In this document: piece by piece, positions 1 to 64,000 of the stretch | How the letters are laid out: each line of letters opens with the position of its first letter | How positions within the stretch are numbered: the first letter of the stretch is position 1 | IMG/VR virus record: IMGVR_UViG_3300020045_001394 | Location: 4,415 to 68,414 of that record | Strand: one strand, 5' to 3' | Source of the DNA: a virus | DNA: 64,000 bases | Program-made: the position numbers and the translations under genes | The notes under the pieces: generated by a model | The model's database searches: none | What the model was told of the DNA's origin: nothing | The model's input: only the letters and a program-made list of their open reading frames with translations

Positions 1-606
1 GATGTAGAGCGACGTAGGCTTCTCTTGGGGGATTGGACAGCGCGTGAGACTGGTTCTACATACTTCCAAAGAGAATGGTGCAGAGAGCTTACAGAAGAGC
101 CTCCAGCTAATGAAATCTTGCGTACAGTGAGAGCGTATGACTTTGCTGGTACACTCAAGTCTTCATCTAATCCAAGCCCTGACTATACAGCTTGTGCAAG
201 GATTAGTAAGTTAAAGAATGGTGATTACTTTGTACATGATGTGCAGCGTACACGTATTCTTTACGGAGAATGGGAAAAGTTCATTCTAGAGAATGCTCAG
301 AGAGATGGATACAGTACTGAGATTCTTATTCCTCTTGACCCTGGAGCTAGTGCTAAGGTGGCAACAAGTTTGCTTACAAGAAGTGTTAGTGAAAAAGGAT
401 ATAGGGTACGAACACTCAAAACTACACAAAGCAAATTAGATAGGTTCCGTCCATTCTCTTCATTAGCTCTGAATAATCATATTTCATTCTTAAAAGGATG
501 CGGCTATGATTATGAAAACAAAGTTGATGGAGATAATAGCTTCGTCTACCGAGAGCTTGAGGCTTTCACAGGGAAGAGACGGGGTGGTGAGATGGGTCAT
601 GACGAT
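1..606 (+). CDS. terL: Terminase large subunit, exon upstream of the intron (5'-partial, runs off the window start)
   Basis: Frame is open from position 1 (DVERRRLLLGDW...). RNase H-like nuclease motifs RAYDFA and DYTA; ends GHDD at the intron 5' splice site; lies directly upstream of the portal. Confidence 0.92.
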
Positions 607-1291
607 AAATTCAGATTCTACTTGTCGTCAATAAACTCCTTTAATTGCTGGAAACCCCTTAAGCTTAATTCACTACAACGTGAAACCTTTAAACTGGTTT
701 GGGCGTGAATGTTTGAAAAGAATTAAGATTGGGCAATCAGCAGCAAAGACCGAAAGGTACTGTTCAACGACTAGTCGAAAGACGTACATCCAAGTGGGTG
801 GAAACGGGGAGGATGTTTGAAGTATTGTACATTTTGTAAAAAGACTTTAGATTTTAGTTATTTCTCAGAGAGAAAAGATAAGACTCATTTTGAAGATTCT
901 AATCCTGGGAAATATAAAACAAGATGCTTACCTTGTGATTCAGTTTACAGTAAACTTAGATTTTTCAATATTACAATTGAAGAGTTTAATAAACTAAAAG
1001 AAGACCAGAATGATTGCTGTAAGATTTGTGGTGTACACGAAGAGGCTTGTAGAAATAAGCAAGCTAAACACTATGGACTATACACAGATCATTGCCACTC
1101 TACTGGGAAGGTAAGAGGATTATTATGCCATAGTTGCAACCTACTAATAGGACATGCAAAAGATGATATTGATAATCTTAAGTCTGCGATACAATACTTA
1201 ACATCGTGATATAGTCTTATCTGCATGGAAACATGCAGCATTCGCAAGTGAATGGGCTGAGATTAACGCACTCAGTTTAAAACAATAAATG
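607..1291 (+). mobile_element. Group I self-splicing intron (IA2-like) in terL
   Basis: P1: exon TGACGAT(600-606) pairs with GTCGTCA(624-630), giving U606-G624. P10: TCTACT(617-622) pairs with 3' exon AGTAGA(1294-1299). Core elements AATTGCTGGAAA, GGCAATCAGCAG, GTTCAACGACTA(762-773) and GTGATATAGTCT(1206-1217). P7.1/P7.2 and P9 hairpins are present; terminal G1291. Splicing restores GHDD|IVDA. Confidence 0.95.
817..1209 (+). CDS. Intron-encoded homing endonuclease, endonuclease VII-like HNH family
   Basis: CxxC...CKICG...DHCHSTGKVRGLLCHSCNLLIG motif; sits in the P8 loop (GATGTT 812-817 / AACATC 1200-1205). Confidence 0.9.
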   Translation: MKYCTFCKKTLDFSYFSERKDKTHFEDSNPGKYKTRCLPCDSVYSKLRFFNITIEEFNKLKEDQNDCCKICGVHEEACRNKQAKHYGLYTDHCHSTGKVRGLLCHSCNLLIGHAKDDIDNLKSAIQYLTS

Positions 1292-1408
1292 ATAGTAGAC
1301 GCCTGCTCAGACTGCATTTCAATCTTAGCATCAAGAGTAAATATTCCAAACATGGCTGCTGGATTAACATCTGTTAATACTACGGTACGAACCCCCTTTG
1401 AACGGTAA
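1292..1408 (+). CDS. terL: Terminase large subunit, final exon (IVDACSDCISILASRVNIPNMAAGLTSVNTTVRTPFER*)
   Basis: Completes the HDDxVDA terminase nuclease motif after splicing; stop TAA at 1406-1408 just before the portal RBS. Confidence 0.9.
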   Translation: MVDACSDCISILASRVNIPNMAAGLTSVNTTVRTPFER

Positions 1409-1417
1409 GGAGAGGAG

Positions 1418-2956
1418 ATGGCAGAAAGTACGGGTGATACACCCATCCCCCTCAAACTAGAGACGGGGGATAACAAAGTCCCAGCAATGGTGTATGGAGA
1501 AACTGGATATACAGGACTTGTAACCCTTGGTGGTAGAGTGTGGGACGATTGCCAGAAGGAATTACGCTGGCCTCGTGCTTACCACACATTTAAGGAAATG
1601 AGTACAGACAGCTCTGTCAATCCTTCTCTTGAGTTTGTTGAGGGAAAGATTGCTGAAGCTAAATGGAAAGTACGTATTCCAAAGGGATATGAAAAACAGC
1701 TTAAAGACAAAGCCTTATTCCTAGAGCAACAGATGAATGATATGGACCAAAGCTGGTTGTCTTATATCAAGCAAATGGCTAGCTTTAACCGATATGGATT
1801 TGCAATCAATGAGATTGCCCTACGGTTTAGGAACAAGCGTTTTGGTAGTAATTATGACGATGGTTTGGTGGGTTTGAAAGGACTTCCAGGGCGCAGTCAA
1901 GGTAGTATTTATAAGTGGGAATGGTCACAGGATGGACGACAGCTTCTAGGGCTCTGGCAACAAGTTATCTTGCCTTATGCTGGAGTAGAAGTTTCCACAG
2001 AGAACGGATGGGAAGTAGCAAGAACATATGAACAGAACAGAGGACATACACTGAAGTATATCCCTCGTAAGAAGTTCTTGCACTTCAGGCACAACCCTCA
2101 GAATGATTCACCAACCGGGCAGAGTCCACTTTCTGGAGTCTGGGAGTCTTACAAGTATAAGAAGGCTTTCCAAGAGAGTGAAGCGATTTCTGTGGCTCAA
2201 GACTCGAATGCATTCAAGATCTTGTTCCTCCCTCCCGAATATCTCACAGAAGATGCTGATGAAGACCGTAAGAAGTCTTTTGAAATGTATAAGCGAATGA
2301 TGGCTGAAGCTCACCAAGCTAAGAGTAGCGGCTTTATTTTGCCAATGCTTACAGACGCTGAAGGTAAGCGGATGTTTGACTTTGAGATTAAGAATATCTC
2401 AGGATCTAAGTCTTACGATGTAGATAAGATCATCTCTAGGTATAGCCGTGAAATCCAAGTCGGACTATTTGCTGATGTACTCTCCCTTGGCGGTGGTTCT
2501 GGTGGTAGCTATTCTCTCTCTGAGAGTAAAGTAGATATCATTGACATGGCTGTTAAGTCTAAGCTCAATGAGATTAAAGATCAGCTTAACCATCAACTTG
2601 TACAGACTTTGTTTGAACAAAATGGATTTTCAACAGACGTTTTACCCTACTTCGATTATGAATTACCAAACCAGGAAACCCTGGATAATAAGGGGAAATA
2701 TGTACAAAGGTGCAAGGCTGTAGGTATGTTACCCGTAGTTCCTCAGACAGTCAATCAGATTCTTAGAGATGGTGGCTTCGACTATCAAGTTCCTGACAAC
2801 ATGAGCACAGAGGATCTTATGAAGATTCTTGCTCCAGTCGGCGAACAAATGTCAAGTGAAGCTGGCGGCGGCATGAAAAGTGGACTTCCTAATTCAAATG
2901 GATCTGGCACAGGCTCATCTGGAGATAGTTCAGTTGCAAACACGGAAAATGCATGA
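1418..2956 (+). CDS. Portal protein
   Basis: 512 aa directly after terL; YGFAINEI and SPTGQSPL motifs resemble DUF935/Mu gp29-like portals. Confidence 0.88.
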   Translation: MAESTGDTPIPLKLETGDNKVPAMVYGETGYTGLVTLGGRVWDDCQKELRWPRAYHTFKEMSTDSSVNPSLEFVEGKIAEAKWKVRIPKGYEKQLKDKALFLEQQMNDMDQSWLSYIKQMASFNRYGFAINEIALRFRNKRFGSNYDDGLVGLKGLPGRSQGSIYKWEWSQDGRQLLGLWQQVILPYAGVEVSTENGWEVARTYEQNRGHTLKYIPRKKFLHFRHNPQNDSPTGQSPLSGVWESYKYKKAFQESEAISVAQDSNAFKILFLPPEYLTEDADEDRKKSFEMYKRMMAEAHQAKSSGFILPMLTDAEGKRMFDFEIKNISGSKSYDVDKIISRYSREIQVGLFADVLSLGGGSGGSYSLSESKVDIIDMAVKSKLNEIKDQLNHQLVQTLFEQNGFSTDVLPYFDYELPNQETLDNKGKYVQRCKAVGMLPVVPQTVNQILRDGGFDYQVPDNMSTEDLMKILAPVGEQMSSEAGGGMKSGLPNSNGSGTGSSGDSSVANTENA

Positions 2957-3878
2957 TGGCAGAGGTTTATTGGATTCACCTGCCAGAACATACCGATATG
3001 TTTACCGAAGGATATATCGGTATGACAACAAAAACTACGAAGTTAAGGTTTCAAGGTCATAGGAATGCAGCAAGAAGGACTCCACGTAAAAATAGATCAC
3101 GCATTCAAAATGCAATAATTAAATATCAAGATATTTTAGTTGTTGAGACTCTTGTTATCTGCTCACGAGAATACGCCCTTGATCTTGAATATAAGCTAAG
3201 ACCTTCTCCTAAGATTGGATGGAACCTGAGAATGGGAGGAGAATCATTTGAAGCTTTTAGTGCTGTCTTCTCTGGACAAGTCTTAGTGATGAAACAAAAG
3301 CCAGCATGTCCAGGGGTAGAAAGAGAATATGGGAAGAAGACAGACAAGGTAGCCTATCTTATATCTGCGAAAATAGAATGAGTTATCCTCGTCCTGTAGA
3401 TATTGATGGTAATCCTACAAGATTCTGGGTGAAGTCAAGAATGGGACCAATGGTGCATCTCTGGGGAGAAGCTCAAACTTGTCGTGACGTATATGACAGC
3501 TTTAAATATTGCTCAACAAAAGAGATAACTGAACATCTAGGTCTTGCTGAAAACAAGCGAGAATGGTTTCAGGAGATGCTTAGGTATTTTGATGGTGGAT
3601 GGGTACCAAAAGAAGATCATTTGTGGGTTTCTGACTTTAAACAAGATGCCTATAAAAACCATATTGTCTTACCTGTAGACTGGTCTCAGTATAAAGACAG
3701 TTGGTCACTTGCTAGTGAAGCCTACAAATATTTCTTAAGGGGGATTGGATCACAATCTACTGAACATCAGCTCGGTCTTAAGAGGGGATCAATGGATAAG
3801 ATGTTCCGTTATTTTAAAATGGAATGGATACCCGATAAAGATCCTATCTGGTTTGATTACTTTAATAAGGAGGCCTAA
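2953..3878 (+). pseudogene. Free-standing GIY-YIG-like homing endonuclease split by a frameshift near 3278 (ORFs 2953-3381 and 3306-3878)
   Basis: N-terminal VYWI...YIG...R..GH...E...GWN pattern; the second frame reads SLSDETKASMS (NUMOD3-like). One extra A at GGACAA|AGT joins the two frames. Confidence 0.7.
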
Positions 3879-5263
3879 TGGCACATTCGTTAATGAGGCT
3901 AAAAGCCTCCCTTGTAAATACTCCACATCTCATTGAGCAGAATAGTTTCTCTCACATTATGGAGTATGTGAATAAGCGTATTGATGGCACTGCTAGTGTC
4001 TCCCCAAGACTTGATGGACCAGATGATGAAGGTTTTAGTGGCTGGAATGAATCAAATTATAATCCAGATACGGCTACTGGCGTTATGTATATTGATGGAC
4101 CACTAACAGCAAAAACAACTGGATGGGAAGCCTTTTGTGGTGGAACAAGCTATGAACAGCTTAAGCAGCAGATGGAGTACTTTGTAAGTCAAGGTGCAAA
4201 GACTGTGGCAATGCTAGCCGACTCGGGCGGTGGAGAAGCTAAATCCATGATGGATTCTGCTAATTATATCCGAAAGCTGGCAGATGAAAATGATATTAAA
4301 ATCATCGCATACATCGACGGAATGGCTTGTTCGGCCTGCTATGGAATCATTTGTATTGCTGATGAGATTATCATGGCAAGTGACAGCTCAGCAGGATCTG
4401 TAGGTGTATTAATTTCTCTGTTCAATGATGCTAAGAACCTTGAAATGAATGGTTATGAGCGTAGCTTTGTTAGTGCAGGTTCCGCCAAAATTCCTTGGAA
4501 TGAAGATGGATCTTTCAGGGATGGGTTCATTGAACGACTGCAATCCCAGGTAGATGATCTATATGATGGTTTTACGATGCATGTTGCTGAACATCGTGGG
4601 CTTACACAGCAAGAAGTTAAGAGCACAGAAGCTGAAGTATTTATGGCTAAGGACTCTATTAGACTAGGCCTTGCAGATAAACAACAAACGCTTGAAGAGT
4701 TTTACGCATATCTGGCTGATTATGCCCAGAGTAACCTAGAGGAAAATACAATGGGCAATCAGTCCAAGAATCGAATCTTTTCATTTATGAGTAATAGTAA
4801 GGGGAGTCAAGAAGAAATGGCACAACTACAAGAATTGCAAGCACAGCTTAGTGCTGCACAAGAACAACTGGCAACAATGGCTGATTTGAAAGGTGCTGTG
4901 TCTACTCTGACAGCCAGCCTTGCTGAGAAAGAAGCAGCCTTCGCAGGTATGAAAGCTAAGCTCGCTGAGCTGGAAGGTGCTAAAGCGCAAGCTGCTGTAG
5001 ATAGTCGCCGTGCAATGTTGGCTGAACAACTCCCAGCAGACCAAGTAGATATGAATCTGAATGCTCTGGCTTCGCTTGATGACGCTTCGTTCTCTGTGAT
5101 CGTAGGTCAATTCAAAGCTACTAAAGATGCTCGCGCAGCTTCCTTTGAAGAGGTTGGTGGTGAGGGTGTTGAGTCGGAAGCTCCTGAGAAAGAACAGTCT
5201 GAAGCTTCTCTGATTGATAAAATTCGTGCAGTAGGCGTAGCTAGCGCTAAAGCCATGAAATAA
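3878..5263 (+). CDS. Prohead protease (S49/ClpP-like) with C-terminal scaffold domain
   Basis: DSGGG, GMACSACY and AGSVGV S49 motifs; coiled-coil acidic C-terminus; lies between portal and capsid genes. Confidence 0.9.
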   Translation: MAHSLMRLKASLVNTPHLIEQNSFSHIMEYVNKRIDGTASVSPRLDGPDDEGFSGWNESNYNPDTATGVMYIDGPLTAKTTGWEAFCGGTSYEQLKQQMEYFVSQGAKTVAMLADSGGGEAKSMMDSANYIRKLADENDIKIIAYIDGMACSACYGIICIADEIIMASDSSAGSVGVLISLFNDAKNLEMNGYERSFVSAGSAKIPWNEDGSFRDGFIERLQSQVDDLYDGFTMHVAEHRGLTQQEVKSTEAEVFMAKDSIRLGLADKQQTLEEFYAYLADYAQSNLEENTMGNQSKNRIFSFMSNSKGSQEEMAQLQELQAQLSAAQEQLATMADLKGAVSTLTASLAEKEAAFAGMKAKLAELEGAKAQAAVDSRRAMLAEQLPADQVDMNLNALASLDDASFSVIVGQFKATKDARAASFEEVGGEGVESEAPEKEQSEASLIDKIRAVGVASAKAMK

Positions 5264-5304
5264 GCAACAAACAATAATCTAAATAAATAAGAGGATATAA
5301 AAAC

Positions 5305-5754
5305 ATGGCTTTCACTAACATTACTTTGCAGAAGCTGGCTTCTGATTTGGTAGTCACCCACGGTGATTTCAACTTCCAGAATGATGAAGCTAACATTACC
5401 CCAGCAGGTGTTATCCCTTTTGGTACTGTAGTTTTCCGTGCTAAAGGCTTGGCTAAAGCAGCCCCTTGGGCAAAGGTAGCTGCTGCTGGCGACGTTGCTG
5501 CAACCAATGAATACGCTGTTGTTTACGGTGATCAATACGCCTTTAAAGCTGACTTTACCCCTAAAGCAATTGCTGCCAACAAGTATAACGCTATTGTCAC
5601 AAAGCGTGCTGCTGGCCTGAAAGAGTATTACATTAAAGCTGTACATGCCACCGCTCTTGGTGCTGGCCCATACGGCATTCTGAAACAGATTATGGCTGAC
5701 CAAGGTTTGATTGTCTTGGATGACGTAACTAACTTTACCGGTACTGTTGTTTAA
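5305..5754 (+). CDS. Head decoration protein
   Basis: 149 aa, Ala-rich, between protease and major capsid (lambda gpD position). Confidence 0.7.
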   Translation: MAFTNITLQKLASDLVVTHGDFNFQNDEANITPAGVIPFGTVVFRAKGLAKAAPWAKVAAAGDVAATNEYAVVYGDQYAFKADFTPKAIAANKYNAIVTKRAAGLKEYYIKAVHATALGAGPYGILKQIMADQGLIVLDDVTNFTGTVV

Positions 5755-5823
5755 TAACAACCACCTCTAAATCTTCTGGGGATATTAATAGAAAAGTATC
5801 CCCAACAACAAAAGGAATATTAA

Positions 5824-6921
5824 ATGACTTTGGTAATTGACCGTAATATTGATCGTCTGTCGCAGGGCCGCTTTGTTGATCTGACAGACATTCTAGTAGA
5901 AATCCCACGTAATATCAGCATCGTTGATGCTCTTGGTATCTTCGAAGAAAACTACCTGCAAACCAGCAAGATTGAAATCCAACGTAGTCAATATGCTAAC
6001 CATCTGATCAAAGATAAGAACTGGGATGCCAAGCCTGATACCCTGGTTGGTAAGCCTGTTCGTGGTTTCATTCAAGCTAAGGTTCCTAACTTCCAACTGT
6101 TGGACGCTATCAAGCCTTCGGACATTGATGGTATCCAGAAAGTAGAATCTTTGGCTGATGCTGTTCAACTGCAAGAAGTGGCTGACGTTCGTACTGAGAA
6201 GTTGATGTATATCAACAACGCTTTCGACCTTACCGCAGACGTTGCTAAAATGCAATTGCTGACCCAAGGTACCGTCTATGCTCCTACCGGTACCCTGGCT
6301 ACCTCGTATGGTGATACCATTGACTTCTACCAAGAGATGGGTGTTACCCGTCAAACTGTAAACTTGGAACTATCTGGTGCATCCGATCCACGTACTAGTG
6401 TATCTAGCCTGATCCGTAAAATGCGTGAAGCTCTGCGTAACAGCTCTTCGAATGGTAGCTACCGTCAACTGGTAATTCTGTGTGGTGCTGACTTCTTCGA
6501 TGACGTACTGACCAACCCATTTGTAACCGACGCTATCAAATACTTCAACCAAGACCTGAACCGTCTGTTGGTAGGTGTTCCAGAAACTGCACCTGGCTTT
6601 GATGCTAACTTCCGTTCTATCACTGTATGGGGCGTTACTTTCATCGACGCTGGTACTGGTGGTTATGATGGTCCTAACGGCGTATTCGTTCCTTGGATCG
6701 CTGCTGATGCTGCTATTGCTCTGCCTACTGGTGTTCGTGGTATGTTTAAAACTCACTACGCCCCACCTAAGACTTTCAGCACCATCAACTCGCGTTATGT
6801 CGGTCGTTACTACTTCGAACGTCTGAACGATGAAGACGACCTGATCAACATGAAAGCTGAACAGAACTTCATCAACGTACTGCTGTACCCTGCTGCTGTG
6901 TTCACTATCACCAAGTCCTAA
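5824..6921 (+). CDS. Major capsid protein (lambda gpE-like family)
   Basis: 365 aa, codon usage typical of highly expressed genes, canonical position, followed by a terminator. Confidence 0.9.
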   Translation: MTLVIDRNIDRLSQGRFVDLTDILVEIPRNISIVDALGIFEENYLQTSKIEIQRSQYANHLIKDKNWDAKPDTLVGKPVRGFIQAKVPNFQLLDAIKPSDIDGIQKVESLADAVQLQEVADVRTEKLMYINNAFDLTADVAKMQLLTQGTVYAPTGTLATSYGDTIDFYQEMGVTRQTVNLELSGASDPRTSVSSLIRKMREALRNSSSNGSYRQLVILCGADFFDDVLTNPFVTDAIKYFNQDLNRLLVGVPETAPGFDANFRSITVWGVTFIDAGTGGYDGPNGVFVPWIAADAAIALPTGVRGMFKTHYAPPKTFSTINSRYVGRYYFERLNDEDDLINMKAEQNFINVLLYPAAVFTITKS

Positions 6922-6935
6922 TTAGGCATACCCCT

Positions 6936-6966
6936 AGGGCTGGCGGAAGCTAGCCCTTTGTTGTTT
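6936..6966 (+). terminator. Rho-independent terminator after the major capsid gene
   Basis: AGGGCTGGC-GGAA-GCTAGCCCT followed by TTGTTGTTT. Confidence 0.8.
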
Positions 6967-6981
6967 CAGGACGGAGGACGT

Positions 6982-7410
6982 ATGACAGACGAAGAAAAGA
7001 TTTCCCTCCTAGCCCTTATGATTGGTGATATCGTTGGTGGTCCATACTATCCAATGTTCACAGAAGCTCAGTACTTGCAATTCCTTAAAGCTGGCGGTGG
7101 TAATGTAAACCGAGCTGTAGTGATTGCTGCTATGTCTGCCGGATTCTTTGTGAGTGGTAATAGTTCTCGTGAAGTGATTGATGAACTGTCTATTTCTAGT
7201 AGCACATCTTCTGATTACATCAAGCTCCTTGATTATCTTATTAAGACAGCAGGAAGTGTTCCACCAGCAGGACTTATGCCTTGGTTTGCTGGGATTGATA
7301 GTTGTGAGAAGAATAAGCTACTTGAATTCTCTCGCTGTGATAATCCATCAAGATTCCCAATGTTTGGTGATGCTTTAGCAGGAGCTGGGTCTTGTAGTGG
7401 TGGATGCTAA
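6982..7410 (+). CDS. Head-tail adaptor / connector protein
   Basis: GGAGG RBS before ATG 6982; position after the capsid gene. Confidence 0.6.
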   Translation: MTDEEKISLLALMIGDIVGGPYYPMFTEAQYLQFLKAGGGNVNRAVVIAAMSAGFFVSGNSSREVIDELSISSSTSSDYIKLLDYLIKTAGSVPPAGLMPWFAGIDSCEKNKLLEFSRCDNPSRFPMFGDALAGAGSCSGGC

Positions 7411-7805
7411 TGGCTAACACATACGATAGATTAAGAGCTATGACAATTAGACGTCTAGGGATTGGACGTGGAGGGCTTGGAGCTGCTGCAATTCTCACAA
7501 GGAAAGTAGCTGGAGTATTCAATCCTAAGACTGGCAAAGTGGAAGGTGGAAGTACAGAGACATATAATGGAAGTGCTGTAAGGATACAGTATAAGAACTG
7601 GGCATACAAAGATACATCGATCCTAAAGGATGATTTTCAACTGTATTTGTCCCCTGTTTTGCAAGATAACACTACAGCTATGGTAACGCCCATCAAAGAC
7701 GATATCATCGTTTTCTTAGGCGTAAACTATAAGGTAATAGACATTTATCCTTGGAATAATGCTGGTATTGATTGTGGTTGGAAACTTCAGATGAGAAAAG
7801 GCTAA
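7404..7805 (+). CDS. Head closure / head-tail joining protein
   Basis: Synteny; FNPKTG and W-x-L-Q-x-R C-terminal pattern typical of siphovirus closure proteins. Confidence 0.6.
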   Translation: MLMANTYDRLRAMTIRRLGIGRGGLGAAAILTRKVAGVFNPKTGKVEGGSTETYNGSAVRIQYKNWAYKDTSILKDDFQLYLSPVLQDNTTAMVTPIKDDIIVFLGVNYKVIDIYPWNNAGIDCGWKLQMRKG

Positions 7806-7808
7806 GAG

Positions 7809-8213
7809 ATGAGTAATTTCCTAGACACCATCAACAGATGGACTGAAGAGACTGAGCAATCAGTTGACGATGTATTGCAAACTGTAGTACTTATAGTGGG
7901 GAAAAGTGTTGTAACTCTATCTCCTGTTAAGACAGGCTTATTCAAAGGGAATTGGCAACTTACTATTGATGGGTCAGCAAACTCTAGTTTGATTAGACGT
8001 GATCCAGAAGGCAACAGTACACTAGCAGATATCGCAGCTACAGCTAATACATTTACAGCAGGACAAGTGGCTTACATTCAGAACATGGTGACATACGGAT
8101 ATGACCTTGAATATGGATATAGTAATCAAGCACCAGAAGGTATTGTGAGAGTGACAGCACTTAAGTTTGCACAAATTGTTGAAGATGCTGTACGTCTTCA
8201 TAAGAATAATTAA
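7809..8213 (+). CDS. Tail completion protein, HK97 gp10-like
   Basis: SPVKTGLFKGNW and LEYGYSNQAPEG motifs. Confidence 0.8.
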   Translation: MSNFLDTINRWTEETEQSVDDVLQTVVLIVGKSVVTLSPVKTGLFKGNWQLTIDGSANSSLIRRDPEGNSTLADIAATANTFTAGQVAYIQNMVTYGYDLEYGYSNQAPEGIVRVTALKFAQIVEDAVRLHKNN

Positions 8214-8224
8214 AGGAGAAGGAG

Positions 8225-8644
8225 ATGAGCCATGCACGAATAAGGAACATCTTCAATTATGAAATGAGCTTGTTTGCTGAGGCTAATAGTCTTAGAGTCT
8301 CATTTGATAATGTTAATTTCACTCCAGATGTTAATGAAACATATATACAATGTCACCTCATTCCAGCAGACACACAAACACGTACACTTGGTGGTGATCA
8401 CAAAGAGTATATTGGTTTGTATCAAATGAAAGTGGTTACAGCTTCAGGTGATGGTTCTGGGAATGCTGATGAGATTGTAGAAAAGCTACAAACTAAGTTT
8501 CCAGTATATGCTTTGTTTAAAGAAGACGATCCGTCAGTATTTAGCGTACAAGTGCTATCTCCTATTCATTCTCCAGAAGGTAAAGATCAATCGGGAAGTT
8601 GGGTGGTTCCTTGTTCATTTGAATATAGAGCGGATACTGTCTAA
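8225..8644 (+). CDS. Tail terminator protein
   Basis: Synteny before the tail tube gene; DUF4128-like pattern (NVNFTP...GLYQMKV). Confidence 0.7.
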   Translation: MSHARIRNIFNYEMSLFAEANSLRVSFDNVNFTPDVNETYIQCHLIPADTQTRTLGGDHKEYIGLYQMKVVTASGDGSGNADEIVEKLQTKFPVYALFKEDDPSVFSVQVLSPIHSPEGKDQSGSWVVPCSFEYRADTV

Positions 8645-8706
8645 GACATTCCTAACAAAGATATACTTTGACAAGAATTTAAATTAATTAGAAAGAGGAT
8701 ATAAAT

Positions 8707-9366
8707 ATGGCTTTTCGTTTGCCGAACGGATCTAGCTTCGATTTTGAAGCAACATCGAGTGATCCAATCACTGTAACTGCAATTAGTAATGCTGCTGAAG
8801 CCGTTGTTAGCGCTGCTGACCATGACTTCGTTGCAGGAGATATTGTTGTTCTTACTTCGGGTTGGGTTAAACTTACCGACCGCACATTCCGAATTAAATC
8901 TGTTGTTGCTGACGTAAGTTTTGTACTTGAGAAGGTTGATACCACTGATATTACTCTTTATCCTTCTGGTAGCTCTGCTGGTACTGTACGTAAGATCCTG
9001 ACTTGGGTTAATATCCCACAGATTACAGAAGTAGCTTCCAGTGGTGGTGAAACTCAGTATTACACCTTTGGTTTTCTCGCCGAACAAGATGACCGCCAAC
9101 TGCCAACCACTCGGAGCCCATCTACCCTTACTCTGACAATCGCAGACGATCCGGCTCAGCCCTTTGTTGCAGTTGTAGAAAAAGCAGATGAGACCCGTGA
9201 ACCTCGTGTACAGCGTCTTAACTTGGTCAATGGTGACCTAATTTTTTACTACTCCATTGCCTCCATGTCGCCTACTCCAAGCCTTACTAGGAATGCTCTG
9301 ATGACCAGAACCCTGGCCTTGGCTCAACAAGGAAGAATCACACGCTACGGTAAATTCACTGTTTGA
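8707..9366 (+). CDS. Major tail (tube) protein
   Basis: AFRLPNGS, SGWxKL and SSGGE motifs of the Phage_tail_3 family. Confidence 0.85.
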   Translation: MAFRLPNGSSFDFEATSSDPITVTAISNAAEAVVSAADHDFVAGDIVVLTSGWVKLTDRTFRIKSVVADVSFVLEKVDTTDITLYPSGSSAGTVRKILTWVNIPQITEVASSGGETQYYTFGFLAEQDDRQLPTTRSPSTLTLTIADDPAQPFVAVVEKADETREPRVQRLNLVNGDLIFYYSIASMSPTPSLTRNALMTRTLALAQQGRITRYGKFTV

Positions 9367-9419
9367 TTCTGTGAAATAGTGTGTTATGATACCTCTTCAC
9401 ATCTTAGCTGGAGAGGTAT
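9363..9419 (+). promoter_or_regulatory. Sigma70-like promoter plus RBS-sequestering hairpin for the downstream endonuclease gene
   Basis: TTGATT(9363-68), 16 nt, TGn-TATGAT(9385-90). ATACCTCTTCA(9389-99) pairs with TGGAGAGGTAT(9409-19), which contains the SD. Confidence 0.7.
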
Positions 9420-9421
9420 TT

Positions 9422-10102
9422 ATGCAAACGAACTACAGTCACAGAAAACCAATCTACGGTTTTGGAATCAATGATTCCGACTATTTTGTAGCTACACAGG
9501 GACCAACTAGGAACTCTAGCGTGCTCTGCCCATACTACAAAAGATGGCACAATATGATGTATCGGGTATTCAATAATAAGAATACAGGACCATATGCATC
9601 CTACATTGATACAACAGTGAATGAAAGCTTTAAATACTTTATGGATTTTCGTAGGTGGGCAGAGCAGCAAGGATTCAGTCCCGAAAATCGTCACCTAATT
9701 GATTTGGATAAAGATATTCTCTTCCCTGGAAACAACGAGTATTCTTCTGATAAGTGTGCATTTGTAATTCAGAGAGTCAACAAGATTATCTCTACATCTT
9801 ATGGTACTCGCGGAGAGCTTCCTATCGGGGTTAGGTTTGAGGTTAGGTCTAATAGGTACACAGCTAAACTTCAAATCAATGGAAAGTCAAAATACCTTGG
9901 TACGTACCTTACAGAAGAACAAGCCCACAAAGCTTGGCAATTAGCTAAAGCTGATTATATGGAAGATTCTATTGCTAACTACGAACAAGAGTCAGAGAGT
10001 ATTGGTCTTGTTTATAGACCAGATGTAGTAGAAGCAATTTTAAAACGATCTACACTTCTCAGAGATGCTGCTGAAAGTGGAAAGATCATTAATAGTTTAT
10101 AA
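9422..10102 (+). CDS. Free-standing homing endonuclease-like protein (HNH-type, AP2-like C-terminus)
   Basis: YKRWHNM..R, LDKDIL.PGN..YS...C.F, and LPIGV...KSKYLGTY.T.E.A motifs; inserted between tail tube and chaperone genes. Confidence 0.8.
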   Translation: MQTNYSHRKPIYGFGINDSDYFVATQGPTRNSSVLCPYYKRWHNMMYRVFNNKNTGPYASYIDTTVNESFKYFMDFRRWAEQQGFSPENRHLIDLDKDILFPGNNEYSSDKCAFVIQRVNKIISTSYGTRGELPIGVRFEVRSNRYTAKLQINGKSKYLGTYLTEEQAHKAWQLAKADYMEDSIANYEQESESIGLVYRPDVVEAILKRSTLLRDAAESGKIINSL

Positions 10103-10113
10103 GGAGAAGCCAC

Positions 10114-10494
10114 ATGGCTAAGAAATTCGTAATCGCTGTAGCCCCAACATTCAAATCTAAAGTAAGCATCCCCCGTGTTGGTGGTGATCCTTTAGAAGTA
10201 GAATTTGTATTCAAAGCTAAGTCTCGTAAAGAGCTGGCTACTCTGTTCTCAAAATGGGGTAAAGAGTTTGAGGAGCTACGAGAATCTGGTACAGACTTTA
10301 CCCTTGAAGATTGGGCTGAAGCAGAGATTGCTTTGCAAGTAGGACAAGTTAAGGATATTGTTATTGGCTGGAACTTTGATGATGAATTTAATGATGAGAA
10401 TATTGAAGCTCTTGTAAACAGCTCTATCTCTGTCACCGAAGCTATCACTAATGCTTACAATTCTGCATATGTAAGCGCCCGCCAGGGAAACTAG
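10114..10494 (+). CDS. Tail assembly chaperone (gpG-like)
   Basis: PTFK..V.IP and IGWNFDDEFNDENI motifs; ends in the slippery sequence G GGA AAC TAG. Confidence 0.85.
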   Translation: MAKKFVIAVAPTFKSKVSIPRVGGDPLEVEFVFKAKSRKELATLFSKWGKEFEELRESGTDFTLEDWAEAEIALQVGQVKDIVIGWNFDDEFNDENIEALVNSSISVTEAITNAYNSAYVSARQGN

Positions 10495-10826
10495 TTAGCA
10501 CTGCCCATGCCATGTATGAGAAAGATGTTGATGAACACCAAGCAGCATTGTTTGGTATGAAGCTAGATGAAATCCCTCCAGAGATTATTGAAGTGTGGGA
10601 TATTAACTGGCCTTCTTTCTCTGTCTTCCATTCCATGAATACACAGTGGCGTACAAGTGGTATGGGTGGTGCTATTGGTTTAGATTATACAGCTATCACT
10701 CCTGTAGCTAAAATGCTTGGATATAAGAAAAAACAAATACAAGACATGTTCCCTGACATTCAAGTGATGGAGAACGAAGCTCTTATCACAATGGGGGAGA
10801 ATAGTAAAGATGCCAACAATAGCTGA
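10485..10826 (+). CDS. -1 frameshift extension of the tail chaperone (gpGT-like, DUF1799-like)
   Basis: The -1 frame from G10485 reads GKLVSTAHAMYEKD... with no stop and is in frame with ORF 10512-10826; TQWR..GM...GLDY motif. Confidence 0.85.
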   Translation, partial: GKLVSTAHAMYEKDVDEHQAALFGMKLDEIPPEIIEVWDINWPSFSVFHSMNTQWRTSGMGGAIGLDYTAITPVAKMLGYKKKQIQDMFPDIQVMENEALITMGENSKDANNS

Positions 10827-13800
10827 ACTTGAGATACGGGTAGACAGTACTCCTCTTGAGAGAGGAACTAAAGCCTTAAATGATTTTGCACAAGCTAGTG
10901 AGAAAGCAGCCTCTGCTAACGAAAAGAAGAAGTCGTCTGATGATAAGTTAGCTTCATCTTCTAAGCAAGTGGCAGATACGGCTGAGAGTGCTGCTAAGTC
11001 TACAGAGAAGCAAAGTAAAGAGCTTGAAACCCTTCTTGGTAAGATTGACCCAATCACTAAAAAGCTGAATGATCTTGCTAAACAAGAAGCTGCTCTCTTT
11101 GCTAATAAAGGTAATATCAGCACAGCAGCATTTGATGCCTATAATACTAAGCTACAAGAATCTGTAGATAAACTAGCTGGAGTAGGTGTTGCTCAGAGAC
11201 AAGCATCTGCTGGAACAGAAGGTGTACCAGATAGACTTAAAGCTGTTGCACAAGCTGCATTTGACGCTGCTACAGCTCAAGAAAGGCTTACAACAGCTAC
11301 AAAGGGTGCTAGTGAGGCTGAACAAGGGATCGTCAGTTCTGGTGCTGTAAGTGCTGCTAATAGCCGTGCTGATGCCGCTCTAAAAGAGTATGAAGCTAAG
11401 AGACAGCTTGCTCAAGGAACTAAAGGAGCTGCTGATGCTGAAAGAGGTCAAGTATCTGCTCTAAGTGATCTTCTTGCTAAGATTGATCCGTCTATTTCTA
11501 AACTTAATGAGCTTGATCGTCTTCAGAAAGAATTAGCTAAACAGAAGAGTTCCGGTGCCATTGGTGGTGAAGACTTTGAGAAATATAATGGCATTCTAGA
11601 AAGAAGCCGTACCACTCAAATAAAGTATAATGATGCTCTTCAAACTACAGGCAAGACAGCTAAAGAAACAGCATTTGCTCTACGTGGGCTCCCTGCCCAG
11701 TTTACAGACATTGTAGTATCCCTTCAAGGGGGACAAGCTCCTTTCACCGTTCTACTGCAACAAGGCGGACAGATTAAGGATACATTTGGTGGTATTGTCC
11801 CGGCATTTAAAGCTGTGGGTGGTGCTCTCCTTGGGTTGATTAACCCGCTGACAGTGGCTGGTGTGGCTCTTGCTGCTGTAAGTTATTATGCTTATCAGGG
11901 CAGCCAAGAACTCACTAATTTCAATAAAGCTGTTGTAGCATCTGGTGGATTCTCTGGTACATCCACTGCACAGTTTGTAGCTTATCAGAATCAGATTGCC
12001 GGTGTTACTGGCACAGCCACACAAGCAGCAGAAGCTCTCCTTGCACTTGAAGCCTCTGGTAAAATCGTTGGCGATAACTTTGTAGCAATTGGTACTGCTG
12101 CTGTAGCCTTTCAGAAAGCCACTGGGCAGGCAATCCAAGCAACTGTTGACGATTTTGCATCTCTCGCAAAAGATCCTGTTAATGCTGTTGTTACTCTTGA
12201 TGATAAATATAAGTTCCTTACAGCATCTGTTCTAACACAGATTAATGCCCTCAAGGAACAAGGTGATACTTCTGGTGCTGTAACACTGGCTCAAGCTGAA
12301 ATGGCTAAGGGTGTTCAAGACTTAGCAGACAAGACAATACAGAATTTAGGGACTGCTGAGAGGGCATGGAAAGGCTTTAAAGACGCCGTTCTCGGAGCAG
12401 GCAGTGCTCTAGCTTCTATCGGTAGAGATGATCCTGGGGCGGAATTAGCTAGTAATCAAGCCCTTCTGGCTCGCACTAAAACTAGGCTCCAAGAGGGCAA
12501 CCTTCTAGCTAGTGGACTTTCTGATGCTGAGGTTGAGAAGAATCCAGCTTATATCTATATAAAAGCTCAAGTAGAACAAGCTCAAAAACTTGTAGATCTT
12601 AAGAATCAAGAAGCTGAGAAAGAAGCTGAGATTACTCGCAGTAGACAAGCTGCTGTATCAGCTACATCACGTCAAATTGCTGGTGCAGAAGCTGCTAAAT
12701 CTCCTGTAGAAAAAGCCCAAAAGGCTTTGACAGACGCTAATAGGGATCAGGAAAAGATCCTTACAGACGCAGCCACAAGAGGTGTAGAGCTTACAGCAGA
12801 GCAGCTTAATAACTATACAGTTTACAAAGCAGCCCTTGAACGTAAACTATCTGATGCAGTTAAAGCAGAAGAAAACAAGAGTAAGACTAAATCCTCTCCT
12901 GTAGATAATACACAAATACAGGAAGTAAAGAATAATCTTGATTCTATCAAATCTGAGTATTCTAATTACTACAAGGAAGTAACAGCACTTGGTGAGGCTA
13001 ACATTGTCTCTCGTGCTGCTACATATGCATCTCAGAAGTCTATTCTTGAAGCTGAGGCTAAGGCTGTTGATGATGCTTATGAACAACAGATTGCTGCTAT
13101 TAAGCGTCTCCAAGGTAATAAATCTAATTCTGCTCAAGCGAATATCTCTCTTAATAACCAACTCAATAAAGCTGAATCAGATAGAGCTAAAGCTGCTGAA
13201 GAGAATGACTCTAAGCAAGAAGTATTAGCCACTAAAGAGAAAGGTCGTATTGATGCTCGTACAGCTTCTATTGAAGCTTATAATGATGCATTAAAACAAC
13301 AGATTGAGAATACAGCCGTAAGTGGTGAAAGACAAGCTGCTGCTGTTGGCAAAGGAGACAGGCAAGGTAGAGTAGATGAAGCTCTAGCAGACAACGATAG
13401 ATCTTATGCTAAAGATCAAGCTAAACTTGCAAAGTCTCTTAGTAATGGGATGGACCCTGAAGAGTATGCTACTAACCTCAAGAACCTAACTGCTGCTCAT
13501 ACGGCAATGGCAGACCAGATTGTAGCTAACGATGCTCGCATTCAAGAGGCTAACGCAGACTGGACTAATGGCTTTACAAAAGCTATTCAGAATGCTGCTG
13601 ATGAAGGTAATAACTTTGCTGATTCTGTAAACAGAGCAGTAAGTGGTGCCTTTGATAGCATGGGTGAAGCTCTTGGTACATTTGTTACTACAGGTAAGCT
13701 AAACTTTAGCGAGCTAACTAGAAGTATCCTTGTTGACCTAGCTAAAATTGCAGCAAGACAGGCAGCTAGTAGTGCATTGAGTAGTTTGTTTGGTTTAGCA

Positions 13801-14292
13801 TCTACCGCCGCCAGTGCATACTTTGGTGGTGCTGGAGCAGGTGCAACATCCTCTGCCGGATCTACTGCAGCTGGATACAGTAGTACATACTTCCCTCAAG
13901 CTAAAGGTGGTGCTTGGGATAGCGGGACTAAGTTCTTTGCACAAGGTGGAGCATTCACTAACAGTATCGTATCCAATCCTACAGCCTTTGGTATGTCAGG
14001 TGGTGGTACTGGTGTAATGGGCGAAGCTGGTCCTGAAGCTATTGTCCCTCTTGCTAGGTCTTCTGATGGCTCTCTTGGTGTACGTCTTGTTGGTAGTAGT
14101 ACTGGAGCATCTGGTTCTGCTGTTAACGTTTATGTAAATGTATCCTCTGATGGTACTAGCTCTTCCTCTGATAGTCCTGCATACGAGGGCTTCGGTAAAG
14201 AGCTTGCTGACTTTGTAGACACTAGAGTTAATAGTCTTTTGAATAAAGGGCTCAAAGATGGTGGACAAATCAATAGAGCAATCAAAGGATAG
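10810..14292 (+). CDS. Tape measure protein (lambda gpH-like)
   Basis: 1160 aa, Ala-rich and helical; LPAQFTDIVVSLQGGQ and MGEAGPEAIVPL motifs. Confidence 0.95.
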   Translation: MPTIAELEIRVDSTPLERGTKALNDFAQASEKAASANEKKKSSDDKLASSSKQVADTAESAAKSTEKQSKELETLLGKIDPITKKLNDLAKQEAALFANKGNISTAAFDAYNTKLQESVDKLAGVGVAQRQASAGTEGVPDRLKAVAQAAFDAATAQERLTTATKGASEAEQGIVSSGAVSAANSRADAALKEYEAKRQLAQGTKGAADAERGQVSALSDLLAKIDPSISKLNELDRLQKELAKQKSSGAIGGEDFEKYNGILERSRTTQIKYNDALQTTGKTAKETAFALRGLPAQFTDIVVSLQGGQAPFTVLLQQGGQIKDTFGGIVPAFKAVGGALLGLINPLTVAGVALAAVSYYAYQGSQELTNFNKAVVASGGFSGTSTAQFVAYQNQIAGVTGTATQAAEALLALEASGKIVGDNFVAIGTAAVAFQKATGQAIQATVDDFASLAKDPVNAVVTLDDKYKFLTASVLTQINALKEQGDTSGAVTLAQAEMAKGVQDLADKTIQNLGTAERAWKGFKDAVLGAGSALASIGRDDPGAELASNQALLARTKTRLQEGNLLASGLSDAEVEKNPAYIYIKAQVEQAQKLVDLKNQEAEKEAEITRSRQAAVSATSRQIAGAEAAKSPVEKAQKALTDANRDQEKILTDAATRGVELTAEQLNNYTVYKAALERKLSDAVKAEENKSKTKSSPVDNTQIQEVKNNLDSIKSEYSNYYKEVTALGEANIVSRAATYASQKSILEAEAKAVDDAYEQQIAAIKRLQGNKSNSAQANISLNNQLNKAESDRAKAAEENDSKQEVLATKEKGRIDARTASIEAYNDALKQQIENTAVSGERQAAAVGKGDRQGRVDEALADNDRSYAKDQAKLAKSLSNGMDPEEYATNLKNLTAAHTAMADQIVANDARIQEANADWTNGFTKAIQNAADEGNNFADSVNRAVSGAFDSMGEALGTFVTTGKLNFSELTRSILVDLAKIAARQAASSALSSLFGLASTAASAYFGGAGAGATSSAGSTAAGYSSTYFPQAKGGAWDSGTKFFAQGGAFTNSIVSNPTAFGMSGGGTGVMGEAGPEAIVPLARSSDGSLGVRLVGSSTGASGSAVNVYVNVSSDGTSSSSDSPAYEGFGKELADFVDTRVNSLLNKGLKDGGQINRAIKG

Positions 14293-14423
14293 GAATCATC
14301 TATTGATGTATTTGATTCTATTGACAAACACTATAGATACATAGTAACATAGCAATACAGAGGGAGGAACGGTATACATCCCTGTATATTCTTGTTCCTC
14401 CCTTATTTATTTCAGGAGATGAA

Positions 14424-14780
14424 ATGGCTACTCAGACTTTTACGTGGAGGGTAGAGAATTCCCTAACACCAACAATCAAATATGAAGTTGATGAAGTACA
14501 GTTTGGTAATGGATATAAACAAGTAAGCTCTGATGGTGTGAATAACAAGACTGAACAATATGCAATTCGCGTGCATGCTCGTACAGAAGAAGCTAAAGTG
14601 ATTATGGCTTTCTTTGATGCACACGCAGGCAGGCGTAGTTTCTTCTGGACTCCTCCGCTTGGTACTCTTGGACTCTACACTTGTTTAGATCCTAATCCTA
14701 CAGAGCAAGGTGGTGGATTGTATGTAATCACAGGAACATTTGTGAAGTCATATGCAAGTCTTAGTGGAGGTACTCAATAA
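14424..14780 (+). CDS. Distal tail protein (lambda gpM-like)
   Basis: QFGNGYKQ...DG.N and SFFWTPP motifs. Confidence 0.9.
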   Translation: MATQTFTWRVENSLTPTIKYEVDEVQFGNGYKQVSSDGVNNKTEQYAIRVHARTEEAKVIMAFFDAHAGRRSFFWTPPLGTLGLYTCLDPNPTEQGGGLYVITGTFVKSYASLSGGTQ

Positions 14781-15517
14781 TGGCTCAAGAAGATATTGTT
14801 GAAGTAATCCAGAAGCTAGAGCCTGGAGCTAAGGTAAGGTTGATTGAAGTAGATTGTACAGAGTTCCAAGGGGACATTCTGCGCTTTCATAACTATAATG
14901 TCCCTCATACAGAGGCCGAATTGTTAGCTGCTCAAGCATCAGGAATGGATATTCCAGCTAAGACTATTCTTTGGCAAGGTAATGAATATGCCTGCTGGCC
15001 TTATCAGCTAGAAGGCGTAGAGATGGACGGTACAGGTAGTAGTCCTTCCCCTACTCTCACTGTAGCCAACCTTGATGGCTCTATTAGCTCTCTTTGCTTG
15101 CAGCTACAGAACTTATTCAAAGCTCGTGTCACTGAGCATCTTACATTCGAGCAATACTTGGATGGTGGCAGTGACGCTGACCCAGAAATGGAATACACAC
15201 AAACTTGGTACATCACAAGAAAGACTTCTGAGAATAAGAAGACTGTAGCCTTTGAACTATCCTCTCCAGCAGATCTTACAGGACAGAAACTACCTCGTAG
15301 ACAAATCTACTCAGTATGCCATTGGGCTCTAAACAATGGATATCGTGGGCCTGATTGTGGTTGGACTGGAAACGTATTCTTTACAGATAAAGGTGTCCCC
15401 ACAGACAACCCAGCAGAGGACTCTTGTGGCGGCTTATGTCTTGATTGCAAGCTGAGATTTGGAGAAGAGGCAGAACTTCCTTTTGGTGGATTCATTGCAA
15501 GTAGCCTTATTACATAA
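14780..15517 (+). CDS. Tail tip protein (lambda gpL-like)
   Basis: WQGNEY, FELSSP.D, C.W...YRGPDC and C..C.LRFG...LPFGGF motifs. Confidence 0.92.
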   Translation: MAQEDIVEVIQKLEPGAKVRLIEVDCTEFQGDILRFHNYNVPHTEAELLAAQASGMDIPAKTILWQGNEYACWPYQLEGVEMDGTGSSPSPTLTVANLDGSISSLCLQLQNLFKARVTEHLTFEQYLDGGSDADPEMEYTQTWYITRKTSENKKTVAFELSSPADLTGQKLPRRQIYSVCHWALNNGYRGPDCGWTGNVFFTDKGVPTDNPAEDSCGGLCLDCKLRFGEEAELPFGGFIASSLIT

Positions 15518-15540
15518 CAGCAATAAAGGAGAATTTAAGA

Positions 15541-16383
15541 ATGGCAGTAAATAGTAGTAACAGTATTCCAAAGAAACTAAAGAGGGCTACGGTTAATGCC
15601 ATTCTTAAACATGCTAAAGAAGGCTACCCAGAAGAGATTTGTGGAGTTGTAGTTATCACAGACGATAAGAAAGAAGAGCTGTATGTTCGTTGTGAGAATA
15701 TTGCAACAGACAAAACTAAAGACTTCAAGCTAGGTCCGGCTTCTTTTGCAGATGCTGATGATCTTGGGGAGATTGTAGGTATTGTCCATAGTCATCCAGA
15801 CAGTACAACAACACCTAGCTCATATGACCTTGCTGTGATGAGCGCAAACCGAGATATTGAACTACAAATAGACCCTCAAAGCAACGCAATCCCTTGGCAC
15901 ATAGTAAGCTGGCCCGAAGGTGATTATCGTCAAATAGTGCCTGAAAAACGTGAGGAATTACTAGGTCGCCCATTCGTTCACGGCTTCTGGGATTGCTGGC
16001 AAGTGTGCTCTGACTACTACAGTAAGTATCATGGTCTTAAGTTTGAAAGATTCCAGAGAGAAGATTTGTGGTGGGAGAATAAAGAAGGACCGTCCTTGTA
16101 TGAAGACTCCTATGAGAAGGCAGGCTTTGAACTTGTGACAGTACCTCGTCCTGGGGATATGATTGTTATGCAGATTGGTAAGTCGTATCATCCTAATCAT
16201 GCTGGTATCTATCTTGGAACCACACAAGAATTTGAGGGTAGAGGATTACATGGTGGCCCTTTCATGCTACATCACATGTACGGAAAGAACAGTGAGATTA
16301 TTGTCTATGGTGGTCAGTGGTCACAAAGAACAAGAATTATCCTGAGACATAAGGATATAAAGAATATCCCTCAAGGAGTTTAG
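15541..16383 (+). CDS. Tail tip assembly protein (lambda gpK-like; JAB + NlpC/P60)
   Basis: HA....PEE.CG, VHSHPD, GRPFVHG..DCW and NHAGIYLG motifs. Confidence 0.92.
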   Translation: MAVNSSNSIPKKLKRATVNAILKHAKEGYPEEICGVVVITDDKKEELYVRCENIATDKTKDFKLGPASFADADDLGEIVGIVHSHPDSTTTPSSYDLAVMSANRDIELQIDPQSNAIPWHIVSWPEGDYRQIVPEKREELLGRPFVHGFWDCWQVCSDYYSKYHGLKFERFQREDLWWENKEGPSLYEDSYEKAGFELVTVPRPGDMIVMQIGKSYHPNHAGIYLGTTQEFEGRGLHGGPFMLHHMYGKNSEIIVYGGQWSQRTRIILRHKDIKNIPQGV

Positions 16384-16384
16384 T

Positions 16385-16960
16385 ATGGCTAGCGTTAGTA
16401 CAGAGTATTGGGTGGAAGTTAGGCTTGGGGGTTATCTTAGAAAGTTAGGCAGGAGCCACAAGTTCCTTGTAAGCAAAGGAAGCGAAGCCATTAAAGCTAT
16501 GAGACTACAAGTGGATGGCTTCGCTAAAGCTATGGAAGAGTCTGAGAGTAAAGGTGTACGTTTTGCTGTATTTAATGGTAAACACAATATCAAATCAACA
16601 GACGAATTTGATATTGGAAAGAAGTCTATCATTAGAATTCTCCCAGTGTATGAAGGTAGTAAGAGGGCTGGACTATTCCAGACTATTCTAGGTGTAGCAT
16701 TTCTTGTAATCGGCTATTTTACAGGTGGTAGTACATACACCCTCGGTATTTCTCTCCTATTAGGTGGCGTAGCTCAAATGCTTACACCACAAGCGCAAGG
16801 ATTAAAGACTAAGGAGGATGTTGAGAACAAAGCATCTTATGCTTTTGGTGGTCCGGTAAATACTACAGCACAAGGAAATCCTATTGGTGTTCCTTATGGA
16901 GAGCGTGAAGTTGGTGGTGCTATTATCTCTGCGGGCATCCTTGCAGAGGATCAATTGTAA
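16385..16960 (+). CDS. Tail assembly protein (lambda gpI-like)
   Basis: GSKRAGLFQTILG and SYAFGGPVNTTAQG motifs. Confidence 0.92.
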   Translation: MASVSTEYWVEVRLGGYLRKLGRSHKFLVSKGSEAIKAMRLQVDGFAKAMEESESKGVRFAVFNGKHNIKSTDEFDIGKKSIIRILPVYEGSKRAGLFQTILGVAFLVIGYFTGGSTYTLGISLLLGGVAQMLTPQAQGLKTKEDVENKASYAFGGPVNTTAQGNPIGVPYGEREVGGAIISAGILAEDQL

Positions 16961-16969
16961 GGAGAGAAT

Positions 16970-19900
16970 ATGCAGGATTTAGAGAAAGAGTATGGTGCTA
17001 AGTTTAATGCTTATGTTCCTGTCCATGAAGGGTCTAAAGGTGGGCAAGAGGAAGCACATACTCCAGTGGAAACACCAAACAACCTCCAGTCTGTAGCGTA
17101 TGCTAAAGTGCTTGTTGCTGTTGGTGAAGGAGAGCTTGCTGGTACTCCTACAGGCAGAGATATTTATCTGAATGGTACACCACTTATTGGTCCCGGTGGT
17201 GAAGAGAACTTTGGTGGCGTTACTTGGGAGTGGAGAAGCGGTACTGTTGACCAGCCTTATATTCAAGGGAATCCAGAAGTAAGTAATGAGACTACAATTA
17301 ACTTCTCTCTTAAGTATGATACACCTTGGGTGAGACAGATTACTAAAGTATCTTTGTCTGCTGTGCGTGTAACACTTAACTTCCCAGCACTACAGCAACA
17401 ACTTACAAATGGTGATACAGTAGGGTATTCAATTAACTACGCTATTGATATTGCAACAGATGGTGGGCCTTTCGTCACTTATCAGAACTATACAGTTAGT
17501 GGTAAAACAAACAGTGCATATGAGAGAACCCACAGAGTTAACTTGCCAAAGAATCCATCTTCCGGCTGGACTATCCGAGTAAGACGAACCACTGTAGACA
17601 GTACAAGCTCTTCTGTGCAAGATAGCATGTCTGTTAAGAGCTTCACTGAGGTTGTGGATGCAAAGCAACGCTATCCAAATACAGCTCTCTTGTTTGTTCA
17701 GTTTGATTCGCGTCTGTTTGGGGGCGGAAGTATTCCAGCTATCTCTGTCAAGGTGAAAGGGCGTATTATCCGTGTACCGAGTAACTATGATCCAGAGACA
17801 CGCACCTATTCTGGTGTTTGGTCAGGAGATTTCAAGTGGGCTTGGACAGATAATCCCGCTTGGGTATTTCTTGATATCGTCACCAATGAAAGATTTGGTC
17901 TTGGTAATCGAGTTAATTTAAACCAAGTAAGTAAGTGGGATCTTTATGAAGTGTCCCAATACTGTGACGTAATGGTAGATGATGGGAAAGGTGCTGGTAC
18001 TCTTGAACCTCGCCATACATGTAATGTCTATCTACAAAGTGAAACAGATGCTTGGCAAGTGCTGAGAGATATCTGTAGCATCTTTAATGGCATGACATAT
18101 TGGAATGGTAACGAATTTATTGCTATTGCTGATAAAGAAGAGTCCATTGATAACATCCCAACATTCTCTCGTGCTGATGTTGTAGAAGGGAATTTTGATT
18201 ATCAAGCAACAGATGAGAGAAGTATTTATACCTCTGCTCTTGTTAGTTATGATGAGCCAACAAACCACTATGGTACACAAGTGGAGGCTGTATGGGAAAA
18301 GGCTGAGATTCTTCGTTGGGGTGGGGATAGACAGACTAAACTCTCTGCCATCGGCTGTACCTCTCGCGGTGAAGCACAGCGTAAGGGTAAATACAACCTT
18401 CTGACAAACCTCTATAACCGTACTGTAACATTCAAGACTGGTTTGCAAGGTCTTAATTCTAAAGTACAACCGGGTAAGATTATTGGTGTAGCTGACCCTC
18501 TTATTGCTGGTAAGCCATTTACTGGTAGGCTTAAATCTGGCACTGTCACTGTCGTCACTCTTGATCGCGCTACAGAGGCTAAATCTGGGGATCGTCTGTT
18601 CGTTGCACTGAGAGATGGCACACAACAAGCTAGGACAATTGATCAAGTACAGGGTAGTGTTGTTACAGTTAGTACGGCTTATTCAGAAGTGCCAATGGCT
18701 AATGCTATCTGGTATCTTGAAGCATCTGATCTTAAGAACCAGTTGTTCAAAGTAACTAAACTTGTTCACTCTGGTAATGGCGTTTATGAGGTGACAGGTG
18801 TAGAATATAATCAAAGTAAGTTTGCTGCTATTGATAATGGAGCTAGACTTGAATCTAGACCAGTCAGTAAAGTACCTCCTGCTTTCTTAAATCCTCCATC
18901 TCCTATTACTGTGACAGCAGCTTCATTTATTGAACAGACCCTTGCTGTTACCACAATGACAGCTTCTTGGGCTGCTGTACAGAATGCTGTTCTTTACGAA
19001 GGACAGTACAAGATTGGACAAGGGGATTGGATTACACTAGGTACTACCGGTGCTCAAGAGTTCAACGTCCGTGGTATCTATACTGGCGAATATGTTGTTC
19101 GTGTAAGATCAATCAATGCTCTTGGTATTAAGAGTCTCTGGGGGCTGAGCAGCACTACGCCGCTGGAGGGTAAAGCAGGTGCCCCACCGTCTCTTGCATC
19201 TCTTACTATTACTCCACTTATCTTTGGACAAAGACTCAATTGGTCTTTCCTGCCAGGATCAGAGGACGTTGCTCGTACAGAGATTTATCAGAGCACTACA
19301 CCAAGTTTTGCTCTTGCTACAAAGCTGGGAGACTTTGCCTATCCTCAGATCACTCATGATATTAACGGATTAGCCGCTGGTGTTACATTCTACTATTGGG
19401 CTCGCCTAATTGATCGTACTGGTAATATTGGACCATTTATACCATTAAGCACATTAAATGGTGTACAAGGCATTTCAAGTAACAATGCCGCTGACTATGA
19501 AGTGTACTTTAGTGGGCAGATTAAGAATAGTTCTCTTGGACAAAATCTAGCAGATCGTATTGATCTGATTGATGGGGATGGTCCTGGCTCCGTAAATGAA
19601 CGAATTAGTCATCTTACTGATGCTTTAGAATGGAATGAAACTTCTACGTATCTTGCTGGAGATACAGTAAGAGTAGGGCAGAGACTCTACCAGGCTAAGA
19701 TAAATGTTCCAGTTAATACTTCTCCACCGAATGAGACCTATTGGCAAGACATTGGTACTATCACTCAAACTGTGAATGCTCTTGCTTTGCAAGTGACGCA
19801 GAACACAACCAAGATCGAAGAAGTAGATGGTCGTCTAACTGCTACAGCTTCTCAGCTTACAGCATTGCGTGCTCAATATCGTAATGATAATGGGGAAGGT

Positions 19901-20608
19901 GATCTAACTGATGCGCTTCGTGGATGGGATAGCCTTACTAGTTTCAACCAAGAAGTTAAAGTAAGAGCAGAACAAGACTTAGCGATTGTCAGTAATATAA
20001 CAACACTCACAGCTCAAGTGGATACAAACAAAGGTCAAGTTACTGATCTTGAGCAAGTAGTTGTTACCAATAATGCAGCCACCGCTACAGCTATTCAACA
20101 GCTTCAAGTTAATGTCAATGGTAACACTGCGCTTATCAATACTACAAGCGAAGCTCTTGCAGATACTAATGGTAAACTTAGCACAATCTGGTCTGTTAAG
20201 ATGGAACTTAATACTAATGGACAGTATGTAGCAGCAGGCGTTGGTCTGAGTATCGAAGCTAACGGTGTTGGTGCATTGCAAAGTCAGTTCTTGGTTAATG
20301 CTAATAGATTTTCGGTAATTAACGGCGCTGGTGGAACGAGTATTCCATTCATTGTTGAGAACAACCAAGTATTTATTCAGAGTGCATTTATCCAAGACGG
20401 TAGTATCACCATGCTTAAGATTGGAGATGCTTTGCAGTCTGATAACTATGTTGCAAATTCTCTTGGCTGGAGACTGACTAAAGCTGGCACATTTGAGATT
20501 AATGGTAGTGTTGCAGGTCAAGGTAAGATGACTATGACTAATAGATCATTAAGAGTATATGATGCTGCTGGAGTTAAACGTGTGCAATTGGGAGACCTTA
20601 CGGAATGA
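16970..20608 (+). CDS. Central tail fibre / host-specificity protein (lambda gpJ-like)
   Basis: 1212 aa; WTDNPAW and GCTSRGEA motifs, FN3-like segments, CBM-like segment, DUF1983-like C-terminus. Confidence 0.95.
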   Translation: MQDLEKEYGAKFNAYVPVHEGSKGGQEEAHTPVETPNNLQSVAYAKVLVAVGEGELAGTPTGRDIYLNGTPLIGPGGEENFGGVTWEWRSGTVDQPYIQGNPEVSNETTINFSLKYDTPWVRQITKVSLSAVRVTLNFPALQQQLTNGDTVGYSINYAIDIATDGGPFVTYQNYTVSGKTNSAYERTHRVNLPKNPSSGWTIRVRRTTVDSTSSSVQDSMSVKSFTEVVDAKQRYPNTALLFVQFDSRLFGGGSIPAISVKVKGRIIRVPSNYDPETRTYSGVWSGDFKWAWTDNPAWVFLDIVTNERFGLGNRVNLNQVSKWDLYEVSQYCDVMVDDGKGAGTLEPRHTCNVYLQSETDAWQVLRDICSIFNGMTYWNGNEFIAIADKEESIDNIPTFSRADVVEGNFDYQATDERSIYTSALVSYDEPTNHYGTQVEAVWEKAEILRWGGDRQTKLSAIGCTSRGEAQRKGKYNLLTNLYNRTVTFKTGLQGLNSKVQPGKIIGVADPLIAGKPFTGRLKSGTVTVVTLDRATEAKSGDRLFVALRDGTQQARTIDQVQGSVVTVSTAYSEVPMANAIWYLEASDLKNQLFKVTKLVHSGNGVYEVTGVEYNQSKFAAIDNGARLESRPVSKVPPAFLNPPSPITVTAASFIEQTLAVTTMTASWAAVQNAVLYEGQYKIGQGDWITLGTTGAQEFNVRGIYTGEYVVRVRSINALGIKSLWGLSSTTPLEGKAGAPPSLASLTITPLIFGQRLNWSFLPGSEDVARTEIYQSTTPSFALATKLGDFAYPQITHDINGLAAGVTFYYWARLIDRTGNIGPFIPLSTLNGVQGISSNNAADYEVYFSGQIKNSSLGQNLADRIDLIDGDGPGSVNERISHLTDALEWNETSTYLAGDTVRVGQRLYQAKINVPVNTSPPNETYWQDIGTITQTVNALALQVTQNTTKIEEVDGRLTATASQLTALRAQYRNDNGEGDLTDALRGWDSLTSFNQEVKVRAEQDLAIVSNITTLTAQVDTNKGQVTDLEQVVVTNNAATATAIQQLQVNVNGNTALINTTSEALADTNGKLSTIWSVKMELNTNGQYVAAGVGLSIEANGVGALQSQFLVNANRFSVINGAGGTSIPFIVENNQVFIQSAFIQDGSITMLKIGDALQSDNYVANSLGWRLTKAGTFEINGSVAGQGKMTMTNRSLRVYDAAGVKRVQLGDLTE

Positions 20609-20931
20609 GTTTTGGAATGAGAATATGGGGTAGCAATGGGGCTCTCCAGATAGATGAGAATTCTTTTACTGTAAGAATTATTTACTCGGCAATTGTATCT
20701 CCCTCTGGACGTAGCACATTCATAAGTATCCCTGGAGTTGCACCTTCTACACATTCAGCAGTTTGTTTTCCAGTAGGCGCTTATGATAACACTGCGCAGT
20801 TTACTAGTGCTATTCAGTTTACACCAATTGTTGGTAGTGGAGGTGTTACAGTCTACTTTGGAAGCCCTGCTGCTGGTACGGGGCCAACTGGTACTACTCC
20901 TCAGAGACTGCTTGTTATGAGGTATCGTTAA
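20605..20931 (+). CDS. Tail tip accessory protein
   Basis: FGMRIW...G N-terminus; coupled to gpJ by ATGA overlap. Confidence 0.6.
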   Translation: MSFGMRIWGSNGALQIDENSFTVRIIYSAIVSPSGRSTFISIPGVAPSTHSAVCFPVGAYDNTAQFTSAIQFTPIVGSGGVTVYFGSPAAGTGPTGTTPQRLLVMRYR

Positions 20932-21587
20932 TGACTTATGGATTAACATTTACAAATAATAGTGATGTTGTAACCCTTGATTCTGAATTCTCCAGGCTTG
21001 TTGTCTTGAGAGAAGGTACGTGGAGTGGGACAGGCTCTGGTGTTTACGTACCCTTTGGTCAAACTATAGCTACTATAGAAGCACCGCTAGTGTTTGTACG
21101 ACCAAGCCAATCAAATACATTTAGTTACTGTGTGGTTACAGGTTCTGCTGGTGCATGGACAGGTTTCTCTTTTATAGGGATTGTTGGTCAAGAAACTTCT
21201 GGAAACTGGTTCGCTGGAGCTTTTAAGTCAAACCCTACAGCAACATACGGTCTTCGTTTGTGGGATGAGTACTCGGAGCTTCTATTTGACAATGACACAC
21301 CTTGTGCGCAATTTACAAGGACGATTACAGGCTGGTCTTACTTGGGAGCTACACAAACAAGTCAGGGCGTATACAGACTAAGTTGGACAGCAAACTCTCC
21401 ACTGAACACCGGAGATTATATGCTTATAAATAATATAGCGATGGATATGGCAGGAATAACTTCTAGACAGGGAAAACAGTATGCTGTGTGGGAGTATAAT
21501 AATAATCGTCTTGTTATTCAGGCAGTGGGGGTTGACCTTCCAACCGCACAGTATATTCCAGTAGTATTTGCAAAACCAATATCTTAG
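20931..21587 (+). CDS. Tail tip accessory protein
   Basis: YGL.F.N and YGLRLWD...LLFD repeats typical of genes following gpJ. Confidence 0.6.
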   Translation: MTYGLTFTNNSDVVTLDSEFSRLVVLREGTWSGTGSGVYVPFGQTIATIEAPLVFVRPSQSNTFSYCVVTGSAGAWTGFSFIGIVGQETSGNWFAGAFKSNPTATYGLRLWDEYSELLFDNDTPCAQFTRTITGWSYLGATQTSQGVYRLSWTANSPLNTGDYMLINNIAMDMAGITSRQGKQYAVWEYNNNRLVIQAVGVDLPTAQYIPVVFAKPIS

Positions 21588-21596
21588 GAGAAATAA

Positions 21597-22988
21597 ATGA
21601 CATGGTATAAAACAGGAACAGTGCAAGTTACTCTAAACTCTAATGCTGTTGTTGGAACAGGGACAGCCTTCATTGCCAATGCTCGTGTTGGGGATGCATT
21701 CTCTGGTCCTGATGGTAATTGGTATGAAGTGATTAACGTTGTTAGTAATACATCTTTGGGTATTTATCCAAACTATAGAGGAGCATCAGTAGCCTCTGGT
21801 GGGGTGTATGTTATTGCCCCAATGGAAGGGTATGTTAAGGATAGTGCTGATGCTCTGAGGGCTGCTACGCAAGTTATTGGACAGGTAGGTACAGACGTTT
21901 CAGCACAAGTGACTCTTGCCACAAACGCTGCTACAAGTGCTACCAACAGTGCCACAAACGCTGCATCCTCTGCAACTGATGCTAACTCTAGCAAGGTAGC
22001 AGCCAAATCCAGTGAAGACGCCGCTAAGACCTCTGAGACTAATGCTTCCACTAGCAGAACAAACGCTGCTACAAGTGCAACGAATGCTGGAAACAGTGCC
22101 ACAGCCGCAGCTAACAGCGCGACACAAGCTGCCAATAGTGCTGCCTCTGTCGCTAATAAAGCAAACTCAGGCGCTAATAGTGATATTACTTCTTTATCTG
22201 GTCTGACTACTCCGCTCTCTGTCTCTCAAGGTGGCACAGGAAGGAATACAGGTACTATTCTCTATGTTGGGGATTTTGGGGTTGGTGGCGCTCTTGGCGT
22301 TAGGTTACCGTCTGATGATGCTAACATTGCATTAGCGAACGGTAACTATTGGACACCACTGGCATGGACAGGATCCCCATATGCAGGTAGCGACTCTCGA
22401 AATCAGGGGTATCTTGAACACCAGAACCAAGGTGTAACTACGTATGCTGTACAAATTTGGAGGGGGATTCTCACAGCTTACGGTACATTTGTCAGATACA
22501 AGGTTGCTGGAGCATGGCAGGCATGGGTATCCTCAGGAAGTGCCACTACGTGGGGCTCGATAACAGGGACACTTTCATCACAAACCGATCTACAAGCTGC
22601 CTTAGACGCTAAGATGGACACCTCTCTTGCTGGTTTTGCATATGCTTACCCAAATGGAGGCACGGTCTCTGCTCCTGCAAACATTGCTGTAAATCAAAGA
22701 TACACTGTTACTAATCCGTTTCCAGGGCTACCTGTGATTTGTGTTGTTGAGGTTCTTTATTCAGGCCAGTGGGGTGACCCTGGGTGGGCGACATATGTAA
22801 GTAACAATAACTACGGTGCGCGAGCTGGTCAACTAATAAACTCAACCAATGGCACGGATGTAATTATTGTTAAGACGGGAACAACTGGTGTGCTGATTAC
22901 AGGGGAGGCAGGCTCTCCACATGCAACAGGACCAGCGGCAGGAACCGCATTGCCTGGACGAGTTAAAGTATGGAGATTGAAAGGATGA
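21597..22988 (+). CDS. Side tail fibre protein
   Basis: N-terminal WYKTGTV..T.NS..V.G.GT.F anchor, Ala/Ser/Thr-rich shaft, GANSDITSLSGLTT.LS..QGGTG motif. Confidence 0.88.
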   Translation: MTWYKTGTVQVTLNSNAVVGTGTAFIANARVGDAFSGPDGNWYEVINVVSNTSLGIYPNYRGASVASGGVYVIAPMEGYVKDSADALRAATQVIGQVGTDVSAQVTLATNAATSATNSATNAASSATDANSSKVAAKSSEDAAKTSETNASTSRTNAATSATNAGNSATAAANSATQAANSAASVANKANSGANSDITSLSGLTTPLSVSQGGTGRNTGTILYVGDFGVGGALGVRLPSDDANIALANGNYWTPLAWTGSPYAGSDSRNQGYLEHQNQGVTTYAVQIWRGILTAYGTFVRYKVAGAWQAWVSSGSATTWGSITGTLSSQTDLQAALDAKMDTSLAGFAYAYPNGGTVSAPANIAVNQRYTVTNPFPGLPVICVVEVLYSGQWGDPGWATYVSNNNYGARAGQLINSTNGTDVIIVKTGTTGVLITGEAGSPHATGPAAGTALPGRVKVWRLKG

Positions 22989-23359
22989 AATATTACGCAG
23001 AAGTAGGTTTTAATTTGCAGATGGTGGATGACGCCGAGTTTGGTTGTCCAGAGGGCTGGATAGAAATGTTTGCCCCTAGACCTGAAGATGAAAATACTCT
23101 TGATTACACCGCTCAGATCGATGGGACTTGGAAAATTACTCAAGAAACATTGAATGCAAAATTGGCCCCTGTTGAAAATGCTTGGCGAAATAATGAGATG
23201 TCTATTGCAAAAAATAATGTGACAGCTATTGAATTTGGTGATGATGATATTAAGGGTACTTCTAGTGAATGGAAGGCCTATTGGCTTGTCCTTCGTAAAT
23301 GGACAGATGCTAATCCAGACTTCCCTGATAGCACTAAACGTCCTGTATCTCCAGAATAG
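22985..23359 (+). CDS. Tail fibre assembly chaperone
   Basis: ENAWRN.E...W..Y...LRKW....FPD...RP pattern; follows the fibre gene. Confidence 0.75.
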   Translation: MKYYAEVGFNLQMVDDAEFGCPEGWIEMFAPRPEDENTLDYTAQIDGTWKITQETLNAKLAPVENAWRNNEMSIAKNNVTAIEFGDDDIKGTSSEWKAYWLVLRKWTDANPDFPDSTKRPVSPE

Positions 23360-23367
23360 GGGGAAAT

Positions 23368-23958
23368 ATGCAGATTAAAATCACTGATTCCCTCAAGAAA
23401 AAAATAGCTGTAGCTCTTTTAGCGACTGGGGTGGGGGGTCCATCAGCTTACGTTGCTACAGAGCTTACAGCCCCATCAGAAGGCTTCTATCTCACTCCCT
23501 ACGTTGATCCTGTAGGACTTACCACAATCTGTTTAGGTCACCTTGTGCAAAAAGGTGAAGTAGTTAAGCCTAAATATACAGAAGATGAATGTATTGCTAT
23601 CTTCGTCAAGGATTGGCTTAAGCATGAGAAACAATACGATTCTCTTGTAAAAGTGCCATATAAATCTGAATGGATGAAAGCAGCAGGAACAGACTTTACC
23701 TTTAATAAAGGTGTTGGCAATGTTGAGTCTAGCACCTATCTTAGAAATATGAATAGCAGAGACTATGATGCCTCTTGTTTACAATTAACTAGATGGGTGT
23801 ATGGAAGAGTGGGTGGTATTATGAAAGTGCTTCCCGGACTTGTCACTCGCTCTACTAAACAATATGCTTATTGTATGGGTAATGAGCCTGGAGACTACAA
23901 AACAAAAATGAGTCAATGGCAAGGAGGGAATACGCTTGGTAAAGAAACAAAGCCGTAA
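23368..23958 (+). CDS. SAR endolysin (GH24 lysozyme)
   Basis: Basic N-terminus plus Gly/Ala-rich weakly hydrophobic SAR segment; E-x8-D-x5-T triad (EGFYLTPYVDPVGLTT); GL..R motif. Confidence 0.9.
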   Translation: MQIKITDSLKKKIAVALLATGVGGPSAYVATELTAPSEGFYLTPYVDPVGLTTICLGHLVQKGEVVKPKYTEDECIAIFVKDWLKHEKQYDSLVKVPYKSEWMKAAGTDFTFNKGVGNVESSTYLRNMNSRDYDASCLQLTRWVYGRVGGIMKVLPGLVTRSTKQYAYCMGNEPGDYKTKMSQWQGGNTLGKETKP

Positions 23959-24241
23959 AGTAAAAGTATATTCTCATATTTGCAAATACCATAAATATTA
24001 TACAAGAGCATCTAATATCTTCATTGCCATCTCTATGGCAGGGCTTGCCTTGTTAGGTGTACTCAATACTGTGCTGACAGTGAGTGCTTTAATCTTATGG
24101 GGAATGTTCTTTGCTGGGATGTATGCTCTTGGTAAGTTTATGGACGAGGAAGTAGAGGACTTTAATAAATCTAAAGAGGGGAAAGTATGTGAGCTTCCTA
24201 AGCACTATTCTAAAAGGGATACCTGGGATATTAGCGGCTAG
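23936..24241 (+). CDS. Probable holin (two TM segments)
   Basis: Two hydrophobic helices with charged termini; lies between endolysin and spanins. Confidence 0.55.
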   Translation: MVKKQSRKVKVYSHICKYHKYYTRASNIFIAISMAGLALLGVLNTVLTVSALILWGMFFAGMYALGKFMDEEVEDFNKSKEGKVCELPKHYSKRDTWDISG

Positions 24242-24623
24242 TTCTGGGTATATTATTGCTGGACTATTATCCCTTCTCTTAGCTTCTGTATATCTGAATA
24301 AGCATCAGCAATCTGAGATTAATGATATTACAAAGACAAGTTCTGAAGTGTATTTGATTAATGTTGGGTTGAATAAGACTATTACTGATCTTAGACAAGA
24401 GCTGATTGATGGTCCAAAAGAATATATTCAGATTACTAAAGATGTTCAGAATGAGATTTGCACAGCTAAGTATTCAGCAGACGCTATTCTTAGCATTCTT
24501 CCCTCACAGGCTCCTTTGATTAACCCTGTAACACAAACAAAGGAGGTACTAACTAATGAGAAGAAGTCTGCTGTCGATATTGATGCTCCTCTCCCTGACG
24601 AGCTTGTACGCTTGCTCAAATAA
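24189..24623 (+). CDS. Inner-membrane spanin (Rz-like)
   Basis: N-terminal TM helix, coiled-coil periplasmic part, C-terminal D..LPD.L..LL. Confidence 0.75.
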   Translation: MSFLSTILKGIPGILAASSGYIIAGLLSLLLASVYLNKHQQSEINDITKTSSEVYLINVGLNKTITDLRQELIDGPKEYIQITKDVQNEICTAKYSADAILSILPSQAPLINPVTQTKEVLTNEKKSAVDIDAPLPDELVRLLK

Positions 24624-24876
24624 ACAAGAGCAGCCACAGGTAGTTTACACGGTTGAAAAGCTCTATATTCCTGCTGAATTACTCACTTTAAACTGCTCTG
24701 AGACTTCCCCCTACCTACCACAAGGGGGTGAGCTTATCACAGCTAGATCACTCTCCTATGCCTATGTAAAGGATAGAGGGTGTCTTAGGGCTCATATGAA
24801 GCTAGTAGAAGGCTTAAAGAATAAATATACACAGCCACAACCTTCCAGGGAGGAGACTCAAGATGTCGGAAAATGA
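24556..24876 (+). CDS. Outer-membrane spanin lipoprotein (Rz1-like), overlapping Rz
   Basis: AAGGAGGT SD; signal peptide with lipobox LYAC; Pro-rich body. Confidence 0.8.
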   Translation: MRRSLLSILMLLSLTSLYACSNKQEQPQVVYTVEKLYIPAELLTLNCSETSPYLPQGGELITARSLSYAYVKDRGCLRAHMKLVEGLKNKYTQPQPSREETQDVGK

Positions 24877-25201
24877 AAAGCCCAGTAAACAGGATAAGCT
24901 ACAAGTGATCTTGGATCATTGGGGTAAGATGGCTGTAGGGCTTGTGCTCACCTTGGGAGTGTATTCCTATCAAGGAGATAGACAAGCTATCCAGAACGAT
25001 ATGGCTGGATTATCAGCTCGTACAGGAGCTAGTGAGCGTAGCATTGGACGTTTGCAAGACCAGAAGGCTAGCAGGGAAGAGGTGAAAGAGCTACAAACTC
25101 AGTTCATTAGGGAAATGTCAGGCACAAGGCAAGATTTCAAAGATGGTATGCAGCTTCTTAGGAATGATATTGTTCAGAGGCTAGATTTGATTAAGCGATA
25201 A
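24863..25201 (+). CDS. Single-TM coiled-coil membrane protein (possible second holin or lysis accessory)
   Basis: One hydrophobic helix followed by a coiled coil; last gene of the lysis operon. Confidence 0.45.
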   Translation: MSENEKPSKQDKLQVILDHWGKMAVGLVLTLGVYSYQGDRQAIQNDMAGLSARTGASERSIGRLQDQKASREEVKELQTQFIREMSGTRQDFKDGMQLLRNDIVQRLDLIKR

Positions 25202-25240
25202 TAAATAATAAGAAATATGTATGTTGAATATAACAAGAAC

Positions 25241-25286
25241 AAAAATGCCCCGCTCCTTGGCTCGGAGACGGGGCTTTATTTTGTTT
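25241..25286. terminator. Bidirectional terminator between convergent late and minus-strand operons
   Basis: AAAAA-T-GCCCCG...CGGGGC-TTTATTTTGTTT. Confidence 0.8.
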
Positions 25287-26007
25287 ATTGCTTTGTGAGT
25301 TTAATGGTCTTCTTGTCTGATAGATTCTTTACTAGGGTGAACGCTTTCTCTAATGACTTAACAAAAACTTGAGCATCTTCCTTTGAAGTGAATGCTTGCC
25401 CTGCGATTGCATCATGCAAGATAAAGTCATTTGGTCTGCTTACCCAAGTAACAATCCATGTTTCAACACCTTCCAACTCAATTGGATTATTGTGGTCTGC
25501 TACAAATATGCTTTTAAGTTTATTTAACATTTTATTTACTCCGTCCGTTTATGTGCTGATTCAAAACTAACATTCTCTTTCTTAATGCTAGACTGCTGAG
25601 ACGCATTGTTAGGCACAATGCTTGGAATATCATATTGCTGCATCACAGGTCTATATTCCAAAGGCGTTGGCTTGAGAGTATTACTATATAACCAAGCCAA
25701 GCCGTATAAAGTAAACAAGGCCACAAGGGATGCAATTAGAAGCTTTTTCATGTTATTCACCAAAGATGAAGTATTTCTGATTAGAATGTTTATCTGACAT
25801 AAAGTAAGGAGTGCAGGGATCAAAAGACTGAGTAGCATCATTGAAGAACTCATACAGAATACCTTCCTCAACATAGCAAACTCCTGACCAGATATTACCA
25901 TTATACTCAAACAACACAACAAACTGACCTTCTGTTGGTATACTATCTACTTGTTTCATTTTGTCTCTCCAGTAATTAAGTTTTATGAATCTTCAAACTC
26001 AGGACAG

Positions 26008-26077
26008 AGAATACTCTAGGAATCGAAGGCTGTCAACATTTATTTTAGGCAAAAGAAAGCCCACCATCTGGTGGGCT
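26008..26077 (-). promoter_or_regulatory. Terminator + A-tract + sigma70 promoter cassette, copy 1
   Basis: Minus strand: AGCCCACC-AGAT-GGTGGGCT-TTCTTTT...AAAATAAATG-TTGACA, 17 nt, TATTCT. Confidence 0.85.
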
Positions 26078-26082
26078 CTCGT

Positions 26083-26322
26083 CTACACAAGCCACTTAAG
26101 CTCAATAGCTTTCTCTAAGGCTTTGATGAGGTACTGTGCATGTTGCTTGTCTTGGATCAGTAGATAATCCATGCAGTCTGAGACCTTGATATAGTTACCT
26201 TATTTAATGATATAATTTGCAATTTCAAGGTATTCTTGTTTATCCATACTATTTGCAAATACAATCTTATCTACTTCAAAATTCTCATCTGTACGAACAT
26301 CAAATGTTGTCTTAGTACTCAT
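26083..26322 (-). pseudogene. Small phage gene interrupted by an in-frame TAA at 26200-26202
   Basis: MSTKTTFDVRT...NYIIK*GNYIKV...AQYLIKALEKAIELKWLV*; good RBS, and the frame continues past the stop. Confidence 0.65.
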
Positions 26323-27956
26323 TCATCTTCTCCTTTACTTTTATTTTGTGTATCCAAACTACCACGTTTAATATTCCTTTGAGCCTTACGAGAATCACGC
26401 TTAGCTCGTTCATTCTTACGATACTCTTGAATCTCTTCAGCGTATTCATGATCTTTTTGTTTAGACATTTTAACTACTTGTTTCAAGGGGTGATCCTATT
26501 TAAAGATAAATTTATTTGCATATTCTTGAGGAGCAATACTCAACAGAGTAGTGGCTACATCCACTGCTGCATTATACGTCCCTCTATTGCTTGTGTAAAG
26601 ACTTATTGTCTTGTTTAGACGAGACACAATATATTCTGTATTGCAGCGAAGATCATAAGTCTCTGTGTAAATATCAGATAGCTCAGCATCATATTCATCA
26701 AGATATTGTGCTGTCTCTTCGCTAGTCATGTGCTCAGAGAAGTCTGTGAACAGAGAATTACACACTATTCGGATAAGCTCGTTGTTAGATGTCATTTAAT
26801 GCTATCCCAATCGAAATTAAGCTTAGACTTTAGCAGAGCAATCTCTTCTTGTAAAGCCTTCACTTCTGAAATGTGGTCTTCGTAAAGAATCCATTCACCA
26901 TCTTCAATCATATCCATGGCACTTGAGTAAGGACCAATATCATAGCGTTGAATGCTCATGCTTCATATTCCTCTGTAATCTCTTTGATATTACCAACAAT
27001 TCGATGATAACCGCCGGGCCTACCAAAGTCAATAAAAAAGTTATGACCTATGGCAAACAGATAGCCAGGCCTAACGTCCTCTGCCTTAACGGTTCGTGAT
27101 GAGTTGTCATCAAGGTCCATAAATGTACGACCAACCCATGTCTCTACAAAATGCTGCATCTGTAGTCGGGGTGTCCATGAATCGCAAGCATCATCTACAG
27201 GAAATTGCCAAAGCTCTTGTAAGGTGCAGTTGGTACGTTTAACAAGATTCTTTACACTTTCATACTCATCAAAATTCTCTTTGCTGAAGTTGTCAATCAG
27301 CTTCTCAAGATTATCATGGAGATTATCAATTTCAAGCAATGTGCTTTCTGGAATATTACGCTGTTTACCAAGTTCTCGGCAGGCTGTCATTTACTAATAC
27401 TCTGTTGTTTTACACTCATCATAATATCTTCATATTCTTTATCCAGCTTACCTTGAATATAAGCTGTCTCATACCAGTAGAAAGCTGATGCAATCTTAGG
27501 AAGGTTGTAGCTTCCATTTGACAAGCGACATGCTTTCACTTCATCAGGATTCATTCCTGTATAAGCTGCATATTTAAGCTCAAATTTATCGTGTCTAGTC
27601 ATCATATCGGTTTGCCTCCGCATAATCATAAGCCTCTTCAGCTTGTTCTGAGGCAATAATATCCCAAAGCTCGGATGAAATCAAGGAGGAATATTTGTCT
27701 CCAAGCAGGCTTAATTCCATAGTTAATACAGGTCGCTTACAGTCAGGCTCAAAATCACAGTCTTCATAAGTGGCAGATGTCAACTCCCATTCAAGATATT
27801 GCTCTCCGTAGTAATCCTCTGGACAAGCAGCTTGGAGAGAATATGTTCCCTTTGTATTGACAAAATCTGTAACACGAGCTGTTACGTAGAAATCAACATC
27901 TTGGGGAGAGATGCTATCGAGCTGACCAGCAAAGCATAGTTCATATTCGTCGTTGA

Positions 27957-28190
27957 TCATTTAGAACGCTCCAAAAGCATTGCATCTGCCATTTGATAAG
28001 CACAAGCTGCTACACTTGAGTTAATACTATCTTCATCCTCACGATAGTACCCATCTTCGAATGCTTTCCAAGCAACAGGAAGTGCTTTAGCTGCAAAGTA
28101 ATCACGAAGGCTCATACCCAGAACTGCACCGAATTCGTTGCTATCGCTCGGGAATGCCGGTGCACTCATATCTTTATTACTCAGGCTCAT
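27957..28190 (-). CDS. Conserved small phage protein (AFP...GMSLRDYFAAKA...AY..ADAML..R family)
   Basis: Motif familiar from many phage hypothetical proteins; function unknown. Confidence 0.8.
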   Translation of the reverse strand: MSLSNKDMSAPAFPSDSNEFGAVLGMSLRDYFAAKALPVAWKAFEDGYYREDEDSINSSVAACAYQMADAMLLERSK

Positions 28191-29176
28191 TATTTAATCT
28201 CCAGAATTTCTTTCTCGACCAGTTTAAGAATATCTTGCAATTTACCAACAGCGCTACGCTTGCTTGTCTCAGACTTTACTTTTACGTCCATTGTATTTAC
28301 ATAATTCATGGCTGTCTTAACGCCATTGTACACGTCTGACAACAATACACCAGATGCTTGCTCATTCCTAAAGTGAAGATTATAGCCTGTCTGGATAAGA
28401 GATTCAATCCACTCTTTGTCCTTCACATAGATACTCTCAAGATATTCAAAGCTGCCTTTGAACGTCCCTCGTGTTTTCTGAAGGTCTGCTTTAGGCATGA
28501 TATATTTACCAAAGGCTGTGACGTATTCCAAACCAGAATGTGTACTATTGGAGTACAGCTTCTTACCTTCAGTCTGAGAATAGCTCAAGCCTTCCTTAAA
28601 CTCAAAGCTCAGTGATTTAAATTTAGCATGAAGCATTGAGGCTACAGCTCGTGAACGATCATACTCATAGAGAGGAACGTCAGCTTTTCCTGTCAAGAAG
28701 CCTGCAACAATATAAGGATTACCGCTGTCTTGACGGATATGGCTACGATCAATCAGCATAGGTTCTGAATAGGAAGTCTCTTCTTTGTAAACAGCTTTCC
28801 ATTGAGATACAAACTTGCGATATTCAAATTCAGCTTCAAGAGATTCCCACTCTTGTTCTCCATCTTCATATTCTGTGCATTTAGACTTAAGCTCAGAGAT
28901 AAAATCTTTGTAGGATTCAACAGACAGAAGATCGTCAGTAATCCCATCTCGTACTGGCTGATATCCAATCAGAACATTAGTCTTGAATATAGCACGAATG
29001 TTCTCTACGTCATTAACACTCACTTGATGACGGACATTATAGGAGTTGTAGCCTGTGTTACTTACTACTTCTCCGTCAATAAGGTATACACCACAAGGAA
29101 GTTCTACGATATTAACACCAAGATCATCAATGCTCACCACTTTCAATACTTGTGTTGCTGGAGCTAGGATAGTCAT
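28190..29176 (-). CDS. Hypothetical protein, 328 aa
   Basis: Long ORF with GAGG RBS; no motif recognised. Confidence 0.8.
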   Translation of the reverse strand: MTILAPATQVLKVVSIDDLGVNIVELPCGVYLIDGEVVSNTGYNSYNVRHQVSVNDVENIRAIFKTNVLIGYQPVRDGITDDLLSVESYKDFISELKSKCTEYEDGEQEWESLEAEFEYRKFVSQWKAVYKEETSYSEPMLIDRSHIRQDSGNPYIVAGFLTGKADVPLYEYDRSRAVASMLHAKFKSLSFEFKEGLSYSQTEGKKLYSNSTHSGLEYVTAFGKYIMPKADLQKTRGTFKGSFEYLESIYVKDKEWIESLIQTGYNLHFRNEQASGVLLSDVYNGVKTAMNYVNTMDVKVKSETSKRSAVGKLQDILKLVEKEILEIK

Positions 29177-29189
29177 TTCTCAATACCTC

Positions 29190-29384
29190 TCATTTAATTT
29201 CGTTATTAGTTTCTGGTACTAGGCGCTTCTGAGCAACGTTGCCAATAATATAGCCGCTTACAATCAACCCCGTCAAATTCTCTACAATATTGGCAGGAAT
29301 CTTACCATACCAAAGGAAGACAAACAATAGGAGTTGTACTGCAAGGCATAAAATAAATTTACGGGATGATAGCTTGTCTTTCAT
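29190..29384 (-). CDS. Small two-TM holin-like membrane protein
   Basis: KLSSRKF followed by two hydrophobic helices and ..YIIGN; resembles small phage holins. Confidence 0.55.
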   Translation of the reverse strand: MKDKLSSRKFILCLAVQLLLFVFLWYGKIPANIVENLTGLIVSGYIIGNVAQKRLVPETNNEIK

Positions 29385-30825
29385 ACTCCAAGCTCCTTAG
29401 CTGAATTACGAATAAGATCACCAAGAGATTTATTCACACTAACACATTCATTGTCAAGCAACAGCTCCCAATAATTATCACAAGGACGCTTGTGGAATAG
29501 GAAGCCTAGTAATTCTAGTTGTGCTTTGATAGACGAGGACCATGTAAGGGTCATTGTAAGATATCCACTAGGATATGTGCATCAATTTCTTGGTTTTTAA
29601 TATAATCCATTGCGTCAGGTTTGTTACGAAAAGCCTGATGGTAATGCCCTGCATAAGATACTACAATGTAAACAGTCATTTCAATTCTCCAAAAGACATT
29701 CAGGTGTACCAAGCTTATATTCAATTTCTGCAATTGTAGCATGGTACTCATTGTCTCCGATATCATCTTCGTCGATAAGAGTAGTCCAAATTGCAATATG
29801 CTGCATCAAAGCTGTATTCCCCAAGCTCTTTGCGTATTTGCAATCGGAGATAGCGTCTTCTCTAGCTGTCTTATTCACCCTACCACCTCAACAAAGGTTC
29901 CTTTACGCAACTCTTTCTTACTCATAGAGAAATAGTGAGAATTGATTTTCTTGACTTCAATCGAAAACTGTCCACCGTCCATATAAGGAGTATCATCATA
30001 ATATTGCAGCTCCCACATCAATCCATGAAACTTTGGATCAACCATCCCTTCAACAGCCGGCAAAAACTTGTATTTGTTCACGTTTTACTCCTCCAAAACC
30101 GTTTAAATTTCAAAAGCACTGTACCCCACAGGGAAAGAGATTGCAAGGTTTTTAGCTCTTGTTTTACGAGAGAAATACGATATTCGTAGTCATTGATTAC
30201 GGCGACCTTGGCATCACGAATCTGCATATCAATAATAGTTTTTAGCTGCCTATCAAAAGCAAAGAAAATCTCTCCATGATCCTGTTCACCGTAATTCCAA
30301 CAGAATCTCTGAATTGGGAGATGACCAACATCCACTTCCTTTGCAGAGAAAACGTCCTCAGAGTTTATTGCTCTGGCGAGTTGTCATTCATATGACACAT
30401 AGGAATAGTGTTGCAATAGCTCATAACAAGTTTTTGTGTTGCTGTGTAAAGGATGACTTCTCTCATTTATTTAATACCAAGCTTAATTTGTAAAGCTTTG
30501 TAGGTGCGAAGGTCTTGTTCTTCCTGAACCTTCTTTCCTCGCAAGAAAATTGCAAGGGCAGCTTCTTGCCGGATCTTAGCTTCCTCGTCTGTTTCCAGCC
30601 TTTCGCTAATGATTCGAATGTTCCACTCGTCTTCGCTGTATTCTCTGTATAGGTCAATCTTTGCTTCGTTACCATACTCATCAGCCCAAATCTTAACTTG
30701 TTCATAGAGTTCAAGCATACTCATACCGTCAATATCCCACTTAATGTCACTGTGGTACTCTGAGATAATTTTATTTTTCATGTTAACTCTCCTGTCGATT
30801 TGTGTGATGTAGCCCCTTGAGACCA

Positions 30826-30895
30826 ATCTTACCACCTCAGCCCTTCCTGTCAAGTATTTATTTTAGGCAAAAGAAAGCCCACCATTCGGTGGGCT
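30826..30895 (-). promoter_or_regulatory. Terminator + A-tract + sigma70 promoter cassette, copy 2
   Basis: 30856-30895 matches 26038-26077 except two loop bases; TTGACA, 16 nt, TAAGAT on the minus strand. Confidence 0.85.
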
Positions 30896-30906
30896 GTGTG
30901 AGAGTA

Positions 30907-32091
30907 TCAGTACATCTCGTACCAAGCATCAATCAAGCTAATGTCTGTTGTTCCTCCGTTAGTGGTGACAGCGTACTCCCAACCGCCAGGCACGGTGACA
31001 GTAAGACCTTCTTGGGCTCCTACGACCGTAGGCTGTATTGTACTGAAGCTAAACCATTGGGAAGAAGAGTTGAGACGAACAACCACCTGTGTGTATCGCG
31101 TAGTGGATGTGGTGGGCTTATGTCTTACGAATACGATCTGCTCTGAGGCATTACCATTCCTGTAGTAGACGTTGACAGCACGAGAGCCCTTCACCTCTCT
31201 CCAGATTCGTGGCACTTGTCCAAGGAATGTTGGTACTTGAGAAGCAGCTAGCTTTCCTGTAGAATCCAAGCTCGCAACACCACTGGCCGCGCCTTTCTGT
31301 GTGAGGGGTAGAAATGTACTGTCAGCATATGTCTTAGCTGCTGCTTGTGCAGCGGTGGCTTTAGTCTGAGAGCCCGTTGTTGTTTCCTTTGCATCCCAGC
31401 CCGAGATTTGAGTAGGAGACAACCACTTACGGCTAGCTGTCTCAGTAACCATGTCGGCTGTATAGTCAGCAGTCTTAGCCACAACTGGCCCATATCTACC
31501 ATTAAAGGAGCTTACCACATTTGCGCTAGAACTGGCATCCCACTTATTTATCTGATCTGAGGTTACAAATCTTTTATCCGTGGTCTCAGAGATTTGGTTT
31601 GAGCTGTAGTCCCCAGTCTGAGGTCCAATATTTCCTGTACGACCATTGAAAGATGCAACCCCAATACCAAGGGCATTACCAAGCTTTGACCAATTAGAAT
31701 CAATGGCTGGGTCTGAGTTTGCATCCAAACCATATGCATCCCCTGTGCTACTCTCGTAAGCAATTGTTAAATCAGCATAACTTGAAAGGGCTAGGCGTGC
31801 TGCCCTATTAGCCACATTAACCTTACGTCCGACAGGGGACTCTGGAAGCTGCTCATACGGCACTTTACCAGAAACAAGGGATGCTTTATTCAACAAAGAA
31901 GATTCTGCTGATGCAAGTCTAGCATCTTGTGTAACATCTTTAGCTTGTAGTTCTGCAATTTGTGGAGAGAAATCAGTTCCACCTCCATCGCCAGGTGGCT
32001 CAAGAAGCCCCTCTAACACTCCAGTAGTAGCAAGACCAAAGCCACCCACCCTAGCAATATATTCTGCTAGCTGATGTTTATTAACACTCAT
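30907..32091 (-). CDS. Orphan fibre-like structural protein (second tail fibre or head fibre)
   Basis: Two V.SFNGR.G...DY...ET...W/F...QI..WDA repeats, GVASLD..GK...QVP motif, and a WR.V..SR....Y.N...VP.G..Y.V...W.E fibre-tip-like C-terminus. Confidence 0.7.
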   Translation of the reverse strand: MSVNKHQLAEYIARVGGFGLATTGVLEGLLEPPGDGGGTDFSPQIAELQAKDVTQDARLASAESSLLNKASLVSGKVPYEQLPESPVGRKVNVANRAARLALSSYADLTIAYESSTGDAYGLDANSDPAIDSNWSKLGNALGIGVASFNGRTGNIGPQTGDYSSNQISETTDKRFVTSDQINKWDASSSANVVSSFNGRYGPVVAKTADYTADMVTETASRKWLSPTQISGWDAKETTTGSQTKATAAQAAAKTYADSTFLPLTQKGAASGVASLDSTGKLAASQVPTFLGQVPRIWREVKGSRAVNVYYRNGNASEQIVFVRHKPTTSTTRYTQVVVRLNSSSQWFSFSTIQPTVVGAQEGLTVTVPGGWEYAVTTNGGTTDISLIDAWYEMY

Positions 32092-32214
32092 ATTATTGTT
32101 TTATCCTTTTGATTATAGATGTGTTCAATAGTCAGTATATCATTACTTACTGTACTCTGTAAATAGAAGTGTTACAAAAGGAAATGGTTTGTATAGGAAT
32201 CTTGCTGTATGTCT

Positions 32215-32635
32215 ATTGCGTCGCAATGAATAGTGTATATTATGTGCATTGCACATGAACAACCAATCGTCCTTACGGACAACACAGAACATAAGGCTGT
32301 ACGCTGTACAGATAAAAATCAAACACAAATCAAGAAATCTCTTGACGTTGCTTTTGATCTGTCTTATAAGAAGTAATTACTTTCTGTGTGGACACACAGA
32401 ATATAGATCAAGATCACAAGCAACAGCTTGGATTTGTATTGGCTGTATTTTATTTTATGGCATTCCGTCAGGAATGGATACATTGACTCTGGTATCCGAA
32501 GGTGCGTCCCGTACCAAGGATATATAATATGGATGTCGTGGACTGGTACAGAGCTTTTGTACCAAGATTTGTGCTAATTTCAATAGCTCTGCTTGACATT
32601 CTGGTACATATGCTTGTACACTGAACATCGTTCAG
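32215..32635. repeat. Palindrome/hairpin array A (non-coding, at the strand-divergence point)
   Basis: About a dozen short inverted repeats, e.g. ATTGC-GTC-GCAAT 32215, ATGTGC-ATT-GCACAT 32242, CTGTAC-GCT-GTACAG 32297, TTCTGTGTG-GA-CACACAGAA 32382, CATTCC-GTCA-GGAATG 32461, CTGAAC-ATC-GTTCAG 32621. Confidence 0.85.
32405..32437. repeat. 33-bp element; perfect inverted copy at 63319-63351
   Basis: AGATCAAGATCACAAGCAACAGCTTGGATTTGT versus ACAAATCCAAGCTGTTGCTTGTGATCTTGATCT. Confidence 0.95.
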
Positions 32636-32663
32636 AATAGTACATTTAAGGAGAACAATTCTC

Positions 32664-33407
32664 ATGCAAGACAGAATTCAGAAAGTAAAAGATTTACGCA
32701 CACAAGGTTATAGTCGTGCTAAGATTGTCAGCATTACAGGGTATCCTGATCGTTTTGTGAGGGCTCACATGAAAGACGTAGAGAAGACAGGTAAGCCTCT
32801 TGTTTCAGCATTTGACAAGAGTGTAGCTGATGTGTTTCCTTTGTGCATCAGGCAACAAGGGTGCAAGGAGTGGGAAATGCGGGAGATTCTTCATAAGCAC
32901 TATGGTGTAGTTTGGAATACGTCTAAAGGCGTGTATGAATCTAGCTTCAATGCAAATACTCGTCAGCGTGTACGTGATCGTTGTAAGGAGCTAACTGAGG
33001 ATGGTCAAGTGGCTGTGTTCATTCCTGATTGGGTGGATATTGCAAACCCTACAGCGAGTCGAGTTGGTATCGAGTCATTAGCACTCAGCTTGCAAGAGTA
33101 TATCGAAAATTCTGTGGAGGAATTTATGAACAGTTTTGGCGCTCCGTTTGGAAGCACAGAGCGAGTGAAACAGGCATATGCAGCCCGTGAACATATCTTG
33201 AAGGTAGCAATCAGAGGGTATAGCTCAGAGCCTGTGGAATCTCTTCTTGAGAATACTAGGAACGCAACGGACACTATTGAGTACGGACTGTGTGACCTAC
33301 CTATTCCTAAGTTTGACAAAGGATATGAATCTCAGTCATTCCACCCTGAGCCTACAGATGATGGAGTGTTCCTTGATTTTGTTGAGAGTCAAGGATGGGT
33401 AAAATGA
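32664..33407 (+). CDS. Hypothetical protein with N-terminal HTH
   Basis: KVKDLRTQGYSRAKIVSITG..DRFVR HTH-like segment; AAGGAG RBS; promoter TTGACA(32593), 18 nt, TACACT. Confidence 0.75.
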   Translation: MQDRIQKVKDLRTQGYSRAKIVSITGYPDRFVRAHMKDVEKTGKPLVSAFDKSVADVFPLCIRQQGCKEWEMREILHKHYGVVWNTSKGVYESSFNANTRQRVRDRCKELTEDGQVAVFIPDWVDIANPTASRVGIESLALSLQEYIENSVEEFMNSFGAPFGSTERVKQAYAAREHILKVAIRGYSSEPVESLLENTRNATDTIEYGLCDLPIPKFDKGYESQSFHPEPTDDGVFLDFVESQGWVK

Positions 33408-33988
33408 AATATAGTGAATACCTTACTGAATATAAAAGAAGTGCGGTAACAAAACTTGAGGCATACATCTTTGGATTTGATGATCTAAGTAAAGGGTGGA
33501 AGAAAAGATATTCTGATTTTGAGATTACAGATGAAATGCTTGAAATACTTAGTAGTCACTCAGGGAAACCAAGCAAGCAGCAAAGACGCGTAAGAAAGAA
33601 AATGATTGATAAAGAGCAAAAGACAGCACAATATCAAGTGACAAATAATCAGTACCTATATTTGATGAAGAATCCATCTGGTATGCTTAAAATTGGCATC
33701 AGTAAAGATCCGATGAATAGGGCTAAGACTCTTTCGAACGCTGCGGGTGTTCTAGTAGTTGTTATTGCCTTTTGGGAACTTGACAAAAACTCGCGAACAG
33801 TTGAGAATTTCTTACATAAAAGGTTTTCAGATGGCAGGTTAGAAGGTGAGTGGTTTAAGCCGGATTGGTTTGACTATCTTGAAATTGAAGAAAAGATGCA
33901 AGAGATTCAGTGCGGCTTCACTAGAACATATTTGGCGGATGAAGCTAAGATTTTTAGGTTTATTCCGTCGTACCCTTGGACAAAATAA
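33395..33988 (+). CDS. GIY-YIG T5orf172/MUG113-like domain protein
   Basis: YLYLM...KIGIS..P..R...L...E..LHKRF...R..GEWF motif. Confidence 0.85.
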   Translation: MGKMKYSEYLTEYKRSAVTKLEAYIFGFDDLSKGWKKRYSDFEITDEMLEILSSHSGKPSKQQRRVRKKMIDKEQKTAQYQVTNNQYLYLMKNPSGMLKIGISKDPMNRAKTLSNAAGVLVVVIAFWELDKNSRTVENFLHKRFSDGRLEGEWFKPDWFDYLEIEEKMQEIQCGFTRTYLADEAKIFRFIPSYPWTK

Positions 33989-33994
33989 ATCACA

Positions 33995-34029
33995 AGCCCC
34001 TTGACGGGGCTTTTCTTTTGCCTTAAAAT
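33995..34029 (+). promoter_or_regulatory. Overlapped terminator/promoter with the -35 box in the hairpin loop
   Basis: AGCCCC-TTGAC-GGGGCT-TTTCTTTT; TTGACG(34001-06), 17 nt, TAAAAT(34024-29). Confidence 0.7.
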
Positions 34030-34341
34030 CAGCTCATCAAACAGGCCAGAGCACCAACAGATGGACACAAGATCAGAAATATTCAGCAGAATGTCTGATG
34101 CATACACTAATAAAGAAAATAGAATATTCAACGATGCCTTAAACTTTCACCTGGGGTTAACACAAGATTTATCCGCTGCTGCGTTAATTTGCATGAAAGA
34201 TAGAATTAGTGTTGAGATTTGGCCAAAGGATCATAAGAAACTTTATTTAGATAATCGACTAATTTGTGAAATTTATCCTTTGACAATTGAAATGCATGAG
34301 AATACACTGACGACTAATTTCAAGTACAGGATTTATCCTAA

Positions 34342-34842
34342 ATGAATATATTCTCCACAAACATTTGCCCTATCCAGTCAGCTAAAGACCACTGTATGGT
34401 TCACCTCAGGAAAATGGTGGTGGAGGCGCTACAAATTTTGAGTACAGCACATTTTGTTCTGGACGGTGTTAAAGTGGGATATAAACCTACGCATCGTAAT
34501 CATCCGAGTTGCATTTGGACCCGTAACACATCCGCTAACTATCAGTGGTTGTATGCTCACTACAAGGCTTTATGTGAGGAATATACGTTCCGTACAGGAA
34601 AGATTCACAAGAGCAGTGAGTGGATGGGAGTGATGGCTGTACAGCCTAAGAATATTCCTATCGGAAGCCTTGATCCTTTTGCTATGCCAATGCCTGAGAG
34701 CTATCAGTGTCTTGGATTGTTTGACCAGACTAAAGCATTCCAGGCTTATCTTAACGATAAATTCTCAGAATGGGCTTGCAGAGAGAAGCCAATTGAGGTA
34801 TCTTGGGGCTCTAAATGTGAACGCCCGGAGTGGGTTAAATGA
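34342..34842 (+). CDS. Pyrimidine-dimer DNA glycosylase / endonuclease V-like protein
   Basis: MNIF...P..SA..H...H..KM..E..Q.LSTAH...YK.TH.NHP...W...NY.WL...LC.EY..R.GK.H motif; upstream promoter TTGACA(34280), 17 nt, TACACT. Confidence 0.8.
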   Translation: MNIFSTNICPIQSAKDHCMVHLRKMVVEALQILSTAHFVLDGVKVGYKPTHRNHPSCIWTRNTSANYQWLYAHYKALCEEYTFRTGKIHKSSEWMGVMAVQPKNIPIGSLDPFAMPMPESYQCLGLFDQTKAFQAYLNDKFSEWACREKPIEVSWGSKCERPEWVK

Positions 34843-35699
34843 CTGACCAAGAACGAATCGACAAGCTAACTAAGACTTTACAAAAGATTTCCTTGGAGCT
34901 TATTGCTGCTGGTAATACAGAGCCTCAAAGATGGCACAGCAGTAATGAAAAGAGTTCTTTTCCTATTTTAAAACGTATGGGTGAAGAAGGTATGTTAGCA
35001 ATTGCTGAAGTTATGTTTTAATGAACGAATACGATGAAGACGTTGTTGGTATTGTACAAGAGCGATTCCTTGATGGTGATCGTGGTAGTTATTTTGAAGG
35101 AGTTATCCTAGCTCCAACAATTATCAAAGAGAAAGTACGTCACGGAACAAAGCTCTATTCTGAAGAGTATGTACGTTATTTGAAATTACAGATTCTCAGT
35201 CTTGAGCAGCAAATTGATGAAATGTATATGGAAGAGCGTGTACGAGGAGAAAATGATGACTAAAATTATGAGCGTAGTGTTTACATTTTTGTTGGGGATC
35301 ATAGCCACTCTATCCTTAATATCAATTGCAACACCAGACGAAGCAATGCCTGGAACCTCATGGCGTAAACTAGATATTTGTGAAAAGAGCTTGCCACGGG
35401 ATCAGAAATGCATTATTGTGGCTATACCAAACGTAGAGCAGAAAGCTCTTAATGAAATTAAAGGGGAAATGAAATGAGTTCTAAATATAAAATTACAAGC
35501 CTACCAAAAGAAGATGAAACACGAGTAGACCTCTATGGTGCCTCGGTGGGAGATATGCTACACTTCGCACGCTTAGATAGCGAAGATATGGTATGGATTA
35601 AAGGATCTGATGTTTTTCGTGAAGGTGGATATTCTAACCTTGGAAGAGTCTGTGTAGCGTGTTCAATGGATGATTTTTAAAATATGTTGAGGAAGTGAA

Positions 35700-36107
35700 A
35701 TGACCTATTCCACACGATTTATCCTACTGTTTAGTGTGCTTGTTGTGCTAGCAGTATGTCTACCTAAGAAAGATGCTAGCGCGTCTCCAGAGCATGAGAA
35801 CCCTAGTAAACAATACGATTGTCTCATTGATTATGAGCTAGGTAAGAGTAATATGCTAGGCTATCAGCGTGGGATTCCACTTCCCATGATGCTAGAGAAA
35901 TTTGGTGATACAGATCAGAATATTTCTCAGATTCGTGAGGCGTACACATGGCCTAAAATGAGTCTTGAAAATAATCAGGATACAATGATTGAAAAGTTTG
36001 CTGTAGAGATGTACAATCGCTGTATCGCACAGCAACCAAAAATGAGCACAAAGCATGAGCCAGCTAAATCAGATGCAGAGCCAAGTAAGCCATTCTGGAA
36101 ATTCTGA
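35700..36107 (+). CDS. Exported or membrane-anchored hypothetical protein
   Basis: N-terminal hydrophobic signal segment (FILLFSVLVVLAVC) and two further Cys. Confidence 0.65.
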   Translation: MTYSTRFILLFSVLVVLAVCLPKKDASASPEHENPSKQYDCLIDYELGKSNMLGYQRGIPLPMMLEKFGDTDQNISQIREAYTWPKMSLENNQDTMIEKFAVEMYNRCIAQQPKMSTKHEPAKSDAEPSKPFWKF

Positions 36108-36376
36108 AAGCGTCATTAACAATGACCATCCGTACAGAGAAAGCTTCCAAGAATGGTACAATGAAGAATATGCTTTCTTCCTAAGACGCAAACGTCAGCA
36201 TTATGACCTTGTAATTATGGAAGATGGGGAGTATAAATGGGATACGCCAAAGAATGCTTATCGTATTTGGGTGGCGTGTGCAAAGGCTATGGAATTTGCT
36301 AAGAAGGCTTAATAATTCAAAAGGAGAGTCTTGTGGGCTATGAACGTAAGAAATTTAGTAAGCAAGGGGAAGATGA

Positions 36377-38134
36377 GTGAGCAATAAATATGGGATTGAT
36401 ACATCCCATGAGCACAAAACCGGCTGTCCAAGGTGCATCAGGAATGGTCAAGATAAGTCTAAGAATAACCTCCACGTCTACGGAGAAGGCAAGGGAGCAT
36501 TCTGCTGGGCCTGCGAGTGGACTTTGCCTAGTGATGATTGGCTTGAAGAACATGGCGAGATTAAAGATGATGAAGAGGAGTTTGATTATATGGGTGCTGA
36601 GTTTAACCAAGAGATTCATGACAAACTAAAAGAAACCACCTCTGTAGATCCTAAAGGCTGGAGAGGTCTTCGACGTGATACATGCGCTTATTTTGGTGTC
36701 CGACATTCGTTTAATACCGAAACTGGTGAAGTTGAGAAACAATATTATCCAACTACTCAAAATTATGAGTTGACAGGGTATAAATTTCGTTCAGTACCTA
36801 AGGACTTTGGAGCTATTGGCGCTACTGGGAAGCAGTGCGAATTGTTTGGGCAGTTCCGTTTTAAGGAGGCAAAAGGTAAATATGTTCTTGTTGTAGCTGG
36901 TGAAATTGATTGCCTAAGCGCATACCAACTCTTGGCCGACTACCAGAAAGGTAAAGGCTATGAGCCTATCCCGGTAGTTTCCAGCACTATTGGTGAGTCT
37001 GGCAGTAGCAAACAAATTCAACAACAATATGCCTTTCTAGACCAATATGAACGTATCCACATTTGTTATGATAATGATAAGGCAGGCAAGGACGCTGCTG
37101 AGAAAGTGGCTAAAGTGCTGCCTAAAGGAAAGGCTTATATTGTTAATTTGAGTTTGAAAGATTGCAATGAATACTTAGTGGCGGGGAAACAGAAAGAATT
37201 TATTAAAGCTTTCTATGATGCCAAAGGTTATACACCAAATGGTATCGTTGGCAGCGGTGAGCTGTATCAGAAAATTCTAGATGAAGTGGAAGCTGATAAA
37301 ATTCCTTTTCCGCCTTTCATGAAAAAACTCAATGAGATGACCGCTGGCGGCCTGAGCCTAGGAAAACTGTGTAATATCGGGGCAGCAACTGGTCTAGGTA
37401 AGACTGTGTACGTTGATTCTATTATTTATCATCTTATTTTTAATAGTCCATACCGTGTTGGCGTCGTGAGCATGGAACTTAACAGCGGTCAATATGGCTT
37501 ATCTATGTTATCACGCCACGTTGGACGAAAGATCGCAAATATTCAAGATAAGGAAGAGCGTAGTAATTACCTTAAAAGTGAGTATGTACAACAAAAACAA
37601 AAAGAGTTGTTCTTTAAAGAAGACGGCTCACATCGTTGGCACTTGGTTGATGATCGTGATGGTTCTATTGATGACATGAAGTCCCTTGTTGAACAACTTG
37701 TGATTAGCTGTGAGTGCAAAGTAATTGTACTAGATCCATTGCAGGATATCTTGGATGGTATGAGTAATGAAGACCAGGCGTTGTTTCTTAAATGGCAGAA
37801 AGGCTTGATCAAAAGTCATAACATGAGCTTCATCAACATCAATCATGTCAGGAAAAGTGGTAATTCTTCCCAGTCCAGCTCCAATGGCGGAATGATTACA
37901 GAAGAAGATTTTGCTGGCAGCTCTACAATCATGAAATCCGCCGCACTGAATATTCTTCTAGTCAGAGACAAGATGAATGAAGATCCAGTAATCCGCAATA
38001 CAACCCGTGCCTTCCTGAGTAAAAATCGGGATAATGGCATTACAGGTCCAGCAGGATCGTACTACTACAATAATGAAACACATCAACTACAGGACTTTGA
38101 TGAGTGGTTGGAGCAAAATCCACAGGAGTTTTAA
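36377..38134 (+). CDS. Primase/helicase (T7 gp4-like)
   Basis: Zn finger CPRC...CWAC, TOPRIM GEIDCL and YDNDKAG, Walker A GAATGLGKT, SME, LDPL and HVRK motifs. Confidence 0.95.
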   Translation: MSNKYGIDTSHEHKTGCPRCIRNGQDKSKNNLHVYGEGKGAFCWACEWTLPSDDWLEEHGEIKDDEEEFDYMGAEFNQEIHDKLKETTSVDPKGWRGLRRDTCAYFGVRHSFNTETGEVEKQYYPTTQNYELTGYKFRSVPKDFGAIGATGKQCELFGQFRFKEAKGKYVLVVAGEIDCLSAYQLLADYQKGKGYEPIPVVSSTIGESGSSKQIQQQYAFLDQYERIHICYDNDKAGKDAAEKVAKVLPKGKAYIVNLSLKDCNEYLVAGKQKEFIKAFYDAKGYTPNGIVGSGELYQKILDEVEADKIPFPPFMKKLNEMTAGGLSLGKLCNIGAATGLGKTVYVDSIIYHLIFNSPYRVGVVSMELNSGQYGLSMLSRHVGRKIANIQDKEERSNYLKSEYVQQKQKELFFKEDGSHRWHLVDDRDGSIDDMKSLVEQLVISCECKVIVLDPLQDILDGMSNEDQALFLKWQKGLIKSHNMSFININHVRKSGNSSQSSSNGGMITEEDFAGSSTIMKSAALNILLVRDKMNEDPVIRNTTRAFLSKNRDNGITGPAGSYYYNNETHQLQDFDEWLEQNPQEF

Positions 38135-39202
38135 ATGGCAATAAAATATTTACAAATTGGTCAAATTCTCGAAAATAAGGATGGAGAAAAATATGTAATT
38201 GAAGGCCTTGAGAACTGTAAATCAGTAAAAATCCGATTCCTCTCAAATAGCTCAGTTAAATATATAACTGCTCATTCTGCATATCGAGGAATAGTCCTTA
38301 TTGGAGAGAAGTACTTAGACAAGAGTGGGGAAGAAATCACTGTAATTTCTAAAAAGAATCAGGAGAATATTACTGTACAGTGGGATGATGGTGAAACTCG
38401 TACTTTGGGCGCATACAGAATTGAAAATAGATTAGTAATCCGGACTAATGATAATAAAAATATTAATCCAACCGTTAAGGTTGGGCAGAAATACATTAAT
38501 AAGCAGGGATCTGAGATTAATGTTTTGGAGTATAAAAACTCAGCTAGAATTTTGGTAGAGATAGGTAAAACAAAATACCAGAAGTATGTGACATCTGGCA
38601 ATTTAATATCTCTCAATGTGCATGATAAGTATGCCCCTTCAGTTGCAGGGAAGGGTATTTTTGGTGATGCTGTTGTAGATGTAAAATCTCAAGTTTATAC
38701 TTCTTGGGCGGGGATGCTAAAACGGTGTTATAATTTTTATGAATATAATCCCAGAGCAAAGATTAATTATGAGAGCTGTGAGGTTCATGAGGATTTCTTA
38801 TACTTACCGAATTATATGGAGTGGTATGATAAGCAAATTGTTCATCCAAAGTGGCAACTTGACAAGGATCTTCTAGTTCCAGGTAATAAAGTATATGGCC
38901 CAGACAAATGCATATTTTTACCAAGAGCTTTGAACACATTCCTTACATTAAGGGGAAACGAACGTGGCCCCTATCCTCTAGGAGTAACAATTCACGAGAA
39001 GACAGGTCACTATGAGGCAGCTTGTAATCGGGACGGGAAACGGATATACTTAGGCGTGTATAAAACACCTGAAGATGCATTCGAAGCCTATAAGGCCGAG
39101 AAAGAGGCCTATGCCAAAGACCTTGCAGAGCGTTGGAAAGAACAGATTGATCCACGCGCCTACCAAGCACTCATGGAGTATCAAGTAAACATTACAGACT
39201 AG
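38135..39202 (+). CDS. Free-standing homing endonuclease-like protein with three N-terminal repeats
   Basis: Repeated G..Y/L.NK.G....V units; W..MLKRCY, WQLDKDLL.PGNKVYGPDKC.F and YLGVY.TPE.AF motifs; same family as 9422-10102. Confidence 0.82.
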   Translation: MAIKYLQIGQILENKDGEKYVIEGLENCKSVKIRFLSNSSVKYITAHSAYRGIVLIGEKYLDKSGEEITVISKKNQENITVQWDDGETRTLGAYRIENRLVIRTNDNKNINPTVKVGQKYINKQGSEINVLEYKNSARILVEIGKTKYQKYVTSGNLISLNVHDKYAPSVAGKGIFGDAVVDVKSQVYTSWAGMLKRCYNFYEYNPRAKINYESCEVHEDFLYLPNYMEWYDKQIVHPKWQLDKDLLVPGNKVYGPDKCIFLPRALNTFLTLRGNERGPYPLGVTIHEKTGHYEAACNRDGKRIYLGVYKTPEDAFEAYKAEKEAYAKDLAERWKEQIDPRAYQALMEYQVNITD

Positions 39203-39212
39203 GGAGAAATAG

Positions 39213-39764
39213 ATGGAGATTCATCAAGCCAACTCATATGCATATGAAATAGAACATTTTGGTAAACCACTGGATTTTAGCAGTGGAATTGCAGGTGAGT
39301 GCTTTAAGAATGTAAAACAATTCTGCAAAGAATATATTAAAGCTGGGCGAGATGTCAGCGTATCACTTGTTATCGGCATGAGGACTTGGGACAGTGGTGA
39401 AGCCACTATGTGCTATCATTATCTTGTAAAGGACAATGAGACTGGTGGATATTCTGACCCACAGTATCGTCGGTATACTTTCATTGAGCTACATAACTGG
39501 TCTCTTGAAGACTATGAAAAAGAATGTGATAAATTTGAACTAGAAAACAATTATCATCCAGCTCAAGAATTCTTCAATTGGTACTTGTATAGTGGATATA
39601 ATAAGGTGATTGAAAATTCTATTAAGCTTATCAAGAGTCTATCTCCCTTTCGAGTAAAATTATCAGATAAGGCTATTGAAACTTACCTGAAAGGGGGGGG
39701 GGGGTATGATGATTGTCAGCCAAAATTTGGCAAAAGAATTATTCAGAAGTTACAAATTGACTGA
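39213..39764 (+). CDS. Hypothetical protein containing a G12 tract (39693-39704)
   Basis: 183-aa ORF with GGAG RBS; GECF.N...H...D motif loosely resembling transglutaminase-like folds. Confidence 0.7.
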   Translation: MEIHQANSYAYEIEHFGKPLDFSSGIAGECFKNVKQFCKEYIKAGRDVSVSLVIGMRTWDSGEATMCYHYLVKDNETGGYSDPQYRRYTFIELHNWSLEDYEKECDKFELENNYHPAQEFFNWYLYSGYNKVIENSIKLIKSLSPFRVKLSDKAIETYLKGGGGYDDCQPKFGKRIIQKLQID

Positions 39765-39777
39765 CTAGGAGTAACAA

Positions 39778-41889
39778 ATGCTAGGCGAAAATGAGATTAT
39801 TCTCGATATTGAGGCAGATGGGTTTATTTTTGAATCCACAAAGATCTGGACCGTCTGTGCGACTAACATCCAAAGTGGTGAAAAGATCAAAGTAAATCCA
39901 TTTAAAGATAAATCTGCTAAAGATCAGCTAATCTCATTCATCTTTAAAAAGCCTAGTCCAACTATTGGATTCCACTTTGGTCTCGGGTATGACATGTTTG
40001 TTCTTCAAAACTTGTTGGATATTAATTTCACAGTTGGCAAAGATACAATTGAAGGTCAGCCAGTTCAGTTTGTAGATACGCTCTATTTAAGCATGTTTCT
40101 TAATCCAGACCGTGTTGGGCACAGCGTTGAGGCTTTCGGTGAAACTCTTGGCCTTCCTAAGATTGATTGGCGTGGCAGAGCCATTGAACTTGGATTGATT
40201 GAGAAAGATAGTCCAAAAGGCCAAGAGTTTATGCAGTGGCATCCAGAAATGGATATTTACTGCGAGCGAGACGTTGATGTTAACGTAATGCTCTATGAGT
40301 ATCTCAAGAAGGAATGGCGAGATGTTTATGGAAAAGATTTTAGTATTACAGATGCATTTAAGTGCGGACAGAAGTCATTCTACCTAATGTCTTGTCAAGA
40401 ACTCACTGGATTTAAATTTGATGTTGAGGGCGGTTTAAAACTTAAAGATCGGATCGGCATCATGATGGAAGAAATCAGGGCAGAGGTAGAGCCTAAACTT
40501 CCACCAAGGGCTTTAAAGAAGTCTGAGGAAAAGTATTATAGCATGCCCGCCAAGCCTTGGAAAAAGTCGGGGGAGTTCTCATCATCATGGGAAAAGTTTA
40601 TTGAGAAGCACAATGGTGTTCTTGATGAAAGTACTGGATTATGGGAACTCTATGGCGAGAAGTATCCCGTGGTTGCTGGTGCTATGCTGAACATTAAATT
40701 ACCAATGGAGATGGCTAACCAAGACCAGATGAAAGATTGGTTCTTGGAAAATAACTGGTCGCCAACCCTCTGGAATTTCCAACGAGGGCCAGATGGGAAG
40801 CCAATGCGTGATCCCAAGACTCGACAATTGATTCAAACAAGCCCAAAGATTCAAGAACAAGGTAAGATTTGTCCTAACCTGATGAAGCTGGAAGGCGATA
40901 TTGTTAAACAAGTTGTAAAGTGGTTGAGCCTCCGTAATCGACAATCTGTCTTGGAAGGTTGGCTCACAAATGATCGTCTTCAAATGGATGGGCGTATTGG
41001 CGCCGGACGGAGCGGTATTGCGGCAACACACAGGCAGAAGCATAAAACCTGCGTGAACGTCCCCAAGGCGTCTGAGAAGGTTTTGCTTGGTAAAGAGTTC
41101 CGTTCTTTGTGGATTGCAGAAGATGAGATGCTTATTGCTGCTGGGGATGCTGCTGCACTAGAGGGACGGGTCCAGGGCCACTATTGTTTTAAATATGATG
41201 ATGGTGCGACTGCTGAAGAATTGTTAAAAGGTGACGTTCACTCAAAGAATGCTTTTGCTTTCTTTGGGCATGAAAATGATCTTCAGCAGTTTGATTTCCA
41301 TAGTCCAGACTTCAACAAGGAACATCCAAAATTTAAACCATATCGGGATAAAAGTAAGAACGGATATTATGCTTGTATGTATGGTTGTGCAGGCGCTAAA
41401 CTTGCTTCCACTCTTGGCCTACCAGTCAAGATGGGGAATGAGAAGCTGGAGGCATTCTGGGAGGCAAACCCCGCAACCAAGGCACTGAAGGAGAATTTGG
41501 AGAAGTATTGGGAGACAACCGGTAGGAGTAAATACCTGCCTGCTATTGACGGGCGTATGCTTTGCACTCGAAAGAAGTCTGCACTATTGAATACAATCTT
41601 CCAGAGTTGTGGGGGCATCTCAATGGACTATGCACTATGTTTTATGGACGCATGGTTGGGAGGATTAAAGTGGAAAGACCGTAAACCTTACTATGTGTAT
41701 AAAGGTTTTGTGGTAAAACGTGTTGCCTACATGCATGATGAGGTAGAATTTGAGTGCGAGGAATCTATTGCAGAAGAAATCTCGCAGATGATCGAAAAAG
41801 CTATTGAAAAGGCTGGACAATATCTCAAGCTTAAAGTACCATTAGCAGGTGAAGGGAAGGTAGGGAAATCTTGGTGTGAAGTTCACTAA
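39778..41889 (+). CDS. DNA polymerase, family A (T7 gp5-like, with 3'-5' exonuclease)
   Basis: Exo I DIEAD, Exo III YCERDV, motif A DAAALEGR, motif B RDKSKNGYYACMYG, motif C HDE. Confidence 0.95.
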   Translation: MLGENEIILDIEADGFIFESTKIWTVCATNIQSGEKIKVNPFKDKSAKDQLISFIFKKPSPTIGFHFGLGYDMFVLQNLLDINFTVGKDTIEGQPVQFVDTLYLSMFLNPDRVGHSVEAFGETLGLPKIDWRGRAIELGLIEKDSPKGQEFMQWHPEMDIYCERDVDVNVMLYEYLKKEWRDVYGKDFSITDAFKCGQKSFYLMSCQELTGFKFDVEGGLKLKDRIGIMMEEIRAEVEPKLPPRALKKSEEKYYSMPAKPWKKSGEFSSSWEKFIEKHNGVLDESTGLWELYGEKYPVVAGAMLNIKLPMEMANQDQMKDWFLENNWSPTLWNFQRGPDGKPMRDPKTRQLIQTSPKIQEQGKICPNLMKLEGDIVKQVVKWLSLRNRQSVLEGWLTNDRLQMDGRIGAGRSGIAATHRQKHKTCVNVPKASEKVLLGKEFRSLWIAEDEMLIAAGDAAALEGRVQGHYCFKYDDGATAEELLKGDVHSKNAFAFFGHENDLQQFDFHSPDFNKEHPKFKPYRDKSKNGYYACMYGCAGAKLASTLGLPVKMGNEKLEAFWEANPATKALKENLEKYWETTGRSKYLPAIDGRMLCTRKKSALLNTIFQSCGGISMDYALCFMDAWLGGLKWKDRKPYYVYKGFVVKRVAYMHDEVEFECEESIAEEISQMIEKAIEKAGQYLKLKVPLAGEGKVGKSWCEVH

Positions 41890-41898
41890 AATAACCCC

Positions 41899-41927
41899 TT
41901 GACACCTTTTCCACCACAGACTACAAT
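41899..41927 (+). promoter_or_regulatory. Sigma70 promoter
   Basis: AAAATAACCCC-TTGACA, 17 nt, TACAAT. Confidence 0.8.
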
Positions 41928-41961
41928 CCATCCCGAGAACATATATTAACAGGAGAATAAA

Positions 41962-43007
41962 ATGGGTTACTACACAAACTTTGATATTTCCAATAATCCA
42001 GAGACAGTACAACAGGCTATTGAAGATTTGTCTCAATATTCATTTTACAATGGGCGCACTGATCAGGTAAAATGGTATTCTTGGAAAGAACATTGCATCC
42101 GAGTATCAAAAGACTTCCCCAATATTGTGATTAATATCGAGGGAGAGGGTGAAGAATCGGGAGACCATTGGAAAGCTTATATCAAGAATGGTAAGATTCA
42201 AATCAGCAAGGCTGTGGTTACATTTGAAGAATTTGACGAAGGGAAGTTGAAATGAAATCTAAACAAACACCATTCCCAAAGATTAACTTATCCCTTAAAG
42301 ACTTCCATCATGAGGTGCCAGATAATCAAAACTTCGAACTAGTGATAGAGTTTAAACATAAAGATAGTAAACGAGAGTTCTTGAATCCTATAGCTAGCTT
42401 TGGTATTGCTCAAGGATTGTTTAAAGCTAGTACACGTAATTCTGAATATAACTACTGCTATCCAATCAAACAGATTCGGCAAGCATATTTGATTAGCATT
42501 TAAGGAGAAATAAATAATGTCAAACGTAAATAAAAGCACTACCGTACAATTTCCAATCTTGGCTATCATGTTCCTCATCTTTATGACACTAAAACTTTGT
42601 GGTGTTATTGCTTGGAGCTGGGTGTGGGTAGCCGCACCAATTTGGATTCCTATTGTAATTGTACTTACTATCTTAGCTGTGGCTGGAACAGTGTTGCTGT
42701 TGAAGAAGTAAATAAGGAGAAACAAATGTTGAAATTTCTAGGTGGTTGTGTTCTACTAGCAATTAGTACTATTCTTGGTGCTTACGCTGTATCTAGTCTG
42801 TGGTTGTGGTTTATTGTTCCACTTGGCATTAAAGCTATTGGATTGGTTCACGCTTACGGCTTGAGTGTTATTGTCCACTATATGACGATGGAAATGCCTG
42901 ACCATGAGAAGTTAGCCAAGGAGTCTTTTGCTAGTCGTGTAGGGTTTCGTATTCTACTGACATTGACGGCACTTGGTCTTGGGTATGTAACACACATCTT
43001 TATGTAA
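41962..43007 (+). other. Four small genes, including two membrane proteins (42517-42711; ~42726-43007)
   Basis: AGGAG RBSs; LKL.G.I.WSW.WV..PIW motif of a common phage TM protein. Confidence 0.7.
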
Positions 43008-43014
43008 ATAATCC

Positions 43015-43043
43015 TTGCACATAAGATGTAAAAGAGCTATAAT
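43015..43043 (+). promoter_or_regulatory. Sigma70 promoter upstream of the SSB-like gene
   Basis: TTGCAC, 17 nt, TATAAT. Confidence 0.75.
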
Positions 43044-43171
43044 ATATGTCCTAGACTAATTTTCTGTAAGGGAATATGCATTAAGGCTAGGGCAATGTAG
43101 AAGCTGCACCACTGAAGAAATAAACGTCAATCATGACAAAACTATATAAACTGCAAAAGAGGATGTAAATA

Positions 43172-44284
43172 ATGACCACTGATTTTGAATTCGACTTCGG
43201 CATTGAAACCCGTAAACCGTCCAACGCAAACAGCGATACCCCTAAGATTGATTATGACGCTCGCCGGGAGTATATGGTAGCCAACTGTGGTACTGCTGAT
43301 AAAGCGGAGTCTACGATTGCAATTATCTCTGGTATTGCCGACCTTGGTTTGCAATCTCAGTTGGACGCAAAAATGGAGTGGAAGGGAACTCCAGAAGAGA
43401 AACAAGCTATTATTGATAAAGCAGACGGCCAATATTTCCAGACGCTAGATAATGGTAAGGGACAAATGGTAGAGTTCAAACGTTGGAAGGTGGCACCACA
43501 ACGAGCTTATGCTGTCTTTGTAGATGTTCCAAGTATTATGCTAGATCAGGGTCAATTCTTTGGTGATACGAGTGGTACAAAGCACCCCCTACGCCTTCTG
43601 TTGAACAATGACAATTGGGATAAAGAAGTAAGCAAGATTCTTGTTAATAAACGCGGCTACACCATTAAAGAAAAGAATCTTCCAGTTAAGATTGGTGGTG
43701 TAGAGAAGAATGCGTGGGGTATGGCAAAGAACCACACTTTCCATAAGCTGGCAGAAGCTGTTGGTGTACTGAATGAGGACGGTTTGTTTAAGCCAGCACA
43801 GGATATGCACCGTTTGATCGGCAAGCCAATCCTGATTGAATATCAGGTACACGAGACTACCAGTAAAGGCAAGAAGTACTTGAATGAGAAAACTTCCTTG
43901 GTCGGTCAGGTGCCTGGGATGATGAAATCCATGATTCCTGAACTGGATCGTAAGTACTTGTTTGCCACCAAGTTTAAAGGCACACAGAATCCAGAAGTAC
44001 TTAAGATGTTGCGTCACACAGTGATTGAAACAATGAAGCTTGCAACAGATTTTGAAGGCAGTGATATCCAGAAAGCTCTAATTGAACTTGGTCGTGTTAA
44101 AGCCTCCGACTCTAGCCAGAATCAATCGGAACAGGTTATTCATCGGACTACAGCACCACAGGGGCCACGTAAAGCTGAACCTAGCCCTACCCCACAGGGT
44201 ACAGACTTTGACAGTTTTGATGATGATATTCCTTTCGCTCCGATTGGTTTGCAAGAAGGTCGTATGTTCTTGCACATGATCTGA
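43172..44284 (+). CDS. Probable single-stranded DNA-binding protein
   Basis: Disordered linker followed by acidic DFDSFDDDIPF tail; lies in the replication module with its own promoter and terminator. Confidence 0.7.
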   Translation: MTTDFEFDFGIETRKPSNANSDTPKIDYDARREYMVANCGTADKAESTIAIISGIADLGLQSQLDAKMEWKGTPEEKQAIIDKADGQYFQTLDNGKGQMVEFKRWKVAPQRAYAVFVDVPSIMLDQGQFFGDTSGTKHPLRLLLNNDNWDKEVSKILVNKRGYTIKEKNLPVKIGGVEKNAWGMAKNHTFHKLAEAVGVLNEDGLFKPAQDMHRLIGKPILIEYQVHETTSKGKKYLNEKTSLVGQVPGMMKSMIPELDRKYLFATKFKGTQNPEVLKMLRHTVIETMKLATDFEGSDIQKALIELGRVKASDSSQNQSEQVIHRTTAPQGPRKAEPSPTPQGTDFDSFDDDIPFAPIGLQEGRMFLHMI

Positions 44285-44298
44285 TAAGCTAAGACTAA

Positions 44299-44324
44299 AG
44301 AGCCTTCTTATTGAGGGCTCTTCC
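44299..44324 (+). terminator. Hairpin/terminator after the SSB-like gene
   Basis: AGAGCCTTC-TTATT-GAGGGCTCT; weak U-tract. Confidence 0.55.
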
Positions 44325-45335
44325 TAGAATTAAAGGAGAGAAGAATGATCTTTGATAAGACAGTGGTGGTATTTGTACGAGATGAATCTAAGGATATTAC
44401 CTTTCTAGAGAGTGCCACCTTTGGTCCATTTAATAGGAATTATAAAACAGCTAATGCTTTTATTACAGAACTTAAGAGTTTGTATAAGAAGCATGGTAGT
44501 GATAAATTCTATATTATGAATGTAGTGATTGAATAATGTCCACTCCTGTTTACGAAACTCCAGAACAAAGAATTGCTATTCTTCAGAAGACAGTGGAATA
44601 TTACGAAGGATTGCTTGACTATCTGGATGACATGATTCCAAATATTAATGATGTTATTTCTGAATATAATGGAGATGAAAGTGTATGACCAAGGTATATG
44701 ATCTAACAAGCATTATTTCTACAATTGAAAGTAAAGATAAGGCAAATATAGAACGTCTTCTTTTACGTTTTGATATCGAATACACAGATGATAGGTCCAA
44801 AGTTAAGCATTATACAATCAACTATGATTGTAATACAGACAATGAAGTTAACATTGAACATGCGCTCGCCTTGATTAGTAATGCTTGCTGGTTTACTTTC
44901 TGTTGTAAATTAGCAGATGCAAAACATAAAGGTGTAGAGCCAGGTTGTTTGTTGAAAGAGGGCAACCCCGGAGAGAATACTTCTGCCAAACTCAAAATAG
45001 GTAAAGTCTTTGTCTCTGGTCCTATGACTCTTAATTCTAAAGAAAGTCTTGTTCCGTCAAGTATTGAAGTATATGCTTTCGGTTATCCAGGGTCTGTACA
45101 TGGAGAGATTAACTTTGGTATTGAACTGTATGACTAAGCCTATATCCTACAGCCTAACACGAGAAGATATCTCTCTTATCTTTGATCGTTGGCAAGTTAA
45201 AGACTCTGCTGATCCAGATAAGCAAGTGAGTATTGAAGAAAGCATGTTGTATGCTGAGAATGCTACAGATGAGTTTATTCGTATTATGAAAGAGATTAAG
45301 AAGATGAAGCCTGTATTTAATTTTAAAGGAGATGA

Positions 45336-45650
45336 ATGATGACTCACAACGTATTGCAAGGTGAACTGTTCGATAAACCAAAACCACAGGAAGCTAAAGA
45401 TCTTTTCCGCCGTGGTCGTATTCTTCACAATGAGATTCTTGTCCTTAAGGAAGACTTGCGTACTCTTGCTGATGAGTTTACATATGACAAAGACTTGAAT
45501 AAACTTGGTTTGACCAAGAAGATTGTCAAGTCTACACTGAAAGCGGCGGAGGTAGATGCAGGCAATTCATTTGAGAAGTTGGTAGATAAGCGAATGGAGC
45601 AAGAAGAGTTTGAGGAATACTTCAAAGAGATTAGTGGTTATGATGATTAA
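45336..45650 (+). CDS. Small helical dsDNA-binding-like protein
   Basis: Coiled-coil LKEDL..L.....GL.KK pattern reminiscent of GapR or T4 DsbA-like proteins (inference). Confidence 0.45.
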   Translation: MMTHNVLQGELFDKPKPQEAKDLFRRGRILHNEILVLKEDLRTLADEFTYDKDLNKLGLTKKIVKSTLKAAEVDAGNSFEKLVDKRMEQEEFEEYFKEISGYDD

Positions 45651-45669
45651 AGAGTAAACTATTGTGGTA

Positions 45670-45702
45670 GCCCTCTCTGTTTAAGGGAGGGCATTTTTGT
45701 TT
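45670..45702 (+). terminator. Rho-independent terminator
   Basis: GCCCTCTCT-GTTTA-AGGGAGGGC-ATTTTTGTTT. Confidence 0.8.
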
Positions 45703-45895
45703 GAGGAGAGAATGTTATGGAAAAGAAAAATCTTGTCTATATTGTGGTAGACGCAGACGGCAATAAACGAGCTAACTACTCTACCGGTACAAGCATCTAT
45801 TCACGAAAAGCTAACGCTATTGCACGTTTAGGTCATTATAGAAGCAAGAAAGTTGTAGAGTTTGAGCTTGTACCGACGGGTGAGGAGTGGACAGA

Positions 45896-46900
45896 GTGAC
45901 AACACCAACACACGCTGTACTTGACCTTGATATGTATAAATACTCCGCATCCTATGTTGGAGAGAAACGTACTATTGAGGTGACACATAAGACAGAAGGA
46001 TGGTCTAAACCTTATAAGAGTCGTACTGAATTCTGGGGGCACTGGAAGAAGAAAGCCGGAGGGGATCTTGCTGAGATGAACAAGGATCGTACATCAATTT
46101 GGCTACCAGATGAATTTGATATTCAAGATATCCAAACACCAGAACCTATTGCTAACATCCTTCATTCAGCCAAGCTTATGGTCGAAGGTGATCTGCATGT
46201 AACAGGATCAAAGAGTTATGAAGCCTATCTTGGGGAGGGAGACAGCTTCCGTGTAGGCGTAAGTACGCTTCTTAAGTATAAGGATCGAGACTACTCTATG
46301 CGTCCTCTTGCATTGGATGCTGTAACTGAATACCTGAGAACTAAATTTAAGGCAGAGGTCGTTAGAGACATTGAGGCGGATGATTTCTGTGTAATCGCCG
46401 CATTTAAACAGCCTGATAAATTCGTAATTGGCGAAGATAAAGACTACTGGGGCTGTCCTGTAAACTATTATGATGTTAACCGAAGAGAGCGAGGTATCGT
46501 AAACTGTAACAAGCTTGGACATCTATTCCTAGATAATAAGAGAGATGTACGTGGGGAAGGTCGTATTCATATGTATTATCAGATCTTATCTGAAGACACG
46601 GTAGATAACTACAAGGCTAACTGCTTCTCTGATGTTCCTTGGGCTTCCAAGAGTGCATACAATGCCCTAAAGGACTGCAAGACAGACAAAGAATGCTTCC
46701 AAGTGATGGTGGATTGCTTCAAGGTGCTGTACCCTGATGAGCATAAGACTGTAAAAGGCTGGAGAGGTAATAATATTGCAATTGACTGGTACTATGTGAT
46801 GCAGGAAATGTTCCATATGGCACATATGAAGAGAACGGAAACTGAACCATTGATTATTTTGAGTGATGTGCTAGACAAACTAGGAGTTGATTATAAATGA
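45896..46900 (+). CDS. 5'-3' exonuclease (T7 gp6/FEN-like)
   Basis: LDLD, FR......YK..R, IEADD, DKD and D.VDNY acidic motifs. Confidence 0.88.
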   Translation: MTTPTHAVLDLDMYKYSASYVGEKRTIEVTHKTEGWSKPYKSRTEFWGHWKKKAGGDLAEMNKDRTSIWLPDEFDIQDIQTPEPIANILHSAKLMVEGDLHVTGSKSYEAYLGEGDSFRVGVSTLLKYKDRDYSMRPLALDAVTEYLRTKFKAEVVRDIEADDFCVIAAFKQPDKFVIGEDKDYWGCPVNYYDVNRRERGIVNCNKLGHLFLDNKRDVRGEGRIHMYYQILSEDTVDNYKANCFSDVPWASKSAYNALKDCKTDKECFQVMVDCFKVLYPDEHKTVKGWRGNNIAIDWYYVMQEMFHMAHMKRTETEPLIILSDVLDKLGVDYK

Positions 46901-47226
46901 AAAAGATGTACATTGCTGTTCTAGATGAAGTACCTGATTTTATGGTTCCAACTCTTGTAGCTCATTCCGTACTAGGCGCCCATCTTGCATTCACGAATTC
47001 AGAGGCCTATGATGATTGGCTTACTAATTCTTTTAAGAAGGTGGTATTGAGAGTGGGTCGTAAAGAATTTGATAAGATTGCCAGTCGTCATTACTGCTAT
47101 AAGGGGCATGAGAATACGACGCTTAATGGCGAGAAAAGCTGTTTGGTTATAGTACCTATGGAACCTTATGAAGTGCCTCCTGTACTCAGTTTTGCTAAGA
47201 TGTGGAAACCAAAGGAGGCTCAGTGA
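46897..47226 (+). CDS. Peptidyl-tRNA hydrolase 2-like protein
   Basis: KMYIAV...VAHS...W....FKKVVLRV pattern of Pth2-like proteins. Confidence 0.7.
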   Translation: MKKMYIAVLDEVPDFMVPTLVAHSVLGAHLAFTNSEAYDDWLTNSFKKVVLRVGRKEFDKIASRHYCYKGHENTTLNGEKSCLVIVPMEPYEVPPVLSFAKMWKPKEAQ

Positions 47227-47768
47227 CAGATAAAATTGTATGGGGACCAAATACCCCGTGGAAAAATTCAACAGCTTGGTTCACGTATTTACGCGGGTGT
47301 TTACGCAAAGCATGGTCACGACATCCCACAAGGATTGCTGTAGTTAACAAGAATCGTAAGCAAATTGACAACCCTGGTAAGGGCTATAAGAAGACGGTGT
47401 GGGGGTTTGAATGCTGCCTTTGTCATAGGGAATACACAATCAAAGAGGCTCAAGTGGACCATATCGTTCCTGCTGGCTCTTTACAGAAGACCTCAGATAT
47501 TCAAGGGTTTGTAGAACGCCTCCTGTACGTCACCGAGGATGACCTGAGGCTTGTGTGCAAAGGATGTAACTCTGCACTTGCATATCATGACAAACAAGGT
47601 GTATCCTTCGAGCTAGCTGTAGCTACAAAGAAAGCAATCCAAATGGAAAAGGACAAAACAATCCTTGCATTCCTGCAAGAACAGGCTATACTCCCTGAGA
47701 AAAGTGCAAAGGCTCGTAGGCAACAAGTGGTGGATGTTCTAATCAAACAGGAGAAATTAAATGGCTAA
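47202..47768 (+). CDS. HNH endonuclease
   Basis: LR..LR..W.R.P, C..C...QVDHI.P and LRLVCKGCN motifs. Confidence 0.85.
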   Translation: METKGGSVTDKIVWGPNTPWKNSTAWFTYLRGCLRKAWSRHPTRIAVVNKNRKQIDNPGKGYKKTVWGFECCLCHREYTIKEAQVDHIVPAGSLQKTSDIQGFVERLLYVTEDDLRLVCKGCNSALAYHDKQGVSFELAVATKKAIQMEKDKTILAFLQEQAILPEKSAKARRQQVVDVLIKQEKLNG

Positions 47769-48799
47769 AGTTAGATCTAATATTACGCTCGGTGATGTTC
47801 TTGAAGGAGAAACTTATGAGGTTGATCAATTCAACTCAGAAGGTGCAACTATTGTAGATTCAGCAGATGAATACTTCCAATTGTTCGATGGTGAATATGA
47901 GGTAATTGAAGAATGAACGAACAAGTGCTGAAACAAATCCTAGATAAAATTAGCCATATTGAGCAACGACTCTCTATTATAGAAAGAAATGTTAAAGCTG
48001 ATGATCAAGACTGGCGGACAGTGAAAGACTGTAAAAGTCGTTTTGATGGAAAGCATGGTAGTGGCTATCAAGAAGCTATAGTAGATGCTTATTCAGAGAA
48101 ATATCCTCATCCTTTAACAACACCAAAGGAACGATAACACATGCACCCCTACAATAAGCTTTATCACCCAACACAACACTATATCACTCTATTTGATCCT
48201 TATTGGAGCGGAACAGTGGCGCTATTCATCCAGACTTGTCTAGTCTTCCAATGGACCATCTAAGCTAAAATGAAAGCTGAAACAGCTAGTACAATTATCT
48301 CTTTAATCTCCCTTGTTGACATCCGGCGAGGGAAGGAATATTCTGTACTTGGCAACTACGGAGCTAATCACATCACCATCCTAGATGATAATATGTGTGA
48401 GAGATTGTTAGCTCATTATGAATATGTTAATGCAGAGAAAAGAGAGGATAGGGATGAAAGTTAAATGTCTTGTTAAAGGCGAGGAACCTTTCTTGGTATA
48501 TGGTAAAGTATATGATGTACTTACTGGATATCCTGAGGGGAGGGTGTTTGTTCTAGATACTGAAGAATTAACCAATGAACTCCATCCTGGTGAATATGAG
48601 ATCGTAGATCATGAAGATTAAGAGCCTTATTACAGAGCAGGATGTTGTTGAGGGAAACACTTATATTGTGAGTACAAAGTTCGAAGGTGCTTATGGTAAT
48701 TCCACAGGACTGTTTATCATTGATGACAAAGGTGAACCTTGGTTTCTTGACAATGCTCAGTATGAGGTGGTAGATGAACCATTCGCAGAAAGTCTCTAA
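47761..48799 (+). other. Run of four small SH3-like paralogous genes (47761-47916, 48270-48464, 48454-48621, 48611-48799) plus 47913-48137
   Basis: Shared G-x-x-Y-x-V...I/V-x-D...(G)EYE(V/I) pattern. Confidence 0.7.
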
Positions 48800-49412
48800 C
48801 GTAATTCAAATGTTCAACAAACCTAACATCCCTAGTACAATGTACGCCAATCATTACACAGATGAGCTATCTTCTTGGAAAGAAAAGAATGCTATTATCT
48901 CTAATGACTTCCATAAAGAAAGTGTATTCCAGAAGCAATGCACATTGGACGCTGTTCTTGCTATGAATGAAGAGCTTGTTGAACTTGTACTCAAGTTGAA
49001 AGGAGAGAAAGCATGATCTTTGATAGAGCGTTTAAGTATCAAGTGATGGGACTTCTGTATCTAATCTTAGGTAAACTTACCGCAGTAGGGCTGGCACTCC
49101 CCCTATTCATTATTGGGCTTGTTTATATTGTAATGAGCATCTATTGGTCTTGGAAGGAGCGTTACTTATGAGTGTAGCTGTGTATTTTGAAACAGAGAAG
49201 TATATGCACCTTATTCCTGTAGATAGTGAAGAACTACTAGAGGAAGCTATTTTCAAGGAGATTAATCATCACTTTGGGGAACCAAAGAGTGGGTTTACTG
49301 TTCTTGGGAATGTATTTGTTGTATCCTCGGAAGATCCTCTTGTTGAGAGTGAGCGTCTTCAAGGGAAGGTTGTAGGTATTATCAATAAATTTAAAGGGGA
49401 GAATGAGAGCGT

Positions 49413-50405
49413 ATGACTGATAATAAATGTGTGTTTGTTCTGAAAGAGTGGCATCGTGAGGCAATCGAGCTTAGTAAATTGGGCTATAGTAGTCGCCAAA
49501 TTGCAAATCGCTTGGATAAGGGTAAATCTAGTGTTAATGATGTACTGGCTAAGGTGAATGGTAGTTTCTATGGTTGGACAGAGAAACCTAAACTGTTGGT
49601 TGGTGAATGGATTCCTGCTTCTAAAGTGCCTAAAGCTGGCCCTAAGATTCTATTCATTGATATTGAGACAAAGCCTATTCTTGCACATGTGTGGCGCCTG
49701 TTTGATCAGAACGTAGGTCTTAACCAAATCCAAGAAGACTGGTCAATCCTATCTTACTGTGCTAAGTGGAAAGGGAATGATGAGGTTATCTATGAAGACT
49801 TGGAAGGCGCGGAAGACTTTGAAGACGACAGCAAGCTCTTGGCTAACCTGTGGAAGCTGATGAACGAAGCCGACATTATCGTGGGTCAAAATAGCAAGCG
49901 TTTTGATGTTAAGAAAATTAACGCCAGACTAGTGCTAAATGGTTATCCAAAACCTAGCACATTCCGACAGATTGATACTCTGAATATTGCAAAAGCACAG
50001 TTTGGATTCACTAGTAATAAACTAGCATATATGACTGACAAACTTTGCACTCAATATAAGAAGCTGGAACATGGTAAGTTCCCAGGGCATTTGGTCTGGT
50101 CTGAGTGCATGAAAAACAACCCAGAAGCCTGGGCAGAGATGAAGTTGTATAACATCAACGACGTGCTTTCTCTAGAAGAGTTGTATGATATTCTTAGTAG
50201 CTGGGATAACACACTACCTAACTTTGATGTGTATGTGGATGAAATTCTGGATATGAGTGTGTGGGAAGAGGATGGTTTTCATTACTCAAACATGGGTAAA
50301 TATAAGCGGTATCGTAATACAGAGACCGGTGTGCAACGCCGCTCTCGTGTAAACCTGCTGACCAAGGAGAAGCGGGCAACACTTCTGTCCAATATCTCTT
50401 CTTAA
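49413..50405 (+). CDS. HTH-fused RNase H-like 3'-5' exonuclease (DnaQ/RNase_H_2)
   Basis: N-terminal GYSSRQIANRL HTH; DIET, N..RFD, IDTL, SNKL and YNINDV motifs. Confidence 0.85.
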   Translation: MTDNKCVFVLKEWHREAIELSKLGYSSRQIANRLDKGKSSVNDVLAKVNGSFYGWTEKPKLLVGEWIPASKVPKAGPKILFIDIETKPILAHVWRLFDQNVGLNQIQEDWSILSYCAKWKGNDEVIYEDLEGAEDFEDDSKLLANLWKLMNEADIIVGQNSKRFDVKKINARLVLNGYPKPSTFRQIDTLNIAKAQFGFTSNKLAYMTDKLCTQYKKLEHGKFPGHLVWSECMKNNPEAWAEMKLYNINDVLSLEELYDILSSWDNTLPNFDVYVDEILDMSVWEEDGFHYSNMGKYKRYRNTETGVQRRSRVNLLTKEKRATLLSNISS

Positions 50406-50408
50406 CCC

Positions 50409-50437
50409 TTGACAACGCCCCTTAAGGGGCGTATTCT
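50409..50437 (+). promoter_or_regulatory. Sigma70 promoter whose spacer is a perfect palindrome (doubles as terminator hairpin)
   Basis: TTGACA, 17 nt, TATTCT, with ACGCCCCTTAAGGGGCGT at 50415-32. Confidence 0.75.
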
Positions 50438-50465
50438 CGTTTCTTTCTGCTAGAAGGAGTCATAA

Positions 50466-51179
50466 GTGAACGAATTTGTTAACCAGGGTGCCCTGGAGTA
50501 CCTTGAATCCCTGAACAAGAGTTGTGTAGATCTTGTACTAACAGACCCACCATATGCAATCTCACGTCCAACAGGGTTTGCTTCAGGGGAGGGCAAGGGT
50601 AAAGACACAGACCGATTTCGTATTTCATATGAATTTGGGGAGTGGGATGTTGTAGATACAGATTATTTCCAGAAAGTATTCAATGAAGCTTATCGGGTAA
50701 TGAAAACAGGAGGGACGCTGATTTGTTTTTATGATGTATGGAAGATTACAGAGCTGAAAGGGATCCTTGAAGAATCTGGCTTTAAGATGTTCCGTTTAAT
50801 CGAGTGGGTTAAAACCAATCCAGTGCCAATTAATAGCAAAAGTCTGTACTTGTCCTCAGCTAAAGAGTATGCTATTGTTTGTGTTAAAGGTGGGAAGCCA
50901 AAATTCAATTCAAGCTATAACAAGGGTATTTTTGAGTATCCAATTTACCACGCGAAAGACCGCTGGCACACAACACAAAAAAGCTTGCCCTTGTTTGAAG
51001 AACTTGTTAAACTGCATACAGACGAAGGGGACACTGTTTTAGATATGTTCTCTGGTTCTGCAACAACACAGATTGCAGCTATTCGTCAAAAAAGACTGTA
51101 TGCTGGCTGCGAGAAAAACACTGAATTTTTTAATAAATGTAAACTAAGGATCGAAGAAAATGAAAAAATCTACCGCTAA
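50466..51179 (+). CDS. Orphan DNA methyltransferase (N6-A/N4-C, beta class)
   Basis: Motif IV TDPPY precedes motif I LDMFSGSATT; H.TQK. Confidence 0.92.
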   Translation: MNEFVNQGALEYLESLNKSCVDLVLTDPPYAISRPTGFASGEGKGKDTDRFRISYEFGEWDVVDTDYFQKVFNEAYRVMKTGGTLICFYDVWKITELKGILEESGFKMFRLIEWVKTNPVPINSKSLYLSSAKEYAIVCVKGGKPKFNSSYNKGIFEYPIYHAKDRWHTTQKSLPLFEELVKLHTDEGDTVLDMFSGSATTQIAAIRQKRLYAGCEKNTEFFNKCKLRIEENEKIYR

Positions 51180-51909
51180 AACAATCAAAGCCTTGGTTAG
51201 TCTGGGTCTGAATACTTTTACAGGAACTTCTGGTACTATTAGTATGTCAGATATCGAGAAGAAGAGCAGTCTACGCCAGGTGAGTAACGGCGCTAAAATC
51301 ATCCGTGAGGATCAGTATCCATTCTCTTGCTTTAAAATTGCTCGTACCTATGATGATACAAATAATCTTGTGGCTGTAAAATTCAACGGTTTCCGAGATG
51401 TACAATATGAACAAGATACAATTGAAGCTAACATCCAGAAAAAGAAAGATAAAATTATGAGCCTGCTTTCTCAAGTACAGGAGGCCGAGAAAGAAGTAGA
51501 GAGCCTTCGCAAGTGCTCACCTACAAACATCATTTATTGTGAGGCTGATGTTATTACATTTGTAAAGTTTAGTAGCTGAAGGAAGGATAAATTGTGAGTA
51601 TCCACAACCGAGCAGTAGAAGCTTATCGCTTCCAGATTGAGAAAGCCTTTAAAGAGAGTTCTCAGCCAAAGACAGTACAAGGGTTGTTTGACTTCCTCTG
51701 TGACGATGAGGAACGAGGAGACTTTATCGTCTATCATTATGATGATATTTACCACGAAAAGACCACCCTAAAACAACGATTGAACCGAATGTGGATCATG
51801 CTCCTACATCTGTGTGTCGCGCCTTTTAAGTGGCTAATCACTGGTACAACGGGGATTCATCCTCATACTAAATTGGCTAAGTGGGTGGCGAAAGCTACAG
51901 GACTCTGAT

Positions 51910-52491
51910 ATGAAACATAAACCACTCTTGGGTATAGATGTTGATCTAACAGTATGCCCAAGTGATGAAGGTTGGCTAACTTGGCTTCTAGAGAAGTCAG
52001 GGCGTGATAACGTATTACCAGATTCAGTTTACGGGAACAAACGACACTATAACTTAAGTAAATATTTTCCAAGAATAGAGAATCCCTTTGAATATTGGCG
52101 TACTTTAGACTACACGCAATTTGAGCCCCTAGCGGGATCTGTAGACAAACTCAATGAGCTAAGTGAATTCTTCGACATTGTGTTCATCTCTGTAGGTAAA
52201 GGCACACATGGGAAGTCTAAATACTATTGGCTAAAGCAGCACTTCCCGTTTATGGCTGGGTATATGGCCACTAAAGAAAAGTGGTTGATGAATGATTCGC
52301 TAGTTGCTATGACTGATGATCGCTTAGAGAATCTTGAAGGATTTGACCTAGAGAAGAGAATTCTTTTCAACACGCCTTATAGACAAACGATTGATATTCC
52401 TGTAAGCTCTGTGATTCAAGATTGGGATAGCTTAGATGTACAAGAGTTTTGTAAACAATATCTACCTGAACAAAAGGAGAAAGTAAGTTGA
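51910..52491 (+). CDS. 5'(3')-deoxyribonucleotidase (HAD, NT5C-like)
   Basis: IDVDLTV, K..WL..HFPF and TDDR motifs. Confidence 0.85.
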   Translation: MKHKPLLGIDVDLTVCPSDEGWLTWLLEKSGRDNVLPDSVYGNKRHYNLSKYFPRIENPFEYWRTLDYTQFEPLAGSVDKLNELSEFFDIVFISVGKGTHGKSKYYWLKQHFPFMAGYMATKEKWLMNDSLVAMTDDRLENLEGFDLEKRILFNTPYRQTIDIPVSSVIQDWDSLDVQEFCKQYLPEQKEKVS

Positions 52492-53147
52492 CAGTATACA
52501 AAAGTGGGGATTGGGTTGAACTTCTGAACGACACATATAATGATGGTAGCAATGGACTGGTGAAAGGGAGGATTATCGAATTAGTAGAAGGCCTTCCTAA
52601 AGAGGATGATGGTTATTGGATCACCAAGAACGGTATTAAAGGTGGTATTCCAGATTGGGCAGAAAAAGATTTTAAACTTGCCTCACGAAAGTTTGAACAA
52701 GACACAAAAGAAGTAATCACACCTTGCAAACGCAATCCTGAAACTAGTAATCTCATGTTTGGTGATTTGTACAAAGATACTATAACTCCTCAAGAAATTG
52801 ATGGTGGTATTGCTCGCCCTATTCTCTCTGAGCGTAAAGTGGGTAAGGTGCCAGTACATATGGTGATTGATGGCTTCCCTCGGGCATTACGAGAAGTTGG
52901 TAAAGTATTGGGTTGGGCAGCGGATGCAAAACAGTACAAGCTACATGATTGGAAGAATCTTCCTGATGCAGATATTGAATTCCCGTCTGCTGGCTATCGT
53001 CATATGCTAGATAACAGTGAGATGAAAGCAGATGGTATTCCTGCTAATAAGCGTGTAGATCATGAATCTCATAAACTGCATTTGGCACATGAAATCTTTA
53101 ATAAGCTGGCTGAGCTTGAGCTTGTCCTGACTGGAGCAATTAAATGA
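52488..53147 (+). CDS. dATP/dGTP diphosphohydrolase-like (DUF5664) domain protein with SH3-like N-terminus
   Basis: P.AL.EV.KV......Y...W...A..RH...D.ES...HLAH pattern. Confidence 0.7.
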   Translation: MTVYKSGDWVELLNDTYNDGSNGLVKGRIIELVEGLPKEDDGYWITKNGIKGGIPDWAEKDFKLASRKFEQDTKEVITPCKRNPETSNLMFGDLYKDTITPQEIDGGIARPILSERKVGKVPVHMVIDGFPRALREVGKVLGWAADAKQYKLHDWKNLPDADIEFPSAGYRHMLDNSEMKADGIPANKRVDHESHKLHLAHEIFNKLAELELVLTGAIK

Positions 53148-53524
53148 GCTACAAACAAGCAATCACAGATCTTCAAGAACAAGTGTATGCTGATAATGTA
53201 GTGGCGGGCTGGTGGACAAATATCTATACAGGTGAGCCTAAGCCTAAAGGGGATATTACAGAAATTCTTGCTAAGCTGGCACTGATTCACAGCGAAGTAT
53301 CAGAAGCCCTTGAGGGTGTACGTAAAAACCTTATGGACGATAAACTCCCACACCGTAAAATGGTGGAAGTAGAATTGGCAGATGCTTTCATCCGTATGCT
53401 TGATCTTTGTGGTCATGAGGGGTATGATCTCGCTGGAGCTACAGAAGAAAAGCTAGCTTATAATAAGATTCGCTTGGACCATAAACTTGAGAATCGAATG
53501 CTTGCAGATGGTAAGAAAGCATGA
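53144..53524 (+). CDS. MazG-like nucleoside triphosphate pyrophosphohydrolase
   Basis: LIHSEVSEALEG.RK...ELAD..IR..D...K..YN..R.DH. Confidence 0.9.
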   Translation: MSYKQAITDLQEQVYADNVVAGWWTNIYTGEPKPKGDITEILAKLALIHSEVSEALEGVRKNLMDDKLPHRKMVEVELADAFIRMLDLCGHEGYDLAGATEEKLAYNKIRLDHKLENRMLADGKKA

Positions 53525-53776
53525 AAGAGTTAAATCTACCACCAATGAGCGAAAGTATGGAAGACATTTTCAAGCAATATAAAGAAATTATGGAGAAATG
53601 TCACAATGAAAATAAGACTAAGAAAGCAATTTACAATCAACATGGCTTCTTAGTTTGGGAAGAACCTCTTGAAGAATATGAACAACGGATGAAAGAACTA
53701 AGTGACATTGAAACAAAACTATGATACAATGCTTGTCCAAGATAAGAGTTTCCTTTAATGAATAATAGGAGAGAAT

Positions 53777-54448
53777 GTGAGTAATAGTCCAAAGTTTGCA
53801 GATATGAAAGTTGAATACGTAGATCACATGGGGTCAGATATCAATGTGGTTAATGCGGCTCGTTGTTCTTTTGCAAAAGAAGTTAAAGAGTTTGATCTTG
53901 AGAAAGATACTAAGCTGATTAATTATCTTGCTAAACATAACCATTGGAGCCCACTGGCCCATACGAGTATTAGCATTCGCCTTAAGGCTCCAATCTTTAT
54001 GGCACGCCAGTTTGTCAAGCATCAAATTGGGCTTGTTTGGAATGAGGAAAGTCGTAGATACATTGACGATGAGCCAGAGTTTTACAAGCCTGCTGTTTGG
54101 CGTGGTAAGCCTGAGAATGTAAAGCAGGGTAGCTCTAGTGTTGAACTAGATTCACAGAGTTTTATTAATAGTCATTATTTAGATACAGTTGAGCAAGCGC
54201 TCTATGCTTATGAAACACAGTTGGATTGTGGCGTGGCACCAGAGATGGCACGTATGAATCTCCCTCAGTCTGTTATGACTAATTGGGTCTGGACTGGCTC
54301 TCTTGTAGCGTTCGCTCGTATTGTTAAATTGCGTACAGAGGAACATGCACAGAAGGAAGCACAAGATTTGGCTAAGATGGTTGAAGAAGTGGTAGCTCCA
54401 CTATATCCTGTAAGCTGGAAAGCACTAATGGAGCATATGAAAGTATGA
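53777..54448 (+). CDS. thyX: Flavin-dependent thymidylate synthase
   Basis: MGSD..VVNAAR.SF, HWSP, PIF.ARQ..KH...NEESRRY, APE.AR..LP and HAQ.E motifs. Confidence 0.95.
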   Translation: MSNSPKFADMKVEYVDHMGSDINVVNAARCSFAKEVKEFDLEKDTKLINYLAKHNHWSPLAHTSISIRLKAPIFMARQFVKHQIGLVWNEESRRYIDDEPEFYKPAVWRGKPENVKQGSSSVELDSQSFINSHYLDTVEQALYAYETQLDCGVAPEMARMNLPQSVMTNWVWTGSLVAFARIVKLRTEEHAQKEAQDLAKMVEEVVAPLYPVSWKALMEHMKV

Positions 54449-54873
54449 GTAGTAATAAAGAACAAAAGAAAAGTGAACCATTCGAGTTCACAAATTACCT
54501 CTCATTCCTTGACCTAGAACGCCATCCGGGCTGGAAAGAAGCTTGGTTTGGTCAAGATAAAGAAATGTTTGAGAAGCTGTTGTTCAGTATGGGCGTAGAC
54601 CTTGACTATGGGTATGAAATTCGTGTTACAATGCACCGCTCACGAATCTGTAATCGAGTAGAGTATGGGCCACGTATTGACTTCCGTGAAAGGACTGACG
54701 ATTTCTGGATGCGAAACATGATGCAAACTGAGGATGTTGTACGTCACACTAAAAGTGAGATTGCACGAGTAGGTATGACTTTGGCGATGAATAACATCCA
54801 CAACGTAGCAGAAGCAACACAAGCTAAAATGATGAATAATGTGTCTAATGTAAATATTGCTTGTAAGGAGTAA
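54445..54873 (+). CDS. Hypothetical protein between thyX and RNR
   Basis: 142-aa ORF with overlapping start; no motif recognised. Confidence 0.75.
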   Translation: MSSNKEQKKSEPFEFTNYLSFLDLERHPGWKEAWFGQDKEMFEKLLFSMGVDLDYGYEIRVTMHRSRICNRVEYGPRIDFRERTDDFWMRNMMQTEDVVRHTKSEIARVGMTLAMNNIHNVAEATQAKMMNNVSNVNIACKE

Positions 54874-54876
54874 GAC

Positions 54877-57132
54877 GTGGTAGCTGTGAACACTAGCGGT
54901 AAAGATATGATGAGTCAGGCAAAGTTTTACATGGGGTACTCCCGCTGGAAAGATGACAATAGTGGTTATGAGACTTGGGATGAGTCTGTAGAACGTGTAA
55001 TGAATATGCACCGAGAAAAATATGCATCAGTGATGACACCAGAGCTTGAAGAATATATCTCTTTTGCAGAGCAAGCCTACAAAGACAAACTAGTACTTGG
55101 TGCCCAGCGAGCTTTGCAGTTTGGTGGTAAGCAACTGTTCCAGCACGAATCACGGATGTATAATTGCTCTGTTAGTTATTGTGACCGTGCTGCATTCTTT
55201 CAAGAAGCTATGTATCTTCTGTTGTGTGGTTGTGGTGTCGGCTTCTCTGTACAAAATCATCACGTATCTAAATTGCCGATGGTTGTAAAGCGCGACCAAG
55301 ATAAGGTTAAAGTCTTTCATGTACCGGATAGTATTGAAGGTTGGGCGGATGCATTTGGTGTTCTGTTCTCTAGTTATTTTGTAGACGGTGGTACATTTCC
55401 TGAATATAAGGGTGTTCAAGTTAAATATGATTTCACAGCCATTCGTCCAAAGGGCAGCATGATTAGTGGTGGGTTTAAAGCACCTGGGCATGTTGGTCTT
55501 CGGGATGCTTTGAATAAATGTGAAGAGCTTCTTGAGAAGCTGGTATCAGACATTCCACAAGCCGTCCCGACACTAGTGGCTTATGATTTTGTTATGCACA
55601 TGTCTGATGCTGTATTGTCTGGTGGTGTTCGTCGAAGCGCTACAATCTGTGTGTTTGATAAAGATGACCAATCAATGCTTAAAGCTAAGACAGGGGATTG
55701 GTTTGTAGATAACCCACAACGAGGTCGTAGTAACAACTCCGCAATGCTTATCCGCGATCAATTGTCCCGCGAAGAGTGGGCAATGATTATGAAGAGTGTT
55801 AAAGACTTTGGGGAGCCTGGGTTTATCTTTAGTGATAGTAAAGAGTACCTTTTCAATCCATGCGTCGAAATCGGGATGAAACCTGTCGCTGAGGCTGTGA
55901 TTATTGATGATGTTGTGGTAAAAGAAGCAGAGAGCGGGTTCCAATTCTGTAACCTAACTGAGCTTTGTGGGGGTAAGATTACAAGCCTTGAAATGTTCAA
56001 GCGAGCTTCGAAGGCTGGTGCAATCCTTGGTACGTTGCAAGTGGGCTATACCAATTTCAATTACTTGTCTAAAGCCTCAAAGGATATTACTGAACGTGAA
56101 TCCTTGCTTGGTGTAAGTATCACAGGCTGGATGAACAATCCAGATGTTCTGTTTGATGTGGATAATATGCGAGAGTGTGCAACACTTGTTAAGGATGTGA
56201 ATAAGAAAGTAGCCAAGCTAATTGGTGTTAATCAGGCGGCGCGTTGCACAGCAGTTAAACCTAGCGGTAATGCTTCTGTAATTCTTGGTACAGCTTCTGG
56301 TATCCATGGTGAGCATAGCCCTTTGTACTTCCGAAATGTACAGATGAACACGCAGGATGAAGTGACACAAGTGCTGATGAAGACTAACCCTAAAATGGTT
56401 GAGTCCTCAGTATGGGATGCAAGCGGTCTGGGTGTTGTTGTGAGCTTCCCTGTGGAATCTAAGGAAGGTTCCATCTACAAAGACCAACTGATGGGCGTTA
56501 AGCAGCTTGATTATGTTAAGCTGGCACAACAGAACTGGGTGGAATATGGTACAAATGTTGAGCTGTGTGTGGACGCAAGTCTTCGTCACAACGTAAGTAA
56601 TACAATTACAGTGGATGATTGGGATGAAGTAGAGCAGTATATCTTTGACAATAAAGAATACTTTGCAGGCATCTCGTTATTGAGTAGTATGGGAGACCGT
56701 GCATATGCTCAAGCCCCTTTCACAGAAGTGTTGACAGGTAAGCAAATCTTTGAGTTGTATGGTGATTGTTCTCTGTTCGCCTCTGGGCTGATTGTTGCGG
56801 GCATGGAAGCCTTTAATAATAATCTTTGGATGGCTTGTGATACGGCCATGGGATATGGTATGAAGCTGTCTGCTGAGGATTCTCATGATTTGCTTAAACG
56901 AGACTGGGTACGGCGTGCTAAGAAGTTTGCAGATGCTCACTTTGATGGGGATCTGATGAAGCTAACCTTTATGCTCAAAGACTGCCACAATCTGCACAAG
57001 TGGACTGGGATCAATAAAAACATGGTAGTGGTTGACTTCAGCAAAGATTTGGGGCAACAGACATACACAGAAATTGATAGCATGGGTGCTCAAGGCTGTG
57101 CTGGCGGTGCTTGTGAGGTAAATTTTGGCTGA
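54877..57132 (+). CDS. Ribonucleotide reductase large subunit (class II RTPR-like)
   Basis: YSRW, ETW, YNC, GGVRRSA, NPCVEI, FCNLTE, VKPSG motifs and C-terminal CAGGAC; no small subunit seen in the window. Confidence 0.88.
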   Translation: MVAVNTSGKDMMSQAKFYMGYSRWKDDNSGYETWDESVERVMNMHREKYASVMTPELEEYISFAEQAYKDKLVLGAQRALQFGGKQLFQHESRMYNCSVSYCDRAAFFQEAMYLLLCGCGVGFSVQNHHVSKLPMVVKRDQDKVKVFHVPDSIEGWADAFGVLFSSYFVDGGTFPEYKGVQVKYDFTAIRPKGSMISGGFKAPGHVGLRDALNKCEELLEKLVSDIPQAVPTLVAYDFVMHMSDAVLSGGVRRSATICVFDKDDQSMLKAKTGDWFVDNPQRGRSNNSAMLIRDQLSREEWAMIMKSVKDFGEPGFIFSDSKEYLFNPCVEIGMKPVAEAVIIDDVVVKEAESGFQFCNLTELCGGKITSLEMFKRASKAGAILGTLQVGYTNFNYLSKASKDITERESLLGVSITGWMNNPDVLFDVDNMRECATLVKDVNKKVAKLIGVNQAARCTAVKPSGNASVILGTASGIHGEHSPLYFRNVQMNTQDEVTQVLMKTNPKMVESSVWDASGLGVVVSFPVESKEGSIYKDQLMGVKQLDYVKLAQQNWVEYGTNVELCVDASLRHNVSNTITVDDWDEVEQYIFDNKEYFAGISLLSSMGDRAYAQAPFTEVLTGKQIFELYGDCSLFASGLIVAGMEAFNNNLWMACDTAMGYGMKLSAEDSHDLLKRDWVRRAKKFADAHFDGDLMKLTFMLKDCHNLHKWTGINKNMVVVDFSKDLGQQTYTEIDSMGAQGCAGGACEVNFG

Positions 57133-57319
57133 TTATGTTGATCTAATGGCTAAGGTTGGAGTGTTGTCTAATGTCACACATTCCTGTCCTAAATGCTCGG
57201 CACCGGTGCGATGTGACATTTCATTAGGAAAGAACACATGCTGGTGCTTCAATATTCAGAGCAAAGGGCTTGAAATGAATGACATTTGCATGTGCAAAAG
57301 CTGCCTGATAAATATCTAA
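57125..57319 (+). CDS. Cysteine-rich CWC-family small protein
   Basis: CPKC....C......CWC.......CMCKSCL. Confidence 0.75.
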   Translation: MADYVDLMAKVGVLSNVTHSCPKCSAPVRCDISLGKNTCWCFNIQSKGLEMNDICMCKSCLINI

Positions 57320-57400
57320 AATAACCCTTGACTCCCCTCTAAAATCCTCTAGAATGGATAACAAGCGGGGAGGACAAGCCTTCCTAATAGGAGAAACAAA

Positions 57401-60400
57401 ATGTCTAAATATGCTCTCGCTGAATCCATGATCAAAGCCATTATCATGGAACATGGCGCTCGAGGGTTGGCTGTAGCTCTGAATAATGCTTGCGTTAATG
57501 GGAAGGTATTCCTTCAAGCTGACCTGTTCTTGGGTAAGGATGACAGTATCCTGCAAGAGTGGTACAAAGGTATTGATAAGCTCTCTGAAGTAGCTAAGAA
57601 AATTAAATAAGGGGAAGAGATATGAGTTCTTGGCAAAATACCACTTCGCGCTCTAAAGGCTCAGACAGGAGCGAGATACGTTCCGTGGAGCTTTCGGTTG
57701 GGTTAGGCAGACTAGTTGTTACCAGGCACATCCACTACGAGCCTGACCAATGGACGGCAGTATTCGACGGTGTATTTTCTCGCGTAGTAGTGTCAAACGG
57801 CACCGTTGAAGATGCTAAACAAAAAGCTATCATTTTAGCAAACAAGAAGCTCTCTGAAATGATGACCCTACTCTCAGAGAGTGTGTGATTCTCTCCTAGC
57901 CCCGCATTGCGGGGCTTTCTTTCGCCCAGAATAAAGCTCTAAAATAATATAAATATTCCCAAAATAAATGCTTGACAGGGATGCCGCATCCCTCTAGAAT
58001 TCATCACATACAGAAGGAGACACAACGTCTCCTACACAAAAGGAAATTTAGAATGAAAAAGTTTATTGGCGAGCTTCGAGTTGGTGATGTTATCAACGCC
58101 CGTGTTAATAAGTCTCTTTATAAGACTCCGTGTGTTGTTGAGAGTATTTTATTTGTAACTCAAGACGAAGATTTCGAGTTTGCTGAAATGGTCCTTTCAA
58201 GTGGCTTGCTGCACAAAGAAACACAGACTTGGTATACAATTGAAACTGTAGAAGTACTTGAACGAAAGTAACCTTACAGAATCTTATTGACACATTGAGA
58301 ACATTCCAATAAGATTGCTACAACAAATAAATAATTGGAGAGATACCATGAATAACGAAGATCAAACTTACCTGTTACGTGCAGCCCTGGGTGACATGCT
58401 TAATTATTATGACCGAAACGCTTGTCAGCACGAAGATGTTTATCGAGGTGGTGCTATTTGGACTATCTGTGAGTCTTGTGGAAAGAAGTGGGCAGACGAT
58501 GAGGGTGGGTTTGTTCCCTATATAGAGCCTTTATTTGTTTCTTTGGCTCGACGAATCTTTGATAATAACTAAGAGAGCTGACACGCCATGCTCACACATA
58601 AACAAGAACGAATCATATCTACAGTGTTTGGCGTTATTGTAGGAATTCCTGTGCTATTGACAGTGGCTATCACATGCTGGATGATTTATAATGCTGTTTT
58701 GGTGGAGCTTGGCTTGTGAAAACTCTCCCATCTGAATTTAATTCAATCGTTAAATATCTTCAAGACAGTCCATCACCAGAATTTATTGAGGCTCAATATA
58801 TGAATGCTGTACATGATTTCGCTCAAGATTGGAAACCTAAGCAAGTAAAAATTATCCACAAGATTGAGGATGTTTTGAAGTTGGCTGCTCTTGTAGCTTG
58901 TACTTCTCTTATTGGGATGGTACTCTTTCAAGCCTGGCAGAGCCAGTGTAGCTAATACGTTTTAGCAAGAATGCGCTTATAGATGTAGCTAACCGTATAT
59001 GGAGAAAATAGATGCCCTTCTTTACCGTCGCGGTCGTATGCACAATGTCCTTGTGCTCTGATTATTACATTGACACAGCCTCAAATAAAGCGGATGCTAT
59101 CCTCAATATATCTTCTCACAATGAACAATATTTATCTATATGGGAAGATGAAAAAGGATTGACAGCTTGGCTCATTAAGCATAAGATTGGTGAAACAGTG
59201 TTTGAAATTGTCTCGCTTGATATTCAGACACAAGAAATTAACGAAGAGGAATTACCATGAATAAGGCTGAATTTGACTCTTGGTTCCATGCGCTAAGCTC
59301 TACTCATGTGTTGGGGCTTCTTGCACCAGTTTGTAAACGTATAACATCTTGCTCAGGAAATAATTATGTTATTGACGGAGATATAGATAATTTGCTAGCA
59401 TTCCTGTATCAAGAGAAGTATAATCAAGTTTTTGGAGAGGAAGAATAATGATCACAACACGATTGCACGGAATGTACAAAGCGCTTGGCGACAATGTAGG
59501 AGTGATTCATCTTCGAACATTGTTGACTTCCAGTACATGGCTTGCTACTCTTTGCGCTGAAGATCCTAGTGATCTTAGTAAAGCTAAGTTAATTAAACAG
59601 ATTTGAGGAGAAGCAGAAATGAATTTCAAGGTTGGCCTTACTGGACCAGATCATAGTCCGACTGCACAAACAAAATGGTATGCTCAGGTTATGCTAAATT
59701 CTTGGGATGAACTCCCCATTGGAGCAAAAACATTTGCGTTTGGGGATACTCCAGAAAAGGCGATGAGTGAGCTTATGTTGTACCTACGTGCAGAGGCCCT
59801 TTTGTTGCTTTTCAACACAAATAAGGACACAAAATGATCGACCAATCTCTAATGCGTATCAATGGTCACGTATTGTCTATCATCGCTCCTAGCTTGCTGG
59901 AGGCGTACAAATTCCAGGAATTGGAAGGCTTTAAACAGGCTAGTGTGCTTGTGAAAGAGGATGGCACTATTTCTGTTAGCTTTCCTCTTGATAAGGAGTC
60001 TCAGAAACGATATGCATGGCTATATCATAAAATGAAAGGACTTAATGGGGATGATAAGCCACGTCCTCCAAGTGGAAAGCCTCCAAAGGGGAGCGGCCCT
60101 AATAATGGAGGCTCTGGTGGTACACCGTCAGCGGGCAGTATTACAGAATTTCAGAATGTGCAAGCTATTGCTGCTTAAGGATAAATCATGAATAGAATCT
60201 TTACATACGACGCTTTCGATTCCACCGGTGTAGCTGAGACCTTCACGCTTAAGGTGAATAGCTTACAAAATTCTGATAAGGAATATCTTGGAGATCTAGA
60301 TTATGAAGTACTAGAAGGAGATATCCGCTTGTTGTCTGAAAGTCAAGCTCTAGATATGGAAATTTGTATTTCGGAGCAATATATCGAAAGATGGAATGAC

Positions 60401-60412
60401 TATATGAATTGA
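57401..60412 (+). other. Cluster of small early-type hypothetical genes (57401-57610, 57622-57888, 58053-58271, 58348-58572, 58716-58955, 59012-59260, 59257-59448, 59619-59837, 59834-60178, 60188-60412)
   Basis: Short ORFs with RBSs downstream of strong promoters. Confidence 0.75.
57898..57923 (+). terminator. Rho-independent terminator
   Basis: AGCCCCGC-ATT-GCGGGGCT-TTCTTT. Confidence 0.85.
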
Positions 60413-60420
60413 CAAATATT

Positions 60421-60488
60421 GCCCACCATTTTGGTGGGCTTTTCTTTGTCTTTATTTTGTTGACGATGTTCTTGATGTACAGTATGCT
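60421..60488 (+). promoter_or_regulatory. Terminator + promoter cassette, copy 3 (plus strand)
   Basis: GCCCACCA-TTT-TGGTGGGC-TTTTCTTTG...TTGACG(60460), 17 nt, TATGCT; same stem as the 26 kb and 30.9 kb copies. Confidence 0.8.
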
Positions 60489-60674
60489 GTGATTACTGGA
60501 GCGGTTCAGAGGTAAACAGGAAGAGTGGACGCTATTCTAATAAAATCTATTAGGAATTGCTCCCTGATAGAAATCTTTGTAGAAAATAATCAAAAGTATT
60601 TGTTGACTGGGACACAGAACTTGGTAGAATGGACACATCGAAAGGCAAAACGCCTTAATAAAGAGAAATAGATA

Positions 60675-60791
60675 ATGGCTTACGTAATCATTGCCGCTGA
60701 ATACTTTGCTGTAGCTTCCCCTATATTACTAATCCTTGGTGGCTTATGTTCTCTGATTTCTGATTATCGTTTTAAGAAATCTTTAAAATAA
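60675..60791 (+). CDS. 38-aa single-TM peptide (not in the ORF track)
   Basis: MAYVIIAAEYFAVASPILLILGGLCSLISDYRFKKSLK; downstream of the promoter at 60603. Confidence 0.55.
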   Translation: MAYVIIAAEYFAVASPILLILGGLCSLISDYRFKKSLK

Positions 60792-60862
60792 GTGTTGACT
60801 GAGAGACGAAAGTCTCTCATAATCCACCCTATCGAAACGACAAACCACCCGGAGCAGCAGCC

Positions 60863-61036
60863 ATGAACTTCCAAGCCAACCAAGCAATCACTTTGATAAA
60901 GACCAATATTATTAACGACAAAAAGCTGATTGGTAAGAAAGGGGTCGTAGACTTCCAATGCAAAGATAGCATGGTTTGGGTAAAGTTTGGTCGTACTTCT
61001 CGATGCGTACCTCCTGAATTTATCCAAGCAATCTGA
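60863..61036 (+). CDS. 57-aa SH3/KOW-like small protein (not in the ORF track)
   Basis: GGAG RBS; ...IGKKGVV......VWVKFG...; promoter at 60795 and terminator at 61041. Confidence 0.7.
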   Translation: MNFQANQAITLIKTNIINDKKLIGKKGVVDFQCKDSMVWVKFGRTSRCVPPEFIQAI

Positions 61037-61040
61037 GACT

Positions 61041-61064
61041 AGGCCCTTCGGGGCCTTTTTATTT
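61041..61064 (+). terminator. Rho-independent terminator
   Basis: AGGCCC-TTCG-GGGCCT-TTTT. Confidence 0.9.
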
Positions 61065-61123
61065 ATCTATATAAAACTTTATGTTCGCCCATTCTTCCTT
61101 CTCAGGAGTGACCCAGTGCTAGA

Positions 61124-61152
61124 ATCATAATATACACCTATACTCTTGTCAA
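61124..61152 (-). promoter_or_regulatory. Divergent minus-strand sigma70 promoter with no evident downstream gene
   Basis: Minus strand TTGACA, 17 nt, TATGAT. Confidence 0.65.
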
Positions 61153-61261
61153 GACCTAAAATAATCTCAATTCTCATGAAAATATCTGTTGACAGGGAAT
61201 ACATGTGCTGTAGAATTGGTCACAAGAAAGCAAATAACCCCCTCCTAAAAGGAAGAATGAA

Positions 61262-61405
61262 ATGAAAAGCCCTGAATTCTACGAAGGTTTCCACTCTTTC
61301 AAAGCACGCCTTACTGTTGAGGCTTGCCCTTATCGTTTTAACCCTTCTGCTGCAAAGGAATGGAAGCGTGGTTTTGCTAAGGCTCAGTCCGAAGTTAAGC
61401 CATAA
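61262..61405 (+). CDS. 47-aa Rmf/CrpP-fold-like protein (not in the ORF track)
   Basis: MKSPEFYEGFHSFKARLTVEACPYRFNPSAAKEWKRGFAKAQSEVKP, with G...CPY...W..G pattern; own promoter at 61189. Confidence 0.7.
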   Translation: MKSPEFYEGFHSFKARLTVEACPYRFNPSAAKEWKRGFAKAQSEVKP

Positions 61406-61594
61406 GCAGTAGGGTAGCCTATACAAAAGATTATCGCGTCTTTTAGGGGCTAAAAAGCATTAGAAATAGCCTATTTCTCTTTGAAATAATTGGTAGTTTG
61501 AGAGAATAATGCTTGCATGCTATTCCAGTTGCTATATACTTGGTCTCAAGAGGGAAGGAAAGAGTCCTACCCAAGATGAAAGAGATATCCCACC

Positions 61595-61735
61595 ATGTAC
61601 AATGTAATCAACCGAAACACTGGTGCTGTTGTAAGCAAGAATCTCAAATCTAAAGATGCTGCTCGTAAAGCTCGTGATCGTCACGACAGCAAATATGGGA
61701 CATATGTCCACAGCATCCAAGCTGTTACCCTCTAA
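61595..61735 (+). CDS. 46-aa hypothetical protein (not in the ORF track)
   Basis: MYNVINRNTGAVVSKNLKSKDAARKARDRHDSKYGTYVHSIQAVTL; downstream of the promoter at 61513. Confidence 0.65.
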   Translation: MYNVINRNTGAVVSKNLKSKDAARKARDRHDSKYGTYVHSIQAVTL

Positions 61736-62235
61736 GGGAATCACTACCATGCAAGCAACCCCTGTCAGAATGAGTACGATTGAACAACGAATATCTTCTA
61801 ACGAAGATGCTCTGATCTCTTGGGAAAGTAGCTTGGCTAAATAAGGCTGCTCATAAGGGTGTACGCTTCGCCTACATGAGTGATGAACAATAAGAGGTTG
61901 AACTATTGGAAATTGAGCGTAGGAGGGAGGAACAAGGTATTTGGAAAGCTGGACAACGTTAGGGGGAAGTGTTATAAAGAATAGCCCAACAATTTGTTGG
62001 GCTTTAGACGTTTGGAGGAATAATGTGACAGAAGAAGGGAACGCATACAACCCGCTATGTAAATGTAAGGACTGTACAGGGGAGGGTCTGGGACGGATAA
62101 CTCACACCAGTCCGGAACAATCAAAGAAAAGACTCGATAAAGCTTGTAAGGAAAGGGAATTGTACCTTCTAGAGATGAATCTACTAGACCCTTGCCAGCG
62201 CATATACTTAGGAATTAAACCATAAAGGAGGGGAA

Positions 62236-62946
62236 ATGGAAGACACAGAAGTCCAAGTGGACTATAAAGAGATAACCGAACTGCAAAATAAACTAGATGA
62301 GAAGCTTAATATTCTTGCTACATCTGGGGAGAAAGGAAGGGCCTTTGCTATTGCCAACAGCTTTTCTAAGAAACTAGCGAAGAACCTATCTGCTAAGAGT
62401 ACAAGGGAGAAGTTAGGGCACACTTTTGGAATGACCGCCTGTACGTTACAAATTCAGTATGCACTAAAGCCTATTGATACAATCAAGATGACAGCAGAAC
62501 ATCTTGGCTATGACTTCGATAAAATAAAGGAGGGCGGTATGCACCATGACAAGTATTACCTAACTCATAGGTGGGTGTCGGGTAATCCTGAGTTCTTTAA
62601 TACAGAAGACAATCCATTACTGTCTAAAGTGGACCTTAGAGGGGCTGTTAGAGATGCCACAACCATTAGTAGCGGTATTGGTCAAATGCACAGTTATCAG
62701 GTGTTGGATGAACAAGTAAAGGCAATCCTCAAGGAAAACAAAGAAACCAAGAAAGAGTTGTCTGAAATAAAAGCTAAGCAATTGATCCAAGAAGTGGATC
62801 TAAAACATATCCAGGATGTTAGTGGTTGGGTGGGTGATCCTAAAGAGAAGGCTAGGAACCTGCGCATAGCAGGGTATAAATACCACGAAATTGCTAAGGC
62901 AATGAGTAAGGCTGAGAGCACTATCCGTAGATGGTTGTCAGAATGA
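62236..62946 (+). CDS. Hypothetical protein with coiled coil and C-terminal HTH
   Basis: AAGGAGG RBS; LRIAGYKYHEIAKAMSKAESTIRRWL HTH. Confidence 0.8.
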   Translation: MEDTEVQVDYKEITELQNKLDEKLNILATSGEKGRAFAIANSFSKKLAKNLSAKSTREKLGHTFGMTACTLQIQYALKPIDTIKMTAEHLGYDFDKIKEGGMHHDKYYLTHRWVSGNPEFFNTEDNPLLSKVDLRGAVRDATTISSGIGQMHSYQVLDEQVKAILKENKETKKELSEIKAKQLIQEVDLKHIQDVSGWVGDPKEKARNLRIAGYKYHEIAKAMSKAESTIRRWLSE

Positions 62947-63077
62947 GCGCTTTTTGAGCGGTTCAAAAGGTGTTTTCCGCATGTAAAACATATATATGCG
63001 GAAAGTAGGAATGATACTAAAATGATACTTTTAAGGTGTTTTGTGCCTAATATAACATCTATAGACATAATTATATT

Positions 63078-63103
63078 GCCCTCTTGACTGAGGGCTTTCT
63101 TTT
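63078..63103 (+). terminator. Rho-independent terminator
   Basis: GCCCTC-TTGACT-GAGGGC-TTTCTTTT. Confidence 0.8.
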
Positions 63104-63126
63104 GTATGTACATTTTTGACTGAGTG

Positions 63127-63940
63127 CAATCATGACTGATTGGCCTTATCAGAATGATAGAAGAATGTGTATACTCAATGCGAACCGCATTGGACAGTGT
63201 AAGCTCATTGCAAGGCAATGGGGAATGTACGCCTTTGATCCTCGCTCTTGCCTTTCGGCAATATCCCTACCACCTACGACCTCACGGTCGTGCCTCTAAT
63301 AATAAAAAGAATCTAGACACAAATCCAAGCTGTTGCTTGTGATCTTGATCTTATCTCATGTGTCCCACATGGAACATTCTTGTATCCACTGCATAGCAGT
63401 GAAAGCATTAGCCATATCACATGCCTTGCATGTATCAGCACCATTCATTGGCAGCGCCAATAGCTTACACTCTCCTGTGCTGTAGCACAGAATATAGGGC
63501 TACTCCTCTCTACATATAACCATATCTCTGTAATAGTGAAAGCCTTATAAGATAAGGGATAGCCACAGTTTCACTGTGAATATATCCTCCCCTTTGTGGA
63601 CACAAAGAATACTATTATTTAGTGTACAAACTATTATTGTATTAATGATTAATATCGTGGTATTTAGGCTCTCTATCCACTGCCATGCAGTGAGTATTGT
63701 TATCTATCTCCGGGATATCCTCTCTGTAAGGCTTACTTACCTTTGGTATATAGGCTTATACCTCTAGTATGTTACCTTATCCTATTAGTATGTTAAGCAC
63801 ACTTCTCTATCTAAATCAACTCATTCTTGCATCGCAAGGTACATATCTCACCCATAATTAATAAATCCTGTCCAATTATATTATTCTATCGATACATCGA
63901 TAGCTATTAACACAATTCATTATCAATTCTCAGATGAGAA
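63127..63940. repeat. Palindrome/hairpin array B (non-coding)
   Basis: At least 17 short inverted repeats, mostly 5-7 bp arms with 3-4 nt spacers, starting at 63127, 63176, 63206, 63248, 63276, 63326, 63357, 63387, 63419, 63447, 63475, 63543, 63564, 63592, 63678, 63826 and 63886. Confidence 0.9.
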
Positions 63941-64000
63941 GCTTAATATTCTTGCTACATCTGGGGAGAAAGGAAGGGCCTTTGCTATTGCCAACAGCTT
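63932..64000 (+). repeat. Exact direct repeat of 62295-62363 (offset 1637 bp; runs off the window end)
   Basis: 69 identical nt, AGATGAGAAGCTTAATATTC...GCCAACAGCTT. Confidence 0.95.

Follow-up and report, generated by a model that had tools for sequence, protein, structure and literature searches.

Why should a phage carry two intergenic regions some 31 kb apart, each crowded with short palindromes, that share one perfect 33-nt element in opposite orientations and have the genes for DNA replication between them? The window analysed here, 64,000 nt of a contig of 68,414 nt (G000 in what follows), is a fragment of a lytic myophage with a genome of about 90 kb, similar to Pakpunavirus and Otagovirus, whose host is probably Pseudomonas. 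It was compared with a complete relative of 90.6 kb (G001), a more distant relative (G002), and the phages PaP1 (Pakpunavirus) and PHB09 (Otagovirus). The window phage, PaP1 and PHB09 have a common block order: structural genes on the plus strand, a short minus-strand block, a divergent gap, the replication block with the primase-helicase about 3.7 kb into it, then a gene-poor convergent gap of 1.2-1.6 kb and a further minus-strand block. Primase-helicase, PolA, exonucleases, methylase, ThyA and RNR are encoded between the two regions, termed locus A and locus B, which do bracket the replication block as the original prediction had it. Our best explanation as a whole, to which we give a probability of about 0.4, is that locus B is the terminal region of the genome, the 33-mer a docking module, and the helix-turn-helix (HTH) genes beside the two loci accessory.

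The claim of an exact inverted pair was confirmed, at 100% over 33 nt, for the following elements:

32405-32437, plus strand: 33-mer copy A, consisting of a GATCA direct repeat, a 5-bp stem-loop (CAAGC-aaca-GCTTG) and then GATTTGT
63319-63351, minus strand: 33-mer copy B, on the left border of the best-conserved part of locus B

Each is the exact reverse complement of the other, and no second inverted chain of exact 20-mers occurs anywhere in the contig; the chance expectation for such a match is about 3e-11 in 64 kb. G001 also has exactly two copies, inverted and about 31 kb apart as in G000, and a search of the viral contigs found no further copy. The loci are real matched cis-regions, therefore, in a pair that the relative G001 has conserved; co-conservation did not extend to PaP1 or PHB09, in which no repeat is common to the terminal gap and the divergent gap, and the 33-mer at two sites is therefore specific to the lineage and cannot be something that is required in general. 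A suggested likeness of GATCTTGATCT to the 13-mers of oriC found no support; GATC is neither enriched nor specially clustered.

Copy A differs from its G001 orthologue at 4 of 33 positions, two of them in the loop, and copy B at 2 of 33, both in the loop. The loop state is alike within a genome (AACA in both copies of G000, TAGA and GAGA in G001), and in neither locus does the 33-mer exceed the adjoining sequence in conservation. These features, together with the lack of any such pair in PaP1 and PHB09 and with the loop inversions described below, which show both loci to be prone to template switching, would suit a pair without function: a hairpin stretch copied between hairpin-rich regions by recombination or template switching, and occasionally homogenised. 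We think this unlikely, as both copies persist in two genomes that share only about 72-85% identity in their non-coding DNA, the homology between A and B also covers an AT-rich tract (32444-32459, 3' of copy A) and the position of the neighbouring hairpin, and the copy at locus A is an arm of a conserved larger palindrome. If the 33-mer is instead a docking module, as we prefer, gene conversion would keep the two copies alike within a genome.

Their inverted orientation, and a length similar to that of known crossover sites, also recall the Gin/gix and Cin/cix systems, and inversion of the 31-kb replication segment between the 33-mers had been offered as an option. This now appears extremely improbable. 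No serine or tyrosine recombinase was found among the 40 window ORFs scanned (a subset of the ORFs), the orientation in G001 is the same as in G000, the block order is the same in PaP1 and PHB09, and a flipped replication operon would oppose its promoter region.

Locus B begins where the replication block ends:

63078-63095, plus strand: intrinsic terminator, closing the plus-strand replication block and forming the left border of locus B
63096-64000: locus B, a gene-free mini-palindrome array that extends to the contig end
63310-63550: most conserved block of locus B, about 90% identical to G001 (the rest of the locus: 50-80%)
63357-63371: hairpin CATGTG-tcc-CACATG, with a GGA loop on the minus strand
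63592-63607: hairpin CTTTGTG-ga-CACAAAG

These two hairpins and a third at 32382 had been described beside the 33-mers, and all three are present. Perfect stems of at least 6 bp with loops of 2-6 nt were counted and set against 300 Markov-1 simulations. Locus B has 17 such hairpins in 905 nt (simulations: mean 1.3, maximum 5) and locus A has 6 in 572 nt (mean 0.8, maximum 4); both counts exceed the simulated maxima, and the description of the loci as mini-palindrome arrays stands. The palindromes of locus B mostly have 6-bp stems and 3-nt loops, often of the form ...TGC-NNN-GCA..., and no other part of the genome is so dense in short hairpins: scanned in 1.4-kb windows, the contig peaks here with 20 hairpins, and the highest count outside this locus, 7, is at locus A. 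In G001 the array measures 1.45 kb and has convergent terminators on either side (27418-27435 and 28882-28899). Positions 61500-64000 of the window gave no DNA match in the phage collection. The last 69 nt of the contig, 63932-64000 on the plus strand, exactly repeat 62295-62363 inside the HTH gene next to locus B, and a restart at 63932 gives a head-to-tail junction of 1,637 nt.

A described counterpart is found in PaP1, where, according to the excerpts of the PaP1 paper used here, a terminal redundancy of 1,190 bp that contains g156 and g157 was mapped experimentally (PMC3652863). Both genes are located in the convergent gap of PaP1. The terminal redundancy has the same position in the gene order as locus B and a similar size, and the PaP1 gap, like locus B, is the single hot spot of its genome for hairpins with 6-7-bp stems (19 in 1.65 kb, where the genome as a whole has 2.05 per kb). 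The densest 1.4-kb hairpin window is the convergent gap in four of the five genomes or contigs measured, with 20 hairpins in G000, 20 in G001, 17 in PaP1 and 19 in PHB09; the best window outside the gap has 7-8, and Markov simulations give a mean of 1.3-2.3 and a maximum of 7. No hairpin hot spot is seen in G002, the more distant relative, and the convergent gap of Felix O1, within the first 45 kb examined, is only mildly enriched. Stems in PaP1 often end in GC beside the loop, as in locus B, but their consensus is different (..AGC-N3-4-GCT..), the two regions have no sequence similarity, and PaP1, unlike the window phage, has no element common to its terminal and divergent gaps. In the excerpts of the PaP1 paper the array is not mentioned, and the genome is said to lack complicated secondary structures (PMC3652863).

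The ends were mapped by experiment in PaP1, whereas in the window phage they are placed by synteny and shared architecture. Since the equivalent gap of PaP1 is its mapped terminal redundancy, locus B is most likely where the genome has its ends and is packaged, the link being one of position and build, not of sequence. It would constitute a terminal region that is gene-free and transcriptionally insulated, in a gap that would separate the end of the replication block from the next, oppositely oriented block; like the gap of PaP1, it would be the site of genome cutting and packaging. The original prediction had listed packaging as one possibility, and the match to PaP1 in position and hairpin hot spot favours it. 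The accompanying statement that no described system corresponds was too strong, given the terminal redundancy of PaP1 and, as a functional analogy only, the oriL/oriR sites of SPP1.

Could the 33-mer itself be the element that terminase recognises or cuts, with the locus A copy secondary or fortuitous? Copy B borders the best conserved stretch of what would be the terminal region, its tandem TGATCT TGATCT recalls the clustered TGATC hexamers in the pac site of P1, and a DNA methylase is encoded by the phage. We nevertheless consider this rather unlikely: there are two hexamers only, the methylase is of the PF01555 type and may have another specificity, PaP1 and PHB09 have arrays without such an element, and packaging from a point 31 kb within the chromosome would result in truncated genomes.

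Between G000 and G001, 10 of 21 stems in locus B are unchanged, against 0.7 expected. Stems were chosen as perfect in G000, which biases conservation upward, but a test at half the divergence, which allows for this bias, still gives 4.1 unchanged stems expected against the 10 seen (P = 0.003). Loops have changed in 8 of the 10 hairpins with unchanged stems, and divergence is higher in loops than in spacers (36/69 versus 132/515, P = 1.4e-5). Three loops are exact reverse complements between the two genomes while their stems are unchanged, and wobble-type stem changes number five on each strand, hence there is no strand bias. With stems kept, loops changed, three loops inverted and no strand bias, the pattern points to DNA-level palindromes rather than RNA. 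The mini-palindromes would thus be DNA-level elements under selection, whose stems are kept while the loops drift or flip. Template switching at DNA hairpins is described, in the excerpts used here, as leaving loop inversions at short inverted repeats (PMC8604942); the three inverted loops with unchanged stems resemble such spacer inversion by the polymerase, which is a mutational mechanism and not a function, and the inversions show that the hairpins form in DNA.

Conserved stems with variable loops, and the significant fold energies of the palindrome at locus A, might also suggest that the arrays encode structured non-coding RNAs of which the 33-mer is a part. This we regard as highly improbable, given that no Rfam family or tRNA was found in the sequence, that the wobble-type changes favour neither strand, that the array is bounded by convergent terminators, and that stems of 5-7 bp with loops of 2-4 nt are marginal for RNA hairpins. 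In PAK_P3, moreover, the terminus is not transcribed: the sole untranscribed gene sits at the predicted genome terminus.

At the other end of the replication block the following features were recorded:

32092-32663: locus A, a divergent intergenic region
32134-32163, minus strand: sigma-70-like promoter TTTACA-18-TATACT with TG, towards the minus-strand genes, a consensus match only
32308-32322 (plus), 32348-32362 (minus) and 32409-32423 (plus): three copies, in alternating orientation, of a 15-mer family (ACAGATCAAAAGCAA type)
32318-32442: imperfect palindrome of about 115 nt, with the 9-bp hairpin at its centre
32382-32401: hairpin TTCTGTGTG-ga-CACACAGAA, with a 9-bp stem
32593-32622, plus strand: sigma-70-like promoter TTGACA-18-TACACT, ahead of gene 32664-33407, a consensus match only

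Locus A, with a tail-fibre-like gene on the minus strand (30907-32091) to one side and the replication block on the plus strand to the other, is a divergent control region before the replication genes. The right arm of its palindrome is the 33-mer and the left arm a diverged inverted copy; as DNA it folds at -21.2 kcal/mol (z -4.3), and the G001 orthologue at -23.1 kcal/mol (z -6.2). With up to 3 mismatches allowed, the 15-mer family occurs 8 times in the window, where 4.0 occurrences are expected, and is therefore not significant genome-wide, with 3 of the 8 inside the 115 nt of the palindrome and 1 in the locus B 33-mer. The two sigma-70-like sites, of a kind whose count is no higher than in shuffles, face outward and flank the palindrome without overlap. 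The locus would serve as an origin or an operator.

It is possible, though doubtful, that the 33-mer is a transcription signal: an operator, or a cassette of stem-loop plus promoter, which a regulator or RNA polymerase would bind and which would serve in both intergenic regions. T4-type phages have promoter-early stem-loop cassettes of a similar kind. The element is intergenic, its small hairpin is followed by a T-rich tract, a scan flagged it as terminator-like in both loci, TTGGAT is followed 17-18 nt later by TATTTT or TATTAT (by eye, in G000), and copy A is oriented towards the replication operon. However, the promoter scan did not call the 33-mer, better promoter-like sites flank locus A without overlap, and the -10-like hexamer is lost in copy B of G001. 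From copy B, transcription would run antisense into a terminator or a presumably silent region (compare PAK_P3), the 33-mer does not belong to a multi-copy motif family, the only abundant repeated motifs being terminator tails, and the stem has 5 pairs without a proper U-tract.

The genes adjoining the two loci are these:

32664-33407, plus strand: HTH_A, 247 aa, with an N-terminal HTH (phrog_3855, E 1.6e-5)
62236-62946, plus strand: HTH_B, 236 aa, with a C-terminal HTH (sub-threshold HTH_23 and Sigma70_r4 at residues 210-235)

That each locus abuts an HTH gene holds well for locus A, with its phrog_3855 match, and less well for locus B, where all HTH matches are sub-threshold. Structure prediction gave a poor model of HTH_B with a confident C-terminal three-helix unit, while fold and profile searches with HTH_A returned no match to any initiator. 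The two proteins show no relationship to each other, neither has a homologue in PaP1, PHB09 or G002, and no initiator-like protein was found in the window phage. The HTH_A family occurs in Pseudomonas genomic islands beside an integrase, where no 33-mer-like sequence and no shared motif lie upstream of the homologues. HTH_A and HTH_B are probably bystanders or accessory genes, not dedicated initiators.

These results weigh directly on the suggestion of paired replication origins, each with the adjacent HTH protein as its initiator, which we consider very unlikely. An HTH gene does adjoin each locus, AT-rich tracts lie beside the 33-mer, and SPP1 is a precedent for two origin-like sites in one phage. 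Yet unrelated proteins would have to share an identical DNA element, PaP1 and PHB09 have the array with neither protein, the G001 homologue of HTH_B is only 25% identical and set off from the array by other small ORFs, and HTH_A lacks both a link to initiators and a shared motif upstream of its chromosomal homologues.

Our best guess is that the 33-mer is a putative protein-docking site tying replication control to the terminus. It would be one docking module for a DNA-binding protein, present once per locus and made up of the GATCA direct repeat, the 5-bp stem-loop, GATTTGT and the AT-rich tract; the locus B copy would act as an end-proximal secondary start site, or as a site of fork arrest or processing, as in SPP1. 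In the passages of the SPP1 literature used here, oriL and oriR both resemble origins, are alike in build and are bound by a single protein (PMC6316719, PMC3485210), and the distal one has been proposed to halt replication forks and set off the synthesis of concatemers (PMC6316719). On the strength of these passages, the likeness lies in two distant sites of similar build, with repeats and an AT-rich tract, one by the replication genes and the other in a non-coding segment between transcription signals. The SPP1 sites have several direct repeats bound by gp38, whereas the loci of the window phage, in which no gp38-like protein was found, have a single 33-mer each, inverted; and SPP1, by the same passages, packages by headful from a pac site and not with fixed terminal repeats.

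At the concatemer junction of T7, promoters or secondary origins lie close to the ends, and end formation involves a hairpin intermediate; cis elements near the T7 terminal repeat serve both replication and end maturation, and palindromic DNA is implicated in end processing. Direct terminal repeats would be a point of likeness, and the window phage has a T7-type primase-helicase and PolA. The T7 promoters, however, are for its own RNA polymerase, no phage RNA polymerase was found among the 40 window ORFs scanned, and T7 is not known to have an array of some 20-30 mini-palindromes. In the lineage of the window phage, the 33-mer module would couple replication control with the chromosome end.

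By gene content (Pfam and/or PHROGs; 40 window ORFs scanned) this is a virulent tailed phage. The window runs from base 4415 to base 68414 of a viral contig 68,414 nt long and stops where the contig stops; the source record is classed as linear, with completeness estimated at 66%. The closest named phages by DNA are of the Pseudomonas Otagovirus/Pakpunavirus kind, at ~65-70% identity in the primase-helicase gene only; since these infect Pseudomonas, and since the other homologues of the HTH gene adjoining locus A are Pseudomonas chromosomal proteins, the host is probably a Pseudomonas. The features that matter here are as follows.

Left part of the window: terminase large subunit and Mu-type portal
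Rightward of these: tail genes
25285-32091 (-): short minus-strand block, its last gene tail-fibre-like
32092-32663: locus A, a divergent intergenic region
32405-32437: 33-mer, copy A
32664-33407 (+): HTH_A, the HTH gene adjoining locus A
30-kb replication block (+), also with exonucleases, a PF01555 DNA methylase, ThyA and RNR
36377-38134 (+): T7-type primase-helicase
39778-41889 (+): PolA
62236-62946 (+): HTH_B, the HTH gene adjoining locus B
63096-64000: locus B, a gene-free mini-palindrome array
63319-63351: 33-mer, copy B, exact reverse complement of copy A

Several homing-endonuclease-type genes lie in the replication and packaging modules (33395-33988, 38135-39202, 47202-47768 and 817-1209); one is T5orf172/GIY-YIG-like, two are HNH and one is of Endonuclease VII type, the last directly following the ORF for the terminase nuclease domain, whose end is at 708. 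Intrinsic terminators that are nearly identical and have a common tail (GGGCTTTTCTTTG type) occur at 26038-26077 and 30856-30895 and at several sites in G001, a complete relative. Among 10-12-mer motifs this tail family recurs most often, both in G001 and in the window's own genome, G000; a multi-copy promoter family was considered and rejected, the repeated 10-12-mers being terminator tails.

Gene maps show that the block order of the window is common to the Pseudomonas phages PaP1 (Pakpunavirus) and PHB09 (Otagovirus): structural genes (+), a short (-) block, a divergent gap, the replication block, a convergent gap and a further (-) block. In both phages the primase-helicase lies ~3.7 kb into the replication block and the convergent gap is gene-poor and 1.2-1.6 kb long. 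The ends of PaP1 have been mapped by run-off sequencing, which gave a terminal redundancy of 1,190 bp with g156 and g157 inside it (PMC3652863), and we find these two genes in the PaP1 convergent gap, at the right end of the record. Because it occupies the same place in the gene order, locus B is the positional equivalent of a mapped terminal repeat. We estimate a probability of about 70% that the genome ends and the signals for packaging reside in locus B, a reading drawn from comparative sequence analysis. The original prediction had offered paired replication origins with their own initiators, or sites for inversion, looping or packaging; synteny favours a packaging or terminal role for locus B, and the initiators and the inversion found no support.

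The texture of locus B is as distinctive as its position. Counting hairpins with a perfect stem of at least 6 and a loop of 2-6, and taking 300 Markov-1 simulations as the null, we found 17 in the 905 nt of locus B (simulated mean 1.3, maximum 5) against a contig-wide density of 1.87 per kb. The densest 1.4-kb window of the contig is locus B, with 20 hairpins, and the runner-up is locus A, with 7. Within the window locus B is gene-free for at least 905 nt, from a terminator at 63078-63095 to the contig end. The G001 record (90,622 nt, rated 100% complete, and reached through HTH_A) aligns at 85% to locus A and 78% to locus B, and its counterpart of locus B is a gene-free stretch of 1,446 nt (27436-28881), flanked by two convergent intrinsic terminators, on which transcription units converge from both sides. 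G001 has a 127-nt end overlap, which falls in coding DNA and resembles the overlap left by circular assembly. PaP1 and PHB09 each have a single hairpin hot spot, their convergent gap, and at most 8 hairpins in any window elsewhere:

PaP1 (HQ832595), 90068-91715: only g156 and g157; 19 hairpins in 1,648 nt, against 2.05 per kb genome-wide
PHB09 (NC_073677.1), 87590-88976: no annotated genes; 18 hairpins in 1,387 nt, against 2.02 per kb genome-wide

The stem consensus differs by genus (..TGC-N3-GCA.. here, ..AGC-N3-4-GCT.. in PaP1, CATAGC-N3-4-GCTATG in PHB09) while one shape is kept throughout. No homology to a mapped repeat was seen: region 61500-64000 has no blastn match among 50,697 phage records. 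A hot spot was present in four of the six genomes or parts of genomes examined. In Felix O1, of which the first 45 kb were covered, the convergent gap (12305-13928) is mildly enriched, at ~5 hairpins per kb. The more distant, 89-kb relative G002 (IMGVR_UViG_3300041411_000074) has a similar replication block, with a primase-helicase 93% identical in the best segment. It has no DNA match to either locus, and neither a hairpin hot spot nor a long inverted repeat was found in it; its convergent point (68700-70400) is a bare bidirectional terminator lacking a gene-free gap. G002 must have its terminal region in another place or arrange it in another way. The PaP1 paper makes no mention of an array and describes the genome as without complicated secondary structures (PMC3652863), and word searches of the literature turned up nothing on such arrays in the terminal repeats of phages in this group. 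Locus B thus appears to belong to a known kind of region, the PaP1-like terminal redundancy, with a conserved hairpin texture that is undescribed within the literature searched.

The contig end itself carries a further irregularity. Positions 62295-62363, inside HTH_B, are exactly repeated as the last 69 nt (63932-64000), and the resulting head-to-tail junction of 1,637 nt spans most of locus B, including its 33-mer. We rejected an untrimmed terminal repeat as the explanation: the copy within HTH_B is native, the N-terminus being kept in all five close homologues, and similarity to G001 stops at the junction, at ~63931 (beyond it, 42 of 300 shuffles score equally well). The restart could be a tandem duplication, an end-to-end genome join or an assembly effect.

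Comparison of locus B between G000 and G001 indicates what is being conserved. Changes affect 36 of 69 loop positions, 132 of 515 spacer positions and 43 of 252 stem positions, such that loops diverge about twice as fast as spacers (P = 1.4e-5) and stems change less often than spacers (P = 0.008). Both arms are unchanged in 10 of 21 hairpins where 0.7 would be expected at spacer divergence, and the excess persists against an expectation of 4.1 at half that divergence (P = 0.003), a test that offsets the bias from defining stems in G000; eight of these ten have a changed loop. Three loops are exactly inverted in G001 with their stems intact (ctt/aag, gt/ac and ttc/gaa, at 63419-63433, 63475-63490 and 63564-63578). 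Spacer inversion at DNA hairpins is described as a footprint of template switching (PMC8604942), and these three reverse complements look like typical examples of that known footprint. Taken as evolutionary patterns, these data show what appears to be selection on the stems together with hairpin formation in DNA. An alternative is that the arrays encode non-coding RNA, but stem changes that would leave a wobble pair number five on each strand and favour neither, the window has no match in Rfam 15 at gathering score and no tRNA or tmRNA genes, and in the related phage PAK_P3 all genes are reported to be transcribed except one at the predicted terminus (PMC4933390). On these grounds we consider an RNA array extremely unlikely and conclude that the palindromes are kept at the DNA level, where they would act as dyad sites or single-strand hairpins.

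What sets the present lineage apart is the 33-mer. That its two copies match exactly in inverted orientation had been claimed from inspection, and this proved real: it is the sole inverted chain of exact 20-mers in the contig, with a chance expectation of ~3e-11, and every hairpin listed beside the copies was found again. Conservation in relatives, proposed as a check, is borne out by G001, which keeps exactly two copies, inverted and ~31 kb apart, with 2 and 4 differences from the G000 sequence and 3 between themselves. No further carrier was found among viral contigs with exact and degenerate patterns, and the degenerate pattern had zero matches in metagenome contigs. In the comparison of loci, which rests on the two genomes G000 and G001, homology between A and B is confined to the 33-mer, an AT-rich tract 8-14 nt past its GATTTGT end that adjoins all four copies, and the presence of a hairpin 4-5 nt past the opposite end, the sequence of which is not common to A and B. 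The small-loop state matches within each genome (AACA/AACA in G000, TAGA/GAGA in G001), which points to occasional homogenisation between the copies. With exchange of this kind in mind, the pair might be a relic of recombination, an explanation we hold to be decidedly unlikely.

Two further roles for the element can be weighed on the same sequences. It could be a transcription signal, since the CAAGC-N4-GCTTG stem followed by GATTTGT passes a loose terminator filter at both loci; however, the stem has only 5 pairs and a poor T-run, and a scan called no sigma-70 promoter on the 33-mer, and we regard this role as unlikely. It could instead mark crossover sites for inversion of the intervening segment in the manner of Gin/gix, Cin/cix or Hin/hix, which would fit the inverted candidate sites flanking that segment, but no recombinase gene was found among the 40 window ORFs scanned and G001, the sole relative with the element, is collinear with G000. 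Inversion, one of the options first proposed, is scarcely credible on this evidence. Other readings were dropped: GATC/Dam sites number 206 against 248 expected, with neither locus an exceptional cluster, and DnaA-box, IHF and sigma-54 resemblances were weak and identified by eye only.

At locus A the 33-mer is embedded in a larger structure. This divergent gap holds 6 hairpins in 572 nt (simulated mean 0.8, maximum 4) between sigma-70-like sites that face outward (32134-32163 on the minus strand, 32593-32622 on the plus strand), leaving ~430 nt needed by neither. Within it lies a long imperfect palindrome, 32318-32442 (fold -21.2 kcal/mol, z -4.3), and the G001 orthologue folds better still (-23.1 kcal/mol, z -6.2). 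Its parts are:

32323-32362: left arm, an inverted copy that has diverged and carries a small hairpin itself
32382-32401: centre, a 9-bp hairpin
33-mer, copy A: right arm

Three members of a 15-mer family lie inside the palindrome in alternating orientation, although across the whole genome the family does not reach significance (8 matches, 4 expected). PaP1 and PHB09 have no comparable large palindrome in their divergent gaps, nor any repeat common to those gaps and their terminal gaps; on this absence, the 33-mer pair and the palindrome would be inventions of this lineage, added to an older architecture.

The HTH genes had been proposed as initiators, each serving its own origin. Both encode an HTH, but their position beside the two loci is best taken to be coincidental. 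HTH_A has an N-terminal HTH, a protein cluster at 98% identity and a G001 orthologue 92% identical; its structural model (pLDDT 65) is good for residues 1-120 only, Foldseek against the PDB returned nothing at E <= 0.001, and a PDB profile search gave just weak LuxR-type HTH matches and no initiator. Homologues (~43% identical) occur in Pseudomonas chromosomes directly after a tyrosine integrase (L019 4219-6726; loci L020-L024), near an HNH nuclease and a serine resolvase that mark a genomic island, and the DNA upstream of them has no motif common with locus A. The HTH_A family thus consists of mobile-element proteins that are also present in a lytic phage. HTH_B, which is unrelated to HTH_A, has a C-terminal HTH and a model (pLDDT 49) too poor for structure search; one homologue, 84% identical, is on a 92-kb contig, while that of G001 has 25% identity and lies away from the array. 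Homologues of the two proteins are absent from PaP1, PHB09 and G002. Paired origins with their own initiators are therefore very improbable: the proteins are mutually unrelated and lineage-specific, and the structure and profile searches suggested for them yielded no initiator fold or profile for HTH_A.

The most thoroughly studied analogue is the pair of origins in SPP1, both of which are bound by a single protein: oriL lies beside the replication genes and oriR within a non-coding segment that is insulated, and stalling of forks at oriR has been proposed as the trigger for concatemer synthesis (PMC6316719; PMC3485210). In contrast to SPP1-type sites, there is one 33-mer per site here, with extras only in locus A (the degenerate inverted partner and the 15-mer family), and neither HTH_A nor HTH_B answers to the SPP1-type origin-binding protein that lies beside a site. 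The 33-mer may be a docking module through which one DNA-binding factor serves both loci, and its most likely task would be connecting replication control with the terminus. Locus A would be an origin or operator. Between divergent promoters, negative supercoiling favours melting and extrusion; locus A, lying between divergent promoter-like sites, could be subject to this effect. The 33-mer of locus B would be an end-proximal start site, or a site of fork arrest or processing. The combined reading, of locus B as terminus and the 33-mer as a docking module linking replication control to it, is tentative and falls somewhat short of even odds. It is decidedly improbable, by a shade more than a relic of recombination, that the 33-mer is instead an element recognised by terminase.

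An extended form of this proposal, which we think rather unlikely in its entirety, gives the array an active part. The array would be a functional terminal-repeat module conserved across Pakpunavirus, Otagovirus and this lineage, comprising ~20-30 mini-palindromes of diverse sequence and constant shape that act as DNA hairpins or dyad sites; it might dock the packaging or end-duplication machinery, prime copying of the repeat, or act as a shield or decoy against host nucleases or hairpin-sensing defences when the DNA end enters the cell. The 33-mer would additionally couple this terminus to a palindromic origin 31 kb off, one protein binding both and timing the shift away from early replication and into concatemer formation and packaging.

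Because phages of the Pakpunavirus type are in wide use as candidates for therapy, there is practical interest in how their ends are built and how their DNA is packaged; to our knowledge, their origin, packaging signal and mode of end formation are still undefined. Were the 33-mer pair a relic, the finding would shrink to an ordinary terminal region with an undescribed conserved hairpin texture. If the array is indeed part of the terminal repeat, with the 33-mer as its link to replication control, concrete and mutable cis-elements would be gained, opening the questions of how redundant genomes with fixed ends are cut, how the repeat is duplicated and how replication and packaging are coordinated. 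For metagenomic contigs of these phages, a lone hairpin hot spot in a convergent gene-free gap may serve as a signature of the genome end.

Follow-up and report, generated by a model that had tools for sequence, protein, structure and literature searches.

The window analysed here, a 64-kb stretch of viral DNA, belongs to an uncultured phage that is related to the Pseudomonas phages phiPMW and SYP and whose genes are also arranged as in PaP1. The order runs through portal, protease, capsid, and tail genes, a small minus-strand block, primase-helicase, DNA polymerase, ribonucleotide reductase, and a set of small genes, and then reaches a dense array of mini-palindromes where two long transcription units converge (Table 1). 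A complete 90.6-kb relative from IMG/VR, designated G001, served for comparison. In that genome two facing terminators bracket a 1446-bp array region, and the one at 28882-28899 is homologous to the terminator that precedes the array in the window. The array in the window is truncated by the contig end; the terminator-bracketed, gene-free region of G001 is about 600 bp longer.

Table 1. Features in and around the palindrome array, with positions in the 64-kb window.
Feature	Position	Strand	Description
Second, smaller palindrome cluster	32213..32640	.	divergent intergenic region; carries the inverted copy of the shared element
Last gene before the array	62236..62946	+	236-aa protein; weak C-terminal helix-turn-helix; homologue at the same place in G001
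Intrinsic terminator	63078..63105	+	GCCCTC-ttgact-GAGGGC plus T-run; ends the upstream + strand operon just before the array
Mini-palindrome array	63127..63905	.	15 perfect palindromes, 6-8 bp arms, 3-4 nt spacers, plus others with 5-bp arms
51-bp element	63319..63369	-	54 bp by self-BLAST; inverted copy at 32385-32437
Core run of five palindromes	63357..63490	.	28-32 bp apart; near-identical in G001 except for the loops; CATGTG-tcc, CACTGC-ata, ACATGC-ctt, ATTGGC-agc, CTGTGC-tgta
parS-like 16-mer	63361..63376	.	2 mismatches to the Pseudomonas parS palindrome, perhaps not the host's consensus
Doubtful contig end	63932..64000	+	exact 69-nt copy of 62295-62363 after a 10-nt microhomology; outside the array

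The 236-aa protein encoded just before the array has no homologue in phiPMW, SYP, PaP1, or PAK_P3, and a related-locus search with it found no relative among the viral or metagenome contigs searched. A protein homology search gave five homologues, at 82-93% identity, in Logan assemblies. A related-locus search with a conserved 82-aa neighbour protein returned G001 only. The idea of a conserved DNA-binding partner gene beside the array was rejected, the helix-turn-helix protein being shared with G001 only.

The 51-bp element holds, on the minus strand, a terminator-like hairpin (CAAGC-aaca-GCTTG followed by GATTTGT), and the same inverted pair of elements is present in G001. The smaller cluster that carries the other copy may be a partner locus of the array. 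For parS, the consensus was taken from the parS table in PMC4368675. Exact sites occur in SYP and 1-mismatch sites in phiPMW, within or close to the arrays; a search at two or fewer mismatches gave no parS-like site in PaP1 or PAK_P3, and parS was therefore rejected as the general meaning of the palindromes.

Beyond position 63941 the sequence continues differently in all four sequencing runs compared and in G001. The genome itself probably does not continue with the last 69 nt of the window, so that one further palindrome, TTCTC-agat-GAGAA (63927-63940), straddles a doubtful junction. The same divergence led us to reject the reading of a 1637-bp "restart" as an untrimmed terminal repeat, since an end-to-internal junction is unlike the product of a terminal repeat.

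Density and geometry of the palindromes

Between 63127 and 63940 we find 15 distinct perfect palindromes with arms of at least 6 bp and spacers of 3-4 nt (19 matches at this arm length); with arms of at least 5 bp and spacers of 2-4 nt there are 24 matches at 20 distinct starts. All twelve palindromes spelled out in a preliminary description of this DNA are present where it had placed them. That description proposed a density above shuffled controls, which holds: against 2000 dinucleotide-preserving shuffles of the region, the 15 longer-armed palindromes compare with 0.58 +/- 0.75 (maximum 4), and the 20 counted at arms of at least 5 bp compare with 2.98 +/- 1.73 (maximum 11). Across the 64-kb window the mean per 814 bp is 3.1 for the shorter and 1.2 for the longer arm threshold. 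The array region is the maximum among 1264 sliding windows of 814 bp, for which the 99th percentile is 6; the runner-up, at 31851-32664, has 6 palindromes and covers a divergent intergenic region.

Centre-to-centre spacing is 28-32 bp in six of the 14 gaps, and most of the palindromes are closed by a C-G pair. Their arm sequences differ from one palindrome to the next, with recurrence limited to a few 9-mers. There is no constant direct repeat or repeat family, in agreement with the earlier exclusion of a CRISPR, and the longest open reading frame in the region is at most 63 aa, in agreement with the earlier view that no credible gene lies there. The further statement that the hairpins lack terminator U-tracts is correct for all plus-strand hairpins but one, which is followed by a T-rich tail. 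Folded as single-stranded DNA, the region as a whole gives z = -5.85 relative to 20 shuffles, and ten single hairpins fold at -3.5 to -6.7 kcal/mol.

Dispersed copies of the REP, BIME, or MITE type were not found; self-BLAST detected a single element, the one shared with 32.4 kb. When the region was compared by blastn with 50,697 phage records, none matched, and two DNA patterns derived from the window recovered nothing new in the viral or metagenome contigs searched.

Conservation of arms and inversion of loops

The alignment of the array with G001, which contains indels, shows identity of 87% in the arms (160 of 184 positions), 76% in the linkers (412 of 543), and 36% in the loops (18 of 50). 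Ten of the 15 palindromes are kept in G001, one of them through a compensatory double change, and five are lost. Three loops in G001 are exact reverse complements of their counterparts, and two further such cases occur in relatives at about 90-95% identity. Loops flipped in this way are the signature of intrastrand pairing, and they indicate that the palindromes fold back in vivo, at least during replication.

The preliminary description held that selection acts on structure rather than on sequence, and looked to relatives for compensatory changes in the arms. Only part of this stands. Between genera the geometry persists in sequences that cannot be aligned, but among close relatives the arms are the most conserved part, at 87%, and the comparison with G001 yields one compensatory pair and only that one.

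One cluster per genome and its probable relation to chromosome ends

Six genomes were scanned for palindrome clusters: the contig studied here, G001, phiPMW, SYP, PaP1, and PAK_P3. Each has exactly one dominant cluster, with a density of 9 to 15 palindromes per kb where the background is about 1 per kb (15 in our contig, where the next best 1-kb window has 6, 12 in G001, 10 in phiPMW, 12 in SYP, 12 in PaP1, and 9 in PAK_P3), and the six genomes span at least three named genera. In the window, G001, phiPMW, and SYP the array follows the ribonucleotide-reductase and small-gene block and precedes a minus-strand NAMPT/ligase block, in the position that corresponds to the cluster of PaP1; in phiPMW and SYP it lies in a gene-free gap. 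FelixO1 has the same architecture, including a 1.6-kb gene-free gap, and no such cluster in the first 50 of its 86 kb, so that a genome of this type does not in general require the array.

In two of these phages the chromosome ends have been mapped. For PaP1, the accessible text of its genome report describes a 1190-bp terminal redundancy containing g156 and g157, determined by run-off sequencing (PMC3652863). In the PaP1 gene order the ends come after the small genes. These two genes lie at 90557-91481, and the only palindrome cluster of the genome lies at 90555-91652, its best 1-kb window holding 12 palindromes where the next best elsewhere holds 4 and the background is 1.08 per kb. For PAK_P3, the available portion of PMC13510664 reports T7-like direct terminal repeat termini, called by PhageTerm and given as "around 63 kb". 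The only cluster in that genome, at 62451-63450 (9 palindromes, next best 5), adjoins the gene-free gap at 62817-63739; between 45 and 75 kb of the record, the only other gene-free gap longer than 400 bp is at 50570-51081. The same portion of PMC13510664 describes an early loop in Hi-C data whose tip consists of two gene- and transcription-free sequences, one side being at the termini, and its authors propose a virion-borne, nucleoid-protein-like factor.

Because the clusters of PaP1 and PAK_P3 sit in or at the terminal repeat, we consider it probable on balance that the array is an untranscribed terminal-repeat and packaging region that marks the chromosome end of this phage, and we infer that its own ends lie there. 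A packaging or terminal signal was among the candidates of the preliminary description, and it is the one that suits these equivalent clusters on or at mapped terminal repeats. The gene-free, transcriptionally insulated stretch of about 1.2-1.5 kb would form the direct terminal repeat in this lineage, the terminase would cut concatemers at that repeat to give T7-type ends, and incoming genomes would recombine or circularise through it. The mini-palindromes would be cis-acting DNA elements in which selection keeps the arms complementary and leaves the loops free. What the hairpins themselves do is a matter of speculation: they may be docking or structural signals for end cutting and repeat duplication, for repeat annealing, or for a DNA-organising protein. 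A more elaborate and rather doubtful proposal is a telomere-like element read by shape, in which hairpins or cruciforms, extruded in vivo as the flipped loops suggest, would receive a DNA-organising factor, virion-borne or made very early, that pairs the end with the 32.2-32.6 kb locus sharing the 51-bp inverted element, forms an early loop as in the PAK_P3 Hi-C data, and drives circularisation via the terminal repeats, host ParB being recruited as well through true parS sites in putida-group relatives.

Assemblies tend to break at the array. Our contig ends inside it, and the SYP record begins inside it with a 351-bp exact end overlap that spans only the first 351 bp of the array and could have arisen in assembly. 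The phiPMW record starts elsewhere, and the phiPMW paper gives no genome ends. In run X1, a contig covering 63144-63756 has a depth of 554.7 against 293.1 for 62257-63173, a 1.9-fold step in contig depth, which is not copy number; the step is a weak hint of repeat doubling and could equally come from two strains that share the array. The steps in runs X2 and X6, at 5- to 16-fold, are incompatible with simple repeat doubling. The listed sequencing runs include no RNA run that contains the region. One run labelled RNA-Seq is probably DNA.

In a rival explanation, each 6-N3/4-6 palindrome could be a double-stranded docking site for a DNA-organising protein, dimeric or structure-reading and akin to nucleoid proteins or ParB, that would coat or bridge the region whether or not the physical ends lie here; this overlaps with the terminal-repeat explanation and differs in what is primary. 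Conserved arms around a free central 3-4 bp are what operators with an uncontacted spacer look like, and a spacing near 30 bp, as in those six gaps, is roughly three helical turns. The array and the second cluster share the 51-bp inverted element, as a pair found also in G001, host-type parS sites lie in or near the SYP and phiPMW arrays, and the early PAK_P3 loop with one side at the termini, together with the factor proposed for it, would suit such a protein (PMC13510664, accessible text). The arm sequences, however, are mutually different, so that no single sequence-specific protein fits; moreover, no DNA-binding gene is conserved beside the arrays across genera, and the parS-like sites do not extend to PaP1 and PAK_P3. 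We regard this explanation as unlikely. Still less probable is a neutral by-product, in which template switching at quasi-palindromes in unconstrained non-coding DNA would breed and perfect palindromes that have no function. The flipped loops do show template switching at the array, and a third of the palindromes (5 of 15) are gone in G001, but the arms are conserved above the linkers, the cluster is missing from other non-coding DNA (the rest of each genome, and the FelixO1 gap within the first 50 kb), and it recurs at one defined place in six genomes from at least three named genera.

It is likewise very unlikely that the array serves as a replication origin, as a terminus, or as a barrier to forks where two convergent gene blocks meet. 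The array does lie at the convergence of two long transcription units, its hairpins could stall forks, and the GC skew changes sign there; in the window, however, GC skew tracks gene strand, and the cluster of PAK_P3 is not at a convergence point. Against the origin put forward in the preliminary description, the 11 matches of the window to the DnaA-box consensus all fall outside the array and outside 32.0-32.7 kb, the array has no iterons, and its AT content is barely raised, at 61% against 59% for the window. The authors of the phiPMW paper place the skew minimum near 40 kb, away from the array, and in PAK_P3 the coverage skew of the Hi-C data goes from the two ends of the record towards the centre and not from 63 kb, according to the portion of PMC13510664 at hand. 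Least credible to us is that the array encodes a non-coding RNA of many hairpins, or that it is a decoy titrating host defence or restriction proteins. The strong single-strand fold of the region would suit the former, as would the minus-strand terminator-like hairpin within the shared element, and the palindromes do look like restriction-type sites. The stems are individually weak, however, and a search of Rfam 15 with 60000-64000 of the window and with the G001 locus gave no match at E <= 1. A terminator stands ahead of the array, no promoter-like site inside it scores above 9 of 12, and the indels relative to G001 and the free loops are ill-suited to a folded RNA with conserved loops. The RNA-seq-informed record of PAK_P3 has no RNA annotated in the array gap, and the loop-tip sequences of PAK_P3 are described as devoid of transcription in the available text of PMC13510664. 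The earlier RNA candidate finds no support in the Rfam search, the preceding terminator, and the PAK_P3 annotation, a tRNA/tmRNA search also found none, and no result here favours the earlier decoy candidate.

Comparison with known systems

The terminal repeats of T7-type phages are usually viewed as plain duplicated sequence. In the lineage to which the P. aeruginosa model phages PaP1 and PAK_P3 belong, a dense, sequence-diverse palindrome array lies in or at the repeat. This design is not described in the papers we searched. The array goes unmentioned in the main texts of the PaP1, PAK_P3, and phiPMW papers searched; "palindrom" and "hairpin" have no match in the accessible text of PMC13510664, and the available part of PMC3652863 has its authors describing the PaP1 genome as without complicated secondary structure. 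Our search terms matched nothing in the PaP1 transcriptome paper. Literature searches on palindromes in Pakpunavirus terminal repeats and on direct terminal repeats, hairpins, and concatemers found nothing pertinent, nor did one on parS in virulent phages among the results listed. The array might be used as a sequence signature for predicting, with nothing but assemblies, where the chromosomes of uncultured relatives end, as a concrete cis-element for studying end cutting, repeat duplication, circularisation, and early genome folding, and as a natural record of hairpin extrusion in vivo.

In hairpin geometry the array resembles the promoters of the N4 virion RNA polymerase, which have a 5-7 bp stem and a 3-nt loop and are extruded from double-stranded DNA. 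N4 has three such hairpins before its early genes, together with a giant virion polymerase, whereas the array has at least 15 and no downstream genes, and the longest open reading frame in the window is a 1212-aa tail protein, with no giant virion polymerase among the reading frames. Small inversions flanked by hairpins, produced by template switching at quasi-palindromes, are a known mutational mechanism, and the loops swapped for their exact reverse complement between perfect arms are of this kind. Template switching is a mutational signature and not a functional class; it explains the turnover of the loops and not the existence of the array.

Untranslated Repeat Region 3, with the injection-stop signal, in the left terminal repeat of T5 is likewise conserved, non-coding, and rich in palindromes; it exceeds 1 kb and lies within a terminal repeat or at its edge, and its importance was deduced from conservation (bioRxiv 10.1101/866236, accessible text). 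As described there, that region has long direct repeats, a 131-bp inverted repeat pair, and eight DnaA boxes, and is part of the 10-kb repeat of a phage that injects in two steps. Our array lacks DnaA boxes, has no direct repeats other than a few 9-mers, and gives no sign of two-step injection.

The mapped terminal regions of PaP1 (Pakpunavirus) and PAK_P3 (Nankokuvirus) are further close parallels. Our phage is a siphovirus of another lineage, with 28% identity in the capsid and 36% in the portal protein, and the sequences of the PaP1 and PAK_P3 clusters cannot be aligned with the array. PaP1 nevertheless has its cluster at the same place in a colinear gene order, and both phages show the size class of about 1.2-1.5 kb, few or no credible genes, a cluster of 9-15 palindromes that is unique in the genome, and perfect 6-N3/4-6 palindromes that are mostly closed by C-G.

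The mini-palindrome array and its surroundings

The dense array of mini-palindromes at 63127-63940 is confirmed, and all twelve palindromes spelled out in a preliminary description of the stretch were found in place. The main count took exact inverted repeats with arms of at least 6 nt and spacers of 3-4 nt, set against 2000 dinucleotide-preserving shuffles of the same region; the supposed excess was borne out, with 15 distinct palindromes versus 0.58 +/- 0.75 in shuffles (maximum 4). A looser definition (arms of at least 5, spacers 2-4) gave 20 versus 2.98 +/- 1.73 (maximum 11). Sliding an 814-bp frame along the sequence (1264 positions) puts the 99th percentile at 6 palindromes; second place, with 6, goes to the divergent intergenic region at about 32 kb. 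Centre-to-centre spacing is 28-32 bp in six of 14 gaps. The longest ORF is 63 aa and no constant repeat was found within the array, in keeping with the initial view that it holds no credible gene and is not a CRISPR. As single-stranded DNA the region folds much better than shuffles (z = -5.85, 20 shuffles), while single hairpins are modest alone (-3.5 to -6.7 kcal/mol). The array is a real, strongly non-random, conserved cis-element.

A good intrinsic terminator ends the upstream operon right before the first palindrome. The final gene upstream of the array codes for a 236-aa protein whose C-terminal part shows a weak helix-turn-helix. Its homologue in the relative G001, 25% identical and in the same place (L011 12115-12912, minus strand), has a clearer HTH_23 match and weak small-terminase-like HTH matches; none was found in phiPMW, SYP, PaP1, or PAK_P3. 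A 1446-bp gene-free region in G001 is enclosed by the counterpart of the window's terminator and by another that faces it, and the gene blocks on either side converge on this region. The dense part of the array occupies its first ~730 bp; the remainder, absent from the contig, has four further palindromes and two promoter-like sites. The two promoter-like sites share GAGAAGAATATAAT, sit just past the array and point away from it, in the direction of the bidirectional terminator; this part may hold an unannotated short transcript or a 50-aa ORF.

Coordinates of the array and associated features
Feature	Genome	Position	Strand	Detail
Best 1-kb palindrome window	Own contig (window + 4414)	67401-68400		15; next best 6
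Best 1-kb palindrome window	G001	27851-28850		12; next best 4
Best 1-kb palindrome window	phiPMW	20101-21100		10; next best 5
Best 1-kb palindrome window	SYP	1-1000		12; next best 5
Best 1-kb palindrome window	PaP1	90551-91550		12; next best 4
Best 1-kb palindrome window	PAK_P3	62451-63450		9; next best 5
Terminator before array	Window	63078-63095
Last gene before array	Window	62236-62946		236 aa
Promoter-like sites beyond array	G001	28045-28074, 27820-27847 (locus L012 1493-1522, 1268-1295)	minus	common GAGAAGAATATAAT
Element of 51-54 bp, inverted copies	Window	63319-63369, 32385-32437
Element of 51-54 bp, inverted copies	G001	28628-28697, 59392-59460
parS-like site in array	Window	63361-63376
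parS sites	SYP (OQ183418, L005)	294-309, 963, 4266, 6222, 7655		all <=7.7 kb from array
parS-like sites	phiPMW (L003)	15422, 20515, 20735		1 mismatch each

Related genomes and the contig end

The window is the final 64,000 bases of a 68,414-base IMG/VR contig classed as linear, with a CheckV completeness of 66%. Its protein content is that of a siphovirus (portal, protease, major head protein, tape measure, and J-like tail protein), and it further encodes a T7-type primase-helicase, DNA polymerase I, and ribonucleotide reductase. The closest cultured relatives are the Pseudomonas phages phiPMW (103 kb) and vB_PpS_SYP (SYP, 107 kb), at 67% identity in the capsid protein and 64% in the portal; remoter ones are the Pakpunavirus/Nankokuvirus myoviruses PaP1, KPP10, and PAK_P3 and the FelixO1-like phages (capsid 28%, portal 36%).

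The window closes with 69 bases (63932-64000) that exactly copy 62295-62363, inside the upstream gene. We compared assembled contigs of four wastewater runs (three studies) with window 60000-64000. Relatives at ~90-95% identity span 62257-63941, and past 63941 all four runs carry one common, different sequence. A 30-mer from that continuation retrieved G001, a 90,622-base IMG/VR genome (CheckV 100%, 127-base end overlap), which also continues differently from the window. The restart at the contig end therefore probably reflects a junction at a 10-base microhomology, either chimeric or particular to one strain; read-out of a terminal repeat is ruled out by the same differing continuations. The whole contig is colinear with G001, by which ~22 kb of the genome is absent from it, and window 63146-63941 is 79% identical to G001.

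Six whole genomes were scanned under one fixed definition (arms of at least 6, spacer 3-4, 1-kb windows), and against a background of 0.9-1.2 palindromes per kb each has a single outstanding cluster (see table). That of phiPMW occupies the unannotated gap 20016-20814; that of SYP occupies the gene-free beginning of the record, whose ends share an exact 351-bp overlap located within the array. Between genera the array sequences cannot be aligned, and the geometry is the same. Among 73 pooled palindromes from the six phages, 46 have a C-G closing pair, 30 a GC...GC apex, 56 a pyrimidine directly 5', and 53 a purine directly 3'. FelixO1 (NC_005282), our negative control, has the same architecture with a syntenic 1.6-kb gene-free convergent gap (12305-13928; locus L025) and no cluster in the first 50 of its 86 kb (best 1-kb window 4). 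The array is therefore lineage-specific, not a property of this genome architecture.

Pairwise identity to G001 is 87.0% in arms (160/184), 75.9% in the linkers between palindromes (412/543), and 36.0% in loops (18/50). That arms are better conserved than linkers points to purifying selection acting on them and speaks against an origin that is purely neutral; the pattern fits equally a hairpin whose loop is free or a dimeric protein site whose spacer is not contacted. Ten of 15 palindromes are kept (arms of at least 5), nine with the same arms, and one because both arms changed together in a compensatory way (CTTTGT/ACAAAG to CTTTGC/GCAAAG). The other five palindromes are lost. Three loops in G001 are exact reverse complements of those in the window (ctt/aag, tgta/taca, ttc/gaa), and closer wastewater relatives add two more (tgta/taca, ggac/gtcc). 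Reverse complementation of a loop whose arms stay intact is a known mark of template switching with intrastrand pairing, so the comparison indicates that the palindromes do fold back on themselves in vivo, if perhaps only while the DNA replicates.

A probable chromosome-end region and other explanations

For PaP1 (PMC3652863), restriction mapping and terminal run-off sequencing located the ends and gave a double-stranded terminal redundancy of 1190 bp, with genes g156 and g157 inside it. In the PaP1 record these lie at 90557-90694 and 90879-91481, and the sole palindrome cluster, 90555 to 91652, covers both and so fills the terminal repeat. The 200-aa ORF g157 (HQ832595), annotated inside the repeat and overlapping the palindromes, may be a spurious call. 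In PAK_P3, T7-like direct terminal repeats are predicted "around 63 kb" by PhageTerm, according to a 2026 Hi-C paper (PMC13510664); the genome's sole cluster lies at 62.45-63.45 kb, beside a 922-bp gene-free gap (62817-63739). PaP1 gene order is colinear with the window, and its ends fall exactly at the array's place, after the reductase/small-gene block and before a minus-strand block (NAMPT, PRPP synthetase, ligases); phiPMW shows this order too. Because the clusters match mapped or predicted ends and PaP1 is colinear, the array most likely belongs, on balance, to the terminal repeat or chromosome end of this phiPMW-like phage, and by homology of design and position would form the core of its terminal-repeat and packaging region. 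Of the roles first proposed, a packaging signal is thus the probable one. Assembled contigs give one hint from depth, 1.9x over the array contig in sequencing run X1, but it is countered by 5-16x steps in runs X2 and X6, which point to several strains sharing the array.

A replication origin or terminus finds no support. The array contains no DnaA-box consensus and no iterons, and is 61% AT versus 59% in the window; the phiPMW paper puts the skew minimum at ~40 kb, coverage skew in PAK_P3 does not centre on 63 kb (PMC13510664), and the PAK_P3 cluster is not at a convergence point. Nor is there support for a decoy, or for a multi-hairpin ncRNA: the array region has no Rfam match and no tRNA, a terminator stands ahead of it, and promoter-like sites inside are weak (9 of 12). 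A protein platform is a less likely reading, compatible with the terminal-repeat one. In PAK_P3, Hi-C reveals an early loop of 14 kb that has the termini on one side, and the authors propose a virion-borne nucleoid-protein-like factor (PMC13510664). In both the window and G001, an inverted 51-54-bp element is common to the array and a divergent intergenic region ~31 kb away. The 32.3-kb copy is preceded by a palindrome and a TTGACG-17-TATAAG promoter-like site, with a terminator-like hairpin at its end; the element may stand for a short transcript made from two copies, an operator unit common to both loci, or a site of pairing.

The cultured relatives SYP and phiPMW carry host-type parS sites. 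In SYP, two sites match the P. aeruginosa parS2/3 16-mer exactly, two more have one mismatch, and one has two; phiPMW has three sites with one mismatch. By chance, far fewer than one site would be expected in each genome. PaP1 and PAK_P3 lack such sites. This distribution suggests that putida-group phages may recruit or titrate host ParB. An unrelated IMG/VR contig of high GC content also carries, right at its end, the parS-like motif shared with phiPMW (L010 9866-9885).

Comparison with known systems

N4 hairpin promoters have a stem-loop geometry like that of these palindromes, in a different context. Our literature search, which left most subscription journals outside, found nothing pertinent on such arrays in terminal repeats, and the hairpin-array design appears undescribed in the literature searched. 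Palindromes go unmentioned in the phiPMW paper and in the available text of the PaP1 and PAK_P3 papers (PMC3652863, PMC13510664); the PaP1 authors state that the genome lacks inverted repeats longer than 26 bp as well as complicated secondary structure (PMC3652863). The T5 left terminal repeat, as described in bioRxiv 10.1101/866236, likewise holds a conserved, palindrome-rich, untranslated region (iss), but this additionally has DnaA boxes and long repeats, both absent from the array. The closest known systems are the terminal repeats of PaP1 and PAK_P3.
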